NCBI GenBank assembly: GCA_030704665.1
Contig: JAUYID010000009.1
Location: 163 to 64,162 of the forward strand
Direction of reading: 5' to 3'
Origin: a bacterium
GTDB taxonomy: Bacteria; Patescibacteriota; Microgenomatia; Woykebacterales; RBG-16-39-9b
Length of the DNA stretch: 64,000 nt
Part shown: positions 1-64,000 of the stretch, one piece after another
Position numbering within the stretch: the first letter of the stretch is position 1
Layout of the letters: each line of letters begins with the position of its first letter
Notes under the pieces: model-generated
What the model saw: only the letters and a program-made list of their open reading frames with translations
Told to the model about the DNA's origin: nothing
Databases searched by the model: none
Translations under genes and position numbers: made by a program

Positions 1-201
1 CAAGTCTGGTGCAACCAAGGCAACGTTAAAAGCGTCAACTGAAACCCCGGCTCCAAAATAACGAGCTAGAAACCAGTTGCGAGCTAGTCCCAAAATTCGA
101 CTAGCCAGCATCAAAACCATCATGATCCCTGCTGCAGAGAGTATTGTAGTTTGGCGTCTGAATAGTAGGGAGGTTCCGTTTCGTAATATACTTTTGACCA
201 T
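1..201 (-). CDS. N-terminal part of a MurJ/MviN-like lipid II flippase; the gene continues leftward out of the window
   Basis: Minus-strand translation reads MVKSILRNGTSLLFRRQTTILSAAGIMMVLMLASRILGLARNWFLARYFGAG..DAF. This matches the conserved MurJ N-terminus pattern (LG..R......A..FG.....DAF). Confidence 0.4.
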   Translation of the reverse strand, partial: MVKSILRNGTSLLFRRQTTILSAAGIMMVLMLASRILGLARNWFLARYFGAGVSVDAFNVALVAPDL

Positions 202-306
202 TTGATCTTAGGGTAGTAACAAGTATATCAGGCTCACTTGCTAGTCTCAATAGCTCTCACACTTGCATCAACCTCTTCCAATCTGCTATAGTGCCTTTTT
301 TGAAAA

Positions 307-603
307 ATGCCATTAATCAAGGGTGCGATAAAAAAACTACGTCAAGATCAAGCCAGGACCGAAAAAAATCGGGCCTCTCGTGCTGGTCTGCGCACCACTT
401 TGAAGCGGACTGAGGCCAACCTGACTTCAGAAGCTCTTTCTGAGGCTTTTTCAGTTTTGGACAAGGCTGTAAAACGAGGTTTGATAAAAAAGGGCAAAGC
501 CGATCGTGTCAAGTCACGCCTCAGCAAAAAGGTGAAACCAACAGCTACAAAAGCCAAAACTGTTAAACCGTCGAGTAAAAAATCCCCATCTAAAACAAAA
601 TAA
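307..603 (+). CDS. rpsT: 30S ribosomal protein S20
   Basis: 98-aa basic protein. Motifs KKLRQDQARTEKNRASRAGLRT and KGLIKKGKADRVKSRLSKK are typical of S20. Confidence 0.8.
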   Translation: MPLIKGAIKKLRQDQARTEKNRASRAGLRTTLKRTEANLTSEALSEAFSVLDKAVKRGLIKKGKADRVKSRLSKKVKPTATKAKTVKPSSKKSPSKTK

Positions 604-652
604 TCAGGAACCTCGTTGCCAGCTAGTTTTCTCTTCTGTTATACTCTAACTG

Positions 653-1267
653 ATGGCTAAAGCTGCCCAAAAACCTCAAGAGTTAAATATCAATTTGTTA
701 CAAAAAGAAGAAGTAGGTGGTGTCACTGGCGATTTGATCAAGTGGGTTCTTACTATTGGTCGCTATCTAATCATCGTCACTGAAATCATCGCCCTTGCCA
801 CCTTCCTCTTTGGTATCAAACTTGCTGCTGACAAAAATGATTTAAAAGGTAAGGTGGCGGCAGCTAAAATCGATGTTGATACCAAAGCAAAATGTAACGA
901 AGCCGACCCAACTGCTTTTTGTGAAGACAATTTTTTGGCTCTTCAAGACAGAATTAACCAAGTAGGTTCGGGCAAAAATACCCAAATTCAAACTAGCGCA
1001 GTAGTCAAAGAGTTTCTCAGCTTGCTTCCCAACGAACTAAATTTAACTACTCTTTCCCTAGAAAGTGGGAAGATTTCTTTCAACGGCTATTTTCCTGACT
1101 CTGTCACCCTACAAACTTTGATCATCTCCCTGGGAAGTTCAAAAAGTATAACTGATTTGGACATTCAGGAATTAAACAGCCCTTCCAGCAAAAACACGAA
1201 TTTTACTTTTAAGGCTGAAGCTGTCATAGATACGCAGCAGTTCACAGCAATTAATACACGAGACTAA
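653..1267 (+). CDS. Type IV pilus assembly protein PilN-like (fimbrial assembly family)
   Basis: N-terminal INLL motif followed by a single TM helix, then a periplasmic domain. Sits immediately upstream of a PilO-like ORF. Confidence 0.55.
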   Translation: MAKAAQKPQELNINLLQKEEVGGVTGDLIKWVLTIGRYLIIVTEIIALATFLFGIKLAADKNDLKGKVAAAKIDVDTKAKCNEADPTAFCEDNFLALQDRINQVGSGKNTQIQTSAVVKEFLSLLPNELNLTTLSLESGKISFNGYFPDSVTLQTLIISLGSSKSITDLDIQELNSPSSKNTNFTFKAEAVIDTQQFTAINTRD

Positions 1268-1271
1268 TTTT

Positions 1272-1907
1272 ATGCGCTTAACTGATCAAGTTTACGAAAA
1301 ATACAATAGCTACAGCCAAAATCAGAAGCACTATCTGAACCTAGCTTTGACTTTGGGATTGTTGATTCTTCTCATCGCCCTGATTTACCCTGCTATCAAC
1401 CACATTCTGCAGCTACGACGGGAGTTAAAGGACGGTCGAGAGGTTCTCACCAAACTTCAAGAAAAATCAGTCCAACTTGATCAGGCCAAGGTTGAATACG
1501 ACAGTGTCCAGGACAAACTCGCGGTACTAGATGAGGCTTTACCGAAGGAAAGTGGTTTAAAGAATTATCTAAAACGACCTTTGGAGCTTTTGGCGAATAA
1601 ATATAGTCTGACAATCTCAGGCTTGCAGTTTAATGAAGTTCCTTTGTCCAAACCCCAATTCACTGAAACCCTGACTATCAAAAAGCTTCCTTACTCACTT
1701 GTAGTAGCGGGGAATTTCGCCGATTTCTCCAAATTCCTTTCTGATATCGAGCACTTCATTCGTACTACTCAAGTTGGTTCGGTCAGCATTGTTTCCACCA
1801 AAGGTGGTCATGTTACTGCTACCCTAAGAGCGCAAACGACCTTTCTTGGCTCGATGACTAGTCTTGAAATACCGCAAACTGGCCAAAGCGCAGGAGGTAA
1901 CAAATGA
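1272..1907 (+). CDS. Type IV pilus assembly protein PilO-like
   Basis: N-terminal TM helix followed by coiled-coil and periplasmic domain, adjacent to the PilN-like gene. Classic PilN-PilO pair. Confidence 0.45.
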   Translation: MRLTDQVYEKYNSYSQNQKHYLNLALTLGLLILLIALIYPAINHILQLRRELKDGREVLTKLQEKSVQLDQAKVEYDSVQDKLAVLDEALPKESGLKNYLKRPLELLANKYSLTISGLQFNEVPLSKPQFTETLTIKKLPYSLVVAGNFADFSKFLSDIEHFIRTTQVGSVSIVSTKGGHVTATLRAQTTFLGSMTSLEIPQTGQSAGGNK

Positions 1908-2101
1908 TATCGAAAAATCTCACCAATATTCTCGGTCTTACTCTGATCACTTTGTTGGTTTGGGTTGGTTTTCAAGTTTTTCAGATCTTTACCACAAGCA
2001 GTATTCCGCCGGCAACCCAAAAACAACTTCAGCCACTAAACCCGAATTTGGATACAGCTTTGCTTGAAGAATTGAACGACCCAGAAAAAACTTTGAAATA
2101 A
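1904..2101 (+). CDS. Small single-TM membrane protein in the pilus cluster
   Basis: 65 aa with a hydrophobic N-terminal helix. Overlaps the PilO-like stop by 4 nt (ATGA). Confidence 0.3.
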   Translation: MISKNLTNILGLTLITLLVWVGFQVFQIFTTSSIPPATQKQLQPLNPNLDTALLEELNDPEKTLK

Positions 2102-2129
2102 TTTAGTTAAAAAAGGAAAAACCTGCCCA

Positions 2130-2639
2130 ATGTTGATTCAAGGTCGAATCGAAAAATCGACAACTACTGGCCTTCCCCAGATACAAAAAAGGACGGTAGA
2201 AAAATTTCTCTTTCTGACTTCGGTTGGACTAGTTGGTTTCCTTTTGGTGATAGTTCTTCTTCAACTGTTCGGCTCTATAACTGGCTTTGGAGCGACCACT
2301 CGGCCCCATAGTTTGGTTGTCCAAAGTGTGACTGATGTCTCTTTCACCGTAACTTGGCAAACCAAGACTAAAAGTAGTGGTTATGTTTTGTACGGCGATC
2401 GTCCTGATCAGCTCACGAAAAAGGCTTTTGACAATCAAGCTAGCGGAAACATGTCTACTTTTCTTGCCAACGACCATAGAGTAACGCTAACCAATTTAGA
2501 TCCAAATACCTATTACTATTACCAAATTGTCTCGGATGGGAAAGATGTAGATAGTGTTGATAGCTCTCTTCTCAAACCAGTAAAAACTGCTCTTGAGTCT
2601 TATCTGACCAACCCTAGCTTGGGAGGAAATCCTCCCTAA
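2130..2639 (+). CDS. Membrane-anchored protein with a fibronectin-III/purple-acid-phosphatase-N-like beta domain
   Basis: TM helix, then SFTVTWQTKT...YYYYQIV, which is typical of FN3-like domains. Confidence 0.4.
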   Translation: MLIQGRIEKSTTTGLPQIQKRTVEKFLFLTSVGLVGFLLVIVLLQLFGSITGFGATTRPHSLVVQSVTDVSFTVTWQTKTKSSGYVLYGDRPDQLTKKAFDNQASGNMSTFLANDHRVTLTNLDPNTYYYYQIVSDGKDVDSVDSSLLKPVKTALESYLTNPSLGGNPP

Positions 2640-3271
2640 ATTTGGGTCTTGGCAAGTGCCAAGCTGATAGAAAACTTTGGCTCAAGTCCTGATTTGATCG
2701 CCAAATCTGCCTCGAGCAAACTACGAAAAGCCCTTTTTATCCCCTTTTCACTCCAAAGTTTGGCTTGATCTGTTATTTTTTGCTGAACAAAAGAAGAGTG
2801 GCTGACTTTCTTGGCTTCCCCACTTAAAGCCAAACTGATTTGTTTCAGTTGACGTGAAAGTAAGCTCAGGATTACCTCCGGAGGGTTTTTCTCTGACAAG
2901 GCCAGCTCGAGATACTCCTGGGAAAGCTTTGCTTGTCGCAGACCGAAAGCATCGGTTAATTTAAAGACACCAACACTTTTGATCGGGAAGAAGCTTGTTT
3001 TTCCCGCCCAAGAAGTATTAGTCAGCGTGGAAGAGGACCAAAAAACAATTTCCTGTTGCAGAGATTTAAAACCTTCAACAAAATGTTTTTCCTCAAACCA
3101 ATCGACAATCAAAAAATTTCCAAAAAGATTTTCTTGCTCCAAGGTTTCTAAGAATTTATGCTTGGGGATACTTCTTGCATCCAAAACCACCACCTGCGGA
3201 TTTTGCTCTCGCAAACGAAGAAGAAAGGTTCGTGAAGAAACTACATCAGGTCCATGGATGAGGCGGATCAT
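2636..3271 (-). CDS. DNA polymerase III delta subunit-like (short form)
   Basis: C-terminal LLEADLAIKSG resembles the HolA C-terminal domain. 211 aa is short for HolA, so confidence is low. Confidence 0.4.
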   Translation of the reverse strand: MIRLIHGPDVVSSRTFLLRLREQNPQVVVLDARSIPKHKFLETLEQENLFGNFLIVDWFEEKHFVEGFKSLQQEIVFWSSSTLTNTSWAGKTSFFPIKSVGVFKLTDAFGLRQAKLSQEYLELALSEKNPPEVILSLLSRQLKQISLALSGEAKKVSHSSFVQQKITDQAKLWSEKGIKRAFRSLLEADLAIKSGLEPKFSISLALAKTQI

Positions 3272-4419
3272 TGCTTTTGTTTTTTCCCTGCCTCAGTTGT
3301 AGCTTTAGCTTCTTCTTGGAAGATATTTTTGACTGCTTGCTGAATATTTGTCCAACTTCCACCTTTCGGTATTACAACATAGGCTCCCCCGTACTGGGAA
3401 GACGGTGGGTGGATCATGTAATTTGTCGTATCAAGCACTAAATTCTTTATGGTGGCAGCATTAATTTCTCGACTGTATTTGTAAAGTTTTGGTAGGGCAG
3501 CGAGATCAACATCAGTTGAAACCGTCTCTCCAAAGGCAGAAAAGAGTTTGTTTATTTTTAAGGGGTCAAAAATTGTAAAGAGTGACAAAGCTTTGTCTCG
3601 GGCGGCCAAAATCACTTTTTGTTGTCTCTTGGCACGGGCAAAGTCACTTCCTTCGCCATTCGTTCCTTTACGGCTGCGGACAAATTCCAATGCTCGACTC
3701 CCACTCATATGTTGTAAACCAGCGTTGAAATGAATGTGCTTGTAGCCACTGGCAGTTTTGGTCGAATCTGGGTAGCTCCAATCATCAAAAGCTTTGTCCA
3801 CTTTTACATCTACTCCACCCAAACTATCAATTCCTTTTTTAAAGCCGGCAAAATCAATTCTGGTCACATAATGAATTGGAATTCCCAGGCTTTGGCTGAT
3901 AACAGTTTTCGCCATTGCCGCACCCCCACCCGGATAGCCAAGACTTTCCCCATACGAATAGGAGGCGTTAATTTTTGTATACGCTGAGCCGTGACCCTCC
4001 CAAGAAGGAAGTTGGACCCAAGTATCCCGGGGAATTGAAATCATCGCCACCTTTTTGGTGTTTTGGTCAAGGGAAATTATCAGCATAGTATCGGAGAGAA
4101 AACCGTTGCGTTTAACTTCTCCGTTACCAAGATTGTAAGAGTAAGGAACGTTGTCTCTTTTATCAATTCCTAAAAGTAAGAAGTTTGTTCGGCCGTTGTC
4201 AGATTTTAATGTTCCCTCTGGATTTTTTACCAAAGAAAGGGCTGCTGAAGGGTTTTTGAGGATTTCCCGAAGCAAAGCTGCCGCCGGAAAATACAAAACA
4301 TAGCCAGCGTAAAGAACAATGGTTGTCAAAAACACCAGGGCTGACCATTTAACAATTTTTTTGGTTCTAGATCTCTCTTTCTTTTTCTGGGAGAGAACAC
4401 CCAAATCTACGTATTGCAT
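3268..4419 (-). CDS. LytR-CpsA-Psr (LCP) family cell-envelope phosphotransferase
   Basis: N-terminal TM helix, then LLLGIDKRD...SDTMLIISLD...ISIPRDTWV, which are typical LCP motifs. Confidence 0.8.
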   Translation of the reverse strand: MQYVDLGVLSQKKKERSRTKKIVKWSALVFLTTIVLYAGYVLYFPAAALLREILKNPSAALSLVKNPEGTLKSDNGRTNFLLLGIDKRDNVPYSYNLGNGEVKRNGFLSDTMLIISLDQNTKKVAMISIPRDTWVQLPSWEGHGSAYTKINASYSYGESLGYPGGGAAMAKTVISQSLGIPIHYVTRIDFAGFKKGIDSLGGVDVKVDKAFDDWSYPDSTKTASGYKHIHFNAGLQHMSGSRALEFVRSRKGTNGEGSDFARAKRQQKVILAARDKALSLFTIFDPLKINKLFSAFGETVSTDVDLAALPKLYKYSREINAATIKNLVLDTTNYMIHPPSSQYGGAYVVIPKGGSWTNIQQAVKNIFQEEAKATTEAGKKQKQ

Positions 4420-4477
4420 AATTGCCGTGGAAAAAAACGAAGCCTGCCAGGCCTCTAAGTTTTCATTTTACCACAGA

Positions 4478-5173
4478 TTACCTAGACGCGGTACTGACCA
4501 GGGCCGCAAAACCATCTACCGAGAGAGAGGCTTGGCCGACAAGAAAACCGTTGATTTGTCCTTGTTCAAGAAAACCCGTAATATTTTCAGAGTTGACACT
4601 TCCTCCGTACAGGACAACCACGTCCTGGCCGATTTTTTCTTTGATAGTCTTTACTTCCTCGTTAGCTCTCTCTGGCTCCTGAGGATGGTAATCTTTCCCC
4701 CCACTGATCGCTCCCGGTGGTTCATGAACAAAAATAATCTTTTCAACTGACTTTGCGATTGCTTCTGAAGATAGATAAGTTTCTAGTTGCCTTTGATCGC
4801 TAACACAAAGAATCGGAGTGATTCCATTGCTCAAGAGCTTTTCTACCTTTTGGGCCACCGTTTGAGCATTTTCTCCAAAAAACTTCCATCTTTCCGAGTG
4901 CCCTACAATACAGTGGCTCGCTATACCCTGCAGCATTTGAGCAGTTACCTCACCAGTGTAAGCTCCATTGTCATAGCGGGAAACGTTTTGTGCCCCCACT
5001 TTGAAATTGTACTCATCGGTCAATTCAAATAAAGTGTAGAGATAGGGAAAAGGAACACACAGGATGGCGGCAGAAGAAGAATTGGCTATTTCCTGACCAA
5101 ACTTCTGCGCAAAATCAACCGCTTCCTTGACAGTTTTATTTGCCTTCCAATTCGCAACAAACAAAGGTTTCAT
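4478..5173 (-). CDS. tpiA: Triosephosphate isomerase
   Basis: Motifs ANWKAN, HSERR-like HSERW, YGGSV. Confidence 0.9.
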   Translation of the reverse strand: MKPLFVANWKANKTVKEAVDFAQKFGQEIANSSSAAILCVPFPYLYTLFELTDEYNFKVGAQNVSRYDNGAYTGEVTAQMLQGIASHCIVGHSERWKFFGENAQTVAQKVEKLLSNGITPILCVSDQRQLETYLSSEAIAKSVEKIIFVHEPPGAISGGKDYHPQEPERANEEVKTIKEKIGQDVVVLYGGSVNSENITGFLEQGQINGFLVGQASLSVDGFAALVSTASR

Positions 5174-5176
5174 AGT

Positions 5177-6169
5177 TTAATCGTAGTAACCAATTGCTTC
5201 CAGTCCAGCTAGCTTCTTTCCAGCCAGAAAATCAAGCATGGCGCCCCCACCCATTGAAACATAGGCAATTTTTGAAAGCAAGCCAATCTTGCTCAAAGCA
5301 GCGGCCGTATCCCCACCACCGACAACACTGTAACAACCTGAAGCAACTACTGCTTGGGCAATTGCCTTCGTTCCGTTGAGATAGCGCTCGTCTTCATATT
5401 TGCCCATGGTTCCATTCCAAACTACAGTAGCTGCTTTGGCGATTTCGTCTTGAAAAGATTGAATTGAAACTGGCCCAATGTCGGCACCATCAACATCGTC
5501 ACTGGCAACAATGACGTTGGAAATTTTTTCTTTAAACTCAAACATAAGTTTACCAGCTACCAAAACTTTGTCTGCAATCTTACTCATGTTGGTAATTGCC
5601 GGCAGTTTTGTTTCCAGCTTTGCTCCTGCCAAAATTGCTACTAATGGTCGTTTCGGGTTTCTCATGACCGAAGCGAGTTCATGAACTTCTTCTTCTAAGG
5701 CTATTCCAATAAAGGGTGGTAAAAATTTAGGTAAAAAAAGCATGGTTGCACCGGCGTGGTGAGAAGTTGCAAAGCAATCATTAACGTAACACTCACCCAA
5801 AAGAGCAACTTGTTTTGCAAAATTTTCTTCCCTAGCTTCTTCTTCAGGCCAAAAACGAATGTTTTCCAAACACGCTAGATCAGAAGTTGGTTTTTGAACT
5901 TCTGAAAGTAATTCGATTGGTTTGCCCACGAGCTGGGAAAGACTTGCAACTACCGGTTTTAAGGAAAAATTTGGGTCTCGACCCTCCGGGCGCCCGAGAT
6001 GGCCGAGAAGAATGACTTTTGCTTTTTGCTCGAGAAGAAATTTAATGGTTTTGCTCGAAGAGAGCAAACGAGCCTTCTCGACAACTTGCCCATTCTCGAG
6101 AGGAACATCAAGATCAGTCCAAACTATGACTGTCTTGTCGATTAGATCGGCGTCGCGGACAGAATGCAT
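5177..6169 (-). CDS. pgk: Phosphoglycerate kinase (short form)
   Basis: GHLGRPEG motif, C-terminal GGGD/GGGA motifs, and adjacency to tpiA. Confidence 0.85.
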   Translation of the reverse strand: MHSVRDADLIDKTVIVWTDLDVPLENGQVVEKARLLSSSKTIKFLLEQKAKVILLGHLGRPEGRDPNFSLKPVVASLSQLVGKPIELLSEVQKPTSDLACLENIRFWPEEEAREENFAKQVALLGECYVNDCFATSHHAGATMLFLPKFLPPFIGIALEEEVHELASVMRNPKRPLVAILAGAKLETKLPAITNMSKIADKVLVAGKLMFEFKEKISNVIVASDDVDGADIGPVSIQSFQDEIAKAATVVWNGTMGKYEDERYLNGTKAIAQAVVASGCYSVVGGGDTAAALSKIGLLSKIAYVSMGGGAMLDFLAGKKLAGLEAIGYYD

Positions 6170-6196
6170 ACTTTCATATTAGCAGTAAAAAGGGGC

Positions 6197-6466
6197 TTAG
6201 GCGAGATGAGCTTCAATTTTTGTTTTTAGGATGTCCTTGCTGGTTGCTCCAACAAACCTCTCAACCTCCTGACCATCTTTAAGAACAATGTAGGTGGGAA
6301 TACTCATGACACCGTACTTCATTGAAGCTTCGCTTTCGGAATCGACGTCGATTTTAGTAATTTTTACCTTGTCCCCAAGCTCTTTTTCCAAGGCTTCTAG
6401 TGTCGGTTCCATCACCTTACAAGGCCCACACCAATCAGCATAAAAATCTAAAAATTCAACTTCCAC
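6197..6466 (-). CDS. trxA: Thioredoxin
   Basis: WCGPC active site; 89 aa. Confidence 0.9.
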   Translation of the reverse strand: MEVEFLDFYADWCGPCKVMEPTLEALEKELGDKVKITKIDVDSESEASMKYGVMSIPTYIVLKDGQEVERFVGATSKDILKTKIEAHLA

Positions 6467-6606
6467 AAAAACCTCCTCTTTGTTGATGAGAGTGTCGGAA
6501 ATAATTCTTCTATCTTAAGAATACCACTTTTGTAAAATAGAAAAAATGACACTCTTATCTTTTTTGACTGTAGCCAACAACCTGAAATCCTTGTTAAGAT
6601 ATTCGG

Positions 6607-8445
6607 GTGAAATCTCTTGAAGGTCTCAATCCAACTCAAAAACAGGCGGTTACCTACGAGGGCTCGGCGGCTTTAGTGCTTTCCGGACCTGGCAGCGGCA
6701 AAACTCGTGTTATCACCCACCGCATTGCTTATTTGATCAATGAACTTGGCGTTTCCCCCGATGAGATACTGGCGGTAACTTTTACCAACAAAGCCGCCAA
6801 TGAAATGAAGGAGAGGCTCAAAAAACTGGTTGCTAACTCTCCAACCTGGATGGGTACTTTTCACAGTTTATCAAGTCGTATTCTTCGGAAAGACGGTTTT
6901 GCAATCGGAATCAACCCCAATTTTGTTATTTATGATGAAGGTGATAGTTTGGATTTGATCAAGGATTGCATGAAAGAACTGAATATTAACCCCAAAAATT
7001 TTTCGCCGGGTTCAATCAAAGCTAGCATTGAGAGTGCCAAAAACGAGCTGATTGGCCCAAACGAATACAAAACTTTAGCACGAGGTTATTTTCAAGAGGT
7101 AGTGGAGAAAGTTTATTCCGCTTACCAAAAAGCTTTAAAGAAAAGCCAGGCTTTGGATTTTAATGATTTGCTCATGCAAGTGGTCGTTCTTTTCGAAAAA
7201 GATCAGACGACTTTAGAAAAATATCAAAAACGTTTTAAATATGTTCTAGTAGATGAATACCAAGATACGAACCGGGCTCAATATCTTTTTTCCAAAATGA
7301 TTGCGGCTGCCTCGCGCTCTCTTTTTGTAGTTGGCGATGCTTCTCAGGCGATTTACGGCTGGCGCGGAGCTGACTACCGCAATATTCTTAACTTTGAAAA
7401 GGATTTCCCAGAGTCAAAAGTTTTTAACCTTGAGCAGAACTACCGTTCCACCAAAAGAATTCTTGACGCCGCCAAAGCTGTCATCGGTCAAAACCGTTCC
7501 CACCCAATTCTTGATCTTTGGACTGAAAATGATGAAGGCATACCTTTGGTGACCTATGAAGCGAAGAATGAGATTGAAGAGGCTGCCTTTGTGACAAGAA
7601 CAATTAACAAGTTGTTGGCTAGCAATCAAGGCTTTAATTTAAACAGTTTTGCTGTTCTCTACCGAACCAATGCTCAAAGCCGGGTCCTAGAGGAAGCTTT
7701 TTTGGCGGATGGGACACCTTACCTTTTGATCGGCGGGACACGTTTTTACGAGCGGAGGGAAATCAAAGACGTTCTCGCCTATCTAAAATTGGTTTACAAC
7801 CCTGCTGATACGGTTAGTTTTAAAAGAGCGGTCAACACCCCACCCCGAGGTATTGGCCCTGCTAGTCTGGGGGATCCAAAAAATCCTAAACTAAACAAAT
7901 TTCACGATTTGCTTGAGGAAATCAGAAACAAAGCCAAAAACCTAGAAACTATTGATCTTGTTGATTTGGTTCTTGCCCAAAGCGCCTATTTATCTTACCT
8001 TGATGATGGAACTCTGGAAGGTGTTTCTAGAATCGAAAACGTCAAAGAACTGCGTAGTGTGGCTACCCAATTTCCCGTTCTCGAAGATTTTCTAGAAAAT
8101 GTTGCCTTGGTCGAGCAAGAATATTTTCCTGACAAGAAAAACCCCGGCACTAAAGATAATGCCGTGACTTTGATGACCTTGCACTCAGCTAAAGGGCTCG
8201 AGTTTCCGGTTGTTTTCATGGTTGGTATGGAGGAAGGTATTTTTCCTCACTCCCGAGCCATGGAAGAGCACTCCGAGCTTGAAGAGGAGAGGCGCCTCTG
8301 CTACGTCGGTATTACTCGAGCCCAAAAGCAGCTCTATTTAACTTTCACTCAATCACGGCTCTATTTTGGGGCTCGAACTGCGGGAATAGTCTCCCGCTTC
8401 ATTCTCGATATTCCCAGCGAACTCGTTATTCCGATCCGGGTTTAG
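6607..8445 (+). CDS. UvrD/PcrA/Rep-family ATP-dependent DNA helicase
   Basis: Walker A GSGKTRVITHRIAYLI, DEYQDTN, VGD..QAIYGWRGA and other SF1 helicase motifs. Confidence 0.9.
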   Translation: MKSLEGLNPTQKQAVTYEGSAALVLSGPGSGKTRVITHRIAYLINELGVSPDEILAVTFTNKAANEMKERLKKLVANSPTWMGTFHSLSSRILRKDGFAIGINPNFVIYDEGDSLDLIKDCMKELNINPKNFSPGSIKASIESAKNELIGPNEYKTLARGYFQEVVEKVYSAYQKALKKSQALDFNDLLMQVVVLFEKDQTTLEKYQKRFKYVLVDEYQDTNRAQYLFSKMIAAASRSLFVVGDASQAIYGWRGADYRNILNFEKDFPESKVFNLEQNYRSTKRILDAAKAVIGQNRSHPILDLWTENDEGIPLVTYEAKNEIEEAAFVTRTINKLLASNQGFNLNSFAVLYRTNAQSRVLEEAFLADGTPYLLIGGTRFYERREIKDVLAYLKLVYNPADTVSFKRAVNTPPRGIGPASLGDPKNPKLNKFHDLLEEIRNKAKNLETIDLVDLVLAQSAYLSYLDDGTLEGVSRIENVKELRSVATQFPVLEDFLENVALVEQEYFPDKKNPGTKDNAVTLMTLHSAKGLEFPVVFMVGMEEGIFPHSRAMEEHSELEEERRLCYVGITRAQKQLYLTFTQSRLYFGARTAGIVSRFILDIPSELVIPIRV

Positions 8446-8505
8446 AGGATCTAACACCCCTGTCAACTTTACATATGAGCAACTTTCCTGAGAAAATTTA
8501 GAATA

Positions 8506-9267
8506 ATGTCTACCGTGAAAGCCCTGGCAGGAGCTGGTCGGTCCTTTTTTGCAGTCCTAAAAAACTTCTTTCTTCTTTTCTTTGCCCGCTTGTCCTATAA
8601 ACTAATCGGAGTTTTTCTTTTTATTTTTTTGTCCCTCCTTGTTTTTGCCGAGGGTATTTTCCTAGAAAAAACGTCAGTTGAAGCGGCGAGTTTTGGTTTG
8701 CGGCTCAGCCCAATTGAAGAAAGGTTCTCCGTGGTCAGCAAAGAACTTGGCTTTGAAGAAAAGGAAGTTCCAGACAACAAACTAGCAGTTGGGGAAAGGA
8801 AGGTGGTTCAGAGCGGCAAAAAAGGTCTTCTCAAGACTAAAACTCGTTTGCTGCTTTTTGCCGGTAAGGCTTTTACCAAAGATGTAGTGGAAACAAAAAT
8901 CATTCCCCCAACTGACCGAGTTGTTGCCTTCGGGACGAAAAAAATTTACCAACAAGGTAGGGTTGACGATCAGAATTTACACTATTGGGCCAAACTAACT
9001 ATGTTTTCCACCTCTTACGACAGTAATTGCCCTGGCTGCAACGAGAGCACGGCCTTGGGTCTGAAAACTGGCTTTGGGGTCGTCGCGGTGGATCCAAAAG
9101 TGATTCCTCTTGGTACCAAGGTCTTCATCCCCAACTACGGCTTTGCTGTTGCTGGCGATACCGGTGGCTCGATCAAGGGCAACAAAATTGACCTCGGTTT
9201 TGACGATGTCAAAAAAGGCTGGTGGTCAGCTCGCTACACTGATGTTTATTTACTAACTGAGCCTTAG
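8506..9267 (+). CDS. 3D-domain (MltA/RlpA-like) cell-wall-binding protein, with a G5-like region
   Basis: C-terminal VAVDPKVIPLGTKVFIP...GDTGGSIKGNKIDL is the 3D-domain signature. N-terminal TM helix. Confidence 0.65.
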   Translation: MSTVKALAGAGRSFFAVLKNFFLLFFARLSYKLIGVFLFIFLSLLVFAEGIFLEKTSVEAASFGLRLSPIEERFSVVSKELGFEEKEVPDNKLAVGERKVVQSGKKGLLKTKTRLLLFAGKAFTKDVVETKIIPPTDRVVAFGTKKIYQQGRVDDQNLHYWAKLTMFSTSYDSNCPGCNESTALGLKTGFGVVAVDPKVIPLGTKVFIPNYGFAVAGDTGGSIKGNKIDLGFDDVKKGWWSARYTDVYLLTEP

Positions 9268-9303
9268 AATTCCCCTTTTCTCCAAAGCAGTTTAGAATAA
9301 AAA

Positions 9304-10182
9304 GTGATGGACATTCACCAAAGTAGTCTTTGGGCCAAGTACATGGAGGCGCTGGGTTGGCAAACAGTCGATCTCAAACCGGGCTATGCTTACATCAGAA
9401 AACTTCCTCTCCTCGGCTCGATAGTAAAAATTCCCAAGGCCAGTTCAGAAATAGATTTGGTTCTAGTTAACGAGGTTTCGGAAAAGAACAAAGCAATTTT
9501 TACCAAAATCGAACCGGTTGGTGAAGTTGGTGATCAAAAGCTTTCGAACTCTTTAGTTAAAGCTGGTTTTGAAGCTGACAACTGGAGCCTGCAACCAACC
9601 AAAACTTTGGTTGTGGATTTAAAGGCCCCCGAAGAAGAAATCCTTACTCGTATGGAAAAGGATACACGCTACAGTATCCGTAGTGCTGAAAAGAAAGGGG
9701 TAAGGGTAGAGAAAGCAGACGACTTTGAAACCTTCTGGTCACTACACTCCCAAACGGCGAAGCGAGGTAAATTCTGGACGATTCGAGCCGACGTCGAAAA
9801 GCTCTGGAAAGTTTTTTCTGAGGCAAAACAAGGGCTGATATTAGTTGCTAGTTTTAATGAGCAACCACTCGCAACCTCAATGGTTCTTTTTCAAAATAAA
9901 AAAGCTTACTACTATCATGCCGGTTCCAGTACGCAGCGTAGAGACCTTTTTGCCCCTTATTTGGTAGTTTGGGAAAGTATCAAAGAGGCTAAGAAAAAAG
10001 GTTGTACGAGCTTGGACTTGATGGGAATAGTTGACCCAAGAATAAAAGCAACCCGGTCTTGGGCTGGTTTTTCTCATTTCAAAAAAGGCTTTGGAGGCGA
10101 AGAAAAAACTTATCTAGGCTCTTACGCCAAATTCTACAACCCAATCTTCAAACTCATTTTTAAGTTAAACAAATTTTTCTAA
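9304..10182 (+). CDS. FemAB-family peptidoglycan interpeptide-bridge peptidyltransferase
   Basis: Overall FemX/FemAB-like layout, including a YYYHAGSS-type motif. Confidence 0.55.
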   Translation: MMDIHQSSLWAKYMEALGWQTVDLKPGYAYIRKLPLLGSIVKIPKASSEIDLVLVNEVSEKNKAIFTKIEPVGEVGDQKLSNSLVKAGFEADNWSLQPTKTLVVDLKAPEEEILTRMEKDTRYSIRSAEKKGVRVEKADDFETFWSLHSQTAKRGKFWTIRADVEKLWKVFSEAKQGLILVASFNEQPLATSMVLFQNKKAYYYHAGSSTQRRDLFAPYLVVWESIKEAKKKGCTSLDLMGIVDPRIKATRSWAGFSHFKKGFGGEEKTYLGSYAKFYNPIFKLIFKLNKFF

Positions 10183-10185
10183 AAG

Positions 10186-10225
10186 AAATGAAAAACGCCA
10201 GGGCATTTGTGGTGCTCTGGCGTTT
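10186..10225. terminator. Bidirectional intrinsic terminator
   Basis: Stem AACGCCAG-(15 nt loop)-CTGGCGTT flanked by T-runs on both strands. It lies between the FemAB gene (+) and the island small-ORF unit (-). Confidence 0.6.
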
Positions 10226-10255
10226 TCGGTAGTGTCGGTTCGACGCGGGTGTGCT

Positions 10256-10522
10256 TTAGGCGACCGCTGCGGCCTCTACACAGTGATTCGCACAGCGCGA
10301 GGTCTGCTCGTCGATGGGGCCGCCGTGGTTGCCGGGGTCGACGATGACGCACTGGCGTACCTTCTTCGAGAGCACAGGGCTGGTCCGGGACCTGGGTGGT
10401 GTCTGGCGCCGGTCGCGGTGCGACTGGCAGATCACCTTGTCGGGGTTCTCGGGATCCTGGAACATCTGACCCTTGTGGTCATACTTGTCCTTGATCCAGC
10501 AGTCATTCAGGTTGGCCTCCAC
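10256..10522 (-). CDS. Small (88 aa) cysteine-containing protein with strongly GC3-biased codon usage; unknown function
   Basis: GTG start 6 nt downstream of a perfect AGGAGG Shine-Dalgarno. Third codon positions are almost all G/C, unlike the surrounding genes. Five Cys (..DCW.., ..ICQSH.., ..RQCVIV.., ..RCANHC..). Confidence 0.55.
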   Translation of the reverse strand: MEANLNDCWIKDKYDHKGQMFQDPENPDKVICQSHRDRRQTPPRSRTSPVLSKKVRQCVIVDPGNHGGPIDEQTSRCANHCVEAAAVA

Positions 10523-10952
10523 GTTGATCCTCCTGTGAATTTCCCTTTGGGTAAAGGGAATCCTACCGATTTTTGGCCTTGAAAGCCAAAGATCTGGTTT
10601 CTCATCAAGGTGTTAGCCCTTTTTTGAGACGAAAAACCAGATCTCTGACTGCCAAAATATTTACTTTTTCCTAACAATCACAAATTTGGCCCTTAAGAAC
10701 CGGGGGAGTTTTGTATTCACCACCTTTCCTTTAAGTTCTGCCCCGTAATTGCTTACGGGCCAAGTTTGTGATTACTAGTGCGAGAGGGGAGGAACGGTGT
10801 AGACGCTTGCGTCCCATTCGTCCTCCCCTGCGCGCCGGCTCGCTATTCAGTTGTCGCTTCTGAGTGTCACGTCCAGGTCATGGTCGTAACTGCTCCTTTC
10901 GTGAACTGAGACTTCGTGACCTTGCGGTCGCGTCGTCGCCGGTCGGTTGGGT
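10523..10952 (-). ncRNA. About 430-nt GC-rich, multi-hairpin leader/spacer RNA between two small ORFs (possible riboswitch or cis-regulatory RNA)
   Basis: Nested perfect stems: AATCACAAATTTGGCCC/GGGCCAAGTTTGTGATT enclosing CCCGTAAttgcTTACGGG; GGGGAGGA...TCCTCCCC; CCCTTTgggtAAAGGG; CTTTGGCcttgaaaGCCAAAG; AGATCTGGTTT...AAACCAGATCT. Confidence 0.4.
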
Positions 10953-11123
10953 CTAGTCGTTGGTGTCGTACTCCCTGTCGCCGCTGCCTTCAGTGGCGAA
11001 GAGGACACCACGGAGAACCCGGGAGGAAGGCACGGACCTGACGTTTTCCGTCGGCCCCATGAACTTCCACTGTGTGCGAACGATGCCATCCGCACCACGC
11101 TCCGCTTTCATCTGCTGCATCAT
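10953..11123 (-). CDS. Candidate small ORF (56 aa, below the ORF-track cutoff) with GC3-rich codons
   Basis: ATGATG start with AGGAGG 13 nt upstream (long spacer). Codon usage is coding-like and GC3-rich. No homolog recognised. Confidence 0.3.
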   Translation of the reverse strand: MMQQMKAERGADGIVRTQWKFMGPTENVRSVPSSRVLRGVLFATEGSGDREYDTND

Positions 11124-11321
11124 TTGGCGGGTTTAACCTCCTGAACTAAGATCCTAACCGCGTTTGTCTCAAATTGCTCTGGGGCAAACGCCATAAAATC
11201 TAGTCCTATAGTTCTATATTTTCAAAGAACAAAAAGATCTCGCTCTTCTTCCCTGTATTCAACTTTTCTTGAATTATGTGTCTGTTTTCGCAAAGCTCAA
11301 CATCCACGTAATTACTTTGTA

Positions 11322-11350
11322 ATTATAGCACAAGACAGACCTATAGTCAA
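11322..11350 (-). promoter_or_regulatory. Near-perfect sigma70 promoter (TTGACT-N17-TATAAT) reading leftward into the GC-rich island
   Basis: Minus-strand reads cTTGACT-ataggtctgtcttgtgc-TATAAT, read from the sequence. It lies just downstream of the helicase-nuclease stop. Confidence 0.6.
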
Positions 11351-11375
11351 GTTGTGGGCTTTTGTTTTGTTTTGG

Positions 11376-14324
11376 TTACTTAGCAAGTGAAAAAGGACAA
11401 ATGGCGTTGTACGGACAATAAAAACAAGCTGGCTTTTGTCCAAAGTATTTGGGGTTAGCAGGAAAGTCATCTTTTTGTAAATTGGCACGAATTTCTTTAG
11501 CAACTTCAACTACCCTTTTCTCTGTTTGCTCGATGTCTTCCTCTTTCGGTGAGTAACCACCGACTAGTCCAGTTTCCAAATCGTAGATACCGACAAAATC
11601 TGGGACTTTTTTGTAATTTTTATAGTAGCCCAAAGTGTAAACCCTCAGCTGAATGCTTTCCTTGGCGTCTTTTTCCAGTTGCTCCTCACTACGATTTTCA
11701 GTGGATTTAAAATCGATGATTTTTACCTTGCCGTCTTTCTCGTCAACACGGTCGAAGCGGCCAGAGACCAAAACTTGTGTCTCCCCGTTTGTTAAGTTAA
11801 AACGGAACTCTTTCTCGACGAAACTTGGGGTGTCTTTTGTAGTCTTCTCTCGGGAGTAAAAACTAGTCAGTACGCGGCGGGCTTGCAAAAGACGTTTTTC
11901 CTCGTGCTCGGCAGTTAGAAAGCCCTCCGTCACCCAAGTGTTTTCTAAAACCTGCAAGCAAGAATCTAACTCAAGAAGTTTCCCGTTCATCTTCGAGCGG
12001 TAAAACTCCGCCACGGCGGCGTGGAGCGCAAAACCATAAACAATGGCGTGGTGGCGGAGTATCGGTAGACGCAGCACATGAGCGTAGCGGTATTTGTAGG
12101 CGCAAGTTTCATAGTCATCAATTGACCCCTGCGAAAGACGAATGATTTTGTTCTCCGCTGAGGGTAGTTTGTAGTTTTTCGGTTCGGAAAAAGCAAACTG
12201 CTCAATCTTTTCTTTTGGGTTTAGTTTCACAGCAACCGAGCCAGCACCAGGCAAGTCTAAGGCTTCAAGAATAAAGGGTGAAATTTTCTTGGCCCTGACT
12301 CCTCCAGTATCTTTCGACCAGGTGTAGTAGAGAAATCTTTTGGCGCGAGTGCTGCCAACATAAAAGAGCCGTCTTTCTTCTTGCAGGTGAAAATCTCCAG
12401 AAGGTAAAAGTTCCTTAATTAGCTCTTCTGGAATTGGAATGGCTTCTTTTCTTTCCCGGCTGGGAAAGCGGTCGGCAACCAAACCAACCATAAAAACCGC
12501 CTCAAACTCCAAACCTTTAGCCGAGTGCACCGTCATGACGTTGACTGCATCTTGATCGGGATCAAAGTCAGCAGTAGCCGGATCATCCCCGGCCAGGCGC
12601 ATTGCTTCGAGATAGTCCACGAAAACCCGGACTGATTCGTTTTGGGCCAGATCGATAAACTCAGCGATTTTGTCAAAAAACCTCGCAATATTCTGAATCT
12701 TTATTTCAGCTTCAACCCCACCTTCTCTTTCGAGACGCGTCAGGTAAGCAGTTTTCTGTAAATAAATATAGAGGACGCGGCCGACGTTTTCTTTTTGGGA
12801 AAGCTCGGCTGCCTCAGAGAGGTCTTTAATAAGTTTTTTGATGATTTCCCTTCCCTCAGCACTTATCTCAAGACCTTCCTCAGAATTGGCAACTACTATC
12901 TCGAAGACACTGCGCAGCGTTTTGTTTTTTCTCCTGGCCGTGTCCATACAGGCAATCGCATCCGGAACTGGAAGTTGATAAAGCTCACTGCTGACCAAAT
13001 TGTAAAGGTTAATACTGTCATCAAAGTTGGATATTGCTGTTAAAAACGAGATTAGCAGACGAATTTCTGGCTGGGTGTAAAGTCCAGAAGAACCAACGAA
13101 TTTGTGAGGGATTGCTTTTAAATTTAGGGCTCTCAAGAAAGAGTCTGCCTGGGAGTTAGCACGGACTAATATCGCAATGTCTTTGTAGTGAATTTTTTCC
13201 TTTTTAACCAGTTTTTGAATTTCTTTCACTACCTCTTCTGTTTCTTCAGTCAGAGTCGTACCACAAATTTCCTTCGGGCCTTCTCCTTTCTTCTCGGCAA
13301 CCGTTAAAAGTTTCTTGTCAATTTTGTTTTGCACTTCAAGCCGATCGGGATCGTTGTTTTTTATCAGCCGGTAGGAGGTGTCAAGAATTTCTTGGCTAGA
13401 ACGGTAGTTCTTGGTTAAAACCACTTGCTCTGCTTTTGCAAAATCCTCTTTAAACTTCATGATATTGGAAATTGCCGCTCCCCGAAATTTGTAAATACTC
13501 TGATCGTCATCACCAACAACACAAAGATTTTTGTGGGAGTTTGCTAGAAGCTTAACTAACTCGTTTTGTGAGTAGTTGGTGTCCTGATACTCATCAACAA
13601 GAATATATTTAAACTTTTCTTGATACTTTTGGAGAATTCTCGGCTTGGCTCTAAAAAGGTTGAGAGTCAGGCTGACTTGGTCACCGAAATCAAGCTTTCC
13701 CGCTTCCTTTTTAAACTGTTCGTACTTTTGATAAACTCGGACAAGCTCTTCCTGTCTTTTTATTTCTTGCAACCAGTCATCTTTTTCAAACTCCTCTGGT
13801 TGTTTCTTTTTCTTCAATTTCTCTACATAGACAGCAAAATCCTCAGCGCCGATGTCCTCATCTTTGCAACGACTGACGAATGTGAGAATTGCCTCAATAA
13901 ATTTCGTCGGATTCGAGAGTGGTCGGTAATAATCAAGATCAAAAGCGAAAAGATTCTGCTGGAAAAAAAGAACCTGTTGGGCTCGACTCAACACTTGGAA
14001 GTCGGGGGGTAAACCAAGATCCAAAGCATTTTCTCGCAAAACCCGGTCGCCGAAGGCGTGAAAAGTGCTGATCCAAGTATCCACATATCCATAAGGAACC
14101 AAGAGGTCGACTCTTTCTTCCATTTCGGAAGCAGCTTTTTCAGTAAAGGTAAGGGCGATAATTTCTGAAGGTTTAGCTAGTTTTTTTTCGATCAGGTAGG
14201 CGATGCGGCGGGTAATAACTGTGGTCTTGCCAGTACCAGCTCCGGCGATGATAAGCAGTGGGCCTTCTGTTGTTTCAACTGCTTGCTTCTGTTCTTTGTT
14301 TAATCCTTCGAGAATTGAGCTCAT
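11376..14324 (-). CDS. UvrD-like SF1 helicase fused to a C-terminal RecB/Cas4-like PD-(D/E)XK nuclease with a Cys cluster (AddA/AddB-like single polypeptide)
   Basis: N-terminal Walker A AGAGTGKTTVITRRIAYLI and DEYQDTN motifs. C-terminal CFYCPYNAICPF is typical of Fe-S-containing RecB-family nucleases. Confidence 0.75.
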   Translation of the reverse strand: MSSILEGLNKEQKQAVETTEGPLLIIAGAGTGKTTVITRRIAYLIEKKLAKPSEIIALTFTEKAASEMEERVDLLVPYGYVDTWISTFHAFGDRVLRENALDLGLPPDFQVLSRAQQVLFFQQNLFAFDLDYYRPLSNPTKFIEAILTFVSRCKDEDIGAEDFAVYVEKLKKKKQPEEFEKDDWLQEIKRQEELVRVYQKYEQFKKEAGKLDFGDQVSLTLNLFRAKPRILQKYQEKFKYILVDEYQDTNYSQNELVKLLANSHKNLCVVGDDDQSIYKFRGAAISNIMKFKEDFAKAEQVVLTKNYRSSQEILDTSYRLIKNNDPDRLEVQNKIDKKLLTVAEKKGEGPKEICGTTLTEETEEVVKEIQKLVKKEKIHYKDIAILVRANSQADSFLRALNLKAIPHKFVGSSGLYTQPEIRLLISFLTAISNFDDSINLYNLVSSELYQLPVPDAIACMDTARRKNKTLRSVFEIVVANSEEGLEISAEGREIIKKLIKDLSEAAELSQKENVGRVLYIYLQKTAYLTRLEREGGVEAEIKIQNIARFFDKIAEFIDLAQNESVRVFVDYLEAMRLAGDDPATADFDPDQDAVNVMTVHSAKGLEFEAVFMVGLVADRFPSRERKEAIPIPEELIKELLPSGDFHLQEERRLFYVGSTRAKRFLYYTWSKDTGGVRAKKISPFILEALDLPGAGSVAVKLNPKEKIEQFAFSEPKNYKLPSAENKIIRLSQGSIDDYETCAYKYRYAHVLRLPILRHHAIVYGFALHAAVAEFYRSKMNGKLLELDSCLQVLENTWVTEGFLTAEHEEKRLLQARRVLTSFYSREKTTKDTPSFVEKEFRFNLTNGETQVLVSGRFDRVDEKDGKVKIIDFKSTENRSEEQLEKDAKESIQLRVYTLGYYKNYKKVPDFVGIYDLETGLVGGYSPKEEDIEQTEKRVVEVAKEIRANLQKDDFPANPKYFGQKPACFYCPYNAICPFSLAK

Positions 14325-14384
14325 CGCTCAACCATTTTAGCACAGGACTACTCGTCTGTTGTTTTGGTCAAAGGGTAAGTTTAG

Positions 14385-15245
14385 TTAGCTTAAAAGCTTC
14401 AGGGTAGCGTGGTAGCTTTCTTTAATCACTTTTTCAGTTTTTTCGGGAGTGAAATCATAAGGGGAGAGCTCAAAACCACTCCTTGGTTCGATGGGGATGA
14501 TTTTTATTCTTGGGTAGAGTGCTTTTATTAATTCAACTTCATAACGCGTCGTCTGGTACTGGGCAATATCGCGACTGTCAATAATATTTTCCAAAAAGTT
14601 TTTTGGTTCTCTTTTTGTTTCGCCGGCATAGCCTGCGTTAACGGCATAAATTGTTCCGCACGTCTTTCGGGCCAGCTCGAAGAGAGGTAAATTGTCGGAA
14701 ACTCCTCCGTCAATATAAACTTTTTCTCCTATTCTAACTGGCTGAAAAATTCCCGGCGTGGCTGAGGAGGCAAGCAAGGCAGGAATGATCGGTCCTTGCC
14801 GAAACCAACTGTCGCTGCCAGTTTCAATGTTGGTAGCCCCGAGAGCTAAAGGAACCTTCAACTCAGAAAAATCTTTAAACGGTAGCCTTTCTTCCAAAAA
14901 TTTCTTGATTTTACCAGAGTCCCCTAAACTTTTTGTCCCAAAGCCGTGGGCCAAGAGCCTCGATAGCACCTGCCAAGGTGAAAGTCCAATGAAAGCGCGG
15001 TTGATAAAGGAAAAAATTACTTTTAAATCAGTAAAAGAGTTGTTCGTGAATGGGTCAAAAGCGTGGAAGGCAGCCACAAAAGCTCCGGCAGAAACCCCCA
15101 CGACGTGGGTTGGAGTTATTTTCTTTTCCAGAAAGGCGCGTAACACTCCAATGTGGACTACCCCACGGTTGCCTCCACCAGAATAAGAAATCCCGACAAT
15201 TTCTTCTCTGCAAAGGTTTTGATCAAGCTCGTGGATCTGCTTCAC
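14385..15245 (-). CDS. Patatin-like phospholipase
   Basis: GGGNRG oxyanion motif, GVSAGA (GxSxG) and DGGVSDNLP (catalytic Asp). Confidence 0.85.
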   Translation of the reverse strand: MKQIHELDQNLCREEIVGISYSGGGNRGVVHIGVLRAFLEKKITPTHVVGVSAGAFVAAFHAFDPFTNNSFTDLKVIFSFINRAFIGLSPWQVLSRLLAHGFGTKSLGDSGKIKKFLEERLPFKDFSELKVPLALGATNIETGSDSWFRQGPIIPALLASSATPGIFQPVRIGEKVYIDGGVSDNLPLFELARKTCGTIYAVNAGYAGETKREPKNFLENIIDSRDIAQYQTTRYEVELIKALYPRIKIIPIEPRSGFELSPYDFTPEKTEKVIKESYHATLKLLS

Positions 15246-15289
15246 CTTTTAATGGTAGAACTTTTTGCCAGTGGTTGGCAAACCGAAAA

Positions 15290-16348
15290 TTAAACCTCAG
15301 TAACTTCTTCGGCCTGGTCAAGGGGTAATGGTTCAGTTTCAAAGACGGCTTTTTTATCAGCAACTTTACCCGGCAAACCTTGCGCGTTTTCGATTTTGGA
15401 ATTCAGGGTCAGGAAACGGGAGTTCACCAAATCAGCAGTGTTTTTCGTATCATTAACGTGCTTGGTGAGAACTCGCAGTACATCCCCAAATTTTTCTGAA
15501 TCCCCTTTGATTGAACGTAAAGAGGCAAGTATGGTCCGCGCCCGCTCTTCAATCTTTTTGCCCTCAAAACTCATCAGAATCGCGCGCATGTACGCATAAA
15601 ACGTTGAGGGGGAAACTGGCAAAACTCTTTTGGTGTGGGCATACTCGGAAAGCTCCGGCATATTGGCCATGATTTCATAGTAAATTGGCTCGCTCGGTAC
15701 GTACATCAGAGCGTAATCAATCGTTCCTTCCTCAGGCAAGATATATTTTTTGGCAATATCGTCAATGTGTTTTTTTACATCCCGAGCGAAGTCTTTTTGA
15801 AACCCAGTTTTTTCTGCTTCAGTGTCGGCTCCCATCATCGCTTTGAAATTTTCCATCGGAAACTTTGAATCAATGGGGATGACACCGGAATCGGTTTTTA
15901 TGGCAGCGTCAACAATATCACCAGATCGAAACCGATACTGCAGATGAAAACTCTCTTTCGGCAGAAACTGTCCGAGTAGTTCGCGGAGAACTTGCTCCCC
16001 AATATTTCCCCGCAACTTCGGGCTGCGGAGAAAATCCTGCAAATCTTTCATGGAGCGACCAATTTCGCTCATCTGACCGACTTCTTTGCCGACCATACCG
16101 ATGATTTTGGCGGCGTTGTCGAGCCGCTCATTGATTGCTTTGTTGGTTGAGGTCAATTGCGACTGAAGGGTGTCAGTATTTTTGTCCAAAGAACTGCGCA
16201 TTTCTTTGAGCCACTCCATGAGGACCTTGGTACTTTCGTCATCGCTATCTTTACCTTTGAGTTCTTCGAGTTTTTTGAAGAAAAAGAAAAAGCCTGCAAC
16301 AATGACTCCACCAACAATAAGAATGAGGGTCTGGGTGTCCAAGTTCAT
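15290..16348 (-). CDS. rmuC: DNA recombination protein RmuC
   Basis: N-terminal TM helix, long coiled coil, and a conserved RmuC C-terminal region (PIDSKFP...YALMYVPSE). Confidence 0.7.
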   Translation of the reverse strand: MNLDTQTLILIVGGVIVAGFFFFFKKLEELKGKDSDDESTKVLMEWLKEMRSSLDKNTDTLQSQLTSTNKAINERLDNAAKIIGMVGKEVGQMSEIGRSMKDLQDFLRSPKLRGNIGEQVLRELLGQFLPKESFHLQYRFRSGDIVDAAIKTDSGVIPIDSKFPMENFKAMMGADTEAEKTGFQKDFARDVKKHIDDIAKKYILPEEGTIDYALMYVPSEPIYYEIMANMPELSEYAHTKRVLPVSPSTFYAYMRAILMSFEGKKIEERARTILASLRSIKGDSEKFGDVLRVLTKHVNDTKNTADLVNSRFLTLNSKIENAQGLPGKVADKKAVFETEPLPLDQAEEVTEV

Positions 16349-16395
16349 AATTAGGGCTATGTTAGCAGAACCACTTTACGTTGTAAAATAGTTTC

Positions 16396-16800
16396 ATGGG
16401 AGTTTTTCTTTTCGCTTTGCTGGTTGTCTTTTTGCTAGGCCTGTCAGCCTTGTGGTTTATTGGCAATAACCTTCCCCCCCTGGACTCTTCTGGCAATTTA
16501 CTGACCGCGAATCTGGTCTATTTTTTCCTAGCCCTTTTCGCTAGCCTTGCTGCAGGCTTGAGCTTGGTGCTATACTGCCTTAGCTTCGTTTTGGAGAGAA
16601 AAAAGGCTGAGACCCTGACGCGTTCTGAAAGAGCAAAATTCTTGATCAGAAAAGCACTACGTCGGGGTTTGGAACTAGCAGCCACTGGTTGCTTACTTTT
16701 CCTTCTGAAACTGTTGGGAATCTTTAACCCTGTGAACGCTGTGCTGATAGTTTTAATAATCAGCTTGATTGAAGTTTACTTTGTTAGCAACAAGAGTTGA
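16396..16800 (+). CDS. Polytopic membrane protein, unknown function
   Basis: Four predicted hydrophobic helices in 134 aa. Confidence 0.4.
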   Translation: MGVFLFALLVVFLLGLSALWFIGNNLPPLDSSGNLLTANLVYFFLALFASLAAGLSLVLYCLSFVLERKKAETLTRSERAKFLIRKALRRGLELAATGCLLFLLKLLGIFNPVNAVLIVLIISLIEVYFVSNKS

Positions 16801-18212
16801 AACAAATGACCAAAATAAAGAATTTTTTTCTGACAACTACCATCTATTATATCAACGACGTACCTCATATCGGGCACGCTTATACAACTATTGCTGCTGA
16901 TATTCTGGCCCGCTTCCATCGGCTTTTGGGTGAAAAAACCTTTTTTCTTACTGGTTTAGATGAGAACTCGCAAAAGACAGTTCTTGCTGCGGAAAAATCC
17001 GGCCAAGACTTGAGAACCTACACTGATGATTTGGCGAAAATCTGGGAAACAACTTGGAAAAAGCTTGGAATAACCAATGACGATTTCATCCGCACCACAC
17101 AGGTACGACACAAAAAGGTTGTCACTGATTTTTTTCAGAAAGTACTCGATAATGGGGACGTTTACAAGAGTAAGTATGAGGGTCTTTATTGCGTTGGTCA
17201 CGAAGCTTTTTTGAAAGAAAGTGATTTGGACGAAAACGGTTTTTGTCCGGATCACAAAACCAAGCCAGAACAAATCGCTGAAGAAAACTATTTTTTCCGT
17301 CTTTCCAAGTATCAAGAACAACTTTTGAAGTTTTATAAAGAAAATCCTGATTTTGTTTTACCCCACCAGCGTTTTAACGAAGTAGTGAAATTTGTTGAAT
17401 CTGGTCTGCAGGATATTTCGGTCACCCGAGCAAGTCAAAAATGGGGTATTCCGGCGCCAAACGACCCGAAACAGGTGATTTACGTTTGGTTTGACGCACT
17501 CATCAACTACCTTTCCGCTGAACCCCCCCTCTGGCCAGCTGATCTTCATCTTATAGGTAAAGACATCACTCGTTTTCACGCGGTTATTTGGCCGGCGATG
17601 CTACTCTCGGCTGGCTACCCACTGCCCAAGCAAATTTTTGCCCACGGTTTTTTTACTGTTGACGGAACGAAAATAAGTAAGTCTCTGGGCAACGCCATCG
17701 ACCCGGTCAAAATCTCGCAGGACTATGGCAACGACAGCCTCCGCTACTTTCTTTTTCATGAGTTTCCCTTTGGTAACGATGGTGATTTTTCTTTTGATCG
17801 TCTGAAAGAAGTTTACAATTCTGATCTTGCCAACGGCTTGGGAAATCTGGTTTCCCGAGTTGCGCGCTTGGCAGAAAATCTGTCTTTGCCCGGAGTAGAG
17901 TTTCCTGAAAAACCACTTCTCGACTCAGCTTTCCGAATTCACCTAGAAAATTTAGAGTTTTTGGAAGCTTTGGAATATGTTTGGGGGAAAATTCGCAAAA
18001 CTGACAAAGAGATTGAGAAAAGCAAGCCCTGGGAATTAGCTAAAGAAAACCCGGAGAAAGCAAAAGCCGCGGTAGAAAATTTAATTCGGCAAATTGTCGA
18101 AATTGACGAGCTTCTACTTTGTTTTCTTCCCGAAACAGCCGAAAAAATCAAAGACCAATTCTCCCAGGACAAAATAAAATCTTCCGCGCCGCTTTTTCCA
18201 AGGAGAGGCTAA
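16797..18212 (+). CDS. metG: Methionyl-tRNA synthetase
   Basis: HIGH-type motif PHIGHAYT and KMSKS-type KISKSLGN. Confidence 0.9.
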   Translation: MKQMTKIKNFFLTTTIYYINDVPHIGHAYTTIAADILARFHRLLGEKTFFLTGLDENSQKTVLAAEKSGQDLRTYTDDLAKIWETTWKKLGITNDDFIRTTQVRHKKVVTDFFQKVLDNGDVYKSKYEGLYCVGHEAFLKESDLDENGFCPDHKTKPEQIAEENYFFRLSKYQEQLLKFYKENPDFVLPHQRFNEVVKFVESGLQDISVTRASQKWGIPAPNDPKQVIYVWFDALINYLSAEPPLWPADLHLIGKDITRFHAVIWPAMLLSAGYPLPKQIFAHGFFTVDGTKISKSLGNAIDPVKISQDYGNDSLRYFLFHEFPFGNDGDFSFDRLKEVYNSDLANGLGNLVSRVARLAENLSLPGVEFPEKPLLDSAFRIHLENLEFLEALEYVWGKIRKTDKEIEKSKPWELAKENPEKAKAAVENLIRQIVEIDELLLCFLPETAEKIKDQFSQDKIKSSAPLFPRRG

Positions 18213-18985
18213 TGAAGCTGGTCGATACCCACGCTCACTTTCAATTCGAAGCTTACAAAGAAGATCGCGATCAAGTGATCAAAGAGAACCTGAAAGAACT
18301 TTCAGCCATCATGACCGTTGGTGCCAGTTTAGAGTCTTCGAAAAATGGGGTTAGTCTCGTCCAAAACTACGACGGCCTCTTCGCCGCGGTTGGAGTTCAT
18401 CCCCACCACGTTGATCAATTTAGCCCTGAGACAATGAAAGAGTTGGAGCAGTTAATCATTCAACCCAAAGTCGTTGCGGTTGGGGAAATTGGCTTGGACA
18501 AGCATCTCTATCAGGGCTATCCGGAACCAAATATTAAAGACCAAATCAAAATCTTGGAACCCCAAATTAACCTGGCTTTAAAAAGCAAAAGACCAATTCT
18601 TTTTCATTGTCGCGACGCCTACGACGAACTTTTCGATTTGCTAAAAACTCTACCTCAGCCTTTGCTTGGACTGATGCATTGCTTCATGGGTGATGTCAGC
18701 TTTGCTAAAAAATTTCTTGACCTCGGCTTGTTTATCTCCTTCAGTGGCAACCTTACTTACAAAGGTAATGACTACATTCGGCAGGCGGCCAAATTTGTTC
18801 CTCTGGATCGGCTCTTGCTTGAAACTGATTCTCCCTACTTGACCCCACACCCTTTTCGTGGCCAGCGTAATGAACCTAAATATGTTAAAATAATAGCGGA
18901 AACTGTTTCTCTCCTCAAAAGCCTGAGCCTAGAGACAGTCGCACAGGCAACTACCACCAACGCAAAAAAATTACTATCCATTTGA
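18211..18985 (+). CDS. tatD: TatD-family metal-dependent DNase/hydrolase
   Basis: MKLVDTHAHF start motif, GEIGLD, and histidine ladder. The true start is taken at the ATG of MKLVDT. Confidence 0.85.
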
Positions 18986-18989
18986 GGAG

Positions 18990-20474
18990 ATGTTCAACTC
19001 ACGTTTCTCAATCCGTTTATTAGAAATTTCTTCCGGCCTAATTTCCTGGGCACTTTTAACTAGCCCTTTCTGGGCTTCTTTTCTTATTCCGGAAGTAGTT
19101 GCCTATTTTATCATTCTTTTTGATTTCTACTTTTTCTATAAGGCCTCATCGCTAAGTTTCAACTCGGTTCGTAGTTACCTAAAAATTAAGCGAACTGGCT
19201 TTACAAATTGGGTGGAAAAAATGGATCAAGAAAACCTTGATTATTCAAAAATTCGCCATCTAGTTTTCATCCCAACCTACAAGGAGCCAAAAGAGATTCT
19301 AGAAAGAACGCTGACCTTTCTAGCTGCTCAGGAGTTTCCCGCCAAGCAGCTTGATGTTGTCTTGGCAATGGAAGATAGAGACAATTCTGCACCCGAAAAG
19401 GTGGAGGCCTTGAAGAAAGCTTTTTCGACTCACTTCGGCAACTTCTGGGTAACTAGCCATACTCTTTCTCCTGGGGAAGTCATCGGAAAATCCTCAAACT
19501 TGGCTTTTTCGGCTCAGAGAGTGAGAAGTCTGATCGAGGAGGCAGGATACGACAAAAACTTTTTGACCGTCACCTCCTGTGATGCCGATGTTGCCTTTCA
19601 CCCCAAGTATTTTTCCAATCTTACTTATCAGTTTTTAACTGACGCAGAACGGCATTTTCATTTTTGGCAAGCGGCTTTGGTTTTCTACAACAATATTTGG
19701 CGAGTTCCAATTTTTGTGCGTGTCGTGCACACGATTTACTCGATCAGTGGAATTGCCGAATTGATGCGGCCAAAATCAAATTTTAACTATTCCAGCTATT
19801 CTTTAAGTTGGAAACTTCTGGAGGAAACTGGTTTTTGGGACGTTGATGTTGTTGCTGAAGACTGGCATTTATTTTTCAAAGCTTTCTTTTCGCACCAGGG
19901 AAAGGTGGAGCTTGAATCAATCTTTTTGCCTCTCTATGCCGATGCTGTTGAAGGTCAAAACTACTGGCAATCAGCGGTTGCCCAATACACACAAAACCGT
20001 CGTTGGGCTTGGGGAGTAACTGATATCGCCTACGCAGTCAGACAATTTTGGTCCAAGCGGCGTGAGATACCAGTCGGAAATTTCGTCTTTCGCTTCGTTG
20101 CGGCCCTACAACAACACTTACTTTGGCCAGTTACCTGGTGGATTCTTACTTTAGGTGCTACCATTCCTCCGCTGATCAATGAGCAGTTTGCCCACACTGC
20201 CTTGGGTTTTTACCTCCCGAAAGTTTCTGGTTTGATTCTGACTACAACGACAGTCTTCATAATCTCGGTAATAATCATTGATTGGCAACTTCGCCCACCC
20301 AAACCAGCTGATTATAAAAACCGTTTCCTCCTCTTCAACTTACTCCAATACCTGCTTCTTCCGATCACCGGTTTCTTTTTTGGCTCTCTGCCTGGAATGG
20401 ATGCTCACACGCGCTTGATTTTCGGCAAAAGAATTGAGTACAAAGCAACTGAGAAATTCGTTGAAAAAAATTAG
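18990..20474 (+). CDS. Family 2 glycosyltransferase, membrane-integrated (cellulose/PNAG-synthase-like)
   Basis: VFIPTYKEP...D.D...QxxRW-like motifs, plus multiple C-terminal TM helices. Confidence 0.55.
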   Translation: MFNSRFSIRLLEISSGLISWALLTSPFWASFLIPEVVAYFIILFDFYFFYKASSLSFNSVRSYLKIKRTGFTNWVEKMDQENLDYSKIRHLVFIPTYKEPKEILERTLTFLAAQEFPAKQLDVVLAMEDRDNSAPEKVEALKKAFSTHFGNFWVTSHTLSPGEVIGKSSNLAFSAQRVRSLIEEAGYDKNFLTVTSCDADVAFHPKYFSNLTYQFLTDAERHFHFWQAALVFYNNIWRVPIFVRVVHTIYSISGIAELMRPKSNFNYSSYSLSWKLLEETGFWDVDVVAEDWHLFFKAFFSHQGKVELESIFLPLYADAVEGQNYWQSAVAQYTQNRRWAWGVTDIAYAVRQFWSKRREIPVGNFVFRFVAALQQHLLWPVTWWILTLGATIPPLINEQFAHTALGFYLPKVSGLILTTTTVFIISVIIIDWQLRPPKPADYKNRFLLFNLLQYLLLPITGFFFGSLPGMDAHTRLIFGKRIEYKATEKFVEKN

Positions 20475-20499
20475 TGTATAATTTATCTCGAGGCTGCCT

Positions 20500-22047
20500 A
20501 TGACTAATTTTTTGGCAAAGCTAGCTAACTTCACTACTAAAAATAGGTTTATCCTTGTTCTTCTTGTTATCACTTTTTTTGTTCGCCTCCCCTCTCTTTT
20601 CGAGCCTTTCTGGTACGGAGATGAGGCAATCTACGCTGTGATCGGGCAAAAGATTTTGCGGGGAGGTCTGCTCTATGTCGACATTTTTGACCACAAAACC
20701 CCTGGAATCTACTACCTGACTGCTCTCAGTCTGAAGGTTTTTGGCCAAACTATTTGGTCCTTACGGTTTGTGTTGATGGGCTTTTCCCTTGCTAGTTTGG
20801 TTGTTTTTTTTCAAGTTGGTAAAAAGCTTTTTGACGAACGGGTAGCAAAACTAGCCAGTATCATTCTTGCAGCTTTGATAGCCACCCCTTTGATTGAGGG
20901 TAATATTTTCAACAGTGAAATTTTGATGATTCTGCCTTTGTCTCTAGGGGTACTTCTTGGATTAAACAAAAGATATTTCTGGTCTGGTTTCTTTTTCTCC
21001 CTTGGCTTTTTACTTAAATTCCCAGCTGTCTTTGACTTCGGGGCCTTTTTTGTTTTTCTGGCTTTGGCAACAACTAGAAAAACCTTCTTGGAAAACCTAA
21101 AATCTCTCTTCTTATTAACTTTAGGTTACAGTCTGCCGATTGTTTTGACAGTTGTTTACTTCGCCCTCCAAAACGCCCTTGGCGACTACCTTTTTTCAGC
21201 CCTTCTCTTTAACTTTTCTTATACCAACTACGGCAATCAGCTAGTTTTGGCCGGACGAACAATCCCCAATGGCCTAATCATGCTGAAAGGGCTACCTCTT
21301 CTATCTTTAGTCATTTATTTCCTCTGGAAACTTTATCAGCCTTTGGTCAAAGGTAAGGAAACTAAGAACCCAGTCTCCAGTCTTGAGTTTGTCATCATTT
21401 GGCTTGGTTTTGCCTTTTACGGGGCGGTTTTCGGGGGAAGAGCTTATCCTCATTATTTAATTCAAGCAACACCAGCTTTTGCTCTTTTACTTGGCGCTGG
21501 GCTTGGAATGGCTGCATTTAAAAAAATAACCTTCATGATCGCGGCCCTGGTCGTCAGCTTGGCACTTCTACTTGGTTTCCGTTCCTGGACAACAACCACT
21601 TACTACAGTACCTTTTTCAGGTTTGTCACCAACCAAATCACTGAAGAAACGTATATGAACAGCTTTGACAAAAAAACAGCGCGCAACTACTCAATTGCCA
21701 GTTTTCTCGACGGTTGTGTTGTTTTCAGCGGCGAGAAATGTCTCAAAACGCGTACTAGTCAGACCGACAGCATTTATATTTGGGGGAACTCTCCGGTCAT
21801 TTACTTCCTTTCTCAAAGAGACCCAAGCGCAAAATACATTACTGCTTTTCACGTCACTGGCAACAACGTTTTCAAAAAAGAGGTTCTTTCTTCAATCAGG
21901 GAGCGACTGCCAGTTTACATCCTACGAGAAAGCTCGGCTCCTGACTTCCCTGAGTTGGACAATATTTTAACTAAACAGTATAATTTCTTCGCCCAAACTG
22001 ATGACATCAAAATTTATCAACGCTTTGGAGGCCTTGAGGCCGACTAG
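20500..22047 (+). CDS. Family 39/ArnT-like (PMT-type) membrane glycosyltransferase
   Basis: N-terminal FEPFWYGDEAIYA...DHKTPGIYYL motif typical of dolichyl-phosphate-mannose/ArnT-type transferases. About 11 TM helices. Confidence 0.65.
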   Translation: MTNFLAKLANFTTKNRFILVLLVITFFVRLPSLFEPFWYGDEAIYAVIGQKILRGGLLYVDIFDHKTPGIYYLTALSLKVFGQTIWSLRFVLMGFSLASLVVFFQVGKKLFDERVAKLASIILAALIATPLIEGNIFNSEILMILPLSLGVLLGLNKRYFWSGFFFSLGFLLKFPAVFDFGAFFVFLALATTRKTFLENLKSLFLLTLGYSLPIVLTVVYFALQNALGDYLFSALLFNFSYTNYGNQLVLAGRTIPNGLIMLKGLPLLSLVIYFLWKLYQPLVKGKETKNPVSSLEFVIIWLGFAFYGAVFGGRAYPHYLIQATPAFALLLGAGLGMAAFKKITFMIAALVVSLALLLGFRSWTTTTYYSTFFRFVTNQITEETYMNSFDKKTARNYSIASFLDGCVVFSGEKCLKTRTSQTDSIYIWGNSPVIYFLSQRDPSAKYITAFHVTGNNVFKKEVLSSIRERLPVYILRESSAPDFPELDNILTKQYNFFAQTDDIKIYQRFGGLEAD

Positions 22048-22357
22048 CATCACTGCTCTTTCAATTAATTTTCTAATCACCCTGCTTAGCTATTGGCTTC
22101 TGTTTTATAAATACAGTAGCTTAGCACCGGCTGTACCTCTCTGGTTTTCCCGAGAATGGGGGGAGGCTCGACTCGCCAACCCGTCTTGGCTTTGGGTACT
22201 ACCTTTCAGTAGTTTGGGGATACTTTTGCTAAACAATATTTTCGCCAGCCTGATCAGAAAACCCCGCGTCGTCGTCGCGATGTTGGTCTGGTTTTCTACT
22301 TTCTTCTCTCTCTTGGTTTTTTATACCCTGTACCGTCTTTTGGTACTAACTAGCTAA
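22001..22357 (+). CDS. Small membrane protein (4 TM), unknown
   Basis: Hydrophobic profile only. Confidence 0.3.
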   Translation: MTSKFINALEALRPTSITALSINFLITLLSYWLLFYKYSSLAPAVPLWFSREWGEARLANPSWLWVLPFSSLGILLLNNIFASLIRKPRVVVAMLVWFSTFFSLLVFYTLYRLLVLTS

Positions 22358-22358
22358 A

Positions 22359-23456
22359 ATGTTTTTAATCAGTCTTTTTCTTTTTTCGGCGCTAATTACT
22401 TTTTCGGTCACCCCACTGGTGATCAAACTGGCACGGCAGCACGGGTTTCTTGATTATCCCAACCGCCCGCACCCAGCTATTATTCACACCAAACCTTTGC
22501 CGAGGGGGGGAGGACTAGCAGTTCTGGTCGGTTTGATAGGTTGTCTGACTCTCATCAGTTTTGTACAACCAAGCTTTGATAAGCGTCTCTTAGCTATCTT
22601 TATTGCTAGTTTCTTGATTGTCCTGGTTGGTCTAGCTGACGATAAATACGATTTGAATCCTTACTTACGACTCTTGGCGAACTTCTTTACGGTTCTGATT
22701 GTGGTCGGCTTTGGAATTGGGATAACAAGCTTTCACAACCCTCTCGGGGGAAACATCAACTTAGATATTTGGAGAATCTCCTTTAGCATTCCTGAGTTTC
22801 TTCCCTTTGCCGGACTGCACTCGATTCTGGTTCTGGCCGATATCTTTGCCCTGATTTGGATCGTCTGGATCATGAATGCAATCAATTGGTCCAGTGGGGT
22901 CGATGGCCAACTTTCGGGCATTGCTTTCATCAGCCTGTCTTTCATTGGTTTTGTCGCCCTGCGCAATTTACAAACTGATCCCAATCAACTCATTGTCGCG
23001 AGTCTAGCCTTCGGAGCTGCCGGGGCTTTTCTTGGCTTTTTGCCTTGGAGCTTTTACCCGCAAAGAATTATGCCTGGGTACGGTGGTTCAGCCCTGGCTG
23101 GGTTTTTGATTGCTACCCTCGCGATCCTCTCTGGGGCGAAGCTCGCCACTGCCTTCTTAGTACTGGCTGTGCCTTTGGTTGACAGTCTCTGGGCAATAGT
23201 ACGCCGGCTCTACCAGCACCGCTCCCCAGTTTGGGGAGATCGGCAACACCTCCACCACCAACTCTTAAAAAGAGGTTGGAGCATCCCAAAAATCGCCTTT
23301 CTCTACTACGCTCTGACTGCCTTTTTTGGTTTGGCTTCTCTGAGTTTGGACAGTCGTGGTAAGCTTTTTGCAATTGCGATGGTAGTTGTTGTTCTTCTCT
23401 CTTTTATCATTAGCGTGGGTTATTTAGGAAGAAAAGTTAGGAATGAAACAACTTAG
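22359..23456 (+). CDS. Glycosyltransferase family 4 (MraY/WecA-like polyprenyl-phosphate sugar-phosphate transferase)
   Basis: LVGLADDKYDL (DD motif), VDGQ, polytopic membrane topology. Confidence 0.7.
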   Translation: MFLISLFLFSALITFSVTPLVIKLARQHGFLDYPNRPHPAIIHTKPLPRGGGLAVLVGLIGCLTLISFVQPSFDKRLLAIFIASFLIVLVGLADDKYDLNPYLRLLANFFTVLIVVGFGIGITSFHNPLGGNINLDIWRISFSIPEFLPFAGLHSILVLADIFALIWIVWIMNAINWSSGVDGQLSGIAFISLSFIGFVALRNLQTDPNQLIVASLAFGAAGAFLGFLPWSFYPQRIMPGYGGSALAGFLIATLAILSGAKLATAFLVLAVPLVDSLWAIVRRLYQHRSPVWGDRQHLHHQLLKRGWSIPKIAFLYYALTAFFGLASLSLDSRGKLFAIAMVVVVLLSFIISVGYLGRKVRNETT

Positions 23457-24366
23457 CAGTTTACTTATTTCCTTACGGCCAGCCCAGTGGGTGAAAAATC
23501 TAGCGGTTTTTGTCGCTATTTTTTTTGGTGGCAATCTCTTTAACGAATCCAAACTCATTGCCGCTCTTTTCTCCTTTGTCGCTTTTTGTTTGATTGCCTC
23601 GAGCACTTATCTCATCAATGATTTGGTTGATGCCAAGGTAGACAAAATCCATTACGCGAAGAAAAACCGTCCCATTGCCGCGGGCAAACTGAGCATACAA
23701 ACTGCTTTTACCGCTGCGGCTACTCTGGCTCTGCTGGCTCTTTTTCTCGGTTCCTTTGTCTCCAAGGGAGTTTTGGTAGCAATCGGTCTCTATTTGCTAA
23801 CCCAAATTGCCTACAATTTTTACTTAAAGAGAGTTTTACTCTTAGAACTTCTAGTTATTGCTTTTGGTTTTATGCTCCGAGTTTTCGCTGGCTCTTTTGC
23901 AACTCAAACCTCTCTTTCCTCCTGGTTGATTCTGACGGTGATGATGATTTCTCTGTTTTTGGCAATCGGCAAAAGACGTTCGGAAGTGACTCTACTGGGA
24001 GAAACAGCTGCCCAACACCGTCCCACTCTTTCAGGTTATCCCTTGACTCTATTGGATGGTTTGGTTTTTCTCAGTGCCACAGCAAGTTTACTTACCTACA
24101 GCCTCTTTACCTTTAATACTAGCCGGCCAACTGTTACTAACTTTTTGGCACAATATCTACCCCAAACCCTAGTCAATGCCAAATGGTTGATGGTGACTAT
24201 ACCGATAGTTGTTTATGGGATTTTCCGCTATCTCTATTTAATTTTTGAGAAAAAGGAAGGCGATTCACCTGAAAAAATATTACTTAACGACAAAGCCATC
24301 TTGTTCACTTTACTTCTTTGGCTAGCAATCTCCGGACTGGTCATCTACCTTCTACCTGCGGCCTAA
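23443..24366 (+). CDS. UbiA-family prenyl/phosphoribosyl transferase (decaprenyl-phosphate phosphoribosyltransferase-like)
   Basis: NDLVDAKVDKIHYAKKNRPIAAGK and a second Asp-rich region. 8-9 TM helices. Confidence 0.7.
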   Translation: MKQLSSLLISLRPAQWVKNLAVFVAIFFGGNLFNESKLIAALFSFVAFCLIASSTYLINDLVDAKVDKIHYAKKNRPIAAGKLSIQTAFTAAATLALLALFLGSFVSKGVLVAIGLYLLTQIAYNFYLKRVLLLELLVIAFGFMLRVFAGSFATQTSLSSWLILTVMMISLFLAIGKRRSEVTLLGETAAQHRPTLSGYPLTLLDGLVFLSATASLLTYSLFTFNTSRPTVTNFLAQYLPQTLVNAKWLMVTIPIVVYGIFRYLYLIFEKKEGDSPEKILLNDKAILFTLLLWLAISGLVIYLLPAA

Positions 24367-24925
24367 AACTTTCAACTTCCCTGGCCAAATCATCAAAAAG
24401 CAAGTAAACGAAACTGATCGCGGTTCCAATCTCAAGGGAAAGGATAAAAAGAGAAATGTTGCCGCTGAGAAAATTTAAACACCCCTCAATGGAAAGATAA
24501 ATCAGCAAAACAAGCCAAACTACCGCTTGGTGGTAAAGTTCATGGCTATCAATGAAAAGCCCGTCCAAATTCTTGACTGTCAGTCTTTTGGCTTTGTTGG
24601 GATGGAGGTGGGTCAGGTGAAACTCATGAGCTCGAAACAAAGCCCAACCGAAGCAAACTCCAAGAACTAGAAAAGTCAGCAGACTAGAAGCAGTAGTAGC
24701 AAAAGCTAAGGCCCCTGGGTCTGTAAAACGCAGGAATGGGGTTGCGAGAGAAAACTCCTGAAAGCTAAATTCCCAGCCAGAAGGAAGAAAGAGGCTCGTC
24801 AAAAGTAAACCAGCCCACTTTGAACCAAAAACTAGGACAACTGGGAGGAAGGCTTCGTCAATTAATTTTGTGGCCGAAACTTTAGGCATTAATCTAATTA
24901 AATACTTTTTGCTTTTCCTGCGCAA
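24341..24925 (-). CDS. Polytopic membrane protein, unknown
   Basis: Hydrophobic profile. Convergent with the glycosyltransferase block. Confidence 0.35.
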   Translation of the reverse strand: MRRKSKKYLIRLMPKVSATKLIDEAFLPVVLVFGSKWAGLLLTSLFLPSGWEFSFQEFSLATPFLRFTDPGALAFATTASSLLTFLVLGVCFGWALFRAHEFHLTHLHPNKAKRLTVKNLDGLFIDSHELYHQAVVWLVLLIYLSIEGCLNFLSGNISLFILSLEIGTAISFVYLLFDDLAREVESFRPQVEGR

Positions 24926-24963
24926 GTTCTAGCACAGGTATGGTAAGATTTTAATTAAAGACC

Positions 24964-26073
24964 ATGAAGAAATATTTAACTGCCGCTGCCACTGCCATTA
25001 CTCTAGTTGTTGCCTTGTTCCTTCTCTCACGTTTAGTCTTACCCCTATTTACTCCAAAAAACGGTTTTTTACAGGTTTCTACTTCTTTACCCGCAAAAAT
25101 TTCCCTTGACAACAAGAACCTGGGGGAAAGCCCCTTCCGCGGCGAGAATCTGAAAACCGGCACACACCGTTTGCAACTTGAAGCGAAATTTTCAACCGCC
25201 AGTTCGAAAGTTGTTGGTGGTAGAAAGGTAAGCTGGACGGGAAATATCAGTCTCTATAGCAATGTTTTATCAGTCGTGAACTTTGACTTTGGCCCGACCG
25301 CGGCTTTCAATGCCTCAGAAATTCTCACCTTGCGTAAGGGCTCCACCTCAATCTCAGTTGTCAGCCAACCGGAAAACACCGAAGTTAGTTTGGATGGTTC
25401 AAGTCTAGGAGCAACTCCGCTCGTCAAAAGCATAAAATCAGGGGTACATCGACTCAAACTCAGCAAGGAAAACTACTTGGAGCGCCAAATCGATATCAAC
25501 GTAGCCGACGGTTTCCAAACTGTCATTCAGGTTGATCTCGCCCTAAACCCGTTACCAAAAGCTATCTCCAAACTCTCAACCAAGGAAAGTACCACTTTTT
25601 ACGACCTGTCTACCCTGGAGTCGTCTCTCTTCGAAAAACCTGATCAGTGGGCAGAGGCAGCCTGGTTTTTTCAAGAAAAGACTAATTCTCTAGAAACAAA
25701 GTTCGACGCCTTCATCGATCGGGCTGGGACGGTTTATTACTATGATCAGGCCAGTTTCAAGGCTAGTTTAAAAGCGAAAAAGAGTCTGAACGTAGGTTAC
25801 TTGGGAAATAAGGCGGACAAGGTTTTGTCCAGTCAAGCCAAAGCTAACTGGGAAAAACTCTTTCCGACAACGAAGGTTGCTCAAATTCAGGTTCTTAGCA
25901 CACCAACCGGAATTCTGAACGTGCGTTCTGGGCCCAGCCAAAGCGAGCGGATTCTGACAAAAATTAAACCTGGAGAAAAATACCCCTTACTTGGTGAGCA
26001 AGAGGGCTGGTACAAAATTAAAGTCGGCTCAATTACTGGTTGGGTCTCGGCCCAATACGCTAAAAAACTTTGA
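24964..26073 (+). CDS. Secreted/anchored protein with PEGA-like beta domains and a C-terminal bacterial SH3 domain
   Basis: ISVVSQPENTEVSLDGSSLGATP (PEGA-like) and GWYKIKVGSITGWVSAQY (SH3b). Confidence 0.45.
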   Translation: MKKYLTAAATAITLVVALFLLSRLVLPLFTPKNGFLQVSTSLPAKISLDNKNLGESPFRGENLKTGTHRLQLEAKFSTASSKVVGGRKVSWTGNISLYSNVLSVVNFDFGPTAAFNASEILTLRKGSTSISVVSQPENTEVSLDGSSLGATPLVKSIKSGVHRLKLSKENYLERQIDINVADGFQTVIQVDLALNPLPKAISKLSTKESTTFYDLSTLESSLFEKPDQWAEAAWFFQEKTNSLETKFDAFIDRAGTVYYYDQASFKASLKAKKSLNVGYLGNKADKVLSSQAKANWEKLFPTTKVAQIQVLSTPTGILNVRSGPSQSERILTKIKPGEKYPLLGEQEGWYKIKVGSITGWVSAQYAKKL

Positions 26074-26605
26074 GAAATTTTTTAAACTCCTCCAAGGCTT
26101 GGCGGCGGTGGGAAACTTGGTTTTTTGCTTCTGGACCCATTTCAGCGTAAGTCAGCTCCCCTCCCTCTGGAATAAAAACTGGATCCCAACCCCAGCCACC
26201 AGGTTTTTCTTCTTTGGCTAGCCTACCTGCCACTTTACCCAAAAAGGTGTGAATTTTTTGCCCATCATGAAAAGCAAAGACAGCTTGAGCGCTGGCAGCT
26301 CGATTCTCCACTCCTTCCATCATTTGAAGAAGCAGCTGGTTGCCACCAGCGGCCAAAACGTGTTTGACCAAAGGACCGGGGAAGCCTTTCCACTGATCTA
26401 GAAAAAGCCCAGCGTCTTCAACAATGAGGGGTTTTCCTGTCTGCTCAAAGGCTAATTTTGCTTTTTTCTGCGCAATTTCAACTAAATCTAAACTTTGAAC
26501 TTCGTCAATTTCTAGGCTTACACTCTCAACCGGAATTCCCAAAATCATCGCTACTTCTTTAGCTTTGTTGGGATTCCCAGTAACAAAAAAAAGTTTGTTC
26601 AACAT
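26060..26605 (-). CDS. rdgB: Non-canonical purine NTP pyrophosphatase (RdgB/HAM1)
   Basis: FVTGNPNKAKE N-terminal motif and overall ITPase pattern. Confidence 0.85.
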   Translation of the reverse strand: MLNKLFFVTGNPNKAKEVAMILGIPVESVSLEIDEVQSLDLVEIAQKKAKLAFEQTGKPLIVEDAGLFLDQWKGFPGPLVKHVLAAGGNQLLLQMMEGVENRAASAQAVFAFHDGQKIHTFLGKVAGRLAKEEKPGGWGWDPVFIPEGGELTYAEMGPEAKNQVSHRRQALEEFKKFLKVF

Positions 26606-26679
26606 TTATTGTAATTTACCAGCTTTCAAAAACTTGTGCTAGGGACTAGCATCGGATATAATCTGAGCCTAAGTTCCAA

Positions 26680-26754
26680 GGCGAGGTAGCCAAGTGGTAA
26701 GGCAAAGGTCTGCAAAACCTTTATACGCCGGTTCGAATCCGGTCCTCGCCTCCA
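26680..26754 (+). tRNA. tRNA-Cys (GCA), CCA encoded
   Basis: Cloverleaf read by eye: acceptor GGCGAGG/CCTCGCC, anticodon stem AAGGT/ACCTT with loop CTGCAAA (anticodon GCA), T-arm GCCGGTTCGAATCCGGT, 3-prime TCCA. Upstream TTGTGC-N17-TATAAT promoter. Confidence 0.8.
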
Positions 26755-26756
26755 AA

Positions 26757-26895
26757 GTAAGGGTTCGTTTTCCCGAAGGGAAACAATGTTTTAACATTCT
26801 TCCCGCTCGCGCCTCCATGTCCGGTTCGTTCCCGCGAAGTTTTAACGAAGCGGGACTGGATGCTTTAGCATCCGCCTCCGGTCCTCGCCTCCAAA
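26757..26895 (+). repeat. GC-rich structured segment ending in a 16-nt direct repeat of the tRNA-Cys 3-prime end (ccggtcctcgcctcca)
   Basis: Exact 16-nt repeat at 26739-26754 and 26880-26895. Intervening hairpins TTCCCgaaGGGAA and GGATGCtttaGCATCC. Confidence 0.5.
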
Positions 26896-26990
26896 AACTT
26901 GACTTAAGCAAGCTTTTTTGCTAGAATTAGTTTGTAATTCTCTCAACGCCGAGAGAATTTTTCTTTTTTGGCCCCGATTATCGGGGTTTT

Positions 26991-27701
26991 ATGTTGGGAA
27001 CTATTGTTCGTACTTCTCTGGTCAGTGCCAGAGAAAGACAACTTCATAGTCTGCCCCGACTCAATTCTCACCCTTACGTCCTCTCTACCACTGGCTATGA
27101 GACTTTAGCGGTGGTCGTGGACGCAGCAGCGGTGATCCTCCTTCTTTCAAGGCTGGGCCGCGCTGTGGGAAAAATTGCCAGCCAAGCGCTTCCGGCCATC
27201 CTTCTCACGGTTTTTACTGTTCTAGGCATGATCTTTCTTAAAACTGACTCGCCAGTCAGTCCAAGTATTGCTGCTCAAAGCAAAGACCTTCCGAAAATTG
27301 AACAGTTTGTTAGCGCAGTCGCCACCAACAATTTCCAAAAGCCTCTTGCCGGCTTGGTTTCGCAACACTATTGGTGGGGCCACCCGGGAACTGATATCCG
27401 TGCTCCTTATAGTACAAAAATTCGTCCAATCGAATCAGGGACAGTCATCGAAACCTCTTTTGAGGCCGGGGGCTATGGTTTCCAAATTCTTGTCCGACAT
27501 AAAGATGGCTTTGTTTCCCGTTATGCCCATTTGTCCAAAATCCTTGTCAAAGTTGGGGACAAAATAACAAAATTTAAGGTAATCGGTACTGTCGGTACTT
27601 CCGGAGACGCTACCGGACCACACCTTCATTTGGAACTCACACGCAAAGGAGAGACTCTTGACGCTGAGAAATACCTGCCTAACTACCAATTTAGCCCCTA
27701 A
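26991..27701 (+). CDS. M23-family (LytM-like) peptidoglycan endopeptidase with N-terminal membrane anchor
   Basis: HYWWGHPGTDI, GTVGTSGDATGPHLHLE (HxH), which are M23 zinc-ligand motifs. Confidence 0.8.
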   Translation: MLGTIVRTSLVSARERQLHSLPRLNSHPYVLSTTGYETLAVVVDAAAVILLLSRLGRAVGKIASQALPAILLTVFTVLGMIFLKTDSPVSPSIAAQSKDLPKIEQFVSAVATNNFQKPLAGLVSQHYWWGHPGTDIRAPYSTKIRPIESGTVIETSFEAGGYGFQILVRHKDGFVSRYAHLSKILVKVGDKITKFKVIGTVGTSGDATGPHLHLELTRKGETLDAEKYLPNYQFSP

Positions 27702-27714
27702 ACGAACAAGGCGA

Positions 27715-27738
27715 ACTTTTCGTGTGCACGAAAAAGTC
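27715..27738. terminator. Bidirectional terminator hairpin between the M23 peptidase and the RT gene
   Basis: Perfect inverted repeat ACTTTTCGTG-tg-CACGAAAAAGT. Confidence 0.5.
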
Positions 27739-27746
27739 CGCCCCGA

Positions 27747-28847
27747 TCAACTCTCCCACAACCTCAGCTGGTGACCTTCTGGGTAGATGGTTTCCAACTG
27801 TTTCTCAATTGTTTCTCCTTCCCCCAACTTTCCAATGATCTGGCGAGGTAGGTCCTCACCATAAATCTGTCTCGGCAAGGAAAGCAGCCCGGCTGCTCTG
27901 GCGACATCGCCTTTGGTCAAAGCAGTGTGAAGCGCTCCTCGCAGCCGACGTCTTGTCCGCTTCGGCAATCTCAACTCACCGTCGCGAATACTCACCCCCA
28001 AAACCTGGAGATTGGTATGGCCACTGATCTCCATAAGCTTGGTTTTGCGCTCGTTCAACTCGAAGGGAGTCTTCTCGTTGACGATTCGGCAGAGGGTGCG
28101 AACTTCAAGCTCAGTAATGGGACCATCTGCCGAGATCGCAATATTGTCCGCATAGCGGGTGTAGATCGCTCCCATCTTGTCAGCAAAGATCGCCAGACGC
28201 CGGTCCAGGTCACGGCAAACGAAATTGAAGAGAACCGGCGAGCTTGGTGCTCCCTGGGGCAAACGTGGCTCTAGTCCCAAACCTGGCACTAGAGTGGTGC
28301 AAAGGCGAGTGATCGCCAAAGCAAGCCACTTACCGATCTTGACTGCTCCAACCTCCTGCTCCAAGAGCTCTTCGAGCAACCACTTTCTGGTTACACTGCT
28401 GAAAGCGTCTTTGAGATCCAAGCTGAGCAGGTAGCGTGAGTGTCGGTGAGCCTCCACTGCGGTCAGCATTTTTCGATCCCGTACAAAACCGTGACACGCC
28501 CTGTGCACCGGCAGACCGGAGAGCAGGTTGCGTAGCATTCGTCGCTGCAGCCAGCGCAGCCGGGGGTCGGGAATCATCAGGATCCGAAAGTCCCCTGACC
28601 TCTTCCTGATCAGTCGCATGTCGTAGGACTCATCAATTCCACTTTCAACAATTGCCTGCAGTTGAGCCGGCCAAACGTGAAAGAGCAGGGCGAGGTAGCG
28701 GTAGGGGTTAAAGGACCGCCGAATCCGAAAAGGATCCAGCTGTGTCCATTCCCGCCAATTTCCAACCCCGTAAGAATCGTAAACGTCATCCTCAAGTTCG
28801 CCGAAACGAAACTCTTCTCCCGCCTCTTCCCAGGCAATATCAAGCAT
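27747..28847 (-). CDS. Retron-type reverse transcriptase (366 aa), GC-rich
   Basis: RT domains: RILMIPDP (domain 1), HRACHGFVRDRK (domain 2), LDLKDAFSSV (domain 3), LPQGAPSSPVLFN (domain 4, QGxxxSP, not the DGR variant), YTRYADNIAIS (domain 5; YADN rather than YADD), NERKTKLM (domain 7), and a VTG-like LQVLGVSI. AAGGAG SD 6 nt upstream of the ATG. Confidence 0.7.
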   Translation of the reverse strand: MLDIAWEEAGEEFRFGELEDDVYDSYGVGNWREWTQLDPFRIRRSFNPYRYLALLFHVWPAQLQAIVESGIDESYDMRLIRKRSGDFRILMIPDPRLRWLQRRMLRNLLSGLPVHRACHGFVRDRKMLTAVEAHRHSRYLLSLDLKDAFSSVTRKWLLEELLEQEVGAVKIGKWLALAITRLCTTLVPGLGLEPRLPQGAPSSPVLFNFVCRDLDRRLAIFADKMGAIYTRYADNIAISADGPITELEVRTLCRIVNEKTPFELNERKTKLMEISGHTNLQVLGVSIRDGELRLPKRTRRRLRGALHTALTKGDVARAAGLLSLPRQIYGEDLPRQIIGKLGEGETIEKQLETIYPEGHQLRLWES

Positions 28848-28859
28848 GATCGTCTCCTT

Positions 28860-29050
28860 ATTGGGTCAGGGGAGGTTCAGTAAGAGCTTCACTAAACCTC
28901 CCCTTCTTCCGGCAGCTGGGTTATCTCTGCTTCTGGGCTCCGTACTCGGCGAGCCGGGCCCCCACTAATCACCTCTCACCAGGCAGCTACTGCCGGTGCG
29001 GGTCAGCCCTGAGATCAGGAGTCAAACCCTTTAAATTAACCCAGCTATGA
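28860..29050 (-). ncRNA. Candidate retron msr-msd non-coding RNA upstream of the RT
   Basis: 10-bp inverted repeats AGCTGGGTTA (29046-29037 on minus) and TAACCCAGCT (28923-28914), as in retron a1/a2. Internal stems GGGGAGGTT-17nt-AACCTCCCC, GGCTCgccgagtacgGAGCC, CCGGCAGtagCTGCCtGG. TGgTATATA extended -10 upstream. Confidence 0.5.
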
Positions 29051-29077
29051 CCTATATACCAGTTTCCCGGCAAAAGA

Positions 29078-29102
29078 AAAAGGGCCCGAAAGCCCTTTTC
29101 TC
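29078..29102. terminator. Intrinsic terminator downstream of groEL
   Basis: aaaAAGGGCccgaaaGCCCTTttct, palindromic with T/A runs either side. Confidence 0.6.
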
Positions 29103-29128
29103 TTTATCTTTAATCTGTTGATCTTAGT

Positions 29129-31077
<1,949 letters not shown>

Positions 31078-31252
31078 TTTTTTATTTACCTCCTAATTTA
31101 ACTAACGAGTAATTGTTGACTTAGAAAATGAAGGAAATCAAGGAGCAGGAAATTGGTAACTCCCTCAAGACCCGTCACTTTCTTTATCACTCGGGCAATT
31201 GTGCTGCTAAATTTTAGGGAAGTTGGCTTGGTTTGTCAAGCGCTAGATCAAG

Positions 31253-32614
31253 TTAATTCGACTGGGGAACTCCGGGCGGGGCTAAAGCAGACGAAAGGCC
31301 GAATTTTTCAAGGGTCGGTTCAATTTCTTTGGCAATCGTAATGATACTTCCCAACTGGTCGTCTGAGGTGGCACTCAGATCAAGCCATTTCCGAAAGCTT
31401 TCGACAATCTTTCCATTGAGAAGATCCTCGCCTGTATCCGAATTCAAATACCAAGTTTTGGCAAAAGGTGCTTGTTTTACGTAAGGGGCTAAAAGAGGGT
31501 CGCCGGTCAGCTCGGCAGCCATCGCCACCCGAGGGTAAGCTCGACCAAGACCACGAATTTTTGTTTCAAGAATAAAGATTTTTTTTAGTGCACTCTCTTC
31601 AGAAAGAAACTTAGCGAATTTCCAAGCCTCAAGCTGATTCTCACCCGCGGCGTTGACGGCGTTGGCCCAATAACTTCCCCAGCTGACCGGATCAGACTCA
31701 ACTACTTGGGGGACCGGGGCAACACCAAAACTAAGTTTGACACCTTTATCTTTGGCAATTTCGGAAATTTCGGCTAGTTTGTAGGCTGGAAAAAAGGCCA
31801 TGGCGACCTTACCCTGCGCAAAAGCTTCAAGCGAAGGTGGTAAGATCGCTTCCCAAACCTTGTATTTGGAAGCAAAGTTTAAATAAACCAGAAGAGCGTC
31901 TGCTCCTAAATTCCTACCATCGAGGGAGGAGTTGGAAGCAAGGAAGTTCTTTTTATCTTTGATGAAGCTAACTTTATTCTGCAAAAGCAACTGTCCAACA
32001 ATCTCAGAGAAATAGTCAACATTTTTACTACTTCCCAGAGCGACTCCGGCGGTTTTGATTTTGCCGCGATCATCGTAATTGGTAATGACAGAGGCCATGT
32101 TAACCAGGGAATCAAGGTCTTTTGGAGGAGAGTCAAAACCTTTGGCTTTGAGTAAAGTTTTGTTGTAAACCAAGGCCAGACCATCAATTTCCAAAGGGAT
32201 TCCTCGATAAGAACCGTTTGACTTTAAACTTTCTTTGACGAGAGGGTAAAAGGTTTTTTCAAACTCAGAGCTCGAATAAATTTCATCAGGAAGACTGGCC
32301 AGGTGACTGCCTAGCACAGGCAGCCAACCGCTGTGGGACCAAAAGAGATCTGGCCCATTCTTTTCGCCCAGGGCTTTGTTTAGGAAAGAAAAATAGCTGC
32401 TTGCATTTTTCTGCTCGTATTCGATGATGATGTTGGGGTTTTTCTTTTGGTACTCTTCCTTGAGAGGGTTAATCGCTTCCGGATCCCAAAGACCGAGATA
32501 GTGAAGAACGACCGGTCCGGGAGCCTTTTTTCGGGAGAAAAACAGGACTAAGACAATACTGAGAACCAGAAAAAGAACAAGTCCAACAATGATGAAAGGC
32601 AGAAAGCGCTTCAT
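31253..32614 (-). CDS. ABC transporter extracellular solute-binding protein (family 1, sugar-type), membrane-anchored
   Basis: N-terminal TM anchor and general SBP_bac_1 composition. No permease genes seen nearby. Confidence 0.5.
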   Translation of the reverse strand: MKRFLPFIIVGLVLFLVLSIVLVLFFSRKKAPGPVVLHYLGLWDPEAINPLKEEYQKKNPNIIIEYEQKNASSYFSFLNKALGEKNGPDLFWSHSGWLPVLGSHLASLPDEIYSSSEFEKTFYPLVKESLKSNGSYRGIPLEIDGLALVYNKTLLKAKGFDSPPKDLDSLVNMASVITNYDDRGKIKTAGVALGSSKNVDYFSEIVGQLLLQNKVSFIKDKKNFLASNSSLDGRNLGADALLVYLNFASKYKVWEAILPPSLEAFAQGKVAMAFFPAYKLAEISEIAKDKGVKLSFGVAPVPQVVESDPVSWGSYWANAVNAAGENQLEAWKFAKFLSEESALKKIFILETKIRGLGRAYPRVAMAAELTGDPLLAPYVKQAPFAKTWYLNSDTGEDLLNGKIVESFRKWLDLSATSDDQLGSIITIAKEIEPTLEKFGLSSALAPPGVPQSN

Positions 32615-33486
32615 TCCGCAATTTTTTCTTTAAGATATTTTTTAACTTCGTCACCGAAATCAGGATGCTCAAGGCCAATATCGATCAGGGCCTTTAAATA
32701 ACCAAACTTATCCCCAGTGTCGTAATAAACACCGTTTTTGATCTCAATTGTATAAACATCCTGAATTTTCAACAAATGGTTCAGCGCGTCCACGTAAACC
32801 AACTCTTGACCTTCTTCCACCTCGACTGCTTCGATAGCGTCGAAAATTTCCGGGGTGAAAAGAAATCCAGAGACAATTGCTAAATCAGAAGGGACTTTGT
32901 CTTGCCCAGGTTTTTCGATGACCCTGTCTACTTTAACCACTCCATCAGCAATTTCTTTGCCTGCGGCAAAACCGTATTTTTTTGTGTCCTCTGGTTTGCT
33001 AGTTTTGTAACCTGAAAGTATCGATGAACCATACTTTTCGTAAGCTGCAACCAGCTGTTGGGAACGAGTTGGGTTTGACTTGATAAAATCATCCCCCCAA
33101 AGGACGAGAAAAGGTTCGTTGCCAACAATGTGGCGAGCATTGAGTATTGGAGTAGCGTTGCCGAGGTGGCCCTTTTGACGGATGTAGATAAAGTTGGCGA
33201 GGTTGGCGATTTCGCGAATCTCAGCTAGTTCTTTTTCTTTACCCGAAGCTTCCAATCTTTTTTCAAGTTCGAAGGGGTAGTCAAAGTGATCCTCAATACT
33301 TTTTTTGTGCCAACCAGTGACGATGATCACATCCTCAATACCAGCTGAAACTGCGTCCTCAACCACGTATTGGATGATTGGCTTGTCGATCAGGGGGAGC
33401 ATTTCCTTCGGCATCGCCTTGGTAGCGGGGAGAAAACGGGTTCCGAAACCGGCTGCCGGAATAATACACTTACGAATCTTTTTCAT
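32611..33486 (-). CDS. galU: UTP--glucose-1-phosphate uridylyltransferase
   Basis: KCIIPAAGFGTRFLPATKAMPKEMLP nucleotidyltransferase signature; 291 aa. Confidence 0.9.
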   Translation of the reverse strand: MKKIRKCIIPAAGFGTRFLPATKAMPKEMLPLIDKPIIQYVVEDAVSAGIEDVIIVTGWHKKSIEDHFDYPFELEKRLEASGKEKELAEIREIANLANFIYIRQKGHLGNATPILNARHIVGNEPFLVLWGDDFIKSNPTRSQQLVAAYEKYGSSILSGYKTSKPEDTKKYGFAAGKEIADGVVKVDRVIEKPGQDKVPSDLAIVSGFLFTPEIFDAIEAVEVEEGQELVYVDALNHLLKIQDVYTIEIKNGVYYDTGDKFGYLKALIDIGLEHPDFGDEVKKYLKEKIAE

Positions 33487-33573
33487 TGTTTTGAACCTAA
33501 GTGAATTAATGGTATCATAGGTATGAGAAGAGAGGCAAATTAATCTCCAGAGAAAGGTGGTGAATAAAAATTT

Positions 33574-34152
33574 ATGTTAAAGAAAAATCCCAACCAACGT
33601 GTTGGTGTTTTCGTTGATGTCCAAAATATGTACTACTCGGCCAAAAACCTTTATGAAGGTCAGCGGGTCAATTTCAGCCAGATTTTGGAAAAGGCCACCG
33701 CTGGTCGACAAATGATTCGTGCTTTTGCTTACGTCATTAAAGCTTCAATGCCTGAGGAGCAGACCTTTTTTGATGCTCTCGAAAAGGCCGGTTTTGAAGT
33801 CAAAAGTAAAGATGTTCAAATTTTCCCGGGTGGGGTAAAAAAAGGTGATTGGGACGTCGGAATTGCGATCGATATGATTCGCCTCGCCCCAAGACTAGAT
33901 GTTCTAGTTTTGGTCTCTGGTGATGGGGACTACATTAACCTAGTCGAATATCTCCAAAACCAAGGCTACCGAGTCGAGTCGATGAGTTTTGGCAAATCTA
34001 CTTCTGGGAAACTGATCGAGCAAATCGATGAGTTCACGGATATGGATGAAAATTATCAACAGTATCTTTTCCCGATGAAAAGCTCAAAAGTCAGACGCAG
34101 TTTCCGACCCAAGTCTGATCCTGGCTCAACTCCGATCTTGCCCGAACTTTAG
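33574..34152 (+). CDS. NYN/LabA-like domain protein (predicted RNase/limkain-type)
   Basis: VGVFVDVQN...LVLVSGDGDY motif. Confidence 0.65.
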   Translation: MLKKNPNQRVGVFVDVQNMYYSAKNLYEGQRVNFSQILEKATAGRQMIRAFAYVIKASMPEEQTFFDALEKAGFEVKSKDVQIFPGGVKKGDWDVGIAIDMIRLAPRLDVLVLVSGDGDYINLVEYLQNQGYRVESMSFGKSTSGKLIEQIDEFTDMDENYQQYLFPMKSSKVRRSFRPKSDPGSTPILPEL

Positions 34153-34154
34153 GT

Positions 34155-35075
34155 CTCTAAAAACGAGAAAGCCACCCTAGGTCAAGTCAACCTGTGAAAG
34201 GTCTTCCTGATCTGGGTGGCCCTCTCTCCAATCAGATGTAATTCGGTTTTGTCGACATTACAGGCCGGTCTTTCCCAAGTTAGGTCTGATCAGCCTTGTC
34301 GGCGCCGGGACGGTCGCTTAGAGCTTCTTCAGGGTGAGGTCACTTCGCATGAAGTTGTCCTTTCCATGCGCTACTCGCTCTACCTGAGCGGATCCGGCAG
34401 TGGAGAAACACTCCACTTACTAGTCACTCTCGTTTCCAAGCCAACGTCTCGAAGTTAAAGCGTCCTTTGATCGGTTACGATGAGCCGGCGGCCCTCGACA
34501 CCGTAGCGGACGCAGACTCACCCGGTGTTCTCGCCCTTCGCGAGGCGCGACGACGACGCGCAGATTTCGTCAAACAACGTCACCAGAGCGAGGGCCGGGC
34601 CGTTCTTGTTGTGGAACATCTTCACTTCCTTTCTGTTCCACTCGTGTCGGCACACCGTGTGTCGATCACACCTTTCTTCCCAGAAAAGTGCCGCGATTAT
34701 AGCGCAGTCGATCTAGGTCTTGGTTAGACCTCCATGACGTTTGTCATGGGCCGACACCTGTTTCGCTCGTCAGTACACTACGTAGGAGCGGACCAGGATA
34801 AATGAAGCCCAGGTTTTAGTCGACATGCCTCGGCTCTACGAAAGGGTTGGTAGTGGGGTTCGTCACGTGTCCGGTTTGAGCATATGCTCAGAGTCCTTTC
34901 TACTGGAGACGTTGCCACGACCCTACTACGCTGCCTAATGGTGCTGTTCTTTATCGTCGTATGACGCCGACTTGAGGTGAACATCCTCACAATTTTCCCA
35001 GAAGCCATAGCACATGGTCTTATACGGGTAAGAGTCGGTTGAACACAGCACGCTCGAACAGCGGAGTATTCTCTC
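34155..35075 (-). ncRNA. Candidate ~0.9 kb GC-rich non-coding RNA (no credible ORF in six frames)
   Basis: Perfect consensus promoter immediately upstream on the minus strand. Many perfect hairpins/palindromes (TGAGCATATGCTCA, CATGACgtttGTCATG, GGTCTtggttAGACC). Terminal stem GCCACCC...GGGTGGC followed by a T-run at the far end. Confidence 0.4.
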
Positions 35076-35088
35076 TTTAATCGCCGTT

Positions 35089-35117
35089 ATTATAGTTAAG
35101 ACTTGCTTGCTTGTCAA
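35089..35117 (-). promoter_or_regulatory. Perfect consensus sigma70 promoter TTGACA-N17-TATAAT directed leftward into the GC-rich ORF-less island
   Basis: Minus strand reads TTGACA-agcaagcaagtcttaac-TATAAT (plus 35112-35117 tgtcaa; 35089-35094 attata). Overlaps the divergent tsaD promoter region. Confidence 0.6.
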
Positions 35118-35144
35118 GTTTCTCCCCACTGGTACAATCAAACT

Positions 35145-36128
35145 ATGAAAATTTTGGGGATTGAAACTTCTTGTGATGAAACTGCTCTGGCAGTGGTTGA
35201 AGACGGACAAAGAATTTTAAGTAATGTCATTTCTTCTTCTTTACCCTTGCACACCGAGACTGGGGGAATCATTCCCGAGAGAGCTGCACGCGAACAAACA
35301 AAAGCGATCATCCCTACCTTGCAAGCAGCTTTGGACGAAGCGAGTCTAAAACTTGAACAGCTCGATGCGGTCGCGGTCACAGCCGGTCCCGGCCTGATTG
35401 GCTCTTTATTAGTTGGGGTGGAAACTGCCAAAACTCTTGCTTATTTATCCAGTCTACCTCTAGTTCCCATTAACCACTTGATCGGACACGTCTACGCCAA
35501 CTGGCTCGAAAGAGAGGTTGAACCAACTTTTCCCAATCTGGCTTTAATAGTTTCTGGGGGACACACCGAAATTTTTTTGATGTACGGACACGGAAAATTT
35601 GAACGCCTCGGGGGAACCCGTGATGACGCCGCTGGTGAGGCTTTTGACAAAGGGGCCCGCCTACTTGGTCTTCCGTATCCGGGCGGACCTTCAATTCAGA
35701 AAAAGGCGGACTTAACCAAAACAGCTCTTTATAAACTCCCCCGACCAATGCTTGGTAGCCTTGATTTTGATTTTTCTTTTTCTGGGCTAAAAACTGCTTT
35801 AGCAACTTTGATCGAAAAAGAAAACATCCGCGCTAAAGATATTCCCGCCCTTGCAGCCAGTTTCCAAGAAGCGATTGTTGATACCTTGGTAACCAAAACC
35901 TTGAAAGCTACCGAAAAGTACAGGGTAAAAACAATTCTTCTTTCTGGTGGAGTTGCGGCCAACCAAAGGTTGCGGAACAAGTTCCAAGAAAGTTTCGATG
36001 GGGAAATAATTGTTTCTCGACCTGACTTGTCCGTCGACAACGGGGCGATGATTGCCGCCGCCGCTTTTTACAATTTTAAGAAAACGGGTTGGGACACAGT
36101 ACAAACCGATCCTGGCTTACTGCTTTAA
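35145..36128 (+). CDS. tsaD: tRNA N6-adenosine threonylcarbamoyltransferase TsaD (Kae1/Gcp)
   Basis: MKILGIETSCDETALAV, HxxGH metal site (NHLIGHVYANW), GGVAAN. Confidence 0.9.
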   Translation: MKILGIETSCDETALAVVEDGQRILSNVISSSLPLHTETGGIIPERAAREQTKAIIPTLQAALDEASLKLEQLDAVAVTAGPGLIGSLLVGVETAKTLAYLSSLPLVPINHLIGHVYANWLEREVEPTFPNLALIVSGGHTEIFLMYGHGKFERLGGTRDDAAGEAFDKGARLLGLPYPGGPSIQKKADLTKTALYKLPRPMLGSLDFDFSFSGLKTALATLIEKENIRAKDIPALAASFQEAIVDTLVTKTLKATEKYRVKTILLSGGVAANQRLRNKFQESFDGEIIVSRPDLSVDNGAMIAAAAFYNFKKTGWDTVQTDPGLLL

Positions 36129-36725
36129 CTTTCCTTCAACCTGCTCCTTGAGCAGTTCATAGTTTTGGCCACTTGAATCAAAAACTAGGGCTTGTTCTTC
36201 TGGCAAAGGCATTTGAGTCGAGGAAACTTCATACTGAAAAAGGTCTTTATCGAGAATAAAGCCTTTCTTCTCCCCTCTGGAAACTGCAAAGTTGGCTTTG
36301 CTGACTCTCTCAAAAGCGAGCTCTTCCTCAACTTGAAGGTTGATGAGAAGGAATTTACCACCCGAGCCGGCGACCAAATCCCGAATCACCTCTCTGTCGG
36401 TTCTATTTTTAACATTCGAGTCATAAACACAACTGTAACCTTGCTGAACAAGTTTCTCAATTGTTTTGCTTGCCAGCTCGAGAGACTCTTTTTGGGAATG
36501 CTCAAGCAGAGTCGATTTAGTGGTAAAAAGAAAGTGGGCCATTTGCTCATCGCTAATTAAAGCTAAGGGGAAGTCCTCACTCAACTTTGTTGCTAAGGTG
36601 CTTTTTCCTGAGCCCGGAATTCCGACAAAAAGGATTGCGACCGAAGGAGAAATTTTCTTATCTGGCAGTTTTAAAAGCCGAATGTTGTCAGCGGCTAGTT
36701 TGTCGATATTTCCCAAAACGCTCAT
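36117..36725 (-). CDS. P-loop kinase/NTPase (AAA_33/zeta-toxin-like fold)
   Basis: Walker A GIPGSGKST; about 200 aa. Confidence 0.5.
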   Translation of the reverse strand: MSVLGNIDKLAADNIRLLKLPDKKISPSVAILFVGIPGSGKSTLATKLSEDFPLALISDEQMAHFLFTTKSTLLEHSQKESLELASKTIEKLVQQGYSCVYDSNVKNRTDREVIRDLVAGSGGKFLLINLQVEEELAFERVSKANFAVSRGEKKGFILDKDLFQYEVSSTQMPLPEEQALVFDSSGQNYELLKEQVEGKLKQ

Positions 36726-36776
36726 TCAGTTAAATTGTACCACTTCAGCAGCACTCGCTAACAAAGGTCTTCTAGC

Positions 36777-39272
36777 TTGAGCTTGAACAAAGCTCACGCT
36801 ATAATAAGCCGAATGGAAAAGGTTTACGAACACCAAGAAGTGGAAAAGCGTTGGTACGACTTCTGGGAAAAGAAAGGTTACTTTCAACCCAGAGAAAGCA
36901 AAAAACACTTTTCAATAATCTTGCCCCCACCCAATGCCAACGGCAGACTGCACATTGGGCATGCCATGTATGTCATTGAAGATATTATGGTTCGTTACCA
37001 CCGTCTGCTCGGCGACTCAACTCTTTGGCTGCCCGGAGCTGATCACGCCGGGATTCTGACTCAAGTGGTTTACGAGCGCGAACTAGAAAAGAGCGGTAAA
37101 ACGCGCCAGGATTTGGGTCGAGAGGAATTCTTCAAACAAACTTACGCTTTTTCTCAGGAAAACAAAAAGCAGATGTATGAACAACTGCGGGCCATGGGTT
37201 TCTCTCTGGACTGGTCACGTGAAAAATTCACCTTGGATCCTGAAATAACCAAAGTTGTCTACCAAACTTTCAAAGCTCTCTACGATGACGGCCTGATTTA
37301 CCGCGGGACGCGGATGATCAACTGGTGTCCGCGCTGTGCCACGGTTCTTTCGGATCTCGAAGTGGTTCACCAAGAAAAAGAAAGTAACCTTTGGTTTATC
37401 CGCTATCCAATTAAGAATTCCAAAGAATTTGTCACTGTTGCTACCACTCGACCCGAAACGATGCTCGGCGACACTGCGGTGGCGGTACATCCGCAGGACA
37501 AGCGCTATAAAGATTTAGTCGGGAAAACGGCCATTTTACCACTCATGAACCGAGAAATCCTGATCATCGCTGATTCCTATGTCAACTCAGAGTTTGGGAC
37601 CGGTGCTGTCAAGATCACCCCAGCGCACGACCCCAATGACTACGAAATTGGCCAAAAACACAACTTAAGTCAGATCCAAGTCGTTGGCTTGGATGACAAA
37701 ATGACTGATTTATCGGGTAGTTATACTGGTCTTGATAAATATGCAGCCCGCAAACAAGTCGTTGCTGATTTGGAAAAACTCAGTTTAATTGAAAAAACCG
37801 ATCGCCTAAAAAACAACGTCGGGGTTTGTGAGCGCTGTGCTACCGTGGTGGAACCACAAGTTTCGCTGCAATGGTTTGTCGCCGTCAACAAAACCGGTAA
37901 AAGCGGGAAGAATCTGGCCAAGGACGCTCTAGCAGCTGTTAAATCTAAAAAAATTAAGATCATTCCAGCTCGTTTTGAAAAAATTTATTACAACTGGATG
38001 GAAAACATTCATGATTGGTGTATTAGCCGGCAACTGTGGTGGGGCCACCAAATTCCGGTTTGGTATTGTGGTGAGCCGAATCAAAAAAGAATGGGCTTTG
38101 CCGAAAGCATTGTTTCTCAGGTTTTAGAAAGTAAAACCAAAACTTACCGTCTACGTGATCACAGTTTTCAAGTCGGTGACAAGGTAGTTTTCGAAAATAG
38201 TGGTACGAAGAGAGTCTTTGGTCACGGAAGGATTAACGAAGTAACAAGAACAACAGTCGGTGAGCTGCCTTTAGCCGACAAAGCTCATGGCGCCGTTTAC
38301 CAGAACGTCGACGAGCTTATCGCCGCTTTCAAAAAACACAACCCAGACAAAGAAGTAACTTCCGAAACAGCCGCCTTTATTTATGGTTATGAATTCATCC
38401 CAGCAGAAAAACTGGCCAAAATTTGTGGTGAATTAATTGTTTCGTCTGAAAAACCAAAGCAATGTCCTGTTTGTGGCAACGAAAAGTTGACCCAGGATCC
38501 TGATACCCTGGACACCTGGTTTTCCTCAGGCCAGTGGCCGTTTACGACTCTTGGCTATGGACAAAAAGATGACTCTGACTTTAAAAATTTCTATCCAACC
38601 AGTGTCATGGAGACTGGCTATGACATTTTGTTCTTCTGGGTGGCGCGGATGATCATGCTTGGTTTGTACGTGACTGAAGATGTTCCTTTTCAGACAGTTT
38701 ACCTACACGGCCTGGTTCGGGATGAAAGGGGCCAAAAGATGAGTAAAAGCAAGAATAACGCCATTGATCCGCTGACCGTAGCTGAACAGTACGGTGCTGA
38801 CGCAGTGAGAATGGCCTTAGTTTTTGGAACTGGTCCTGGAAACGATGCCAACCTGGGTGAAGCTAAAATCAAAGGCATGCGCAACTTTACCAACAAACTC
38901 TGGAATATTGCCCGCTATATCATTGATATGGCCCCGGAAAAGACTGCTGAGCGTGTTGAAGAAACTGAAGATGACAAATGGATTCTAGCCGAGCTAGACA
39001 AAACTAAAACTAGTGTTACCAAGGCTCTTGATGACTATAGGTTTTCTCAGGCGGCGGAAGAGCTCTACGACTTCGTTTGGCGCCGACTGGCCGATAGGTA
39101 TATTGAAAGTACTAAGTCTCGTCGTAGTGAAGCACAGGCGGTCCTAGAGAAGGTTCTTGAGGACTCACTTCGCCTCCTCCACCCCTTCATGCCTTTCATA
39201 ACTGAGGAGATATGGCAACGCTTGCCCAACAAAAAAGGCACCTCGATAATGGTGTCCGAATGGCCAGTCTAA
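36777..39272 (+). CDS. valS: Valyl-tRNA synthetase (with a lineage-specific zinc-ribbon insertion)
   Basis: PPPNANGRLHIGHAMY (HIGH), KMSKSKNN (KMSKS), DTWFSSGQWPF. About 140-aa insertion between WYCGEP and DTLDTWF containing CPVCGNEKL. Confidence 0.9.
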   Translation: MSLNKAHAIISRMEKVYEHQEVEKRWYDFWEKKGYFQPRESKKHFSIILPPPNANGRLHIGHAMYVIEDIMVRYHRLLGDSTLWLPGADHAGILTQVVYERELEKSGKTRQDLGREEFFKQTYAFSQENKKQMYEQLRAMGFSLDWSREKFTLDPEITKVVYQTFKALYDDGLIYRGTRMINWCPRCATVLSDLEVVHQEKESNLWFIRYPIKNSKEFVTVATTRPETMLGDTAVAVHPQDKRYKDLVGKTAILPLMNREILIIADSYVNSEFGTGAVKITPAHDPNDYEIGQKHNLSQIQVVGLDDKMTDLSGSYTGLDKYAARKQVVADLEKLSLIEKTDRLKNNVGVCERCATVVEPQVSLQWFVAVNKTGKSGKNLAKDALAAVKSKKIKIIPARFEKIYYNWMENIHDWCISRQLWWGHQIPVWYCGEPNQKRMGFAESIVSQVLESKTKTYRLRDHSFQVGDKVVFENSGTKRVFGHGRINEVTRTTVGELPLADKAHGAVYQNVDELIAAFKKHNPDKEVTSETAAFIYGYEFIPAEKLAKICGELIVSSEKPKQCPVCGNEKLTQDPDTLDTWFSSGQWPFTTLGYGQKDDSDFKNFYPTSVMETGYDILFFWVARMIMLGLYVTEDVPFQTVYLHGLVRDERGQKMSKSKNNAIDPLTVAEQYGADAVRMALVFGTGPGNDANLGEAKIKGMRNFTNKLWNIARYIIDMAPEKTAERVEETEDDKWILAELDKTKTSVTKALDDYRFSQAAEELYDFVWRRLADRYIESTKSRRSEAQAVLEKVLEDSLRLLHPFMPFITEEIWQRLPNKKGTSIMVSEWPV

Positions 39273-39430
39273 TGTCATTCTCAGTTTGACTGAGAATCTA
39301 GATTCTCGATTTCTCGAGAATGACCCCTACTTTAGGCATGAAAAAACGGCCGGCCTGCGAAATGCACATCGTGCCTCGCAGTTGTGGATTTAACCACAGC
39401 CGACCGTCTTCGCTCTTCTCCAATTTCCGA

Positions 39431-39931
39431 TCAGGACACCGACGCTGGTTCACCAGTCTCGATAGCGCCAGGTTCTACCAGACCGTCTCCCTCGAGGCGA
39501 TGAACCACCAAGCCAAAGACGATAACCCGATCCAGCTCCATAGCAGCCAGACGCGCCGCCTCCGCGACTCTAATAGTCGGCTCGAGACCTAAACCCAGAA
39601 GTAACCTATCCGCAACTTCAACGAGCAGATCGACACTCCCAGTCCCAGACCAGGGGTAACCCTTGAAGATCGCCACTGCTTCCTTGAGCTCACTACGAAC
39701 AATGGCAGGGTGGTTCTGGAAGAACATCATCCGGAAGGTCAGCTCAACCAGAAACTGGTTGATCACTGTGGCCCTGCGCAGCATCAGACTCAGCTTGTCG
39801 AACTGCTGCTCGTCGAGCTGGCCAGCGAGATGGGCGTTGATCAGGGTTGGCCCCACCCACTCTGGAAGGAGCTTACCGCTGATCACTCGGTAAACCAGGT
39901 CTTGCATCTGCCGAAAGTTGTCTGTAATCAC
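39431..39931 (-). CDS. Island gene 4: 166-aa all-alpha protein, unknown function (GTG start)
   Basis: GTG start preceded by AAGGAG 8 nt upstream. GC-rich codon usage. No recognisable motif. Confidence 0.5.
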   Translation of the reverse strand: MITDNFRQMQDLVYRVISGKLLPEWVGPTLINAHLAGQLDEQQFDKLSLMLRRATVINQFLVELTFRMMFFQNHPAIVRSELKEAVAIFKGYPWSGTGSVDLLVEVADRLLLGLGLEPTIRVAEAARLAAMELDRVIVFGLVVHRLEGDGLVEPGAIETGEPASVS

Positions 39932-39996
39932 AGTACGTTCTCCTTCTAGCTTTCCTCAAGTCTCCAGCTTCCACCAGGCTTGTCGTCTGAGTGCGA

Positions 39997-40389
39997 CTAA
40001 TAGTCGAGTGGGTTGCACTCGTAGCAGTCGCGCTCGTCGCCAGTGTGGATTTTCCCCGCAGCGATGTGAAATGCGTCTCGGTCATCGTCCTCGACCGGAT
40101 ACATCTCATCGAACACATCGTCGTCGCTGACGCCGTGCTCGATCGACTGAAGCTCAGCGATAATCGCTCTCCTGACGGACGGTGGTGTATCGGAGGCCGT
40201 CAGCCTGGCAGTGTTGTAGTCCCCTTCTTCAGGAACCCTACCACCAGTAATCTGATCCAGCCGCTCCCAGTAAGTTGCCAAAACGTTTCCCCTCTCACTC
40301 TCATGCGAGACTCTGGCTTTCCGCCAGGCTACTCGGTGTAGGTGACGATTGCAGTCAGGAAGATTGCTCGCCCGCCGCTTTGGAGCCAC
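39997..40389 (-). CDS. Island gene 3: acidic small protein (95-130 aa depending on start; a TTG at 40281 avoids overlap), unknown function
   Basis: C-terminal acidic stretch DDDVFDEMYPVEDDDRD and CYECNPLDY. Start is ambiguous: GTG at 40389 overlaps gene 2 by 61 nt, while TTG at 40281 follows the conserved intergenic motif. Confidence 0.4.
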   Translation of the reverse strand: MAPKRRASNLPDCNRHLHRVAWRKARVSHESERGNVLATYWERLDQITGGRVPEEGDYNTARLTASDTPPSVRRAIIAELQSIEHGVSDDDVFDEMYPVEDDDRDAFHIAAGKIHTGDERDCYECNPLDY

Positions 40390-40547
40390 TGAACAGAGGC
40401 CCCCGGATGCTCAGCAACGAAGTTGTTCACTTCGTCCTGCAGCGTCTTCAAACGCTCTTCGTACTGACCCGCGTAACCATAGGTCGGACGACTAAACACT
40501 TGGAACATTTCCACCTTTCCCTTCTGGCTGTCGGTCTGAGTGACCAT
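40329..40547 (-). CDS. Island gene 2: 72-aa soluble protein with a DUF4177-like pattern (weak resemblance)
   Basis: ATG with GGAGGA 4 nt upstream. Pattern: beta-strand (VEMFQVF), GY.G, helix, GG, terminal strand (AIFLTAIVTY). Confidence 0.5.
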   Translation of the reverse strand: MVTQTDSQKGKVEMFQVFSRPTYGYAGQYEERLKTLQDEVNNFVAEHPGASVQWLQSGGRAIFLTAIVTYTE

Positions 40548-40581
40548 TCTTTCCTCCGCGTGTCTCTGGCTTCACGCCAGG

Positions 40582-40812
40582 CTAATCGGCAAAGATTCGG
40601 TCCGCTCGCACCAGGAATAGCACAAGGGCTGCGAAGCCCAGTGCATAGGTACCAGCGGCGAGCGTGACGATCCGATCCTTGTTGCCTATCGTGTCTGAAG
40701 GCCAGCCCAGAAGGCCAAAGACGGCGTTCACCACAAGGGCCAGTCCGGCTACGACGACTATGAGCATGACTGTAGACACGTACTTCTGCAAGAAGTTGCT
40801 GGTGATTACCAT
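40582..40812 (-). CDS. Island gene 1: 76-aa two-TM membrane protein
   Basis: ATG start. Two hydrophobic helices (VMLIVVVAGLALVVNAVFGLL and LAAGTYALGFAALVLFLV). First gene after the consensus promoter. Confidence 0.5.
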   Translation of the reverse strand: MVITSNFLQKYVSTVMLIVVVAGLALVVNAVFGLLGWPSDTIGNKDRIVTLAAGTYALGFAALVLFLVRADRIFAD

Positions 40813-41239
40813 TGCCTGGCCTCTCGTCCTCTGACCTTGCGATCAAGCTACTGCTTGCCGTTGCCGCGTCGCCTTCGGTCCTGAGTTACAAGTCGCTCGA
40901 GGCGTGCTTGCACCTTGGGCGTGGCGTTCCTGCGTATCTGCGCATCCGAACGCGCCGCCGGTTTCTTGGACCGAGAAAACACAAGTCTCATAGGTTTGCC
41001 GAAATCCTTTTGATTTCAAAGAGCTGGGTGGATACAAGAGCGCAAAGCTTGTGCTCCTGCTTAAGCAAACCAACCTTGCGGCTGACTTTCTTAAGAAAAT
41101 CAAAAAAGGCACCTGGTAACTGGTATCGATCTGTCCAAGACTTCAGGGCGGTTTTCGCAATGACAGTTCTACTTAAACATTCAATTCCAGTTACTAGATG
41201 CCTTATCTAAGTAACTACTATTCAGTTTTTAATAAAAGG

Positions 41240-41268
41240 ATTATAACAAAGTGTAAAAGAAAAGTCAA
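41240..41268 (-). promoter_or_regulatory. Near-perfect sigma70 promoter TTGACT-N17-TATAAT reading leftward into the four-gene GC-rich island
   Basis: Minus strand reads TTGACT-tttcttttacactttgt-TATAAT. The -35 overlaps the rplY terminator hairpin GTAACTAC...GTAGTTgAC. Confidence 0.6.
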
Positions 41269-41284
41269 CTACTATGGGTCGTAG

Positions 41285-41983
41285 TTACTCTTTGGGGGTT
41301 TCTTCAGTACTCTCAGTGGCTTTCTCTTCTCCACCTTCGGCTGCTTCACCTTCTTCACCTTCACCTTTTTCGGCAATAGCCTCAACCGCTTCTGGGGAGA
41401 CCACTTCCTCTTCAACTTCTTCTTTCATTTCCGCGGTTTGGACGGAAACAATCACTTCTTCAGGATCGTTTTGAATAGCGACTTTTTCTTTGTCGGCTTT
41501 CAAATCCTTGACGTGAATTGCTTGTCCCACCTCTTCAAGTTTATCCACCGAAACTTCAAAATTGTGGGGAATGTCAGCTGGCAAACACTCAACTTCAACT
41601 TCGTTCAGGGTTTGTAGAATCAAACCGACACCGGATTTTTCCGCTGGTGACTCACCTGCCAAAACAACTGGAACGTTGGTGACAATTTTTTCCTTGAGGT
41701 TCACTTCGTGGAAGTCAATGTGAATAACCGAGTCACTCTTGGGATCACGCTGAACACGGTGAACCAGTACTGGGTGTGTCTTTGAACCAACCGCAAGTTC
41801 GACTAGGCCGGTTTCCCCGACCTGACGGAAAGTTTTCTGAAATTCCTTTTTATCAACCTGAAGAGCCTCAGACTTAATTTCTTTACCAAAGAGGTTGGCT
41901 GGAATAATTCCGCTAGCACGCAGCCTCTTTACTTTTTTACCCAGATCGGTTCTTTCTTGAACGGTTAGTTTTATTTTATCCAT
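41285..41983 (-). CDS. rplY: 50S ribosomal protein L25/general stress protein Ctc, with a long acidic C-terminal extension
   Basis: MDKIKLTVQERTDLGKKVKRLRASGIIPANLFGK. C-terminal EEVEEEVV...GEGEEGE tail. Confidence 0.8.
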   Translation of the reverse strand: MDKIKLTVQERTDLGKKVKRLRASGIIPANLFGKEIKSEALQVDKKEFQKTFRQVGETGLVELAVGSKTHPVLVHRVQRDPKSDSVIHIDFHEVNLKEKIVTNVPVVLAGESPAEKSGVGLILQTLNEVEVECLPADIPHNFEVSVDKLEEVGQAIHVKDLKADKEKVAIQNDPEEVIVSVQTAEMKEEVEEEVVSPEAVEAIAEKGEGEEGEAAEGGEEKATESTEETPKE

Positions 41984-42059
41984 AGAAGAGTACTTATTAT
42001 CAACTATAAAAGGAGATCTTGCTAGAAGCAATTATATCCGGCTTGTCAATTGGTTGGTT

Positions 42060-42461
42060 TTAGTTAACTGAATCTGAGCCAAGGGAAACTCCTAGGTCAG
42101 TTTGGGCTTGGCGCGAGAAGCGCAGCGAGCGGTCCAGTCCGCGAATCGCGCTGGTTTTGAGTTTTTTTAACTCTTCTTTGATGTCCAGAACATCATCAGC
42201 GGTAATCGTTGAGTGCGGCAAATTTATTCGTGGGTTTTTAGCCTCCTGCTTCCTTTCGACCCCGTTGTGGCGAACCGCAGCCGCCAGCATCTGCTCCCGC
42301 TGACAATTGGGACAAACATAATGGGCAATCAGTGAATTTTTGTTTTCTGAGATGATCTCCAAAGACTTTGGGTCAAACGGAGCAGAACAAGTACAAACCC
42401 ATTCCTTACCAAACTGTTCCTCAAATTGTTTAACTAAACTTTTTTTCATTGCTAGCTTCAA
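42060..42461 (-). CDS. Hypothetical protein with CxC...CPNC zinc-ribbon-like motif
   Basis: CTCS and CPNCQ pairs; no family recognised. Confidence 0.35.
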   Translation of the reverse strand: MKLAMKKSLVKQFEEQFGKEWVCTCSAPFDPKSLEIISENKNSLIAHYVCPNCQREQMLAAAVRHNGVERKQEAKNPRINLPHSTITADDVLDIKEELKKLKTSAIRGLDRSLRFSRQAQTDLGVSLGSDSVN

Positions 42462-42480
42462 TTTAAGTATAGCACGGGCC

Positions 42481-44166
42481 TCAAGGAGCTGTCGAGGCAG
42501 AGGCCTCGATACTCTCTAAACTTGTTTTTAGTGCTTCAGACACAGAGCTAGCAAGAGCTGCAATTTTCTGATTGAGACTTTTTAATTTAACTGCCTCAAC
42601 CCCAAGACTGGGAGCCAGTTTGGAAGTTTTAACTTGATCCAAATTTGCCTCGGACAAATCCAAGTTCTGCTGGACCTCAACTAGAACTTGGCTTGTTTCA
42701 CTGAGCTTTTCTCGGCCTTTTTCTACTTCTCCACTCTTGGTCAGCTCGTCAGCATCGATAATATTTTTTACTGCTTGAGCGGTCAATTCAACCGCCGTGG
42801 CAGAATTTTCAGTCGCCAAAAGATACTGCTCGTTGGCTCGATAAGTAGTTGCCTGACCGCTAATTTGGAAAAGCCAACGAATATTGGTCAAGTTTTGGTC
42901 CGCCGCGCGAGTTTTCTCCTGAACTGTCTTGATCAGGTCAATCGTCGTGGTAGTCTTGTCCTGATCCAAATTCTCACTTGCTTTAAGGAGATTTTTGCTC
43001 GCTTCCCGACTGTTCCAAACAAAGCTAATGAAGGGAACAGCGGTCGTCAAAAGGACTAGTGCTAGCGAAGAGGAGAAAATCAGTAAGCGCAAATGAGACC
43101 GGTTTTTTCCCTTCTCTTCCTTTTTGTAGATTTTTTCAGCTGGGCTCGTTGGCGCAAGAGCCAAATCGACCATCTTGGCTGGTACACCACGGAAGGCTTG
43201 GAAAGTACTACTCAAACCTTCGGCTAAATTGACACGCGGGTGCCACTTCAGTTTTTCTTTACTCCCCTCAAGATCGATTGGAGCCGGTGGCAGTTCAACA
43301 CTGCTTGAAGCTTTGCTATGCTCAATTTCTAAATCCCCTGCTACCAAGCGCAAAGTCTCGGCCAAACCTAAGGCGGTTGTTTTTTCCGGATCGATGAGGT
43401 TAAAAATCTCCCCTTTAAAGTCTCCGGTAGCAATTTTGATCAAACCAAAAACCACGTCAGAAACGAAAGTTGGGTTTAAAGTGGTCAGCCCATCTCCCAC
43501 GATGAGCAGCTTCTCACCCTCTTTGGCCGAAGCAATCAAGCTGGTCAGCTCCCCTTCTCCTTCCAAATTCATCCGTGGACCATAAACATCAAGGACACGA
43601 GCGATAGATGCTTCCAAAGAATAGTTTTTATAAAATTCGACCGTCAGAGCTTCGGCAAAGCGCTTGGCTTCGTGTTGGCTCATAATTGCTTCTTGCTTGC
43701 CCTCGCCAAAATAAATTTTTAGTGAACTAGAAGAAAAACTGCCTTGGTAAATATCGGCCGAGGAAACCAAGATAAACTTAGCTTTGTATTTTTTGGCTGT
43801 TTCCAGGAGATTGCGGGTGCCACTGGAGTTAACGAGCAGAGTTTCCAGAGAAAACTTTTGGTTTTGGCTTTGAGCTTCAAGGGAAGCCAAGTGGAAAATG
43901 ACGTCCAAACCCTCTACCCCTTCGAGAAAATCCAAGGGGTGGGTGATATCAGCTTCGATGAAATGGAAGTTCGGGTTGACCAGAAGGTCCTTGATGGTTT
44001 CTTTACTTCCCGTACTGAGATTGTCAGCGCAAAAAACTCGCCAGTTTTGATTTAACAAAGCTTCGCAGAGATGCGAGCCAATGAAACCGGCTCCCCCTGC
44101 CACCAGAGCAGTTTGAGTGTTTTCTTTTGAGAATTCTGGTTTTTCTTTTTTGGGTTCGGCAGTCAT
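42481..44166 (-). CDS. NAD-dependent sugar-nucleotide epimerase/dehydratase (UDP-glucuronate decarboxylase-like) fused to a C-terminal TM and coiled-coil region
   Basis: N-terminal Rossmann motif VAGGAGFIGSHL and a YxxxK-type region. A TM helix near residue 350, then a coiled-coil tail. Confidence 0.65.
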   Translation of the reverse strand: MTAEPKKEKPEFSKENTQTALVAGGAGFIGSHLCEALLNQNWRVFCADNLSTGSKETIKDLLVNPNFHFIEADITHPLDFLEGVEGLDVIFHLASLEAQSQNQKFSLETLLVNSSGTRNLLETAKKYKAKFILVSSADIYQGSFSSSSLKIYFGEGKQEAIMSQHEAKRFAEALTVEFYKNYSLEASIARVLDVYGPRMNLEGEGELTSLIASAKEGEKLLIVGDGLTTLNPTFVSDVVFGLIKIATGDFKGEIFNLIDPEKTTALGLAETLRLVAGDLEIEHSKASSSVELPPAPIDLEGSKEKLKWHPRVNLAEGLSSTFQAFRGVPAKMVDLALAPTSPAEKIYKKEEKGKNRSHLRLLIFSSSLALVLLTTAVPFISFVWNSREASKNLLKASENLDQDKTTTTIDLIKTVQEKTRAADQNLTNIRWLFQISGQATTYRANEQYLLATENSATAVELTAQAVKNIIDADELTKSGEVEKGREKLSETSQVLVEVQQNLDLSEANLDQVKTSKLAPSLGVEAVKLKSLNQKIAALASSVSEALKTSLESIEASASTAP

Positions 44167-44224
44167 TTTTTTGTTGCTAACTTCAGGCCATTTTAGTGAA
44201 AAACTTTTTTCTGCGCAACAACTA

Positions 44225-44671
44225 TTATTCTATCTCTTTAGAGAAGTCTTGTCTTGAGTCCAAGGTGAGGTTTACTGCCCGATCAGCCTGGTAGTTTTTC
44301 TCTCTCGGTACGTGAGTATACGAAACCTGTGTAAATTTTCCTTCCAGTTCTCGTATTTGCTCGACCAAAGGACCTAGATTGGGGGCCTTGATTTTGAAGA
44401 GCCCATTCAACTGCTGAACCACTAGATTCGAATCTAAAAAGAACTCAACCTGAGCTCTTCCTGGTTCAGCAAAGTTAAGGGCCTGTTTCAAACCCAAAAT
44501 CACACCTTGATATTCGGCGTAATTGTTGGTATTAATCCCTAAATATTTACCGCACAATAACCGCAGTTTTTCCGCAGGAATTTCCAAAAAAACTCCGGCT
44601 GCAGCTGGGCCCGGGTTACCCCGTGCACCCCCGTCGGAAAATATCGTTATCCTTTTGGGACTGACAACCAT
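44225..44671 (-). CDS. rnhA: Ribonuclease HI
   Basis: IFSDGGARGNPGPAA and DEDD-type catalytic pattern. Confidence 0.85.
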   Translation of the reverse strand: MVVSPKRITIFSDGGARGNPGPAAAGVFLEIPAEKLRLLCGKYLGINTNNYAEYQGVILGLKQALNFAEPGRAQVEFFLDSNLVVQQLNGLFKIKAPNLGPLVEQIRELEGKFTQVSYTHVPREKNYQADRAVNLTLDSRQDFSKEIE

Positions 44672-45235
44672 TTAATTCTTGGTGGTAATGACAATATGGC
44701 GCTCTGCGCCTTCGTCCTGGGAAACTGCTTCCAAATCAGAGTCTTCTGAAAAGAGAAGGTGGACAAAGCGTCTTTGTGAAGCTGGCATTGGTGGTAAACT
44801 GGCGGGTTGGCCAGTTTCTTTTACTTTAGTAGTGGCCTGCTCTACCAAACTACGCAGAGCTTCCTCTCTTTCGCCCTTCCAACCCCCAACGTCAAGGTCC
44901 ACATGCAGCCACTCTTCGGGCGCTAGTTTTTTATTGACCACTAAACTAAGGAGCAGCTGTAGTGATTCCAGCGTTTCACCGTGAAAGCCAATGAGAATTC
45001 CTAAATTTTCCCCGAGAATTTTTACAACAACCCGATCGCTTTGCTTCTCTACCTCCAAATCGGCTTGGATACCGAGGTTACCAACAAATTCAGAGGCGAT
45101 GTCTTTTATTTTTTGTTCCAAACTATCCATGACTTTAGGCCTCCCCATCCGGCAATATAGTATTGCTGGAATATACCAAAAACCGTACTGACAAGCCAGT
45201 AGAGAAAGATTCCCGCTGGTAAAACGTTGGCCCAC
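44672..45235 (-). CDS. jag: Jag/SpoIIIJ-associated KH-R3H RNA-binding protein
   Basis: R3H-type GENLGILIGFHGETLESLQ. Position downstream of yidC. The true start is probably the internal MDSLEQ. Confidence 0.65.
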   Translation of the reverse strand: MGQRFTSGNLSLLACQYGFWYIPAILYCRMGRPKVMDSLEQKIKDIASEFVGNLGIQADLEVEKQSDRVVVKILGENLGILIGFHGETLESLQLLLSLVVNKKLAPEEWLHVDLDVGGWKGEREEALRSLVEQATTKVKETGQPASLPPMPASQRRFVHLLFSEDSDLEAVSQDEGAERHIVITTKN

Positions 45236-45834
45236 AAAAGTAAGAAGGCGGGGAAAAGATAGACGAGCTGACCCTGACTCGCCTGCAAGGCTTCAGCAAA
45301 ATCCTTTTTTTCTGCCTTTTCTTCCTTAGAGTCTTCTTTGTGGGTTTTGACTGGCTCGGGCAAAGTCATTTTTGCTTGCAGCAAAGTTGCCACCGCGGTC
45401 AGAGCTACCAACAAGCCGGGCAATTTAAAGGGAACGCCTTGCACGGTCCAAGTATCAAAGCGGGCTAAATCAAAATAGAGAAAGTGGGTTTCGACCCCAG
45501 CTTTGAGGATATGTTGCAAACTTGTAAAAAGCAGAAAGGCGATGGCAATTTGAACTAAAGGAGCCAGACAACCAGTAGCGGGGTTGAGCCCGGCCTCACG
45601 GTAGAGTTTAGTTTGCTCTTCCATGTGTTTAGCTTTGTTGTGACCATGTTTTTTCTTAATCTCATCAAGTTTGGGCTTAAGATCCCGCATTTTTTGGGTA
45701 TAGCTCAAACTACTTTTCAAAAAAGGGTGGAAAACAGCTCTCGAAACAATACCAATGAAAATGATCGTCAAGCCGAGGTTGTTAAAAAGAATTTTGTTTA
45801 TTGCTAGTAGTAAATCTACAAAAAGATTAATCAT
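45106..45834 (-). CDS. yidC: Membrane protein insertase YidC/Oxa1 (short form)
   Basis: Five TM helices, conserved [14 protein letters not shown] region, and rpmH-rnpA-yidD-yidC synteny. Confidence 0.8.
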
Positions 45835-46133
45835 TTGACTGGGTCAAAACCCCCTTTCGAAAATGGGTTACAAGAAAGAATTCTTTTTGAACCCAAAAAA
45901 GTTCCTCTTATGATACCATACTTATCAATTGCTTCATAAGTATACTGGGAGCAACTTGGGTAATAGCGGCAAACTTTCTTTCCCCCCATCAAAACTTTCA
46001 GCATTCCAGTATCAAAGGAGAGATATTTTTGGTAAAACCTGATGCAAACTAGTGCGAATTTCCTCATAACTAGACTCAATAATAGTCGGATAGCCAATAA
46101 AAATAAAGTCAAAACCAGAAGGAAGGTCTCCAA
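45831..46133 (-). CDS. yidD: Membrane protein insertion efficiency factor YidD
   Basis: [10 protein letters not shown]...[11 protein letters not shown] signature. The real start is probably the internal MLKVLM. Confidence 0.8.
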
Positions 46134-46347
46134 TTTTTTCCTGGACCGCCTCGGTCAGTCTCCTCTTGGCGAGATTCCTTTTGCTCGCCTTACCCAGCTT
46201 GCCGGTCAACAAAAAACCAAATCGAGAGGCGGCCAATTTGTTCTTTTTGACGAGAATTTTGAACAGCTTGGTCGAAAACTCCCGATCAGAATAGCGGTAA
46301 CGCCATTTGGCCTGCGCTAAATTTAGTCTTTGTTCTGAAGGCAACAT
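46012..46347 (-). CDS. rnpA: RNase P protein component
   Basis: RL..RxxF....G basic pattern, KRNLAKRRL, and position after rpmH. Confidence 0.85.
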
Positions 46348-46348
46348 T

Positions 46349-46486
46349 TTAGAGGGAAAGCTTTTTTCTCTTTGAGGAGCGACGTGCCTTGATGATGGCT
46401 CGACCAGTGCGCGTGGCCATGCGGGCCAAAAAGCCGTGCTTGCGAGCTCTTTTTACTTTTTTGGGTTGATAAGTTCTTTTTGGCAT
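46349..46486 (-). CDS. rpmH: 50S ribosomal protein L34 (45 aa, below the ORF-track cutoff)
   Basis: Manual minus-strand translation gives [45 protein letters not shown], the classic L34 sequence. Confidence 0.85.
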
Positions 46487-46685
46487 TTCGGGGCTTAGTA
46501 TACTGAGAGAAAGAATTAGTGTCAACTTTGCTTAAATTTTCTGAGACAAAAATTATATAGAAAGCAATAGTTTTATTGTCTTGCCAACCTTTGTTTCCGG
46601 CGCCTATGATAGTAGAACTTTTGAGGGCTTCCCTTTCTTAGGGTGAATTTCAAAATTTAAATCTAGCCTCTGCCTAAAGGAACTA

Positions 46686-48059
46686 ATGGATCAACACCGT
46701 GTTTGGGAATCAGTTCTCGCCGAACTGAGGATAAATCTTTCTAGTGCCAACTATCAAACTTGGTTCAGGGGGAAGACGCAAATTCTTGCCATCAATGAGC
46801 GCCTAGTAGAAATTGGCTGCCAAAGCTCTTTCGTTCGGGACTGGCTTGAACAGAGATATTACGAGCAAATCAAGGTTTCCCTGGAAAGATTACTCGAGAA
46901 AAACGTCAATTTAGTTTTCAGTGTCAGCCCTCTGACTGATGTGGTGGCAGTCAAAGGCAAAGCAAAACTTTCTGATTCTGAACCGCCTCTTTTTACCTCG
47001 AACAAAAACTTGGACAAAGAAGAGCAGGAACGGGTAGCTCAGGCTGGGCTCAACCCCAATTATACTTTTGCAAACTTCGTCGTGGGCGGCAGCAACCAGC
47101 TTGCCTATGCAGTGGCGGAGGCGATCAGCAAAAAACCAGGGTCGGAATACAACCCTTATTTTATCTACGGCGGGGTCGGGGTCGGCAAGACCCACTTGAT
47201 GCAGGCAATCGGTGGTGCAGTTTTGGCAACCAAGCCTGGCCTTAGAGTTTTTTACTGCACAGCAGAACGATTCACCAACGAGTTGATTGAGTCGATTCAA
47301 ATGCGGAAAACCGCCGCTTTCCGAAATCGTTATCGCAGTATTGACCTTTTGATGATTGATGATGTCCAGTTCATCGCGGGAAGAGAAAGCACTCAGGAAG
47401 AGTTTTTCCACACCTTTAACGCGCTCTATTCAAACGGCAAGCAAGTCGTTCTGACTTCTGACCGACCTCCCGCGGAAATAAAAAAGCTTGAAGAGCGGCT
47501 GCGCAGCCGCTTTGAAGGGGGAATGATTTCTGACATCCAAAGCCCTGATGTTGACTTGAAAGAAGCGATTCTGCTCTCCAAGTGCCGCCTCCAAAACCAG
47601 GAGATTCCCGCAGAAGTCCTCCACTTTCTGGCGTTGGCCAGCGCGGGTAGTGTTCGGGATCTTGAGGGTTGTTTGGTCCGGCTAATTACCCGCTCAAAAA
47701 TGAGCGGGGAAGCTTACAGTCTCGAACTAGCGAAAAAAATTGTTGGCGACAAGATTGTTGAGCGCCGCCCCAACTCGGCGCGGAAGGTAGTCGAGCTGGT
47801 AGCTAGCTTCTTCGACGTCAAACAAGGGGATCTCAAAGGCTCAAGCCGGCAAGCACGTTTTGTTTTACCGCGACAGATTGCCATGTATCTTCTGCGCAAG
47901 GATCTAGGGTTGCCTTTAGAAAAGGTTGCTGAAATCCTAGGGAAAAAAGACCACACGACCGTAATTCACGGTGTGGACAAAGTAGAAAAGAATGTGGTTA
48001 ACTCAGAGATGTTAGCTTCTTGGCTGCGCCAGCTCCGCGAACAACTCTCTGACGGCTAA
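46686..48059 (+). CDS. dnaA: Chromosomal replication initiator DnaA
   Basis: Walker A GGVGVGKTHL, box VII, C-terminal DNA-binding helix HTTVIHG. Confidence 0.95.
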   Translation: MDQHRVWESVLAELRINLSSANYQTWFRGKTQILAINERLVEIGCQSSFVRDWLEQRYYEQIKVSLERLLEKNVNLVFSVSPLTDVVAVKGKAKLSDSEPPLFTSNKNLDKEEQERVAQAGLNPNYTFANFVVGGSNQLAYAVAEAISKKPGSEYNPYFIYGGVGVGKTHLMQAIGGAVLATKPGLRVFYCTAERFTNELIESIQMRKTAAFRNRYRSIDLLMIDDVQFIAGRESTQEEFFHTFNALYSNGKQVVLTSDRPPAEIKKLEERLRSRFEGGMISDIQSPDVDLKEAILLSKCRLQNQEIPAEVLHFLALASAGSVRDLEGCLVRLITRSKMSGEAYSLELAKKIVGDKIVERRPNSARKVVELVASFFDVKQGDLKGSSRQARFVLPRQIAMYLLRKDLGLPLEKVAEILGKKDHTTVIHGVDKVEKNVVNSEMLASWLRQLREQLSDG

Positions 48060-48238
48060 GAGACTTTTGTACTGTTTCTGTCCACAAAACTGTTCACAAA
48101 AAGCGTCTTTGTTTTGCACACCAATCCGGCTAAGGCTAGCAAGCGTCTGGTAGCACGCCTGCTTGCTGGGTTTTTTCAACAAAACCACACTAACTAATAT
48201 AACTACTAATTAAGTTGTTTAATAATTATTAATAGTAG
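48060..48238. promoter_or_regulatory. Candidate oriC (DnaA-box-like motifs plus AT-rich unwinding element) between dnaA and dnaN
   Basis: TGTCCACAA and TGTTCACAA (near TTATCCACA consensus) at about 48080-48100. Very AT-rich taactaatataactactaattaagttgtttaataattattaatag. Confidence 0.4.
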
Positions 48239-49345
48239 ATGAAAACCACCATTTTAAAAGAAGATTTGGCAAAAGCGCTCAACTTGGTTTCTCGAATTGT
48301 TTCTCCCAGACCAAGCTTGCCAGTGTTAAATAACGTTTTGCTCTCAGTAACCAAAGAGGGTGTTACTTTATCAGCCACCAACCTAGAAACCTCAATAAAA
48401 GTTAAAGCTCCGGCCAAAACAAGTTTGGAGGGATCAACCACAGTTCCGGCCAAGGTCTTCGGAGAGTTTATCAATAGTCTAAAGGAAGAAAAGCTGGACC
48501 TGGTTTTGGAAAAGGAGAACCTTGAGGTAGTCGGTGAAGCCACCAAAGCACAACTGGCGACAATTAATCCTTTGGAGTTTCCCGCCTTGCCGGAAATAAG
48601 GAAAGAAGAAACCGAAGTGTTGGAAAGCGCCGAGTTGGTTGAGGCAATTAACCAGGTGGTTTTTGCTGCCTCTGTTGATGAAGCCAGACCGATCCTGACT
48701 GGTGTTTTGCTCCGAGAAGAAAAGGGAGGCTTACTTTTTGTTGCCACCGATGGCTATCGGTTAGCAAAAAAGGAAACGAAAATTAAAACTAACTTAAAGG
48801 AGATGGTCGTACCGGCTAAGTCTTTACTAGAAGTTGCCAAGCTCATTACCGAGATGGGTGAGGAGGAAATCAGGTTGGGGCTTTTGGGAGAGAAAAACCA
48901 AGTGGTCTTTGTGGGCAACAACTTCGAGCTCTCTACCCGAGTTTTGGATGGGGCTTTTCCCAACTTCGAGCAAATTGTTCCCAAAAAGCTTATTCTGGAA
49001 ACAAAGCTGGACCGGGAGGGCCTCAGCGAGGCGGTCCGCCAAACAGCGGTTCTAGCCAAGGATTTAGGTAGTGTAGTCCAGATCGAAGCAAAACCGGGTA
49101 AGGAAATAGTCTTGAGCGCCAAGACCGCACAGCTTGGTCAAGCTACTACCAGACTGAGCGGCGAGGTCAGCGGGGAGGCAGTAAGCGTGGCCTTAAACTC
49201 AAGGTTTTTGTTGGAGGGTCTGTCCAACTTTAAAGCAAAGGAGATAAGCTTTGACCTTAGTGGAGCAACTAGCCCGGCGCTGCTTTCCGACAAAAAAGAC
49301 CCAAGCTTTATCTACATTGTCATGCCGGTTCGGGTCCAAGGTTAA
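48239..49345 (+). CDS. dnaN: DNA polymerase III beta sliding clamp
   Basis: 368 aa, position after dnaA, typical three-domain beta-clamp pattern. Confidence 0.9.
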   Translation: MKTTILKEDLAKALNLVSRIVSPRPSLPVLNNVLLSVTKEGVTLSATNLETSIKVKAPAKTSLEGSTTVPAKVFGEFINSLKEEKLDLVLEKENLEVVGEATKAQLATINPLEFPALPEIRKEETEVLESAELVEAINQVVFAASVDEARPILTGVLLREEKGGLLFVATDGYRLAKKETKIKTNLKEMVVPAKSLLEVAKLITEMGEEEIRLGLLGEKNQVVFVGNNFELSTRVLDGAFPNFEQIVPKKLILETKLDREGLSEAVRQTAVLAKDLGSVVQIEAKPGKEIVLSAKTAQLGQATTRLSGEVSGEAVSVALNSRFLLEGLSNFKAKEISFDLSGATSPALLSDKKDPSFIYIVMPVRVQG

Positions 49346-50439
49346 TGTTGGCCAGTCTTGAAATAACCAACTTCCGTAATCTCAAAAACTCTAAACTGGA
49401 GTTTGCCAAAACCTTAAACATTTTTTATGGGGACAACGCTCAGGGAAAAACCAATCTCCTCGAGGCGATTTTCCTAATTAGCACGGGTAAGTCCTTCAAA
49501 TCCGAAGTTGATCGGGAACTGATCGCCTGGGGACAAACCTCAGCCCGAGTCGTTGCTCAAGCACCACCTCTAGAGATAGAACTAACGATAAATGAGACAA
49601 ACAAAAGACTGCTCGTCAACCGCCAGAGCCGGCGTCTGATTGAGCTAGTGGGCGAGTTTTTAGTGGTTTTGTTTGCTCCCGAGGATTTAAGTCTGGTCTA
49701 CGGCGCCCCAAGTCAGAGAAGAGCTTGGATCAACAGCCTGATCTCTCGTGTCGATCGCAAGTACCTCTTTAATTTAGGTAAGTTTAACCAGGTAATCAAA
49801 AACCGCAATCGGGTCCTTCTCTCGCTAAACCAAGGAGGCAGCCCGGATCTAGGAGTTTGGGATGAACAGTTTATCAAACTCTCAGTCGATCTTTGGGTCA
49901 GCCGGCAAGAATATCTCGCTAAGGTGAACAGCTTTTTAAAACAAATTGCCCCGAAGCTCGGAGTCAGCAAAATTACCGTTGAGTACCATCCGCAACTTGC
50001 AGTCAAAGACGCAAAATCGTTAAAGGCAGTTTTGACCAAAGAGCTCGAAAAACGAAGAAGAGAGGAGGTAGCCCGCGCGCAGACTGTTTTGGGTCCCCAC
50101 CGCGACGACTTTAAACTCATTTTTGAACAAATTGAGAGCGAGAAGGTTTTGACCAAGGATGTTTCTGTCTTTGGTTCCCGCGGTGAGCAGAGAACCGGAG
50201 TGCTCAGCCTGAAACTAGCAGAAATTGAGCTGATTGAAATGATCAAAGGTAAAAGACCGACGTTACTTTTGGATGACGTTTTAAGTGAATTTGACAAAAA
50301 ACACCGAGAAATGATTCAAGGGTTGCTTTATCGCCAGCAAAGTTTTATTACCACTACCGCGACCGACCTGCTCGATAAAAAACTTTTGAGCAAGGCAAAA
50401 CTCTTTCAGCTTAAAACTGGGCAAGTTGAGGCTGGCTAA
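49345..50439 (+). CDS. recF: DNA replication and repair protein RecF
   Basis: Walker A GDNAQGKTNLLEAI, signature motif and Walker B LLLDDV. Confidence 0.9.
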   Translation: MLASLEITNFRNLKNSKLEFAKTLNIFYGDNAQGKTNLLEAIFLISTGKSFKSEVDRELIAWGQTSARVVAQAPPLEIELTINETNKRLLVNRQSRRLIELVGEFLVVLFAPEDLSLVYGAPSQRRAWINSLISRVDRKYLFNLGKFNQVIKNRNRVLLSLNQGGSPDLGVWDEQFIKLSVDLWVSRQEYLAKVNSFLKQIAPKLGVSKITVEYHPQLAVKDAKSLKAVLTKELEKRRREEVARAQTVLGPHRDDFKLIFEQIESEKVLTKDVSVFGSRGEQRTGVLSLKLAEIELIEMIKGKRPTLLLDDVLSEFDKKHREMIQGLLYRQQSFITTTATDLLDKKLLSKAKLFQLKTGQVEAG

Positions 50440-52508
50440 CGCTCCAGGGGGTGGTAGGGCACCTTTTGTTTGGTGTTGAGGCTGACCTGGGTGGTCGTCT
50501 CTGATTTGAGTTCGACCGGAGCTGGTTTGGCCTCTTCCGGTTTTGGTTCTCGGGCCGGTGGCGCCTCAACTTCCTTTGGAGCCAAGGGTGTTTCTTGCCT
50601 CTCCTCCGCTTTGACTGGGAGCGCTGGTCCCGTTTCTCTAGCCAGTTTGGGGGCGGGGGGTATCTCCCCGCGTTCCAGTTTTTCCAGCAGGGCTGGGTCC
50701 TCTCGTCCCAGACGACGCAGTTTTTCTAGCTCCTTTGGGTTGGAGGTGATCAGAACGTGCTCGTGTTCGGCAGCCTGGACGCGGATAGCGACATGGTTTG
50801 CGCCAGCAAAGAAAAGACCCTCCCCGATATCAGCGCTGAGAAGCAGATTCTTCTCCCCCTCGGAAAGGTAGAAAACGGCCGAGACTTCGTTTATCGAAGC
50901 CGGTGACTGTTTGAGAAGAATTTGGATTGAGGAGTTGGTTACGATCGCCTTACCGTAATCAGTGTTGAGGAAATCTTCCACGTCTTGGGTGATGGTTGTC
51001 AAACCAAGGAAATACTTACGGGCTCTTTTAGCAATCGAGTACATGAAAGAAGCAGAATCAGGATGTTTCATCAGGTACCAAGCTTCATCAACGACGAGAA
51101 TTCTGCGCTTGCGGTCCTTTTTGATCCGAGTCCAAATGTAGTCAAGAATGATAAACATGGCAATCGGCCGCAGTTCGTCCTCCAGATCCCGTATCGAGAA
51201 GACCGTGAAAGTGTTTTTAATATCAACTGTGCTTTGTTGATCAAAAATTCCAGAAAGAGAACCTTTGATGAATTTTTCGAGCCTTTCCGCCATGGATTTG
51301 GCTTCGGGTTCGGCCATGTTTTGCAGAACCGAGTAAAGGTCTTCCATGACCGGAGATTCACTTGTTTGGGTGGTTGGATCTGGAGTGATTCCTTTCTGTT
51401 TGTAAGTAAGAATCAAGGCCCGGTCAAGGACAGCGTCTTCGGTTGAAGTGAGTTTCCCCAGAATGACCCGAAAAAGGGAATGCAGGGAAAGAATCTTAAG
51501 CCCTAGTTCGTTTTCGCCTTCCTCGTAAACTCCGGAGAGGTCGAAGGGGTTAATTTTAGCCTCAGTTTCTGTAGCAAACTTGATGTACTCCCCACCAATG
51601 GCTTTACAGAGCTCGCCATACTCTTCTTCTGGGTCGATAACGATGACTTCAGTGCCAAACATTAAACTGCGCAGAGTTTCCAGCTTGACCATGTAGCTTT
51701 TCCCCGCCCCAGACTTGGCAAAAACGACGCTATTAGCGTTTTCCAAAGTGAAACGATCAAAAATAATTAAAGAGCCGTTGTGCTCATTGATACCGTACAT
51801 GATTCCTTCGTTGGCAGTTAGCTCTGAAGAAGTAAAGGGAAAGGTTGTTGCCAAGCTCGTGGTGTCCATGTTGCGGGTAACAAAAAGCTTGTCACTAAAA
51901 GTGGGTAAGGTAGCCCGAAAGCCATCTTCTTGTTGAAGAGTAGCGTGTTTGGTGACCACCAGCAAAGAGCCTAGGGTCGACTCGACCTGCTTGGTGATGG
52001 AGTTGAGCTCCTCCAGAGATTCAGCTGGGATGGTGATATAAAAAGACATTTGAAAAAAGCGTTCAATACCCGCCGCTAGTTGCTCCTGCAGAGATTGGGC
52101 GTCTTCCAAGGCAACACGAACAGCCGGATCAACCACCCGACCAGCTTCCAGGTCACTTTGAACAGTTGCCTCCATCTCGGCAATTTTGTGGCGCAGGTCG
52201 TCAAGGATCCCCTTTGATTCTACGGGGTAGCAGTAAAAACAAAGGTCCAGGGTGTGGTCAAAGTTAATAATTGGGGCAAGCCAATTAGCCCCGACAAAAC
52301 GAGGGTAGCCGGAAACAAAGAGAGTTCGAAAGTAAAGATCCCCTAGTTTAAGGTTGTCAAAATCAACTTCAAGCGCCGGTGGAGCGATAATATCTTTAAC
52401 ATCGACCATCCCCGCTCCCAAAGTCTTAGAAATTTTGTTCCTCGTTTTCGCAAGCTCTATTTCCTGAGGAGAAGGAGTTTTTTTCTTCGGGAGGAGAGAA
52501 AATTTCAT
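50436..52508 (-). CDS. virB4: VirB4/TrbE/CagE-type type IV secretion ATPase (ATPase portion)
   Basis: Walker A FAKSGAGKS, Walker B ILVVDEAW, overall VirB4 C-terminal organisation. Confidence 0.75.
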   Translation of the reverse strand: MKFSLLPKKKTPSPQEIELAKTRNKISKTLGAGMVDVKDIIAPPALEVDFDNLKLGDLYFRTLFVSGYPRFVGANWLAPIINFDHTLDLCFYCYPVESKGILDDLRHKIAEMEATVQSDLEAGRVVDPAVRVALEDAQSLQEQLAAGIERFFQMSFYITIPAESLEELNSITKQVESTLGSLLVVTKHATLQQEDGFRATLPTFSDKLFVTRNMDTTSLATTFPFTSSELTANEGIMYGINEHNGSLIIFDRFTLENANSVVFAKSGAGKSYMVKLETLRSLMFGTEVIVIDPEEEYGELCKAIGGEYIKFATETEAKINPFDLSGVYEEGENELGLKILSLHSLFRVILGKLTSTEDAVLDRALILTYKQKGITPDPTTQTSESPVMEDLYSVLQNMAEPEAKSMAERLEKFIKGSLSGIFDQQSTVDIKNTFTVFSIRDLEDELRPIAMFIILDYIWTRIKKDRKRRILVVDEAWYLMKHPDSASFMYSIAKRARKYFLGLTTITQDVEDFLNTDYGKAIVTNSSIQILLKQSPASINEVSAVFYLSEGEKNLLLSADIGEGLFFAGANHVAIRVQAAEHEHVLITSNPKELEKLRRLGREDPALLEKLERGEIPPAPKLARETGPALPVKAEERQETPLAPKEVEAPPAREPKPEEAKPAPVELKSETTTQVSLNTKQKVPYHPLER

Positions 52509-53236
52509 TGCTGCTCCCCCCCTTTTGCTTGGTTGATGACCGGTTCGAGAGCGGGTTGAACAATGGGGGTGGTGTATTCTTGGGTTGAAAGAGCTGCTTT
52601 TTGTTCTCGAGCCACTTCTGGGTTGTAAAGATCGTAGAAAAGCTCGACCAGCTCTTCCGTCGCGAGCTGTTTGCCTTTGATCCCAATACGGTTGAGTTGT
52701 TTGACGAGATGAGCGATTTTTGGGGCTAAGTTTATCTTAGCTTTTTCGAGAGTACTCCACTTGTTCCCCACCACAGTTTTTTTTGGGAAAAGAGCTGGTG
52801 GTTTGATTTGCGATAAATCTCCTGAGAAATAGGGGACTACTACATAAAAACGCTTGTCGAGAACTTGATTGCGAGAAACCAGATCGCGGACAAACCGAGA
52901 GTAAAGGTCAATCTGTCCCGCCAAACGCTCATTTTTGGTTTCTGCTTTGGCTCCATCCAAGAGTTTGAGGTAGTTGGAAATATCCATCCTTTTGGACCGC
53001 ACAATGATCTGAATTGGAAAGGTCAGTGAGTTCAAAAGAGCTGCATAAGCAAAGATCATTGCGTCTTGCTCGGATTCGCTTAAAAGGTCAAAATTGACCG
53101 CGTTGGTCTGAAGGATAGCCGCTGCTCCTCCGTTTTTCAAAATGATCAGATCATCGCGAATGTCTTCGACATCGAGGTGTTCTTGAGTTGTCGGAAGTCT
53201 TTTTGCTTTGGACATTTTAAATTGCCTTGATTTCAA
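52505..53236 (-). CDS. VirB4 N-terminal-domain-like protein (possible split VirB4 or separate T4SS component)
   Basis: ATGA start/stop overlap with the downstream ATPase ORF. Combined length about 930 aa, matching full-length VirB4. Confidence 0.4.
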   Translation of the reverse strand: MKSRQFKMSKAKRLPTTQEHLDVEDIRDDLIILKNGGAAAILQTNAVNFDLLSESEQDAMIFAYAALLNSLTFPIQIIVRSKRMDISNYLKLLDGAKAETKNERLAGQIDLYSRFVRDLVSRNQVLDKRFYVVVPYFSGDLSQIKPPALFPKKTVVGNKWSTLEKAKINLAPKIAHLVKQLNRIGIKGKQLATEELVELFYDLYNPEVAREQKAALSTQEYTTPIVQPALEPVINQAKGGEQQ

Positions 53237-55334
53237 TTGGCTTCATGATTTCCCCGCCTAATTGAACTTGGGTAATGTCGAATTCCAAACTATCTTTTTC
53301 AAGCTCAATATTGTAAGTCCCGTTGGGTAGAGGAGTGGAGATCACAAATTGACCAATTTTGTTGGATTTTAGAGCCCGAACCGGCTCCCCCTTCTCATCT
53401 TTGATAATCATGACTGCTCCAGAAACGAGTAAACCCCCCTTGTCGCGAACAATCCCATTGACGACATTGGGGAAGGAAACTTTGGGCGGAATCATTTTTC
53501 CAAAAGCCGGCTGGGCAGCTACAACATTCCTCCCCCGCGCTTTCTTGGCCCTTTCCTTCTCGGCGAGAGCCTTTACTTCCTCTGCAATTTTGGCTTTCTG
53601 AACTACCAATTCTTTTTGTCTTTCGGTCGCCGCTTCCCCTTCGTTTCTGGCCTTTAGCTCACTTTCCCGAATTTTTTTGTCGATCTGCTCGTTGAGAAGG
53701 TGAACTTCGGCCGCAATTCTCTGTTTTTCACCTTGATATTGAAGCCCCTCGTATTGAACCATGATATCTGCTTGGTGCTCCAAATTTTTTAAAGTATCAG
53801 ACAACTTGTCCCGCTCCCCTTCGGAGAGCTGCTCTCGGCCCAGTTTGGCAAGTTTGCCTTCTGCCACAATGGTATCTTTTTGAATTTCTTGGCGATCGGC
53901 GCGGTGGGCCAAAACTTTCGGATCGACCGGAGTTTTAACGGGTTCGGCAATTTGGGCCGCCTGTTTTTCTGAAATTATTACCGGGTTGTTGATGACAAGA
54001 GGTGGCTGGGTGGGGCCCATTTTACTCATATCGAGGTTCTTGGATGTTTCTTCCAGGTTGCCCGGGAGTTTGATTACTTCTTGACCAGTCTTTTCTTCAG
54101 AAGCCTCGAGTTTAACTTCTTTTGGCTCGGTTTGTTTTTCTTCAACCACTTTAGGAGGGCTTGGAGGTACTAGTTGCGGGTTTTCCCCGCTTGGTTTTTC
54201 GACAGCCTCAGTTTCTAGGGCCGTTTTGGTAGGTTGTGGGCTTTCGGGGGCTTTAACGGCGGGTTCTTTGACCGCCTCAACACTTGTACTAGCTAGCGCG
54301 CTTACTGGGTTCTGTTCAGCTACTTCGGGAAGTAATTCTTTTTGAGCCGGGATATTTATTGGGGTATAAGAAGCCTTGGTCAGCTCAGAGGGTTTTTTTG
54401 AAAGCTCAATCAGTTTCTCGGCCAAAGGCGGTAGTTTGGCTAGGGACTCAAGTGGCGAGCCCTTGGTTTCGGTCGAGGGCCCGAGCGGACGCACTTCAGA
54501 GACCACAACCTCCTTGGGCTCAAATTTAATTTTTTGACTTGGAGGGGTCGGCTCTGCCTTGAGAGTTGGCGGCAGGCTAATTTGTTTGTTAGGTTGGGGC
54601 AACTCGCGCCCTTCTTCTTTGGGGGGTGCTGCTGGGAGAGGGTTTGGTGTCTTGGTTTCGGGTTGAGCGGAAGCGCCCAGCCCCGCAGTTGGGTTTTTGG
54701 TCTCCTCGAGCCGTGGTTCAGGCGTTTTTGTTGCCGGCAAGCTACCAACAACTGGCTTGGGAGCTGGCTGGTTGACGGCGACGGTCTTGGCGGAAACAGG
54801 AAGAGCCTGAGAAGCTGCTTGAGCCACGGCCTGTTTTTGGTTTCGTTGACTCAAAAGACTGCGGGCAGCCTGGGTAGTTTTGGTTAGCTCGGAAAGCAGT
54901 TTGCTGCGGTCAGCCAAAGGGGAAATCTGACTTTTGAAGCTTGGGGCCGGGACGCCCAAGTAGATAGGAGCTGTTTGCGGCTCGAGTAGGGGCCTGGCAG
55001 CGGCCTGAACTTGGGAACCAATTCCAGCCTGCAAGCTCTCCGGAAACTCAAAGACACGCTCACCGCGAACGGGCAAAATTGCTTGGCCATTAAGAGCAAC
55101 AGGACGAAGGTAACGAGGTTGGCTATTGTTGACACCTCTGACATAGACTAGCTTCCGACCCATCTTGACGGTGGCGACGGGGTTGAAGCCAACTTCGGAG
55201 GCAATTTTTGGTTTATCCTCTTTAGTCTCACTGATAGTCCGCGCCTTTTCGGTCGGTGAAAAACGATGCAGGGTGGGGATGTGAACAAAGGTACGCAGCT
55301 TTGCCGCAGCTTTGGTCAGAACCTCATTGCTCAT
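53217..55334 (-). CDS. Pro/Thr/Lys-rich T4SS-associated protein with coiled coil and a C-terminal carboxypeptidase-regulatory-like beta domain
   Basis: Long low-complexity P/T/K-rich spacer, coiled-coil KERAKKARG region, and C-terminal VISTPLPNGTYNIELEKD beta-sandwich-like end. Confidence 0.4.
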   Translation of the reverse strand: MSNEVLTKAAAKLRTFVHIPTLHRFSPTEKARTISETKEDKPKIASEVGFNPVATVKMGRKLVYVRGVNNSQPRYLRPVALNGQAILPVRGERVFEFPESLQAGIGSQVQAAARPLLEPQTAPIYLGVPAPSFKSQISPLADRSKLLSELTKTTQAARSLLSQRNQKQAVAQAASQALPVSAKTVAVNQPAPKPVVGSLPATKTPEPRLEETKNPTAGLGASAQPETKTPNPLPAAPPKEEGRELPQPNKQISLPPTLKAEPTPPSQKIKFEPKEVVVSEVRPLGPSTETKGSPLESLAKLPPLAEKLIELSKKPSELTKASYTPINIPAQKELLPEVAEQNPVSALASTSVEAVKEPAVKAPESPQPTKTALETEAVEKPSGENPQLVPPSPPKVVEEKQTEPKEVKLEASEEKTGQEVIKLPGNLEETSKNLDMSKMGPTQPPLVINNPVIISEKQAAQIAEPVKTPVDPKVLAHRADRQEIQKDTIVAEGKLAKLGREQLSEGERDKLSDTLKNLEHQADIMVQYEGLQYQGEKQRIAAEVHLLNEQIDKKIRESELKARNEGEAATERQKELVVQKAKIAEEVKALAEKERAKKARGRNVVAAQPAFGKMIPPKVSFPNVVNGIVRDKGGLLVSGAVMIIKDEKGEPVRALKSNKIGQFVISTPLPNGTYNIELEKDSLEFDITQVQLGGEIMKPIEIKAI

Positions 55335-55939
55335 TTAGAAGCCTCCAAATCATCTGCGCCAAGAGGGGGTAAAACTTGTCCTGGTGGGGAAGATTTAATT
55401 TCTGAGGTCATCTGGGCGACTTGTTGGCTGAGCTGCCCTAGTCTTTTTTCCTCTTCCACATCAAGAGCCGATTTGGCTCCGAGGTGGTGGTGAGAAACCA
55501 AATACTGGTTAAGTTTGGCCCTGTCGGAGTGGGCAATTGGCTTTGGTCCTTGCTGATGTTGGAGATAGATGGAAAACTCAGGAGCTAAGAAGCCGAGCTC
55601 AACTGGCTCTTTGCGCCAAACTCGCTGGGTTGGAGTATAGACGGAGCGGACAAAAGCAACAAGCCAACGATCGAAAGGAATGTCGTTTATCGGCAAAAAA
55701 GCAAGCGCCAAGCCCAGAGGACCGATTAGAAAGATGAGTAAAAAGCGAACTATTATATACAGAGGTATGAGATAAATAACAAAGCAGAGAATACCCGCAG
55801 CCGCCAAATAACCAAACTGACGAATGGTCAGAAAACCAACTAATTTAAATTCAAACCCAGTTATGTTCTGCGGGACAGGATGAGACTGCATACTTTTTTG
55901 TTTAAAACTCGGGAAGCGAGTTTTTCCTTGCTTTGTCAC
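55331..55939 (-). CDS. VirB3/PrgI-like small membrane T4SS protein
   Basis: Two adjacent TM helices (FGYLAAAGILCFVIYLIPLYIIVRFLLIFLIGPLGLALAF). Immediately upstream of the other T4SS genes. Confidence 0.4.
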   Translation of the reverse strand: MTKQGKTRFPSFKQKSMQSHPVPQNITGFEFKLVGFLTIRQFGYLAAAGILCFVIYLIPLYIIVRFLLIFLIGPLGLALAFLPINDIPFDRWLVAFVRSVYTPTQRVWRKEPVELGFLAPEFSIYLQHQQGPKPIAHSDRAKLNQYLVSHHHLGAKSALDVEEEKRLGQLSQQVAQMTSEIKSSPPGQVLPPLGADDLEASK

Positions 55940-56168
55940 TTCTTTCGGCGAAAAAATCTCGATAAATCAGGCCAAAAGAGACATTAAGTAAGTTAATTGC
56001 TTCTCTCTTCTTTTGATCGCAAGCATAATTATGCTGTTCTTTAGCCTCAAAAGCAAGTGCTTCAAAGTAGTTCTAACTAGCTATAAAGATAACCCTGATT
56101 CGGGCCTTTTCCGCAGCAAAATTAGCGAAGAAAGTCTTTAGGCCTTCGAGGTCCCAAGCTCGAAGAGC

Positions 56169-56202
56169 GCAAGCTTTTCTTGATTTAGCTCTCAAGAAAA
56201 GC
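56169..56202. promoter_or_regulatory. Perfect 13-bp palindrome (AAGCTTTTCTTGA-N8-TCAAGAAAAGCTT) abutting the -35 of a consensus promoter: candidate operator
   Basis: Read directly from the sequence; ends 6 nt before the -35 TTGACT. Confidence 0.45.
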
Positions 56203-56208
56203 TTATAG

Positions 56209-56237
56209 TCTTGACTTTTAGCTTCAGTCGAGTTATA
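56209..56237 (+). promoter_or_regulatory. Near-perfect sigma70 promoter TTGACT-N17-TATAAT
   Basis: TTGACT-tttagcttcagtcgagt-TATAAT on the plus strand. Confidence 0.6.
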
Positions 56238-56243
56238 ATAGCT

Positions 56244-56418
56244 CAAACTAAAAACCGGCTAAGGTAGACCCCGGAAAAATAGTCTGACAGAAATGAAAAA
56301 GACATTTAAGCTTCAGAAACAGAAAGCTAGAGCCAATCCCCAGCAATGGGGTCTTTCGGCATAAGGCTGAAAGAACGGGCTCTGGCAATCAGCAATGATC
56401 ACCAGAGCCCGTTTTTTG
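56244..56418 (+). ncRNA. About 170-nt promoter-to-terminator unit (small RNA, or a 34-aa Lys-rich peptide MKKTFKLQKQKARANPSNGVFRHKAERTGSGNQQ)
   Basis: Consensus promoter upstream. Intrinsic terminator GGGCTCTGG-15nt-CCAGAGCCC plus TTTTTT at 56375-56418. Internal hairpin CCCCAgcaaTGGGG. The ORF lacks a convincing SD and runs into the terminator stem. Confidence 0.4.
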
Positions 56419-56710
56419 TTGAGTAGCCCTTTTACAATTAAAGAGTTAGAAAATTGTTCACCTCAAAGTGCGCGAGAGCCTTGGGGGAAAGATGGAAGCT
56501 GAGCTTAGAAAATGGCCTCTAGTAGCGAAAAAAGAGCTAAACTAGTTGTAATAGGCAGCCTAGAGCTTGCTTTTATCTTCCCCCCAATGCGCTGTTGCTT
56601 TTATGCACTCGCTTGGGGATCAACTTCACTTACACGTCTGGCTTTCAGGCTAGTACGTTTTGATCCACAACAACGAGTTGCATAGCAACAAGAGCAGCAC
56701 TGGGAGGTGC

Positions 56711-59700
56711 AAAATGACAGACGGTATCGATGACGCAACTCCTGATGAGGGACTAACACCTCAGGAAGAAGCGATTCTCCGTGGAAAGGAAGCTGCTTGG
56801 CTGACTGACTACGGCTATCTAGCTGGCGAGGGGACCCCCTACGCCAACGACAATCAGCATCTGCTTCACCTCGGGTGGAGGGACAGCAGTAATAACTACG
56901 ATCGAGTCATGAGTATGGAAATGATTCAGCGTCGGTACCACTCGAAGCTGGTCTTTTTCGCAGTAACTCGAGAAGCCAAGTTCTCAGTACAGCAGCAGTT
57001 TCGTACTACTGAAGGGGGAATCCAACGCCCCTTGTATGTCTCGTCCGAGTGGTATGTCTGGGAGTACAAGAAAACTGACGGACCCACACATGACGAAAAG
57101 GGTTGGCCTCTCAAAAGAGAAAGCAGACGGGTTCCAGCACAGGCAACGGATCAAGGGGCTTTTAGGGAGCCTAGTACTACTTTGGACATTCAGAAGGCCG
57201 ATAGGGACCGTGATGGCACTCCGATAGTCGCCACCGGTTCTGTATTCATGGGGTGGAAGTACAACTTCCAGCCTGTGGGCGACGCCGACATTCGGGCCGA
57301 AGACAGCAAGGTCTACGCACGAGTTCAGAGGATCTGGAACAATACCGGCAAGCTACCGAGTGTACTTCAGACGGGTGAGGAGAAGACGATTAAGAACGAC
57401 CTTCTCCAGCTTCTGAAGGACCTTAAAGAATTGACCGGTGAGGACTGGAGTACCAAGGGCAATCCCAACGAGGCCAATCGCCGTGTCATTATGGAGCGGC
57501 GCTGGATACTCGGCCGGAACCACCCCGAGACTTACCAACAGCATCTTCGGGTGCTGGGTGGCAAGATCCCAGAGGAGTACTTCTTCGCTGAGTACAACGA
57601 GCTCCGCCGGCAGAAGGCCCGCAATATGGACCGCCCGCTGGAAGAGCAGGATCGTGTTCGCGATCCCTACTCGGCCAGCCTGAAACACCTGCTCGACAAG
57701 CGGGTCGACGGACGGATCGTTTACGCGGGAACTCCAGAGTATGATGAGGCTCGCGGTAGACTGATTCCCGAGATCAGGATCACTCTGCTCAATGACCACG
57801 GCCTCTCAACCTTGGCCGAGTACAATATCACGCAGAAGTACCTGATCAACGGCTACACTTTCGAAAGAACCTGGGAGTGGCAGCAGAACATGCGGGCGAA
57901 GGCTCTTCAACGAGCTAGCCTCAGGGTTAAGCTGCCGAAGAGTCACCCACTCCACTTGTCCCCGAACGCAGTGGGGGATTTTGTGGACGATTATCCTGAA
58001 GGTCGAACCTTCTGGATAACTCCATCCTGCAGCGACGCTTTTGTACGTTCCTTGGCAAATCAGATTCGCACCGATTACCGGGAAGAGCTTCCGGAAGGTG
58101 TCGAATTCACTCGGGACGAAGGCGGTCGTGAAGTGATGCGTCGGCTCCCGTCATTGCGAAACCAAGGCGGGGAAGAGGAGAAGCAGTTCTCCGATGAGTT
58201 GAACGCAGATATCCTCACCGCCACGTCAATAACGACCCTGGCGGATAAGAAGTGCCGTAACGTCAACGCCTTCGCGCATATTGTGAAGAGCTGTCGTATC
58301 ACTCGGGACGGTCAAGCTGACTTTACCGAGGCGAAAGAGGTACGTCTCACGATCGAGGAGGATCGTGATAAGCAGAGGCGTAATGAAGATCAAGTACAAA
58401 CTCGAACTCTAACCATGGCTTATGATGCTGGTCAGCTCGACCAGAATCGCCCTGGCCAGGCACGAGATCGAGGAATTGGTGGTCCGCGCAGCGCAGAGCC
58501 GTGGATTGCTGATCCAAAGTTCCGCCTCAATTGGTGTCTCTTGTACAAGCAGAGGCGAGACCCGAGAACAGGCAAGATTCTGCGCAACGATCTAGGCAAC
58601 CCTCTTTGGGAGCCACGCTACAGCTCAGAGGATGGGGCTCGTGCCTCGGTAATGATACAGAGAGCACTTGCGAACCCAGCCACAGATGTTGTGGTACCGA
58701 CTCAAGAAGAGGCCGTCAAGAAGGCCTGGAAGAAGCGCTGCGACGAGAACCTCTTCGTGGCCCAGTTCGTTCAGGATCCCTACTACGACCGGCGGCCCGC
58801 GGACACGGCCATCGCTACCAACCTGATCGGTCGCAAGACCAGTATCACGGGTGGGGTGAAGCTAAATATTACGGGGGCCACCAAGGCTGCCAACGGCAAG
58901 GGCTACACCTTCGACGATCTTCTCAAGGATCTGCCGGGGCTACGTAACTACTTGCCGAACGACTACGATCAGAACGGAGCCTTCGATGGCAAGCTCGATG
59001 AGGAATTTTACATCCTTCAACTCGAGCTCATGTTCTACATCGACCCTCGCTATGTTGCCAAGATTCACAAGGGTTCGTGGAGTTGGTATCTCTTCCACGA
59101 GCAGAACATGCGTGTCACACGCATCAGCGAGGACCTGCGTGCCACCCGAGCCAATTTCCTGCGTCAGCAGGACGTTGCCTGGGGGATGTGGGCTGGACAA
59201 TCGCCGAAGGGGATGGTGCTACACTGTGACGAGACGCTTAGCACCGACATCCACAACGGGATTTTCAACCCGTTGCCGGACTTGCAGAAGGCTGCCAACG
59301 GCTACCCCGGCATTCACATGCCGAACGTAATCATGGTGGCTCCAGATGGGCAGAAGTGGAACCTTCAGGACCGGCCCAGGAAAGACTTCGAAGATGCTTA
59401 CACACCGCTCAACTGGAGAGCTCACGAGCATATCGGCAGAGGAGAGGCAGACGACACCTTCATTGGTTACGCGACTGCTTTCTCGACCAGTACCTTCACC
59501 GGACTAGCTCACTCTGGCCTGGGGCGGCGTCTGGGTGATACAGAGGCGGAAACCTATCTCGTTCGTGCTCAGGGTAGGCAGTCTTGGGTGAATGGAGTAG
59601 TTCCGGCTCTCAAGTCCCACGCTGAGGCAGTCTCAGCCTTTGGGACCGGTGACCTGAACGAGAATGATTGGATGAGGTCTGCTCTTGATAGCGGTAAGGT

Positions 59701-60085
59701 GACTGGCGAGTGGTTTAAGTCCACAGGACAGTTGTTCTGGAAGGGCGAGAAGGTTCAGGAGGTCAAGATCCTCCACACTGCCGAATACATCAAGGACCAC
59801 TCCTACCCAGACAATCCTCGCGATGCTCACGAGCTGGCGAAGATGATCTGGGAACGCCGTATTGACGGGAAAGGTTACCGCTATGGTTGGGAAGAGGTTG
59901 AGGCGGAAGCAATACGGATTCTCTTTGGTGGTCAGCGACCGGCTCAGTTGAACCCGCATGGCCGCTGGAGGCTGAACGCGATCTACTGGGCTTACCGAAC
60001 TACCCGCCATTTCCGTGCGGTCTCACTGACCAGCGAGGAGGAGAGGAGTCACGAACGGCCGGTAATCCATTTAGCAGCGGCTTAG
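56711..60085 (+). CDS. Large (1124 aa) GC-rich orphan protein of no recognisable family, inserted inside the T4SS locus
   Basis: ATG with GGGAGGTG 4 nt upstream (the ORF-track start at 56660 is 17 codons earlier, without an RBS). Consistent GC-rich codon usage over 3.4 kb. No P-loop, HExxH, TM or signal peptide seen. Trp/Tyr/Arg/Asp-rich. Confidence 0.6.
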   Translation, partial: KMTDGIDDATPDEGLTPQEEAILRGKEAAWLTDYGYLAGEGTPYANDNQHLLHLGWRDSSNNYDRVMSMEMIQRRYHSKLVFFAVTREAKFSVQQQFRTTEGGIQRPLYVSSEWYVWEYKKTDGPTHDEKGWPLKRESRRVPAQATDQGAFREPSTTLDIQKADRDRDGTPIVATGSVFMGWKYNFQPVGDADIRAEDSKVYARVQRIWNNTGKLPSVLQTGEEKTIKNDLLQLLKDLKELTGEDWSTKGNPNEANRRVIMERRWILGRNHPETYQQHLRVLGGKIPEEYFFAEYNELRRQKARNMDRPLEEQDRVRDPYSASLKHLLDKRVDGRIVYAGTPEYDEARGRLIPEIRITLLNDHGLSTLAEYNITQKYLINGYTFERTWEWQQNMRAKALQRASLRVKLPKSHPLHLSPNAVGDFVDDYPEGRTFWITPSCSDAFVRSLANQIRTDYREELPEGVEFTRDEGGREVMRRLPSLRNQGGEEEKQFSDELNADILTATSITTLADKKCRNVNAFAHIVKSCRITRDGQADFTEAKEVRLTIEEDRDKQRRNEDQVQTRTLTMAYDAGQLDQNRPGQARDRGIGGPRSAEPWIADPKFRLNWCLLYKQRRDPRTGKILRNDLGNPLWEPRYSSEDGARASVMIQRALANPATDVVVPTQEEAVKKAWKKRCDENLFVAQFVQDPYYDRRPADTAIATNLIGRKTSITGGVKLNITGATKAANGKGYTFDDLLKDLPGLRNYLPNDYDQNGAFDGKLDEEFYILQLELMFYIDPRYVAKIHKGSWSWYLFHEQNMRVTRISEDLRATRANFLRQQDVAWGMWAGQSPKGMVLHCDETLSTDIHNGIFNPLPDLQKAANGYPGIHMPNVIMVAPDGQKWNLQDRPRKDFEDAYTPLNWRAHEHIGRGEADDTFIGYATAFSTSTFTGLAHSGLGRRLGDTEAETYLVRAQGRQSWVNGVVPALKSHAEAVSAFGTGDLNENDWMRSALDSGKVTGEWFKSTGQLFWKGEKVQEVKILHTAEYIKDHSYPDNPRDAHELAKMIWERRIDGKGYRYGWEEVEAEAIRILFGGQRPAQLNPHGRWRLNAIYWAYRTTRHFRAVSLTSEEERSHERPVIHLAAA

Positions 60086-60175
60086 GTTAGAAGGGAAGAG
60101 TATGTAAGGAGAGAGAAGGGTCCTCGGACAAAAGCACACTACAAGTGCGTCCGGGGGCCTTTTTCTTTGGCTAAA

Positions 60176-62203
60176 TTAGGTGTTTTCGTTGTCAGGCGGA
60201 GTGTTATTAGGTGGGTTTTGGCGAAGAGTACGACCAATACTTCTTAGGTGTTCTGCAGCTTCACGAGCAGCAGCGTTCAGATCATGAATTCCCTCCACGT
60301 CGCCCATATTGACAGGGGGTCTAGAAGTATCACCTTGACCTCCACCTGCAGCGGCGCCCGCTCCCTGAGCCCCCTGTTCACGGTCAGCTGCCGGAACTGC
60401 CGCACCTGCGTTTGCCTCTGATCTAGATTTCCAGCGTTTAGTTGGGTCTTGGAAGACTGTGTTGCCGACACTAGTTACAAGATTATCCAATTTCCCCGCT
60501 CCGGGGATGCCTATTCCAGCTTTATTAGCACCCAGCCGCCCTGCAGTAAAAGGTATCTTGAAATTGCTGATTCTTTCAGTAATAGGTTTAATTGAGTTTA
60601 TCGGACTTGTCCTTGGGTTGGTAAGGTTAGTGTAAGCACTCACTGGAGCAAAGATCAGAGGGCCGGCGGAGAGACCACCGCGAGTAGTGTCTTTGACACC
60701 AAAGAGATCTTGAAGAGCATTGGGGACTTTGGTAGCAAAGAAAAGAATCCCGATCCCAATCAAATAGGGTAGATTTAAAATATTGGAACCAATTGGAGGC
60801 GGAACCTTGATGGGATCATTGCCCGGACCTATTTGTACCCACCAAGAGGAAAACCACATGAAACTGAGAGCTAGGTGCATGAGGAGCACAACTGCCGGAA
60901 AGGCTAGGGCGGCCGCCGCCATACGTTTGAACCAATTACTGATGATGCTTTCATAGCCGGGGAGAGCTCCGGCCAGGAAAAAGAAAGGGCTGAAGATGAT
61001 GAGGAGAAGCATGCTGGCATAAGTAGTCAGCAGTTTCCAAAAAAGCCAGACCGCGACTGCAAAAGCTGAGAGGCGGATCAGTATATCAATCAGGGGGATG
61101 ACGATAGTCAGCAGAATAGAGGCTGAGATGCCAATAGCGGCAACTCCACCTAAAACTGGTATATGACCGCCAATGGCGTTGTAATCAATGAAACTGTTAG
61201 TACTAAAAAGAGTAAAGACCGGAATCCAGATCAGTTCACCACCGGCTTTGGTCGAAAGGACATTGAAGACCCCGTTGAGGACACCATTGGAGTAATAGTC
61301 ACGGACTATATTGACGGAAAGAAAAATAAAATCAAGAAAGAGCCCGGAGATTGCAAAGCTAAAGACAATCAGAAAAAGAGCAAGGACGACTCGGGGTAGC
61401 GAGTTGAGAACAGAAACCACGTTTTTGTCTGGCAGGCGACGGCGGAAGATGATCATGACGCTGATAGCGAGCATGACTAGAACCATGAAGATGAGAGCCA
61501 GTTGGCGCGCCTTGGCCCAAGTATCTTTGACGATAGCGGTATCAATTGAGTCCGGACCGACGCCGCCTTGGGCATTGGCCGAGCCGATTCCCAGAAGATT
61601 ATCTTTGAGCGCGTCAGCCACATAAGAGCCCGGGCTTTGGTAAGGAATAGCTTTGTAGACTCCACCAATGGCTATATCAGCCACCATGAAAACGTTGTAT
61701 TCATCTGGGGAGTTCAGAAAAGCATTGTTGTTACAGAAAGGCAGGTCGATTAGGGGAATTGTGCAAACAGATTTGCCCATAATTTTTAATGCCACGGCAA
61801 TCCCACCCTGAACTGCTAGGTAAAATAGATCAACTATGTTTCCCTTCAGCCAACCGAAAATAGTTCCCGGCAAATCAGTTACTCCGTTGTAGGCATCTTG
61901 AACTGCTCCGCAGGCCTTACCAATTCCTGGAGCCTTACAGGGATTGAGAATTCCTGGAAGTTCCGCTCTTTGGTCGCTGGGAGCTAGGGCGGTTGAGCTG
62001 TCCGTCAGCGAAGAAGAGGAATTCGTCTCGTCATTCGTATTTTGGTAGGAAGGAAGCGCTTGATTTGAGGTTTTCGTCTGAGTGGATAAGTTTAGTTGAG
62101 TAGGATCTGCTTCGACTGCAAGAGCAGGGACAGCAGAAACCAGACTAAAAAATACCAAGAGATAGCCAAAGAGAAGTTTTTGCAGTAAACCTTTTTTGAA
62201 CAT
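60176..62203 (-). CDS. TrbL/VirB6-like polytopic membrane T4SS protein
   Basis: Signal peptide, about 200-aa extracytoplasmic domain, at least 6 TM helices, Gly/Ala-rich C-terminal tail (GAQGAGAAAGGGQG). Confidence 0.5.
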   Translation of the reverse strand: MFKKGLLQKLLFGYLLVFFSLVSAVPALAVEADPTQLNLSTQTKTSNQALPSYQNTNDETNSSSSLTDSSTALAPSDQRAELPGILNPCKAPGIGKACGAVQDAYNGVTDLPGTIFGWLKGNIVDLFYLAVQGGIAVALKIMGKSVCTIPLIDLPFCNNNAFLNSPDEYNVFMVADIAIGGVYKAIPYQSPGSYVADALKDNLLGIGSANAQGGVGPDSIDTAIVKDTWAKARQLALIFMVLVMLAISVMIIFRRRLPDKNVVSVLNSLPRVVLALFLIVFSFAISGLFLDFIFLSVNIVRDYYSNGVLNGVFNVLSTKAGGELIWIPVFTLFSTNSFIDYNAIGGHIPVLGGVAAIGISASILLTIVIPLIDILIRLSAFAVAVWLFWKLLTTYASMLLLIIFSPFFFLAGALPGYESIISNWFKRMAAAALAFPAVVLLMHLALSFMWFSSWWVQIGPGNDPIKVPPPIGSNILNLPYLIGIGILFFATKVPNALQDLFGVKDTTRGGLSAGPLIFAPVSAYTNLTNPRTSPINSIKPITERISNFKIPFTAGRLGANKAGIGIPGAGKLDNLVTSVGNTVFQDPTKRWKSRSEANAGAAVPAADREQGAQGAGAAAGGGQGDTSRPPVNMGDVEGIHDLNAAAREAAEHLRSIGRTLRQNPPNNTPPDNENT

Positions 62204-62308
62204 AGGCAGTGACTAAAGTATAAAACACTTTTGCTCTTGTTTGCAACCAAGGCCTTGGTTGTAAATCAGGGAAAAGAGCCCTAAAATGGAAGAAGGTAAG
62301 ATACTGCC

Positions 62309-63766
62309 ATGAGCCATTTTTTTGACGACCCAGAAGAACAAGCCCAAAATGAGCAAAGAGAACAGCTTGGTGAAGAAGCCCTTGATCGCGGTGTTGAAAA
62401 AGCCGCCAAAGGCCTAGAAAAAAAAGCCGCTGCCGGTCGTGCTACTACTGCTGCTGGTAAGGCCGGGGTTGAGGCAGGTGAAGCTGCCGGAGAGCGGGGA
62501 GCCCTCACCGCCGGCGGAAAAGCAGGTGCTGAGGCAGTCGGTAGGACTGGTGCGGCGGTGGCCGAAACAGCCGCAATTGAGGCAGCCGAAGAAGGAGTTG
62601 CCGCGGCGGCTACTCCTGAAACCTTTGGTATAAGTGAAGCAATCATGCTCGCCTATCTGGCAGCGAAAAAACTGCCGGTGCTTGGAAGTCTGATCAAAGG
62701 CGGAGAAAGAGCGCTTGCTAAGATCCTTGAGGTAGTAGTTTGGCCAATTGCGGGTTTTTGTATTACTTGCTGCGGAGCCTGCCTTGTTTGTTGTCTAGCT
62801 CCGGCTGCACTTGTGGCGGCTGTAATAGCTTTGCTTGTTTTCGGAGTGATGAATTTGTATGACGCTGTCCGTCCTTCGGCATCTGAAGCAGGGGGTGGTA
62901 CCTATACCCCCCCGACGATAAGTGTCTCCAAAACCGCGAGTCCGGTTTTCATTGTGAAATGTGCTTCTGGCACGGCCGCTGATGTCGAGTACCGGATTAC
63001 GGTTCAAAACAACTCAGATTCTGATCAGACGGTTTCCATTACAGACTCTTTTGATGATGAGCCGAGTTTGGGAACAGTGAGAACCTTTAGCGGAGTCGAT
63101 ATCGCCCAAGGAGAGACTTGGGTTTCCCCGGTTATTAAGGTGAGGATGCCGAGTACTTGTGATGAAAGAGTTGTTGTTAACACCGTCCGAGTCAATGGGG
63201 GTGGTAGCCTAGCCAGCACGGTAGCTTTTGTTACCATTGGAAACCCCGTCAATGCTCCACCTCAAGGCTGTCCAATCGTAGGAACAATTTTTACTCCTTT
63301 GGGAATAAATATTCCCGGCTACACTTACTTCGGCGGAACCCACTACGGTATGGATATTTCTGACACTGCCGGTACTGCTCTTGGTTCACCGGTGCATAGT
63401 ACTTTGACCGGCAGTGCAGTTGCTTCAGTTGGGAGGGCGGGAAATCAAATTGTCACCGTGACCAGCCCGGACGGGGTCTGGCAAGTGAAGTTTTTGCATC
63501 TCGCCGTTGGAACTACGGTCAGTGGTCCAGTAGTGGTAGGCCAGGTGATCGGAACTGAAGATAACACCGGGGTTTCGGGCGGAACTCATGTTCACTACGA
63601 AATTTACAAAAATGGTGCTATCCAAAACCCTTTCAACTACACTCCTTCGACCAACGCTTTGGGTTACATTCCAGATATCGACCCGGGCACGGGCTTGCCA
63701 GACTACGCCGGTGTCAGCGACCCTGGTACTTGGGGAACTTGTAACGCTCTACCACCGGGGTCGTAA
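62309..63766 (+). CDS. Membrane-anchored M23-family peptidoglycan hydrolase (T4SS-associated lytic enzyme candidate)
   Basis: C-terminal GGTHYGMDIS...GGTHVHYEIY M23 zinc motifs. Ala/Gly-rich N-terminal region, then a TM segment with a CCGAC cluster. Confidence 0.65.
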   Translation: MSHFFDDPEEQAQNEQREQLGEEALDRGVEKAAKGLEKKAAAGRATTAAGKAGVEAGEAAGERGALTAGGKAGAEAVGRTGAAVAETAAIEAAEEGVAAAATPETFGISEAIMLAYLAAKKLPVLGSLIKGGERALAKILEVVVWPIAGFCITCCGACLVCCLAPAALVAAVIALLVFGVMNLYDAVRPSASEAGGGTYTPPTISVSKTASPVFIVKCASGTAADVEYRITVQNNSDSDQTVSITDSFDDEPSLGTVRTFSGVDIAQGETWVSPVIKVRMPSTCDERVVVNTVRVNGGGSLASTVAFVTIGNPVNAPPQGCPIVGTIFTPLGINIPGYTYFGGTHYGMDISDTAGTALGSPVHSTLTGSAVASVGRAGNQIVTVTSPDGVWQVKFLHLAVGTTVSGPVVVGQVIGTEDNTGVSGGTHVHYEIYKNGAIQNPFNYTPSTNALGYIPDIDPGTGLPDYAGVSDPGTWGTCNALPPGS

Positions 63767-63816
63767 TGAATTGTTGAAGAGTTTTTGAAGGAGTACTATT
63801 AAAGTTAGCAAACTAT

Positions 63817-64000
63817 GAATTTGGATAAATTGCGACAACTTATTTTGGAAAACCAAAAGCGAGTCTTGTTACTTTTGGTTGTGGTTGGCTCGATCATTAT
63901 TACCTTCAGTCTGATCAATTGGTGGTTTACACGAATTAACACTGTTTTTGGAAAACTCGAGCGACCGAAGCTGGTTAGTACGATCGAGGGCCAACCAATT
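63817..64000 (+). CDS. 5-prime part of an ORF running out of the window (TM-anchored, unknown)
   Basis: MNLDKLRQLILENQKRVLLLLVVVGSIIITFSL...; open to the end of the window. Confidence 0.3.

Follow-up and report, generated by a model that had tools for sequence, protein, structure and literature searches.

A three-way-junction RNA as the probable conserved core of a small-ORF transcription unit in Woykebacteria-like genomes

The DNA analysed here is a 64-kb stretch (64,000 nucleotides, referred to as the window) from a tiny, uncultured bacterium of the Patescibacteria (CPR), in which a compact unit (10183-11375, minus strand) is located between two housekeeping genes, a helicase-nuclease gene and a convergent FemAB-like gene (9304-10182, plus strand). 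The unit starts 26 nt downstream of the helicase stop codon with the sigma-70-type promoter TTGACT-N17-(TG)TATAAT (11350..11322, minus strand), which matches 11 of 12 consensus positions and carries a TG extension. This promoter is followed by a 5' leader of host-like composition (11142..11315, minus strand, from a predicted transcription start), which contains a hairpin at 11160-11191, by a first small ORF, a structured region, a long terminator-like hairpin (T1) and a second small ORF. The last element is T2 (10192..10226, both strands), a bidirectional intrinsic terminator with 14-nt arms (10192-10205 / 10213-10226) that are 93% complementary and flanked by an A-run and a T-run. T2 shows the features of a Rho-independent terminator, a G+C-containing hairpin with a U-run directly after it, the U-run being read on the minus strand and the T-run on the plus strand, and it is common to the unit and the FemAB-like gene. 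A first-pass annotation of this DNA, made from the sequence alone, had described one minus-strand transcription unit under a consensus promoter and ending in a bidirectional terminator, and all of these assignments are supported here, the promoter being strong and near-consensus. The island of higher G+C holding two small ORFs, described in the same annotation, was likewise found, in the form of two blocks (10178-10538, peak 69%, and 10777-11146, 65%; window mean 46%), between which the composition is host-like (10540-10780). Over 12.3 kb the DNA has 100% identity to an independent Logan assembly (L001); since that assembly may derive from the same reads, the agreement speaks only weakly against a chimeric assembly, for which the syntenic related loci presented below are the stronger argument.

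The upstream ORF, ORF56 (slot 1; 10953..11123, minus strand), is preceded by a GGAGG Shine-Dalgarno (SD) motif at 11137-11141, 13 nt upstream of its ATG, and shows GC1/2/3 values of 0.58/0.46/0.77 and three-base periodicity with p = 0.002. Its predicted product is hydrophilic and 56 aa long, and we consider it an orphan candidate gene, as a word-indexed database search returned only ORF56 itself. The slot-1 ORF of the related locus L002 has the same start and the same length of 56 aa and no similarity in any frame, and the idea, prompted by a resemblance seen by eye, that ORF56 belongs to slot-1 family A (L002, L005, L014) but carries a frameshift was rejected, as a search among four sequences gave nothing better than E ~0.1 in any frame. 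Across the loci, slot 1 is occupied by at least three unrelated conserved small-protein families and by orphans.

The downstream ORF, ORF88 (slot 2; 10256..10522, minus strand), starts with GTG 6 nt after a GGAGG motif (10529-10533) and shows GC1/2/3 values of 0.62/0.43/0.84 with a periodicity of p = 7e-8. It encodes a hydrophilic protein of 88 aa with two C-x7-H-x-G-x10-15-C-x2-H modules, a pattern that was defined after sight of the sequences. A full HMMER scan of ~15 billion proteins revealed a single homologue, P0003, which is syntenic and 46% identical (E = 3e-17), with pN (0.39) below pS (0.63); a second match, P0004, was rejected as a low-complexity Cys/His repeat protein. The word-indexed protein search returned only ORF88 itself, a profile of the two family members added no homologues, and neither ORF88 nor ORF56 matched anything in Pfam, PHROGs, NCBIfam, PADLOC or the PDB sequences. 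The AlphaFold model of ORF88 is of low confidence (pLDDT 56), with a tentative beta-beta-alpha arrangement at residues 20-40 only, and Foldseek returned nothing from the PDB at E < 7; an identity as HNH/beta-beta-alpha-metal or zinc-ribbon protein was not adopted, as there is no profile or confident fold match. The periodicity, the syntenic homologue and pN < pS confirm the 88-aa Cys-rich ORF as a real gene, and we infer a genuine, fast-evolving small protein of two Cys/His modules, which are probably zinc-binding and possibly nucleic-acid-binding. In the other loci slot 2 contains the ORF88/P0003 family or other, mostly Cys-rich ORFs without family match. These properties of ORF88 also bear on the explanation that a larger protein gene rich in G+C has decayed here, leaving ORFs that are open by chance only. 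G+C-rich DNA has few stops, antisense ORFs of 116 and 83 aa are also present here and ORF56 is without homologue, but apart from the three lines of evidence for ORF88, a tblastx comparison of the window with L002 revealed no conserved frame over 10523-11380, with short matches confined to conserved RNA blocks in several frames and on both strands, and no family match was obtained in any frame tested. A pseudogene origin, raised in the first-pass annotation, appears extremely improbable. The G+C-rich part between the ORFs (10782-10952) lacks codon periodicity (p = 0.30).

The region of ~430 nt between the ORFs, described before as dense with hairpins, is truly structured: its minus strand folds with -173.7 kcal/mol (z = -8.7 against shuffled sequences), and its plus strand gives z = -6.4. 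Its most conserved part, and the most conserved part of the entire locus, is a three-way-junction RNA core of ~110 nt (10658..10781, minus strand), which was defined by an alignment of 11 loci, a covariance model and RNAalifold and which corresponds to the nested three-way-junction element recognised earlier. The covarying outer stem P1 comprises 22 bp (10757-10778 / 10671-10692) and lies in an inverted repeat of 27 nt with 85% complementarity (10671-10697 / 10752-10778), the former 16-bp outer stem. The hairpin P2 (10745-10756) carries a GCAA loop, and in all aligned loci this loop is of the GNRA type (GCAA, GAAA, GUAA or GUGA). The short stem P3 (10742-10744 / ~10702-10705) closes a loop of ~35 nt, in which the almost invariant motif AAGGAGGUGAA is found across the loci; the window itself reads AAGGUGGUGAA (10716-10726), with one mismatch in the SD core, and L006 reads GGGAGGUGAUCA. 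In the 11-locus alignment 92.5% of the cells are paired, compared to 26-58% with the partners slid, and eight pairs of P1 show compensatory changes with none of 500 shuffles equally good, figures that come from few (11 to 14) related sequences and are not formal probabilities. RNAalifold recovers the same junction fold de novo. P2 and most of P3 are invariant, and their support consists of RNAalifold, the GNRA pattern and a single covarying pair, the fourth of P3, which changes between G-C and A-U. Many pairs of P1 are G-U and able to pair on the minus (unit) strand only. At its 11 training loci the covariance model scores 92-117 bits on the unit strand, as opposed to 24-44 bits on the reverse strand (L007 and L011: 17-31 bits), and it picks up three loci beyond these. 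The variants in L011 and L007 have lost P2 and have kept P1, with GGCUG/CAGCC and GGCUU/AAGCC replacements, as well as a GGAGGUGAAU loop. Further copies of the hairpins or of the AT-rich block were not found elsewhere within the 64-kb window, and a MITE or REP element was rejected on this ground.

Relatives of the locus were identified by scanning a genome collection with an alignment of the helicase C-terminus; the same scan with the FemAB protein alone returned none. Of 15 related Woykebacteria-like genomes, 14 share the arrangement of helicase-nuclease gene, unit and convergent FemAB gene, among them L002 and L004-L011 (Woykebacteria/Patescibacteria metagenome-assembled genomes). The RNA model matches 14 of the 15 loci, each time on the helicase strand, the most distant locus, L012, being the one without a match, and 13 related loci have a TTGAC-N15-19-TAnnnT promoter ahead of the RNA. 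In the comparison of the window with L002 the four-fold degenerate sites are saturated (~28% identity, pS 0.88), and identity amounts to 82% in the promoter, 73% in the junction, 76% in T1 and 74% in T2 and is low in the leader (28%) and the ORF56 region (37%). The downstream ORF is present in 10 of 14 loci and absent in L004, L005, L016 and L013; L016 retains an orphan SD motif, and L010 lacks the upstream ORF. In L013 the promoter is followed by ~45 nt, the junction, the terminator and then FemAB, without any ORF, which shows that the ORFs are dispensable. From these comparisons, the conserved parts of the locus are the promoter, the three-way-junction RNA and T1, and the ORFs fill two variable slots. 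The earlier description of two ORFs separated by an RNA is thus correct in its parts, while its emphasis has to be reversed, the RNA being constant and the ORFs variable. We assign a probability of about 0.68 to the reading that a so far undescribed structured RNA is the conserved core of a clade-specific unit, with the small ORFs as accessory, lineage-variable cargo; one point against it is the downstream ORF in 10 of 14 loci, which also fits a cis-regulatory leader.

The composition of the unit could point to another origin, namely that all of the G+C-rich DNA is foreign or mobile and was inserted recently between the helicase gene and FemAB, the hairpins serving at the DNA level, for instance for recombination or as the ends of an element. 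GC3 is 0.77-0.84 compared to 0.36-0.50 in most host genes, other high-GC3 genes of the window are of mobile type (reverse transcriptase, TraG-like ATPase, uncharacterised ORFs), and the cargo differs among the relatives as at an insertion hot spot. However, unit, promoter and terminator keep their syntenic position and are conserved across 14 related genomes with saturated synonymous sites, the RNA core is of host-like composition and not of high G+C, and its G-U pairs and the strand asymmetry of the model scores indicate RNA rather than duplex or cruciform DNA. Integrase, transposase and flanking repeats are all absent at the unit, and no phage, plasmid or viral-contig match was obtained by BLAST of the DNA and of ORF88 and by pattern scans of viral contigs. 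Furthermore, the high GC3 of both ORF88 (0.84) and its orthologue (0.67) fits maintenance or repeated exchange and not one recent insertion. Given the same syntenic position in 14 related genomes, the proposal of a mobile-element fragment did not hold for the whole unit and we judge it improbable, and the ORF cargo may be exchanged horizontally. The G/C-rich third positions as such, reported in the first-pass annotation as the opposite of the host genes, were found again but are not unique to the locus: the reverse-transcriptase gene, the TraG-like gene and several unidentified ORFs in the window reach 0.60-0.65, with ORF88 still extreme. Codon optimisation for high expression was rejected as a cause of high GC3, since GroEL has a GC3 of 0.49 and the other high-GC3 genes encode the reverse transcriptase, the TraG-like protein and uncharacterised products. 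Near the reverse transcriptase (26.5-31.5 kb) no template/variable repeats of the DGR type were found.

Searches for known RNA families gave no assignment at the locus. At gathering thresholds the only match of the window to Rfam 15 (4227 models) is a tRNA at 26680-26751, and in a permissive search of 10000-11500 the best match has E = 0.29 (rli61, 22.6 bits compared to a threshold of 50) and is located on the terminator. The unit was thus matched neither to a known riboswitch or ribozyme, as had been considered, nor to a known housekeeping RNA, and a full-text literature search found no published description of the junction RNA. A hammerhead ribozyme was rejected: the UGAUGAG..GAAAC sequence is the 3' arm of T1, it is replaced by GACGAAGCC in L002 and by other sequences in the relatives, and there is no Rfam hammerhead match. 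Small ORFs that share one strong promoter and close linkage with a structured RNA of abundant appearance, and that encode proteins turning over rapidly among genomes, are also reminiscent of a toxin-antitoxin or small-peptide module of type I or III, in which the structured RNA acts as antitoxin for a small protein. Such a module is very improbable, as the products of ORF56 and ORF88 are hydrophilic and not membrane peptides, tandem or direct RNA repeats longer than 12 nt are lacking, PADLOC, Pfam and PHROGs give no match, the proteins within each slot are non-homologous and the RNA persists without ORF in L013. For type I, no antisense promoter was identified, the other promoter-like sites being weak (9/12 matches); for type III (ToxIN-like), neither tandem antitoxin repeats nor a toxin-family match of ORF88 were found.

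Downstream of the junction follows T1 (10579..10655, minus strand; arms 10579-10606 / 10628-10655; -36.6 kcal/mol), after which the sequence reads UUUGGCUUUC. A hairpin of differing sequence, with an A-run before and a U-run after it, occupies this position in 10 of the 10 loci extracted, and the length of its U-tract tracks the presence or absence of the downstream ORF: the tract is full in the three ORF-less loci L004, L005 and L013 (6-8 U), comprises 5 U in L016, where the ORF was lost, and 2-5 U where the ORF is present, with only a weak UUU in the window. A small hairpin, UUUGGC-loop-GCCAAA (10568..10594, minus strand), overlaps the U-tract; among 10 loci examined it is present in those with a current or recent downstream ORF (window, L002, L014, L008, L009, L010 and L016) and absent in L004, L005 and L013. 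The majority of transcripts would end at T1 and yield a small RNA, and read-through, favoured by the weakened U-tract in cargo-bearing genomes, would allow expression of the slot-2 protein.

The same arrangement could point to a cis-regulatory leader, in which the junction would act as riboswitch-like aptamer or attenuator that senses a ligand or factor and controls T1 read-through into the slot-2 gene, the ORF-less loci having decayed. As in riboswitch and attenuator leaders, the order is an aptamer-like junction, in which nucleotides of the loop and of the junction itself are invariant, a terminator hairpin, an SD motif and an ORF; the junction, with 14 loci, P1 covariation and invariant loops, resembles a conserved structured aptamer with covariation; a downstream ORF is found in 10 of 14 loci, and the orphan SD motif in L016 suggests that an ORF was lost. 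Moreover, the P1 3' arm can alternatively pair with the T1 5' arm in the window (-19.4 kcal/mol, z = -4.8, a value whose significance is overstated since the shuffles break the A-run and U-run) as well as in L004, L005 and L016, which resembles an antiterminator. In contrast to such leaders, this pairing is not conserved, being missing in L002, L014, L008, L009 and L010 and strongest in ORF-less loci, where it would be purposeless. Riboswitches normally control a coherent gene set, whereas the downstream genes here belong to unrelated families with no common pathway and are absent in four loci; L013, L004 and L005 conserve the RNA fully despite a strong terminator and no downstream gene, and the gene context offers no guess of a ligand. 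We regard a sensing leader as unlikely.

As to what this RNA might do, the P3 loop gives a hint. AAGGAGGUGAA is a perfect SD mimic, complementary to the canonical 16S rRNA tail of bacteria, and is not followed by a start codon, and in the alignment of 11 loci, inspected by eye, no conserved start codon or frame of a micro-ORF was seen behind the loop. For this clade the complementarity was judged from the general bacterial sequence and the GroEL/GroES sites; GroEL and GroES carry AAGGAGGUAA-type SD sites, which indicates a canonical anti-SD. Only 5 of 45 host ORFs have GGAG or GAGG at -20..-4. Our leading guess, put forward tentatively, is that the P3 loop binds the ribosome: exposed as an SD mimic, it would pair with the anti-SD tail of 16S rRNA in 30S subunits, for which the expected sequence is ...GAUCACCUCCUU-3'. 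In a genome in which strong SD motifs are rare, the loop could serve as landing or standby site for the embedded ORFs; alternatively, the junction could be a trans-acting 30S-binding RNA. For this genome a pure SD-mimic model is weakened because the window loop AAGGUGGUGAA has the one mismatch in the SD core, and other possibilities for the invariant loop are an internal pseudoknot, for instance of GGUG with a recurrent GUAACACC box, or the binding of a protein. More speculative and rather doubtful is the extended model that the junction is a ribosome-engaging RNA whose AAGGAGGUGA loop docks to the 30S anti-SD, that the locus would be a fixed expression dock in which unrelated small G/C3-rich, Cys-rich genes are swapped without a site-encoded recombinase, and that the RNA of genomes without the ORFs would work in trans on the pool of ribosomes. 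If this were true, the RNA would belong to a new class that targets the anti-SD, and the locus would be a novel type of site for cassette exchange in the ultra-small CPR bacteria.

Several known systems share features with the locus. The orphan structured RNA motifs listed in Rfam with function unknown, among them raiA, ROOL, GOLLD and OLE, came to light through comparative genomics of intergenic regions that are long or rich in G+C. Similar to these, the locus is intergenic and stands out by composition and structure, with a covariation-backed multi-stem fold, invariant loop nucleotides, a narrow phylogenetic range and neighbours that are uninformative on function; unlike these, the junction is fixed at one syntenic site per genome, displays a full SD complement in its loop and shares its transcript with exchangeable small ORFs. 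Dual-function small RNAs such as SgrS/SgrT, RNAIII/hld and SR1/SR1P also encode a small protein and resemble the unit as short, strongly promoted transcripts with a conserved structured RNA domain and a small ORF, whereas here the ORF is not conserved together with the RNA but replaced by unrelated ORFs, and the sequence that is exposed resembles an SD and not an anti-SD. Standby sites of ribosomes, such as that of tisB, and translational enhancers resembling an SD are single-stranded, strongly complementary to 16S rRNA and without adjacent start codon, upstream of a structured region and an ORF, and the P3 loop is comparable in these respects. We know of no standby site within a conserved three-way junction or without a downstream ORF, whereas the loop described here is part of such a junction and is kept even if the ORF is missing. 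As in integron cassette arrays and insertion hot spots, a fixed promoter-bearing platform is followed by variable, compositionally foreign, mostly uncharacterised small genes; unlike in integrons, there are only one or two slots, which flank an RNA; no locus has an ORF for a recombinase between its helicase gene and FemAB, and repeated attC-like hairpins were not found.

CPR bacteria/Patescibacteria have tiny genomes with few recognisable regulators, and RNA regulation is little studied in them. The clade-wide retention at one site despite saturated neutral sites suggests that the RNA is likely important to these bacteria, and an SD-mimic loop without start codon, in genomes mostly without strong SD motifs, provides a testable hypothesis of an RNA-ribosome interaction. 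The non-homologous small Cys-rich ORFs of persistently high GC3 at the same positions offer a natural system to study gain, expression and loss of orphan small proteins, and ORF88 is a practical lead as part of a two-member protein family built from a repeated Cys/His module.

Two smaller features are located upstream of the junction. Directly adjacent to it lies a G+C-rich hairpin, GGGGAGGA..UCCUCCCC (10783..10833, minus strand; arms 10785-10793 / 10821-10829), whose sequence differs between the window and L002 (GGGGAGGA.. versus GGGGAGGGC..), the hairpin being kept in both; inspection by eye revealed similar GGGAGG/CCUCCC hairpins in L004, L005, L008, L009, L015 and L016, and L010 and L013 lack the hairpin. 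Further upstream, a mini-ORF, AUG-ACC-UGG-ACG-UGA (MTWT*; 10867..10881, minus strand), has AAGGAG ahead of it at about 10893-10898. Most loci lack this mini-ORF, which has counterparts in L002 (MTWT), L015 (MTWP) and L016 (MTWPLSH), in which the Thr codon varies between ACC, ACU and ACG, and it could be a leader peptide or merely the loop of a small hairpin, CCA-UGACC-UGG.

Between a FemAB-family gene on the plus strand (9304-10182) and a convergent minus-strand gene encoding a 982-aa fusion of a UvrD-type helicase with a PD-(D/E)XK nuclease (11376-14324) lies a gap (window positions 10183-11375). The reading best supported for it is a so far undescribed type of RNA gene or leader, conserved and specific to the clade, with a strong promoter and a terminator of its own and with foreign-looking small ORFs carried in its transcript. 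The promoter, G+C-rich blocks, two ORFs, codon bias and hairpins described in the first-pass annotation were all recovered in place. The promoter (TTGACT-17-TATAAT with a TG extension; 11350..11322, minus strand) is accompanied by two G+C-rich blocks, one at 10178-10538 (up to 69% G+C) and one at 10777-11146 (65%; window mean 46%). On the minus strand, ORF56 (56 aa; 10953-11123) has GC1/2/3 values of 0.58/0.46/0.77 and codon periodicity at p = 0.002, and ORF88 (88 aa; 10256-10522), with a GTG start 6 nt past GGAGG, has values of 0.62/0.43/0.84 at p = 7e-8; GC3 of host genes is 0.36-0.50, and codon periodicity was not found in the G+C-rich stretch 10782-10952. The inverted repeats are real, and measured against shuffles the folding of the 430 nt between the two ORFs has z = -8.7. 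A Logan assembly, called independent though it may share the same reads, is identical to the window over 12.3 kb. In loci L005, L008, L009, L010 and L011 a conserved box CCCATAGTAC abuts the -35 hexamer (TTGAC) of the RNA promoter on its 5' side (window version GCCCACAAC, 11351-11362); it may bind a regulator or be an UP-like element.

Related loci were reached by three routes. Scanned in full with HMMER, a set of 1.84 billion representative proteins yielded one real ORF88 homologue, P0003 (103 aa, E = 3e-17, 46% identity), encoded at the matching place in locus L002 between an orthologous, 73% identical helicase and FemAB; the other match, P0004, is a Cys/His repeat protein and was rejected as spurious. 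Scanning the genome collection with an alignment of helicase C-termini added nine loci in metagenome-assembled genomes of Patescibacteria, Candidatus Woykebacteria among them, and four more, from metagenomes, were picked up by a DNA pattern drawn from the conserved RNA. Six records (L006, L007, L008, L009, L011 and L012) are labelled 'uncultured Gammaproteobacteria' (four), 'Nanoarchaeia archaeon' and 'Saccharimonadales'; their helicases are 54-70% identical to the Woykebacteria-like helicase, and the labels of these helicase-FemAB records are probably taxonomy errors in the public record. The homologue set is small (14), its members are mutually related, and all evidence is comparative. Four-fold degenerate sites compared between window and L002 are saturated (28% identical), and identity reaches 82% in the promoter, 73% in the three-way-junction element, 76% in the terminator-like hairpin T1 with the small hairpin after it and 74% in the final terminator T2, with 28% in the leader, 37% in the ORF56 region and 49% in the DNA of ORF88.

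For the junction element, aligned from 11 loci, RNAalifold predicts the three-way fold of that alignment. The outer stem P1 (10757-10778 with 10671-10692, minus strand) is the stem noted earlier as 16 bp long; it is real and extends to 22 bp. P2 is a 4-bp hairpin with a GNRA loop in every case (GCAA, GAAA, GUAA or GUGA), and P3 is a short G-C stem closing a loop of ~35 nt. In this fold 92.5% of cells are paired, against 26-58% with the partners slid, none of 500 shuffles matched its pairing, and eight P1 pairs show compensatory changes; P2 and the greater part of P3 are invariant among the homologues. Many junction pairs are G-U and thus become A-C mismatches if read on the opposite strand; a covariance model built from the alignment scores 92-117 bits at these 11 loci on the promoter strand, falling to 24-44 bits on the reverse strand. 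This model also found three loci outside its training set, L011 (54 bits), L007 (39 bits) and L006 (21 bits), with reverse-strand scores of 17-31 bits at L007 and L011, and gave no match at L012, the most distant locus. L011 and L007 have lost P2 while keeping P1 and the loop sequence, and their P1 contains GGCUG/CAGCC and GGCUU/AAGCC instead of GGCCC/GGGCC. A match to a known Rfam RNA, envisaged as a check in the first-pass annotation, was not borne out, as the region returned nothing at gathering thresholds and at best E = 0.29 at permissive ones; no description of the junction RNA was found in the full-text literature, in a library that is incomplete, so that an earlier description is possible.

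The ORFs behave as variable cargo around this RNA. L013 consists of promoter, ~45 nt, junction, terminator and FemAB without any ORF; in L004, L005 and L016 a small ORF precedes the RNA and the terminator, and no gene lies downstream; in L010 the junction directly follows the promoter and precedes an ORF of >433 aa. The slot between promoter and RNA holds a basic family (L002, L005, L014), a second family (L008, L009), a third (L016, L007) or orphans (ORF56, L004, L011). The L002 ORF in this slot shares a homologous SD/ATG start and equal length with ORF56, and no relationship of ORF56 to it or to the basic family was detected in any frame. The slot between T1 and T2 holds ORF88/P0003 or other, mostly Cys-rich ORFs, none with a family match, and further unknown genes follow in some loci (island of up to 3.7 kb in L009). 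At the T1 position a hairpin was present in all ten loci extracted, differing in sequence and with an A-run before and a U-run after it. Its U-tract has 6-8 U in the three ORF-less loci L004, L005 and L013, 5 U in L016, where the downstream ORF is lost, and 2-5 U in loci with a downstream ORF (window UUU-GGC-UUU), the picture of a terminator varying in strength with the cargo. Overlapping the U-tract is a small hairpin (UUUGGC-loop-GCCAAA), seen where a downstream ORF exists or did so until recently. Most transcripts would probably stop at T1, and the second slot would be expressed by read-through. The main rival is a riboswitch-like attenuator governing this slot, against which speak the downstream genes, incoherent and sometimes absent. 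Pairing of the P1 3' arm with the T1 5' arm, as in an antiterminator, was strong in four loci (window, L004, L005, L016) and lacking in five others, with a weak shuffle control. A four-codon mini-ORF after a strong SD (window 10867-10898, minus strand; L002 7687; L015 54; L016 2406) encodes MTWT* (window, L002), MTWP* (L015) or MTWPLSH* (L016), with an invariant Trp and synonymous Thr codons (ACC/ACU/ACG); this may be a leader peptide acting in translational attenuation, or no more than the loop in a small covarying hairpin (CCA-UGACC-UGG / CAA-UGAC-UUG / CCAC-AUGAC-GUGG).

Returning to the RNA with its carried ORFs, the P3 loop reads AAGGAGGUGAA in 10 of the 11 aligned loci, with variants AAGGUGGUGAA in the window and GGGAGGUGAUCA in L006. 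AAGGAGGUGA is the exact complement of the general bacterial 16S rRNA 3' tail (...GAUCACCUCCUU); reading the alignment by eye showed neither a start codon nor a conserved frame behind the loop. GGAG/GAGG occurs at -20..-4 in 5 of 45 long ORFs of the window and UAAGGAGGUAA-type sites precede GroEL and GroES, which suggests an organism with a canonical anti-SD that uses strong SD sequences sparingly; a strong SD precedes ORF56, ORF88 and all cargo ORFs of the other loci. The loop would probably contact the anti-SD tail of the 30S subunit, and could either give the embedded ORFs a landing or standby site or act in trans. Elsewhere in the window, AAGGAGGTGA occurs only at 33554-33574 (plus strand) as the ordinary SD of a 192-aa ORF (33574-34152), which accounts for a weak 15-nt blastn match and a weak covariance-model match there. 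A recurrent box, GGUUAGG(A)AAAGUAACACC or GUAACACC, loosely like the 16S tail AUCACC, lies just after P1 in L004, L005, L013, L015 and L016 and in the T1 apical loop in the window, L002 and L014 (window sites 10640-10670 and 10615-10630, minus strand); its CACC could form a pseudoknot with GGUG of the SD-like loop, both partners being invariant and hence free of covariation.

ORF88 and P0003 share C8, H16, C32, H35, C58, H66, C77 and H80, forming two copies of a module C-x7-H-x-G-x10-15-C-x2-H that is also present in second-slot proteins of L008 and L015 and has just two occurrences in 45,000 background-ORF residues, a rarity that is indicative only, the pattern having been defined post hoc. 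We infer a zinc-binding, possibly nucleic-acid-binding protein. Residues 20-40 form a tentative beta-beta-alpha in the AlphaFold model, whose confidence is low (pLDDT 56) and for which Foldseek gave no match. As pN (0.39) is below pS (0.63), the comparison indicates moderate purifying selection on ORF88; a pseudogene was also considered and is contradicted by specific tests, as are the foreign-fragment and toxin-antitoxin options of the first-pass annotation. ORF88 and ORF56 have no match in Pfam, PHROGs, NCBIfam, PADLOC or PDB sequences, phage, plasmid and viral-contig searches gave none, and in a word-indexed search of 5.8 billion protein clusters each matched only itself. GC3 of cargo ORFs is 0.56-0.88, above their own host in nearly all cases, and is high in both ORF88 and P0003 despite saturated host synonymous sites, which we take to mean that composition is under selection or that related cassettes are exchanged repeatedly out of a G+C-rich gene pool; the pS of ORF88, below that of the helicase (0.88), fits either.

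Raised GC3 (0.60-0.65) is also found in the window's reverse transcriptase, TraG-like ATPase and unknown ORFs. The 366-aa reverse transcriptase (27747-28847, minus strand; Pfam RVT_1 E = 1e-22; GC3 0.60), which may be of retron, DGR, group II intron or defence type, lies ~1 kb from a tRNA gene (26680-26751), and no template/variable-type direct repeats of at least 40 nt were found within 26.5-31.5 kb. Further regions of raised GC3 (0.47-0.65) are 39431-40846, 56660-60085, 53217-55334 and 50436-52508; the 166-, 130-, 705- and 1141-aa ORFs among them have no Pfam match, and a TraG/VirB4-like P-loop ATPase adjoins them. This suggests a higher-G+C, possibly mobile DNA pool common to these ORFs and the cargo ORFs of the locus.

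What the first reader, a model, noticed from the sequence alone, without database searches (positions are those of the whole stretch)
10186..60130. Recurring architecture: compositionally foreign GC-rich inserts, each fed by an identical-format consensus promoter located in AT-rich flank
Four separate islands are each preceded by TTGAC(T/A)-exactly 17 nt-TATAAT: 11322-11350 (minus), 35089-35117 (minus), 41240-41268 (minus) and 56209-56237 (plus). Native promoters I could read here are weaker (rpsT: TTGCAT-N18-TATAGT; tRNA-Cys: TTGTGC-N17-TATAAT).

All the islands, and also the retron island and the tRNA-tail segment, show higher G+C and GC3-biased codons against an AT-rich background. Several sit exactly at intergenic gaps of conserved housekeeping neighbourhoods.

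This points to one of: a family of related mobile cassettes carrying their own strong promoter; multiple independent acquisitions from a high-GC donor; or an engineered or chimeric assembly. Whichever it is, the islands should be analysed as a set.
Basis: partly seen in the sequence, partly recalled or inferred. Interest (0 to 1): 0.55.

Follow-up and report, generated by a model that had tools for sequence, protein, structure and literature searches.

The report
Strong-promoter slots carrying swappable GC-rich genes
In this tiny-genome (CPR/Patescibacteria) bacterium, four textbook-perfect promoters are resident, conserved switches, at least two with a built-in RNA terminator gate. The GC-rich genes behind them use a non-host codon dialect and differ between close relatives, so this looks like natural gene swapping at fixed expression sites, not engineering.

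Summary
Exactly four TTGAC(A/T)-N17-TATAAT sites occur, against 0 in shuffles, and each precedes a block of GC 0.52-0.57 on a 0.42-0.46 background. ORFs in those blocks have GC3 0.64-0.85, against 0.37-0.53 for flanking genes (median 0.45).

- The islands share no sequence.
- The window matches other-assembler contigs exactly.
- Three of the four promoters recur at the same sites in metagenomes from other samples, so this is not engineering or chimerism.

The promoters belong to the resident genome, not to the inserts.
- **Island 3:** the promoter drives a conserved ~130-nt hairpin/terminator leader. That leader also exists in a relative with no GC-rich payload.
- **Island 4:** the promoter drives a three-way-junction/terminator switch conserved in four genomes.

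The payloads vary. Island 3 is absent, or different, in relatives. The 1123-aa island-4 gene sits in a fixed type IV secretion slot. It scores 42 bits against the copy in a close relative but 343 bits against a copy on a high-GC contig carrying relaxase and coupling-protein genes.

Payload codon usage correlates between islands and with that contig, not with the host.

Best reading: conserved strong-promoter/attenuator slots holding exchangeable genes from a GC-rich pool. Island 1 could not be compared with relatives.

The parts
11322..11350 (-). Island 1 promoter TTGACT-N17-TATAAT (with TG extended -10)
10191..11315 (-). Island 1 transcription unit: AT-rich 5' end, a GC-rich structured stretch, a long hairpin near 10583-10650, and a terminator hairpin plus T-run at 10191-10222
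   Evidence: Sequence read. Whole-unit fold -437 kcal/mol (no shuffle control above 1000 nt). No real Rfam match. Identical in Logan contig L001.
10953..11123 (-). Island 1 small ORF, 56 aa, GC3 0.77, AGGAGG upstream
   Evidence: no family hit
10256..10522 (-). Island 1 small ORF, 88 aa, GC3 0.84, AGGAGG RBS, GTG start; Cys-containing C-terminus after a GG motif
   Evidence: no Pfam/PHROG/PADLOC/NCBIfam hit
35089..35117 (-). Island 2 promoter TTGACA-N17-TATAAT (12/12), conserved at the same NYN|TsaD site in L089, L090 and L171
34750..35082 (-). Island 2 promoter-proximal non-coding RNA. The first ~60 nt and scattered motifs are conserved in relatives; the interior is not alignable by blastn.
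   Evidence: no Rfam hit at E<=10
34518..34619 (-). Island 2 small ORF, 33 aa (MFHNKNGPAL...), GC3 0.88. Member of a small-peptide family seen as tandem copies in relatives (M-x-x-x-R-S-G-P-S-F ... GG-x3-5).
34159..34226 (-). Island 2 terminator (GAGAGGGCCACCC...GGGTGGCTTTCTC-T5), conserved in L089 and L090
41240..41268 (-). Island 3 promoter TTGACT-N17-TATAAT (TG extended -10); the orthologue in L089 is TTGACA-N17-TAGAAT
41100..41233 (-). Island 3 resident leader/sRNA: a long hairpin ending in a terminator (41102-41122). An upstream competitor segment, TAGTTACTT (41209-41217), matches the terminator's 3' strand. Present in L089 without any payload.
   Evidence: fold z = -6.7 (window) and -4.0 (L089)
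39335..41095 (-). Island 3 GC-rich payload: five small ORFs with GC3 0.65-0.69 at 40848-40991 (47 aa, basic), 40582-40812 (76 aa, hydrophobic), 40329-40547 (72 aa), 39997-40281 (94 aa) and 39431-39931 (166 aa), plus a terminal terminator near 39341-39385. Absent in L089 and L171; a different but related gene set in L090.
   Evidence: The 166-aa protein has no homologue among 5.8 billion proteins other than itself.
40564..40584 (-). Cassette-junction hairpin TAG-CCTGGC-GTGAA-GCCAGAG, in which the stop codon is fused to a 5-bp stem followed by the RBS. Second copy at 40311-40331, with variants near 39960-39985 and 40820-40845. Four copies in the L090 payload.
   Evidence: 0 expected by chance; none in viral contigs
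56211..56239 (+). Island 4 promoter TTGACT-N17-TATAAT; orthologues are TTGACA-N17-TATAAT (L173), TTGACT-N17-TACAAT (L003) and TTGACA-N17-TAGAAT (L086)
56329..56417 (+). Island 4 attenuator. Three-way junction: P1 pairs 56329-56334 with 56376-56385, P2 is 56338-56351, P3 is 56352-56374. The 3' strand of P1 is shared with an intrinsic terminator (56376-56411 plus T-run 56412-56417).
   Evidence: The alternative folds are predicted in all four genomes, with compensatory changes in P2 and P3.
56480..56600 (+). Second conserved leader element (GGGGAAAGATGGAA ... GTAGCGAAAAAAGAGCTAAAC ... CTTCCCCC)
56714..60085 (+). Island 4 payload: 1123-aa protein of unknown fold, GC 0.554, GC3 0.64, in the PrgI|675-aa slot of a type IV secretion-like cluster
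27747..29040 (-). Retron-type reverse transcriptase (27747-28847, GC3 0.61) plus its GC-rich upstream RNA. No consensus promoter. Absent from the M23|GroEL junction of L090.
26738..26895 (+). The 'tRNA-tail' segment: a perfect 19-nt direct repeat of the tRNA-Cys 3' end (26738-26756 and 26877-26895) bracketing ~120 nt of GC-rich hairpins

Best explanation
The four perfect sigma-70-type promoters are resident features of this CPR (Patescibacteria; nearest named relatives Ca. Woykebacteria) lineage. They mark fixed expression slots.

In at least two slots the promoter first transcribes a conserved, relatively AT-rich leader RNA. That leader ends in an intrinsic terminator whose stem competes with an upstream alternative pairing. 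Island 4 has a three-way junction versus a terminator. Island 3 has a long hairpin terminator with an upstream competitor. Strong initiation would therefore be gated by conditional read-through.

Behind the leader sits a GC-rich payload with non-host codon and amino-acid usage:
- small ORFs plus structured RNA (islands 1 and 2);
- a hairpin-punctuated five-ORF operon (island 3);
- a 1123-aa protein linked to type IV secretion (island 4).

The payloads come from a separate, GC-richer gene pool shared with conjugative-type elements. They are replaced, gained or lost between close relatives while the promoter, leader and terminator ends stay in place, most likely by recombination through those conserved ends.

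**Shown:** the promoter pattern, the composition contrast, conservation of promoters and leaders, payload variability, and phylogenetic incongruence of the island-4 gene.

**Inferred:** foreign origin of the payloads, the replacement mechanism, and attenuation control.
For: **Promoters and composition.** Four sites against 0 expected. They rank at the top of the window's sigma-70 sites, tied at 11/12 with three others.

**Resident promoters and leaders**
- Island 2: a perfect promoter at the NYN|TsaD site in window, L089, L090 and L171.
- Island 3: promoter and sRNA are conserved in L089, where ValRS and L25 are only 173 nt apart and there is no payload.
- Island 4: promoter, attenuator and second leader element are conserved in window, L173, L003 and L086. 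P1 and terminator folds are mutually exclusive in all four.

**Variable payloads**
- blastn aligns flanks and slot ends at 70-79% but not the interiors.
- Island 3 is absent in L089 and L171. L090 instead has a partly different operon with the same TAG-hairpin junctions.
- Window p1123 scores only 42 bits against the slot-4 protein P0011 of a relative with 79% ValRS identity. It scores 339 bits against the copy in a more distant relative (P0005) and 343 bits against P0004. P0004 lies on a uniformly 57-63% GC contig beside Replic_Relax and TraG/TrwB-like genes.
- Neighbouring T4SS proteins are 58-80% identical to those of L003, while the slot-4 proteins are 34% identical.

**Codon usage.** Payload sets correlate with each other (0.70-0.82 among the better-sampled sets; 0.37-0.55 for the small island-1/2 set) and with L085 (0.55-0.72). 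They correlate with host genes at only -0.15 to 0.23. Lys-to-Arg amino-acid shifts accompany this.

**Not an artefact.** Logan contigs are identical across islands 1 and 4.
Against: - Island 1 could not be examined in any close relative (one search returned only homologues of 57% identity or less). It is included in the model by analogy only.
- No recombinase or integrase is encoded in the window, and no donor genome was identified.
- The taxonomy of the high-GC contig L085 is unknown.
- Island 2's interior keeps motif-level similarity. It may be a fast-evolving resident ncRNA rather than a replaced payload.
- GC-richness persists in the same slot in four lineages. Selection or GC-biased gene conversion at recombination hotspots could explain that without foreign origin.
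- There are no expression data, so promoter strength and read-through are predictions.
- The Logan contigs come from run SRR13727534, possibly the same reads as the MAG. They exclude assembler artefacts, not sample-level ones.
Confidence: 0.6

Rival explanations
1. Each island is a self-contained, recently acquired mobile cassette (moron-like) that brought its own strong promoter and terminator from a high-GC donor.
For: - Every island has its own promoter and terminator, and its composition contrasts with the flanks.
- Island 3 and the RT island are presence/absence polymorphisms.
- Codon usage is non-host.
Against: - The promoters lie in the AT-rich, host-like part.
- The island-3 promoter and leader persist in L089 without any payload.
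- The island-2 and island-4 promoters and leaders are conserved at 70-79% nt identity, like the flanking genes, while the interiors are unalignable.
- The islands share no sequence.
- There are no mobility genes.
Confidence: 0.1
2. The payloads are vertically inherited, very fast-evolving lineage genes. Their GC-richness is generated in place, by GC-biased gene conversion at recombination hotspots or by selection for GC-rich, structured and stable transcripts. It does not reflect foreign origin.
For: - The same slots are GC-rich in four lineages.
- Slot ends are conserved.
- Large parts of islands 1 and 2 are non-coding and strongly folded.
- The fastest-evolving gene of the T4SS cluster is the GC-rich one.
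Against: - The island-4 protein family is incongruent with the host tree: 42 bits to the copy in a close relative against 339-343 bits to a distant relative and to a high-GC contig carrying relaxase and T4CP genes.
- That contig is uniformly GC-rich, so a GC-rich home for the family exists.
- Island 3's gene content differs outright between close relatives.
- Amino-acid usage is shifted as well as synonymous sites.
Confidence: 0.2
3. The GC-rich blocks of islands 1 and 2 are mainly genes for stable structured non-coding RNAs. Such RNAs are GC-rich in AT-rich genomes and strongly transcribed, as rRNA, RNase P RNA and tmRNA are. On this reading the small ORFs are incidental.
For: - About 700-800 nt of each island lacks a convincing ORF.
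- The sequence is heavily base-paired.
- 5' motifs and a perfect promoter are conserved in four genomes.
- In L171 the RNA ends at its own terminator, ahead of a second perfect promoter.
Against: - No Rfam family matches, even at E<=10.
- The interior is poorly conserved between close relatives, unlike essential stable RNAs.
- The small ORFs show extreme GC3 periodicity (0.77-0.88) and have ribosome-binding sites.
- The peptide family recurs in relatives.
Confidence: 0.25
4. The region is an engineered construct or an assembly chimera.
For: TTGACA-N17-TATAAT is the format of synthetic consensus promoters, and the composition breaks are sharp.
Against: - Independent Logan assemblies are 100% identical over 16.8 kb and 13.8 kb spanning islands 1 and 4.
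- The NCBI MAG contig is 938 kb.
- Orthologous promoters and GC-rich slots occur in metagenomes ERZ27247320, SRR22452306 and ERZ23486227/SRR8451930/GCA_004196275.1.
- There are no vector, marker or known-part matches.
Confidence: 0.01

Closest known systems
RfaH/ops (JUMPStart)-controlled variable operons of Enterobacteria, such as O-antigen and capsule loci (comparison from established knowledge)
   Same: A variable gene cluster of atypical composition sits at a fixed chromosomal locus. It lies behind a conserved promoter and a conserved 5' leader that governs transcription read-through. The payload is exchanged between strains through conserved flanks.
   Different: No ops element or RfaH dependence is shown here. 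The leaders are RNA terminator/antiterminator structures. The payloads are GC-rich rather than AT-rich, and they are small unknown proteins or one 1123-aa protein rather than sugar-pathway genes.
Phage 'morons' (autonomous promoter-gene-terminator units of deviant GC inserted between conserved genes; from established knowledge)
   Same: Promoter plus terminator bracket a gene or genes of deviant composition, located in gaps between conserved neighbours.
   Different: This is not a prophage context (no PHROG hits; no viral relatives). The promoter and leader belong to the resident genome and outlive the payload.
Integron cassette arrays (a Pc promoter expressing promoterless cassettes separated by attC hairpins)
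   Same: One upstream promoter serves an array of short ORFs separated by a repeated hairpin element. Cassette content differs between close relatives.
   Different: There is no IntI integrase in the window or in the relatives' loci. The junction is a 17-21-nt stop-codon-fused hairpin, not a 57-141-nt attC. No attI was recognised.
Transcription-attenuating riboswitches and leader RNAs
   Same: A three-way-junction aptamer-like fold has a P1 3' strand that is also the 5' strand of an intrinsic terminator. It is conserved, with compensatory changes, in four genomes.
   Different: It matches no Rfam family. The ligand or factor is unknown. About 300 nt of additional conserved leader follows. The downstream gene is not metabolic.
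tRNA/sRNA-3'-end-targeted genomic islands
   Same: The island-3 payload begins directly after the leader terminator, and a 27-nt imperfect repeat of that terminator lies at its far end. The tRNA-Cys 3' end carries a perfect 19-nt repeat.
   Different: There is no integrase. The island-3 repeat copy lies inside the ValRS coding end and may be coincidental. Islands 2 and 4 have no such repeats.
Retrons (for the RT island only)
   Same: The RT matches retron-clade models (PADLOC RT_other 3e-52, retron 'outgroup' 2e-51; NCBIfam retron St85 4e-44) and has a structured GC-rich RNA upstream.
   Different: The score is below NCBIfam's curated cut-off (151 against 235 bits). msr/msd and an effector gene were not identified. 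There is no consensus promoter.

Membership tests
Integron | IntI tyrosine recombinase adjacent to the array | tested here: not met
   Pfam annotation of the window ORFs scanned (about 27, mainly those flanking the islands), plus the precomputed Pfam tables of the related loci, shows no integrase or recombinase.
Integron | attC recombination sites (57-141 nt imperfect palindromes) between cassettes | tested here: not met
   The junctions are 17-21 nt: a TAG stop codon fused to a 5-bp stem with a 5-nt loop.
Integron | Upstream promoter expressing promoterless cassettes whose content varies between strains | tested here: met
   There is one consensus promoter upstream of island 3 and no other strong promoter inside it. 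Gene content differs between window and L090 and is absent in L089 and L171.
Classical genomic island / integrative element | Integrase gene plus flanking direct repeats at a tRNA/sRNA 3' end | tested here: not met
   No integrase was found. The only repeats are an imperfect 27-nt repeat at island 3 and a 19-nt scar at tRNA-Cys.
Classical genomic island / integrative element | Deviant composition and codon usage | tested here: met
Phage moron / prophage remnant | Location within a prophage, or phage-related neighbours | tested here: not met
   No PHROG hits. No relatives in IMG/VR or INPHARED. The neighbours are housekeeping genes.
Riboswitch / transcription attenuator (island 4 leader) | Mutually exclusive antiterminator (P1) and intrinsic terminator sharing one strand | tested here: met
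   Truncated transcripts fold into a P1-P2-P3 junction and full-length transcripts into the terminator, in all four genomes.
Riboswitch / transcription attenuator (island 4 leader) | Structure conserved with compensatory substitutions | tested here: inconclusive
   9 of 25 consensus pairs show double changes that keep the pair, but only 4 sequences are available.
Riboswitch / transcription attenuator (island 4 leader) | Ligand- or factor-dependent switching | not testable with these tools
   This needs in-line probing or in vitro transcription.
Known Rfam RNA families (RNase P, tmRNA, 6S, SRP, GOLLD, ROOL, OLE and others) | Covariance-model score at or above the gathering threshold | tested here: not met
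   Only tRNA-Cys passes. Lax scans give only chance hairpin hits. ARAGORN finds no tmRNA.
Retron (RT island) | Retron-clade reverse transcriptase | tested here: inconclusive
   PADLOC RT_other 3e-52 and retron outgroup 2e-51. NCBIfam retron St85 scores 151 bits, below the 235-bit cut-off.
Retron (RT island) | msr-msd ncRNA with flanking inverted repeats, and an effector gene | not tested
   A GC-rich RNA lies upstream, but its structure was not analysed. No adjacent effector ORF was seen.
Engineered construct | Absence from natural relatives, or vector/marker parts | tested here: not met
   Orthologous architecture occurs in at least 4 independent environmental datasets.

The most novel reading that the evidence does not exclude
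This CPR lineage maintains a set of dedicated 'expression sockets'. Each is a consensus promoter plus a terminator-gated leader RNA, and promoterless GC-rich genes from a conjugative-element-like pool are repeatedly swapped into it without any integrase. In one socket the cassettes are delimited by a novel stop-codon-fused hairpin (TAG-CCTGGC-GTGAA-GCCAGAG) that would serve as the exchange and/or RNA-processing site. The T4SS socket would hold a hypervariable ~1000-aa secreted effector controlled by a new riboswitch-like three-way-junction attenuator.
Probability: 0.25. Interest if true: 0.7.

Novelty: new variant of a known kind. Interest (0 to 1): 0.55.

Why it matters
CPR/Patescibacteria have tiny genomes that are usually treated as streamlined, yet they depend on interactions with host cells. 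This window shows that a 0.94-Mb genome keeps several fixed, very strongly promoted and apparently RNA-gated sites. Their contents are compositionally foreign, unknown in function, and differ between close relatives. One of them sits inside the type IV secretion-like cluster that is implicated in the episymbiotic lifestyle.

If the model holds, three things follow:
- a handle on the fast-evolving host-interaction repertoire of these organisms;
- two or three candidate new regulatory RNA classes that can be tested directly;
- an example of cassette exchange without a recognisable integrase.

It is also a caution for annotation. Deviant GC next to a perfect promoter need not mean that the promoter arrived with the insert.

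Tried and rejected
- **Rfam.** Gathering and lax E-value scans of the whole window and of islands 1 and 2 found only tRNA-Cys and chance hairpin hits.
- **Protein family libraries.** Pfam, PHROGs, PADLOC and NCBIfam gave nothing for any island protein except the RT.
- **PDB sequence search** of p1123 found nothing.
- **Structure of p1123.** AlphaFold2 with a 15-sequence alignment was poor (pLDDT 54.5, pTM 0.34). Foldseek against PDB had no hit with E<=0.001, so no fold-based function is claimed.
- **Similarity between islands.** None by blastn, so the 'one cassette family' idea was rejected.
- **ValRS scan of genome contigs.** It returned mostly distant phyla. The one Patescibacteria hit, L009 (GC 0.30), was too distant to use.
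- **UvrD-like scan of metagenome contigs.** It found only homologues of 57% identity or less, so the island-1 site could not be compared. Across roughly 60 of those distant CPR loci, perfect-format promoters were rare (3 found) and GC-rich islets uncommon.
- **Mobile-element collections.** Viral contigs, phage and plasmid collections had no relatives of p1123, P0004, the 166-aa protein or the junction hairpin.
- **Exact-protein look-ups** failed for ValRS (wrong start codon), NYN and p1123.
- **Family alignment A4** was too divergent for a viral scan.
- **Literature searches** found no description of this architecture in CPR.
- **High expression as the cause of GC3.** Rejected: GroEL and GroES have GC3 0.49 and 0.44.

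Full report
**1. What the window is**

The gene content is that of a small-genome CPR/Patescibacteria bacterium:
- rpsT, PilO, Pgk/Tpi, two UvrD-type helicases and FemAB;
- GroES/GroEL, TsaD, ValRS and L25;
- the rpmH-rnpA-yidC block and dnaA-dnaN-recF;
- a VirB4/TraC-like/PrgI/T4SS-pilin cluster.

The 1123-aa and 166-aa island proteins are identical to hypothetical proteins of an NCBI 'MAG: bacterium' (locus tags Q8P13_00465 and Q8P13_00365) on a 938-kb contig. The nearest named ValRS relatives are Ca. Woykebacteria.

Logan assemblies of run SRR13727534 contain contigs 100% identical to window 6786-23565 and 50176-64000. These spans cover islands 1 and 4 with their junctions.

**2.

TTGACW-N17-TATAAT occurs exactly four times, at 11322-11350(-), 35089-35117(-), 41240-41268(-) and 56211-56239(+). 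None of 100 shuffles gave a match.

The four rank at the top of a scored scan of the window. One scores 12/12; the other three tie at 11/12 with three further sites.

That scan also shows the host uses the same promoter grammar:
- groES has TTGACA-N17-TAAAAT;
- the rpmH operon has TTGACA-N17-TATACT;
- the M23 peptidase gene has TTGACT-N17-TAGAAT.

'Identical format' therefore means the sigma-70 consensus, not a private signature.

Each of the four sites is followed within about 1 kb by a GC-rich block of 0.52-0.57, against 0.42-0.46 elsewhere. ORFs in the blocks have GC3 0.64-0.85 with the periodicity of real coding sequence. Flanking genes have GC3 0.36-0.53 (median about 0.45), and GroEL and GroES have 0.49 and 0.44, so high expression is not the cause.

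The block at 54-55.5 kb is not an island. Its excess is in first codon positions, and its GC3 is 0.49.

**3. The islands are not one family and carry nothing known**

Pairwise blastn among the islands finds nothing.

No island protein hits Pfam, PHROGs, PADLOC, NCBIfam or PDB sequences. The exception is the reverse transcriptase at 27747-28847, which is retron-clade by PADLOC but below NCBIfam's cut-off.

Rfam finds only tRNA-Cys. No recombinase was found among the window ORFs scanned.

**4. Island 4 is a conserved slot with a swapped gene**

The 1123-aa protein has just 16 relatives among 1.84 billion representative proteins.

Three relatives sit at exactly the same place, between PrgI and a ~600-800-aa membrane protein. 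This is inside the dnaA-dnaN-recF-VirB4-TraC-like-PrgI cluster of related CPR genomes:
- P0002 on L003/L004;
- P0005 on L086/L087/L088, which includes GCA_004196275.1;
- P0011 on L173.

In every case the gene is GC-rich against its own genome: 0.56-0.60 against about 0.45, 0.53-0.57 against about 0.41, and 0.53-0.60 against about 0.43. In every case it is preceded by a consensus-type promoter at the orthologous position.

The proteins do not follow the host tree. Bit scores for the window protein are:

| Compared with | Bits |
|---|---|
| P0002 | 358 |
| P0005, from the most distant of these hosts (ValRS 69%) | 339 |
| P0011, from a close relative (ValRS 79%) | 42 |
| P0004 | 343 |

P0004 lies on a uniformly 57-63% GC contig, next to a Replic_Relax protein, a TraG/TrwB-like coupling protein and an SNF2 helicase. 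That is a conjugative-element context.

Neighbouring T4SS proteins are 58-80% identical between window and L003, while the slot-4 proteins are 34% identical.

At the DNA level, window and L173 align through PrgI, the promoter, the attenuator (73%) and the second leader element (79%). They do not align through the ORF.

The simplest reading is xenologous replacement of the ORF inside a conserved regulatory frame. Saturating in-situ divergence is the alternative.

The two independent genomic contexts, a CPR T4SS cluster and a relaxase/T4CP neighbourhood, tie the family functionally to type IV secretion. Its fold remains unknown: the AF2 model is poor and Foldseek finds nothing.

**5. The island-4 leader looks like a riboswitch-type attenuator**

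After the promoter comes a ~170-nt RNA that ends in an intrinsic terminator (GGGCTCTGG ... CCAGAGCCC-T6).

Upstream lies a copy of the terminator's 3' strand, (C)YAGAGCY. It can pair with GGGCTCTGG to close a three-way junction around two hairpins.

In all four genomes the transcript truncated after GGGCTCTGG folds into this P1-P2-P3 junction. The full-length transcript folds into the terminator with P2 and P3 retained.

P2 and P3 differ in sequence but keep their pairing: 9 of 25 consensus pairs carry double changes. Fold z-scores are -4 to -6.4.

A second conserved element follows (GGGGAAAGATGGAA ... CTTCCCCC) before the RBS. Strong initiation is therefore probably gated by conditional read-through. 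This is inference; no ligand or factor is known.

**6. Island 3 is a resident leader plus a variable cassette operon**

The promoter at 41240-41268 drives a ~130-nt long hairpin that ends in a terminator (z = -6.7). An upstream TAGTTACTT segment can compete for the stem.

Relative L089 (ValRS 79%) has the same promoter (TTGACA-N17-TAGAAT) and the same RNA. There it abuts the ValRS stop codon directly: the ValRS-L25 gap is 173 nt and there is no GC-rich DNA. L171 has neither (13-nt gap).

In L090 (ValRS 81%) the RNA's 3' end is followed by a different GC-rich operon (GC 0.54-0.57).

- **Shared by the window and L090 operons:** a first small basic ORF (...RRGNGKQ* and ...NGNGKYH*); an MF(Q/K)xFSRP...VNNFV...VQWLQ protein, alignable at 71% nt; and the terminal terminator module.
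- **Different:** L090 has an alpha/beta-hydrolase and two other ORFs. The window has a 76-aa hydrophobic protein, a 94-aa protein and a 166-aa protein. The 166-aa protein has no homologue in 5.8 billion sequences other than itself.

The ORFs are separated by a repeated junction in which the TAG stop codon is fused to a 5-bp hairpin followed by the RBS: TAG-CCTGGC-GTGAA-GCCAGAG. There are two strict copies plus variants in the window and four copies in L090. None is found elsewhere in the window, and among the other 172 fetched loci the degenerate pattern gave only one isolated match.

A 27-nt imperfect direct repeat (22/27, with 14 nt exact) links the leader terminator to the ValRS 3' coding end on the far side of the payload. 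It may be a recombination footprint or a coincidence.

**7. Island 2 has conserved ends and a restless interior**

The NYN|TsaD gap holds a GC-rich 0.85-1.2-kb block with a perfect TTGACA-N17-TATAAT promoter in window, L089, L090 and L171. The first ~60 nt, several RNA motifs and the terminator are conserved. The interior does not align by blastn.

The relatives have a second perfect promoter, preceded by a CCCATAGT box. It drives tandem small ORFs of a peptide family, M-x-x-x-R-S-G-P-S-F...GG-x3-5, often ending in Cys. In L171 the upstream RNA has its own terminator.

The window keeps one diverged member (34518-34619, GC3 0.88) and a degenerate second promoter. Island 2 is thus a conserved two-part locus, a structured RNA plus small peptides, and not a recent insertion.

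**8. Island 1 has the same anatomy but is untested in relatives**

- Promoter at 11322-11350.
- A ~1.1-kb transcript.
- Two GC3-rich small ORFs: 56 aa with GC3 0.77, and 88 aa with GC3 0.84.
- Long hairpins between the ORFs.
- A clean terminator.

No close relative of the FemAB|UvrD-like locus could be retrieved. Its conservation is unknown.

**9. Composition points to a shared external pool**

Relative synonymous codon usage (RSCU) gives these correlations:

| Comparison | r |
|---|---|
| p1123 vs island-3 ORFs | 0.70 |
| p1123 vs the L003 slot-4 gene | 0.82 |
| island-3 ORFs vs the L003 slot-4 gene | 0.78 |
| the small island-1/2 ORF set vs other payload sets | 0.37-0.55 |
| payload sets vs genes of the high-GC contig L085 | 0.55-0.72 |
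| payload sets vs host genes | -0.15 to 0.23 |
| window host genes vs L003 host genes | 0.78 |

Amino-acid usage is shifted too. Lys falls from 7.7% to 2.5-5.2%, and Arg rises from 4.0% to 5.9-11%.

This favours origin in a GC-richer pool. However, GC-richness persists in the same slots in four lineages. That leaves room for in-situ forces: GC-biased gene conversion at recombination hotspots, or selection on RNA.

**10. Comparison with known systems**

- **Works like:** operons of atypical composition kept at fixed loci behind conserved leaders that control read-through, the RfaH/ops-type logic. For island 3 it also works like a promoter-fed cassette array.
- **Not an integron:** no IntI and no attC.
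- **Not a classical integrase island.**
- **Not a prophage moron:** there is no phage context.
- **Not any Rfam RNA family.**
- **The RT island:** retron-like but unverified.

The finding is best classed as a new variant of known kinds, namely hotspot gene replacement and leader-gated foreign operons. It contains candidate new RNA elements.

**11. Verdict**

Of its three proposed interpretations:
- 'engineered/chimeric' is refuted;
- 'cassettes carrying their own promoter' is refuted for islands 2-4;
- 'acquisition from a high-GC source' is supported for the payloads but not for the promoters.

Overall interest is moderate, 0.55. The phenomenon is natural and partly explicable. Three things would interest CPR and RNA specialists: the conserved promoter/attenuator sockets, the hairpin-punctuated variable operon, and the incongruent T4SS-slot protein. 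All three are directly testable.

Noticed in passing
window 26738-26756 and 26877-26895: A perfect 19-nt direct repeat of the tRNA-Cys 3' end (TCCGGTCCTCGCCTCCAAA) brackets ~120 nt of GC-rich hairpins. It looks like an att-type scar of an integrative element.
   Followed up: partly
window 27747-29040 (-): A retron-clade reverse transcriptase (366 aa, GC3 0.61) with a GC-rich structured upstream RNA is inserted between the M23 peptidase and GroEL genes. The same junction in relative L090 is a 57-nt gap. msr/msd and an effector were not identified.
   Followed up: partly
window 39230-39256 and 41101-41127: A 27-nt imperfect direct repeat (22/27, 14 nt exact) links the island-3 leader terminator to the 3' coding end of ValRS and flanks the GC-rich payload. 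In the empty-site relative L089 the two sequences are adjacent.
   Followed up: partly
L090 ~7200-7760 and L089 ~3600-4070 (minus strand); window 34518-34619: Tandem small ORFs form a peptide family, M-x-x-x-R-S-G-P-S-F...(V/I)VAL...D-x-GG-x3-5(-C)*. The double-glycine-like C-terminal motif suggests secreted or RiPP-like precursors. No NCBIfam hit.
   Followed up: partly
window 36777-39272; table: ValRS of this genome and its two nearest relatives is 819 aa, against about 700 aa in most CPR homologues, whose best local alignments cover only ~51% of the query. This indicates a lineage-specific internal insertion of roughly 100 aa.
   Followed up: no
window 35089-35138: The island-2 promoter (minus strand) overlaps a divergent TTGTCA-N16-TACAAT site (35111-35138, plus strand, with TG extended -10) that faces TsaD. 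The two form a back-to-back promoter pair.
   Followed up: no
window 56480-56600; L173 7755-7870; L003 9735-9860: A second conserved leader element lies between the attenuator and the 1123-aa ORF (GGGGAAAGATGGAA ... GTAGCGAAAAAAGAGCYAAAC ... CTTCCCCC). It has no Rfam match.
   Followed up: partly
window 60114-60171 and 29070-29099: Terminator hairpins after the 1123-aa gene and after GroEL give weak chance-level hits to Rfam ctRNA_p42d (26 bits against a gathering score of 50). These are probably just strong bidirectional terminators.
   Followed up: no
L002 3131-6615 (beyond the window's right end): An array of at least six small T4SS_pilin (PF18895) paralogues sits downstream of the T4SS-like cluster, interleaved with PMT-family glycosyltransferase genes. 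The arrangement is conserved in L086 and L173.
   Followed up: no
L171 301-900: Another GC-rich stretch (0.50-0.53 against about 0.40) lies near a 99-aa ORF and a Ser_hydrolase gene in the more distant relative. Such islets may be common in the lineage.
   Followed up: no

Follow-up and report, generated by a model that had tools for sequence, protein, structure and literature searches.

The window, a 64,000-nucleotide stretch of bacterial DNA, carries on its minus strand a reverse transcriptase (RT) gene preceded by a structured non-coding RNA (ncRNA). We read the pair, with a probability of about 0.65, as a stand-alone, horizontally acquired retron cassette of 1.3 kb that has its own −10 box and comes from a small, CPR-linked clade of RTs with YxDN at motif C and without an effector. 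Retrons are now viewed as three-part toxin/antitoxin defence systems. Stand-alone retrons are already known; what is new is the CPR-associated YxDN clade, with a window copy that lacks the priming G. An earlier note had called the locus a retron-like module, and we agree: a retron-clade RT is contiguous with a structured ncRNA bounded by a1/a2 repeats.

The cassette and its reverse transcriptase

Read along the minus strand, the groES-groEL genes (groEL at 29129–30757) and an intrinsic terminator are followed by a 200-nt non-coding leader and then by the RT ORF (27747–28847, 366 aa). The terminator (29078–29099, minus strand) lies outside the cassette and sets its left-hand limit. The ribosome-binding site, AAGGAG (28854–28859, minus strand), is evident in the sequence itself, 6 nt ahead of the ATG. 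An M23 peptidase gene (26991–27701, plus strand), 45 bp downstream, converges on the RT gene, and the two stop codons are separated by an 8-bp hairpin (27717–27734, assigned to neither strand). This hairpin is a putative terminator, possibly acting in both directions and marking the right-hand limit of the cassette. A second, independent assembly (Logan, L205) is identical to the window over 5.2 kb.

The cassette has a GC content of 54.8%, against 46.2% in the rest of the window, and thus differs in composition from its surroundings, which the earlier note had remarked; the genome, which that note took to be AT-rich, is only mildly so at 46% GC. Across four genomes the cassette has 51–55% GC and its flanks 40–46%, an excess of 9–13 points, and this difference in base composition suggests that the cassette was acquired by horizontal transfer. 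At the cassette we found neither an integrase nor flanking direct repeats, and a search via M23 homologues returned no empty insertion site. When the window is compared with its relatives, synteny holds upstream of the M23 gene and breaks downstream, where a histidine kinase replaces groEL, so that the boundaries of the insertion are not definable. A scan of IMG/VR with the family profile found no close relative (identity at most 35%), and thus no sign of a phage-borne cassette.

The RT ORF matches Pfam RVT_1 at 1e-22. Each of the motifs first quoted for it (LPQGAPSSPVLFN, NERKTKLM and LQVLGVSI) is present in the 366-aa protein, in which region X occupies residues 129–134 (TAVEAH), motif A residues 144–149 (DLKDAF), QGAPSSP residues 198–204, motif C residues 232–235 and region Y residues 282–284 (VLG). 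The claim that the motif set is full does not hold, because motif C reads YADN in place of YxDD.

By profiles and predicted fold, the window RT is a retron-class enzyme, scoring far above group II intron, DGR and DRT enzymes. The best 25 PADLOC models listed are all retron RTs (99–176 bits). Among NCBIfam models, retron St85 scores 151 bits, against 62 for the group II intron RT (TIGR04416, cutoff 300) and 35 for Drt2 (NF041746, cutoff 390). A profile of the family run against PDB sequences ranks the Ec86 RT first (154 bits), followed by Ec67 (137), Ec83 (127), Ec78 (about 112) and Eco8 (75); with the same profile, group II RTs reach up to 57 bits and Drt2 33. The AlphaFold model (mean pLDDT 87, pTM 0.83) is confident over approximately residues 45–340, with residues 1–43 and the C-terminal tail at low confidence, and contains no additional folded domain. 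When the model is compared with the PDB by Foldseek, retron RTs take all of the top 18 places, and target-normalised TM-scores reach 0.80. Classification of the RT, which the earlier note had named as a check, therefore comes out in favour of retrons over group II, DGR and DRT2 enzymes.

Two general considerations could point elsewhere: about 80% of CPR RTs are DGR enzymes (PMC8632793), and DRT2, in which a gene is made by rolling-circle reverse transcription, likewise consists merely of an RT and an ncRNA. Apart from the weak scores, however, Rfam gives no group II intron match in 26500–29300 at E ≤ 10. No direct repeat of at least 35 nt fit to be a template/variable pair occurs in the 17 kb between 20000 and 37000, and a DGR RT ranks only 42nd in the fold search. 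The a1–a2 unit, tripled by concatenation, has stops in all six frames in each of seven loci, which speaks against a DRT2-like gene. We rejected all three identities on these grounds; the window RT is almost certainly none of them.

Upon comparison of the protein with its relatives, motif C stands out. The close homologues, a handful of proteins at 40–48% identity, have Y[ASV]DN at this position and none has YxDD. The string [RK][YFW]xDN occurs in 29 of 350 retron-like proteins fetched, and 23 of the 29, including the window RT, form one clade in a neighbour-joining tree of 335 RT domains, a rough result from a tree that has no support values and holds only the 335 best-scoring sequences. Within this 23-member clade Y[AVSFCG]DN is invariant. 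Its members are 283–371 aa long and carry no fused domain; those with named hosts come from Candidatus Woykebacteria, a "Patescibacteria group bacterium" and Candidatus Berkelbacteria. PADLOC retron RT models score the clade members at 125–190 bits with no clear winner; for true members, an Arthrobacter RT reaches 561 and 518 bits on RT_other and RT_outgroup, respectively, and a myxobacterial RT 368 bits on RT_XIII. From sequence comparison, the YxDN RTs appear to constitute a small, previously unclassified clade of retron RTs whose named hosts are CPR/Patescibacteria. In the literature consulted, nothing relevant turned up on YADN in RTs or on retrons in CPR bacteria.

The window RT departs from its relatives at a few conserved residues. 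Most clade members have NAxxH as region X, and the TAVEAH of the window keeps the His and loses the Asn; region Y is (L/P)G(V/L) across the clade, with the Gly kept. Further departures from the relatives are IRK for IPK, GDFR for GGxR, and DRKMLTAVEAH for GRSIxTNAxxH. At clade-conserved columns the window RT is nevertheless no outlier, with two of 39 broken.

The retron motif is given as YADD, with variants such as YCDD, in a 2019 review, and none of the validated retron RTs covered there has Asn in place of the second catalytic Asp (PMC6868368). Because this Asn occurs clade-wide, unlike in validated retron RTs, polymerase activity of the YxDN RTs is unproven. Mestre et al. raised domestication for taxon-restricted, effector-less clades (PMC7736814), and the YxDN RT could by that path have ceased to polymerise DNA and become an RNA-binding subunit of an RNP with another, possibly housekeeping, role in CPR. 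The invariance of the Asn across a diverse clade and the absence of an effector would fit such a fate, as would the location of the loci among housekeeping genes; two of them (P0042 and P0116) both adjoin dnaX, which suggests a stable position. We nonetheless consider it improbable. The window RT retains the other catalytic and dNTP-binding residues, namely D144, D234, K268 and QGxxxSP, together with the Phe five residues after D144, which would correspond to Y115, the steric gate of HIV-1 RT. Some viral RNA polymerases function with GDN in place of GDD, and the GC excess in four genomes favours transfer over ancient vertical inheritance. An active enzyme would extend what retron RTs are known to do chemically and might yield compact new editors, whereas an inactive one would make the lineage a case of an RT domesticated to an RNA-binding protein.

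Architecture of the leader RNA

The leader is an msr/msd-type RNA with a1/a2 repeats, two msr hairpins and an msd hairpin, all read here on the minus strand. Folding of the 228-nt leader gives z = −4.6 against shuffled sequence. The 10-bp inverted repeat reported earlier (AGCTGGGTTA / TAACCCAGCT) is exact: a1, the 5′ arm of the closing stem (AGCUGGGUUA, 29037–29046), fully complements a2, the 3′ arm (UAACCCAGCU, 28914–28923), and 113 nt lie between the arms. Four of the ten pairs of this stem show double compensatory changes among relatives, and a2 is identified by both the inverted repeat and covariation. The note's proposal that conservation of the repeats be examined in related loci thus has a clear outcome, the stem being kept there with compensatory changes.

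Between the arms, msr hairpin 1 (29000–29029) is present in both the MFE and the centroid folds, and every relative has a hairpin at the equal position. Msr hairpin 2 (28977–28999), of the form GCACCGGCAG-UAG-CUGCCUGGUG, is nearly invariant. Seven of its ten pairs are unchanged in alignment A3 and two carry compensatory changes. No other block of the RNA is conserved as strongly as this hairpin, whose consensus is CGCACCnnCAG...CUGnnUGGUG. Recognition through region Y and the msr has been described for Ec86 and Ec73 (PMC6868368), and by analogy msr hairpin 2 is likely to be the element that the RT recognizes and docks onto. The presumed msd, or template, spans 28925–28976 and contains a GC-rich hairpin; its sequence varies between loci, and its extent and stop site are putative. 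This third hairpin appears in seven of seven independent folds. Between a2 and the ribosome-binding site lies a long GC-rich hairpin (28868–28904), with arms of 14 nt that are 93% complementary. It had been noticed before as a 9-bp stem, which is right as to the hairpin and wrong as to its length. A hairpin of differing sequence occupies the equal place after a2 in all eight relatives.

A putative −10-like box, TATATA with TGG before it (29053–29058), is located 6 nt upstream of a1. At this position the conserved columns of alignment A3 hold a TATAAAG-like block in each of four close loci, and two loci (L286 and L294) have a full TTGACA-N17-TATAxT. A strict consensus promoter scan of the window called no promoter.

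The sequence preceding the RT gene was read in eight related loci (L001, L003, L124, L204, L286, L287, L292 and L294), so that the RNA is readable in nine loci only, the window included. All eight share one order of elements: a −10-like box, a1 with a G immediately after it, two hairpins, a third hairpin of variable sequence, a G with a2 immediately after it, a long GC-rich hairpin, a Shine-Dalgarno sequence and the RT start codon. Seven a1–a2 units, folded singly, each form the four-way junction expected for a retron transcript. For covariation we aligned the four closest loci, that is the window and three close relatives. In this alignment 96% of the cells of the consensus structure are paired, compared with 24–51% when partners are slid, and 13 pairs show double changes, compared with 0–2 in the slid controls.

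As a sequence family the RNA is narrow. Run over 1.04 Mb, a covariance model of the a1–a2 unit (R1) recovered the four sequences on which it was trained and nothing else: more distant members of the clade (L204, L286, L287 and L292) escaped it, no match fell near 79 other retron-like RT loci, and the window showed no second copy of the a1–a2 RNA. Rfam has no family for the leader, the sole match being a tRNA at 26680–26751. A metagenome scan for the hairpin-2 motif, CCGCACCNNCAGN{3,4}CTGNNTGGTG, gave at least 120 matches; none of those listed encodes a relative of the RT, and we set them aside as chance matches.

Comparison of these elements with Ec86 and further validated retrons suggests how the cassette would work; where transcription starts, where the RT docks, how DNA synthesis is primed, how long the msDNA would be and any role in the cell are all drawn from such analogy. 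The ncRNA and the RT would be made as one transcript from the cassette's own −10 box, and the RNA would fold with a1 paired to a2. The RT would then bind the near-invariant second msr hairpin. In the relatives, DNA synthesis would be primed from the 2′-OH of the G that ends a1, and the msd region, about 50–60 nt, would be copied to give an RT-RNA-msDNA particle. Any output would come from the particle itself or from an unlinked partner.

The priming position in the window copy

A priming G and an "opposing G" are features of retron transcripts (PMC7736814, PMC6868368), and the priming guanosine is conserved among validated retrons (PMC6868368, PMC8632793). The earlier note expected a branching G next to a1. 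Both G are present in eight of eight relatives, whereas the window has A at the two places, namely at 29036 (minus strand), the nucleotide after a1 where the priming G would be expected, and at 28924 (minus strand), the opposing position before a2. The second assembly confirms this A/A pair. Thus, the inner end of the stem, CUA-G ... G-UAG in the relatives, is UUA-A ... A-UAA in the window, and on the a2 side ...AAG-UAGCCC... becomes ...AGA-UAACCC. The window also carries a 10-nt insertion after a1.

With A at both priming positions, canonical G-primed synthesis is doubtful in the window genome. Canonical priming there would be either altered, with A as primer, or lost, and synthesis of msDNA by this copy is doubtful. 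The base pair adjoining the A/A site has changed from C-G to U-A in a compensatory manner, which indicates that the a1/a2 stem stayed under constraint. The window system may have moved to a different primer, a change for which Se72 offers a loose precedent; alternatively, it may be a recent casualty. The retention of both G in all eight relatives also bears on whether YxDN RTs still polymerise DNA, because it makes sense only with priming still occurring.

That the window copy belongs to the same lineage yet is an inactive relic, its priming G lost and its ORF not yet degraded, is unlikely in our judgement. The A/A pair is what such a relic would be expected to show, given the conservation of the priming guanosine in validated retrons, and the lost Asn of region X, the replacement of IPK, GGxR and GRS by IRK, GDFR and DRK, and the insertion behind a1 could all be signs of decay. 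Against decay stand the intact 366-aa ORF, ribosome-binding site and helices, the compensatory change next to the A/A site and the small number of clade-conserved columns broken in the RT; moreover, Retron-Sen1 (Se72) functions without an apparent priming G (PMC6868368). A bolder proposal, which strikes us as rather improbable, is that CPR have two-component retrons of their own, in which the YxDN RT and its msDNA act without an effector, and that the window RT and its RNA have evolved together towards priming from adenosine, an A·A replacing the G·G mismatch. If true, this would be the first case of a natural retron that branches from a nucleotide other than G. The A/A variant is in any case a natural experiment on how strictly a branching G is required.

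Neighbouring genes and comparison with known retrons

No recognisable effector is fused to the window RT or adjacent to it, as the earlier note had stated: the RT model has no extra domain, and PADLOC matched no retron effector model among the 40 other window ORFs of at least 180 aa. Generic PADLOC matches among those 40 ORFs were UvrD-type helicases, RmuC, TatD, RecF, a patatin, a NYN nuclease and a VirB4-like ATPase.

In the ten loci read, no RT neighbour recurs. The window RT has groEL upstream and the M23 gene downstream. The neighbours are NUDIX and Exo_endo_phos in L001, an unknown gene and a glycerate-kinase-like gene in L124, and SpoU and a gene with a class II tRNA-synthetase anticodon-binding domain (HGTP_anticodon) in L204. 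They are genes of 107 and 115 aa in L286, DnaX and a 400-aa gene in L287, PGI and a 255-aa gene in L292, and an unknown gene and a holin-like gene in L294. DUF1801 and an HD-domain gene flank the RT of contig P0140, and on contig P0004 a 213-aa gene lies downstream. The gene downstream of the RT is convergent in eight of the ten. The earlier suggestion of an effector missing or novel at this locus gives way to a broader conclusion: judged from these ten loci, lacking an effector is a feature conserved throughout the YxDN lineage and not a local loss.

The note had also offered the M23 peptidase as a co-opted effector of the retron, an idea to which we give very little credence. Adjacency is what speaks for it. 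The M23 gene is convergent with the RT gene, so that the two are not co-transcribed, it has no PADLOC match, and an M23 neighbour occurs in none of the nine other RT loci, where the note had proposed to look for one. Rather, the window host shares a UbiA / PEGA-SH3 / M23 synteny with Woykebacteria-type genomes, two of which keep it with no RT adjoining. Judged from gene order, groEL and the M23 peptidase appear to be bystanders.

Stand-alone (msr-msd)-RT cassettes are on record in the Retron-Eco5/Ec107 branch of RT clade 2 and in clade 11, which is restricted to Actinobacteria (PMC7736814). Whether their effectors act in trans or the cassettes serve another function was left open by Mestre et al. 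in 2020, and the role of effector-less retrons is thus a question posed in the classification paper itself (PMC7736814). The window lineage resembles these groups in having two components, an a1/a2-bounded ncRNA and then a retron-clade RT, in lacking an effector gene or fused domain, and in its restriction to certain taxa. By score, however, the window RT is a member of neither (126 bits on RT_Ec107-like, against 176 and 173 on RT_other and RT_outgroup). It also lacks the long N-terminal extension of the Ec107-branch and clade 11 RTs; motif C is YCDD in Ec107 and YxDN in the window lineage, and the named hosts of the window lineage are CPR bacteria. The lineage offers a natural test set, with a minimal cassette of 1.3 kb in very small CPR genomes that keeps the RNA architecture and the priming G, and in which the second catalytic aspartate is nonetheless always changed. 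Dispensable DNA is probably scarce in the very small genomes where the lineage recurs.

Of the features by which retrons are recognized, the window has an RT whose best matches are retron RTs and a contiguous upstream a1/a2 ncRNA with a topology found in nine loci; it lacks the priming guanosine with its opposing G and the catalytic YxDD tetrad, which reads YADD in the majority of retron RTs. With respect to the effector-defined types I–XIII (Mestre 2020), it has no type-specific protein or domain, and no RT type model is outstanding.

Two characterized retrons help to place the element. Retron-Sen1 (Se72, type V) is a precedent for a retron that works without the canonical G. It has a cold-shock-domain partner and an RT of clade 3, whereas the window lineage belongs to another RT clade, and in that lineage the G is the rule from which only the window genome departs. 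Retron-Eco1 (Ec86, type II-A3) is the best-scoring retron RT of solved structure (TM-score 0.75 normalised to the Ec86 chain). The two systems are alike in RT fold and length class, and in both the RT is immediately preceded by an ncRNA that comprises a1/a2, msr hairpins and an msd hairpin. By contrast, Ec86 has an NDT effector, YADD and a priming G in a UAGC context, where the window element has no effector, YADN and an A at the priming position; the window element also has, from a2 to the ribosome-binding site, an additional conserved hairpin.

An extra hairpin downstream of a2

Between a2, the downstream arm of the stem that closes the cassette RNA, and the ribosome-binding site of the reverse transcriptase (RT) gene lies a long GC hairpin (28868-28904, minus strand), and each of eight related loci carries one in the same place. 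Across the window and these eight loci, the position and structure of the hairpin are conserved, while its sequence is not. It lacks a U-tract, and the canonical msr/msd scheme does not include such an element. It may act on RNA processing, on 3'-end stability or on translation of the RT.

Relatives of the RT outside the window

In the YxDN clade, that is the short RTs with YxDN instead of YxDD in motif C to which the window RT belongs, two distant members are encoded close to dnaX. For P0042 (locus L286, 6001-6975), dnaX is two genes away, and for P0116 (locus L287, 1453-2382) it directly adjoins the RT gene. This arrangement is a hint that in that sub-lineage the position is stable and perhaps inherited vertically. 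By contrast, the window's own sub-lineage occupies varied gene contexts.

The representative search also returned P0123, P0124, P0126 and P0128, none of them encoded in the window, each of which is a single chain with a tandem pair of retron-like RT domains that have the YxDD motif. Once the clade's own members and fragments were set aside, these tandem chains were the best profile matches in that search. One of these four proteins, of 1381 aa, additionally bears an N-terminal Ser/Thr kinase domain.

Other features of the window

The window also encodes a patatin-like phospholipase (14385..15245, minus strand) and an NYN-domain nuclease (33574..34152, plus strand), at distances of 12.5 kb and 4.7 kb from the RT gene, respectively. 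Domains of both types are found in defense systems. Neither gene is linked to the retron cassette, and related loci carry neither of them.

The NYN-domain gene is separated from a 341-aa gene by about 950 nt (34153-35102) in which no ORF is convincing. GC content in this stretch peaks at 57%, compared to about 45% in the surroundings, and both strands fold far more stably than shuffled sequences (z = -5.9 for the plus and -8.0 for the minus strand; 20 shuffles each). Rfam gives no match to it, even with the cutoff relaxed to E <= 1. The stretch may represent either a large structured RNA of an unknown kind or foreign DNA.

Further along, a four-gene cluster (50436..55939, minus strand) encodes a VirB4/TraG-type P-loop ATPase (690 aa), a PrgI-family protein (202 aa) and two proteins of 243 and 705 aa without a significant Pfam domain; the set resembles type IV secretion-like machinery. 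Three consecutive plus-strand ORFs (457, 368 and 364 aa) occupy 46686..50439. The first two have no PADLOC match, and the third contains a RecF/SMC N-terminal domain. From the gene lengths and order, we infer that the trio is dnaA-dnaN-recF, and the window therefore probably spans the replication origin region.
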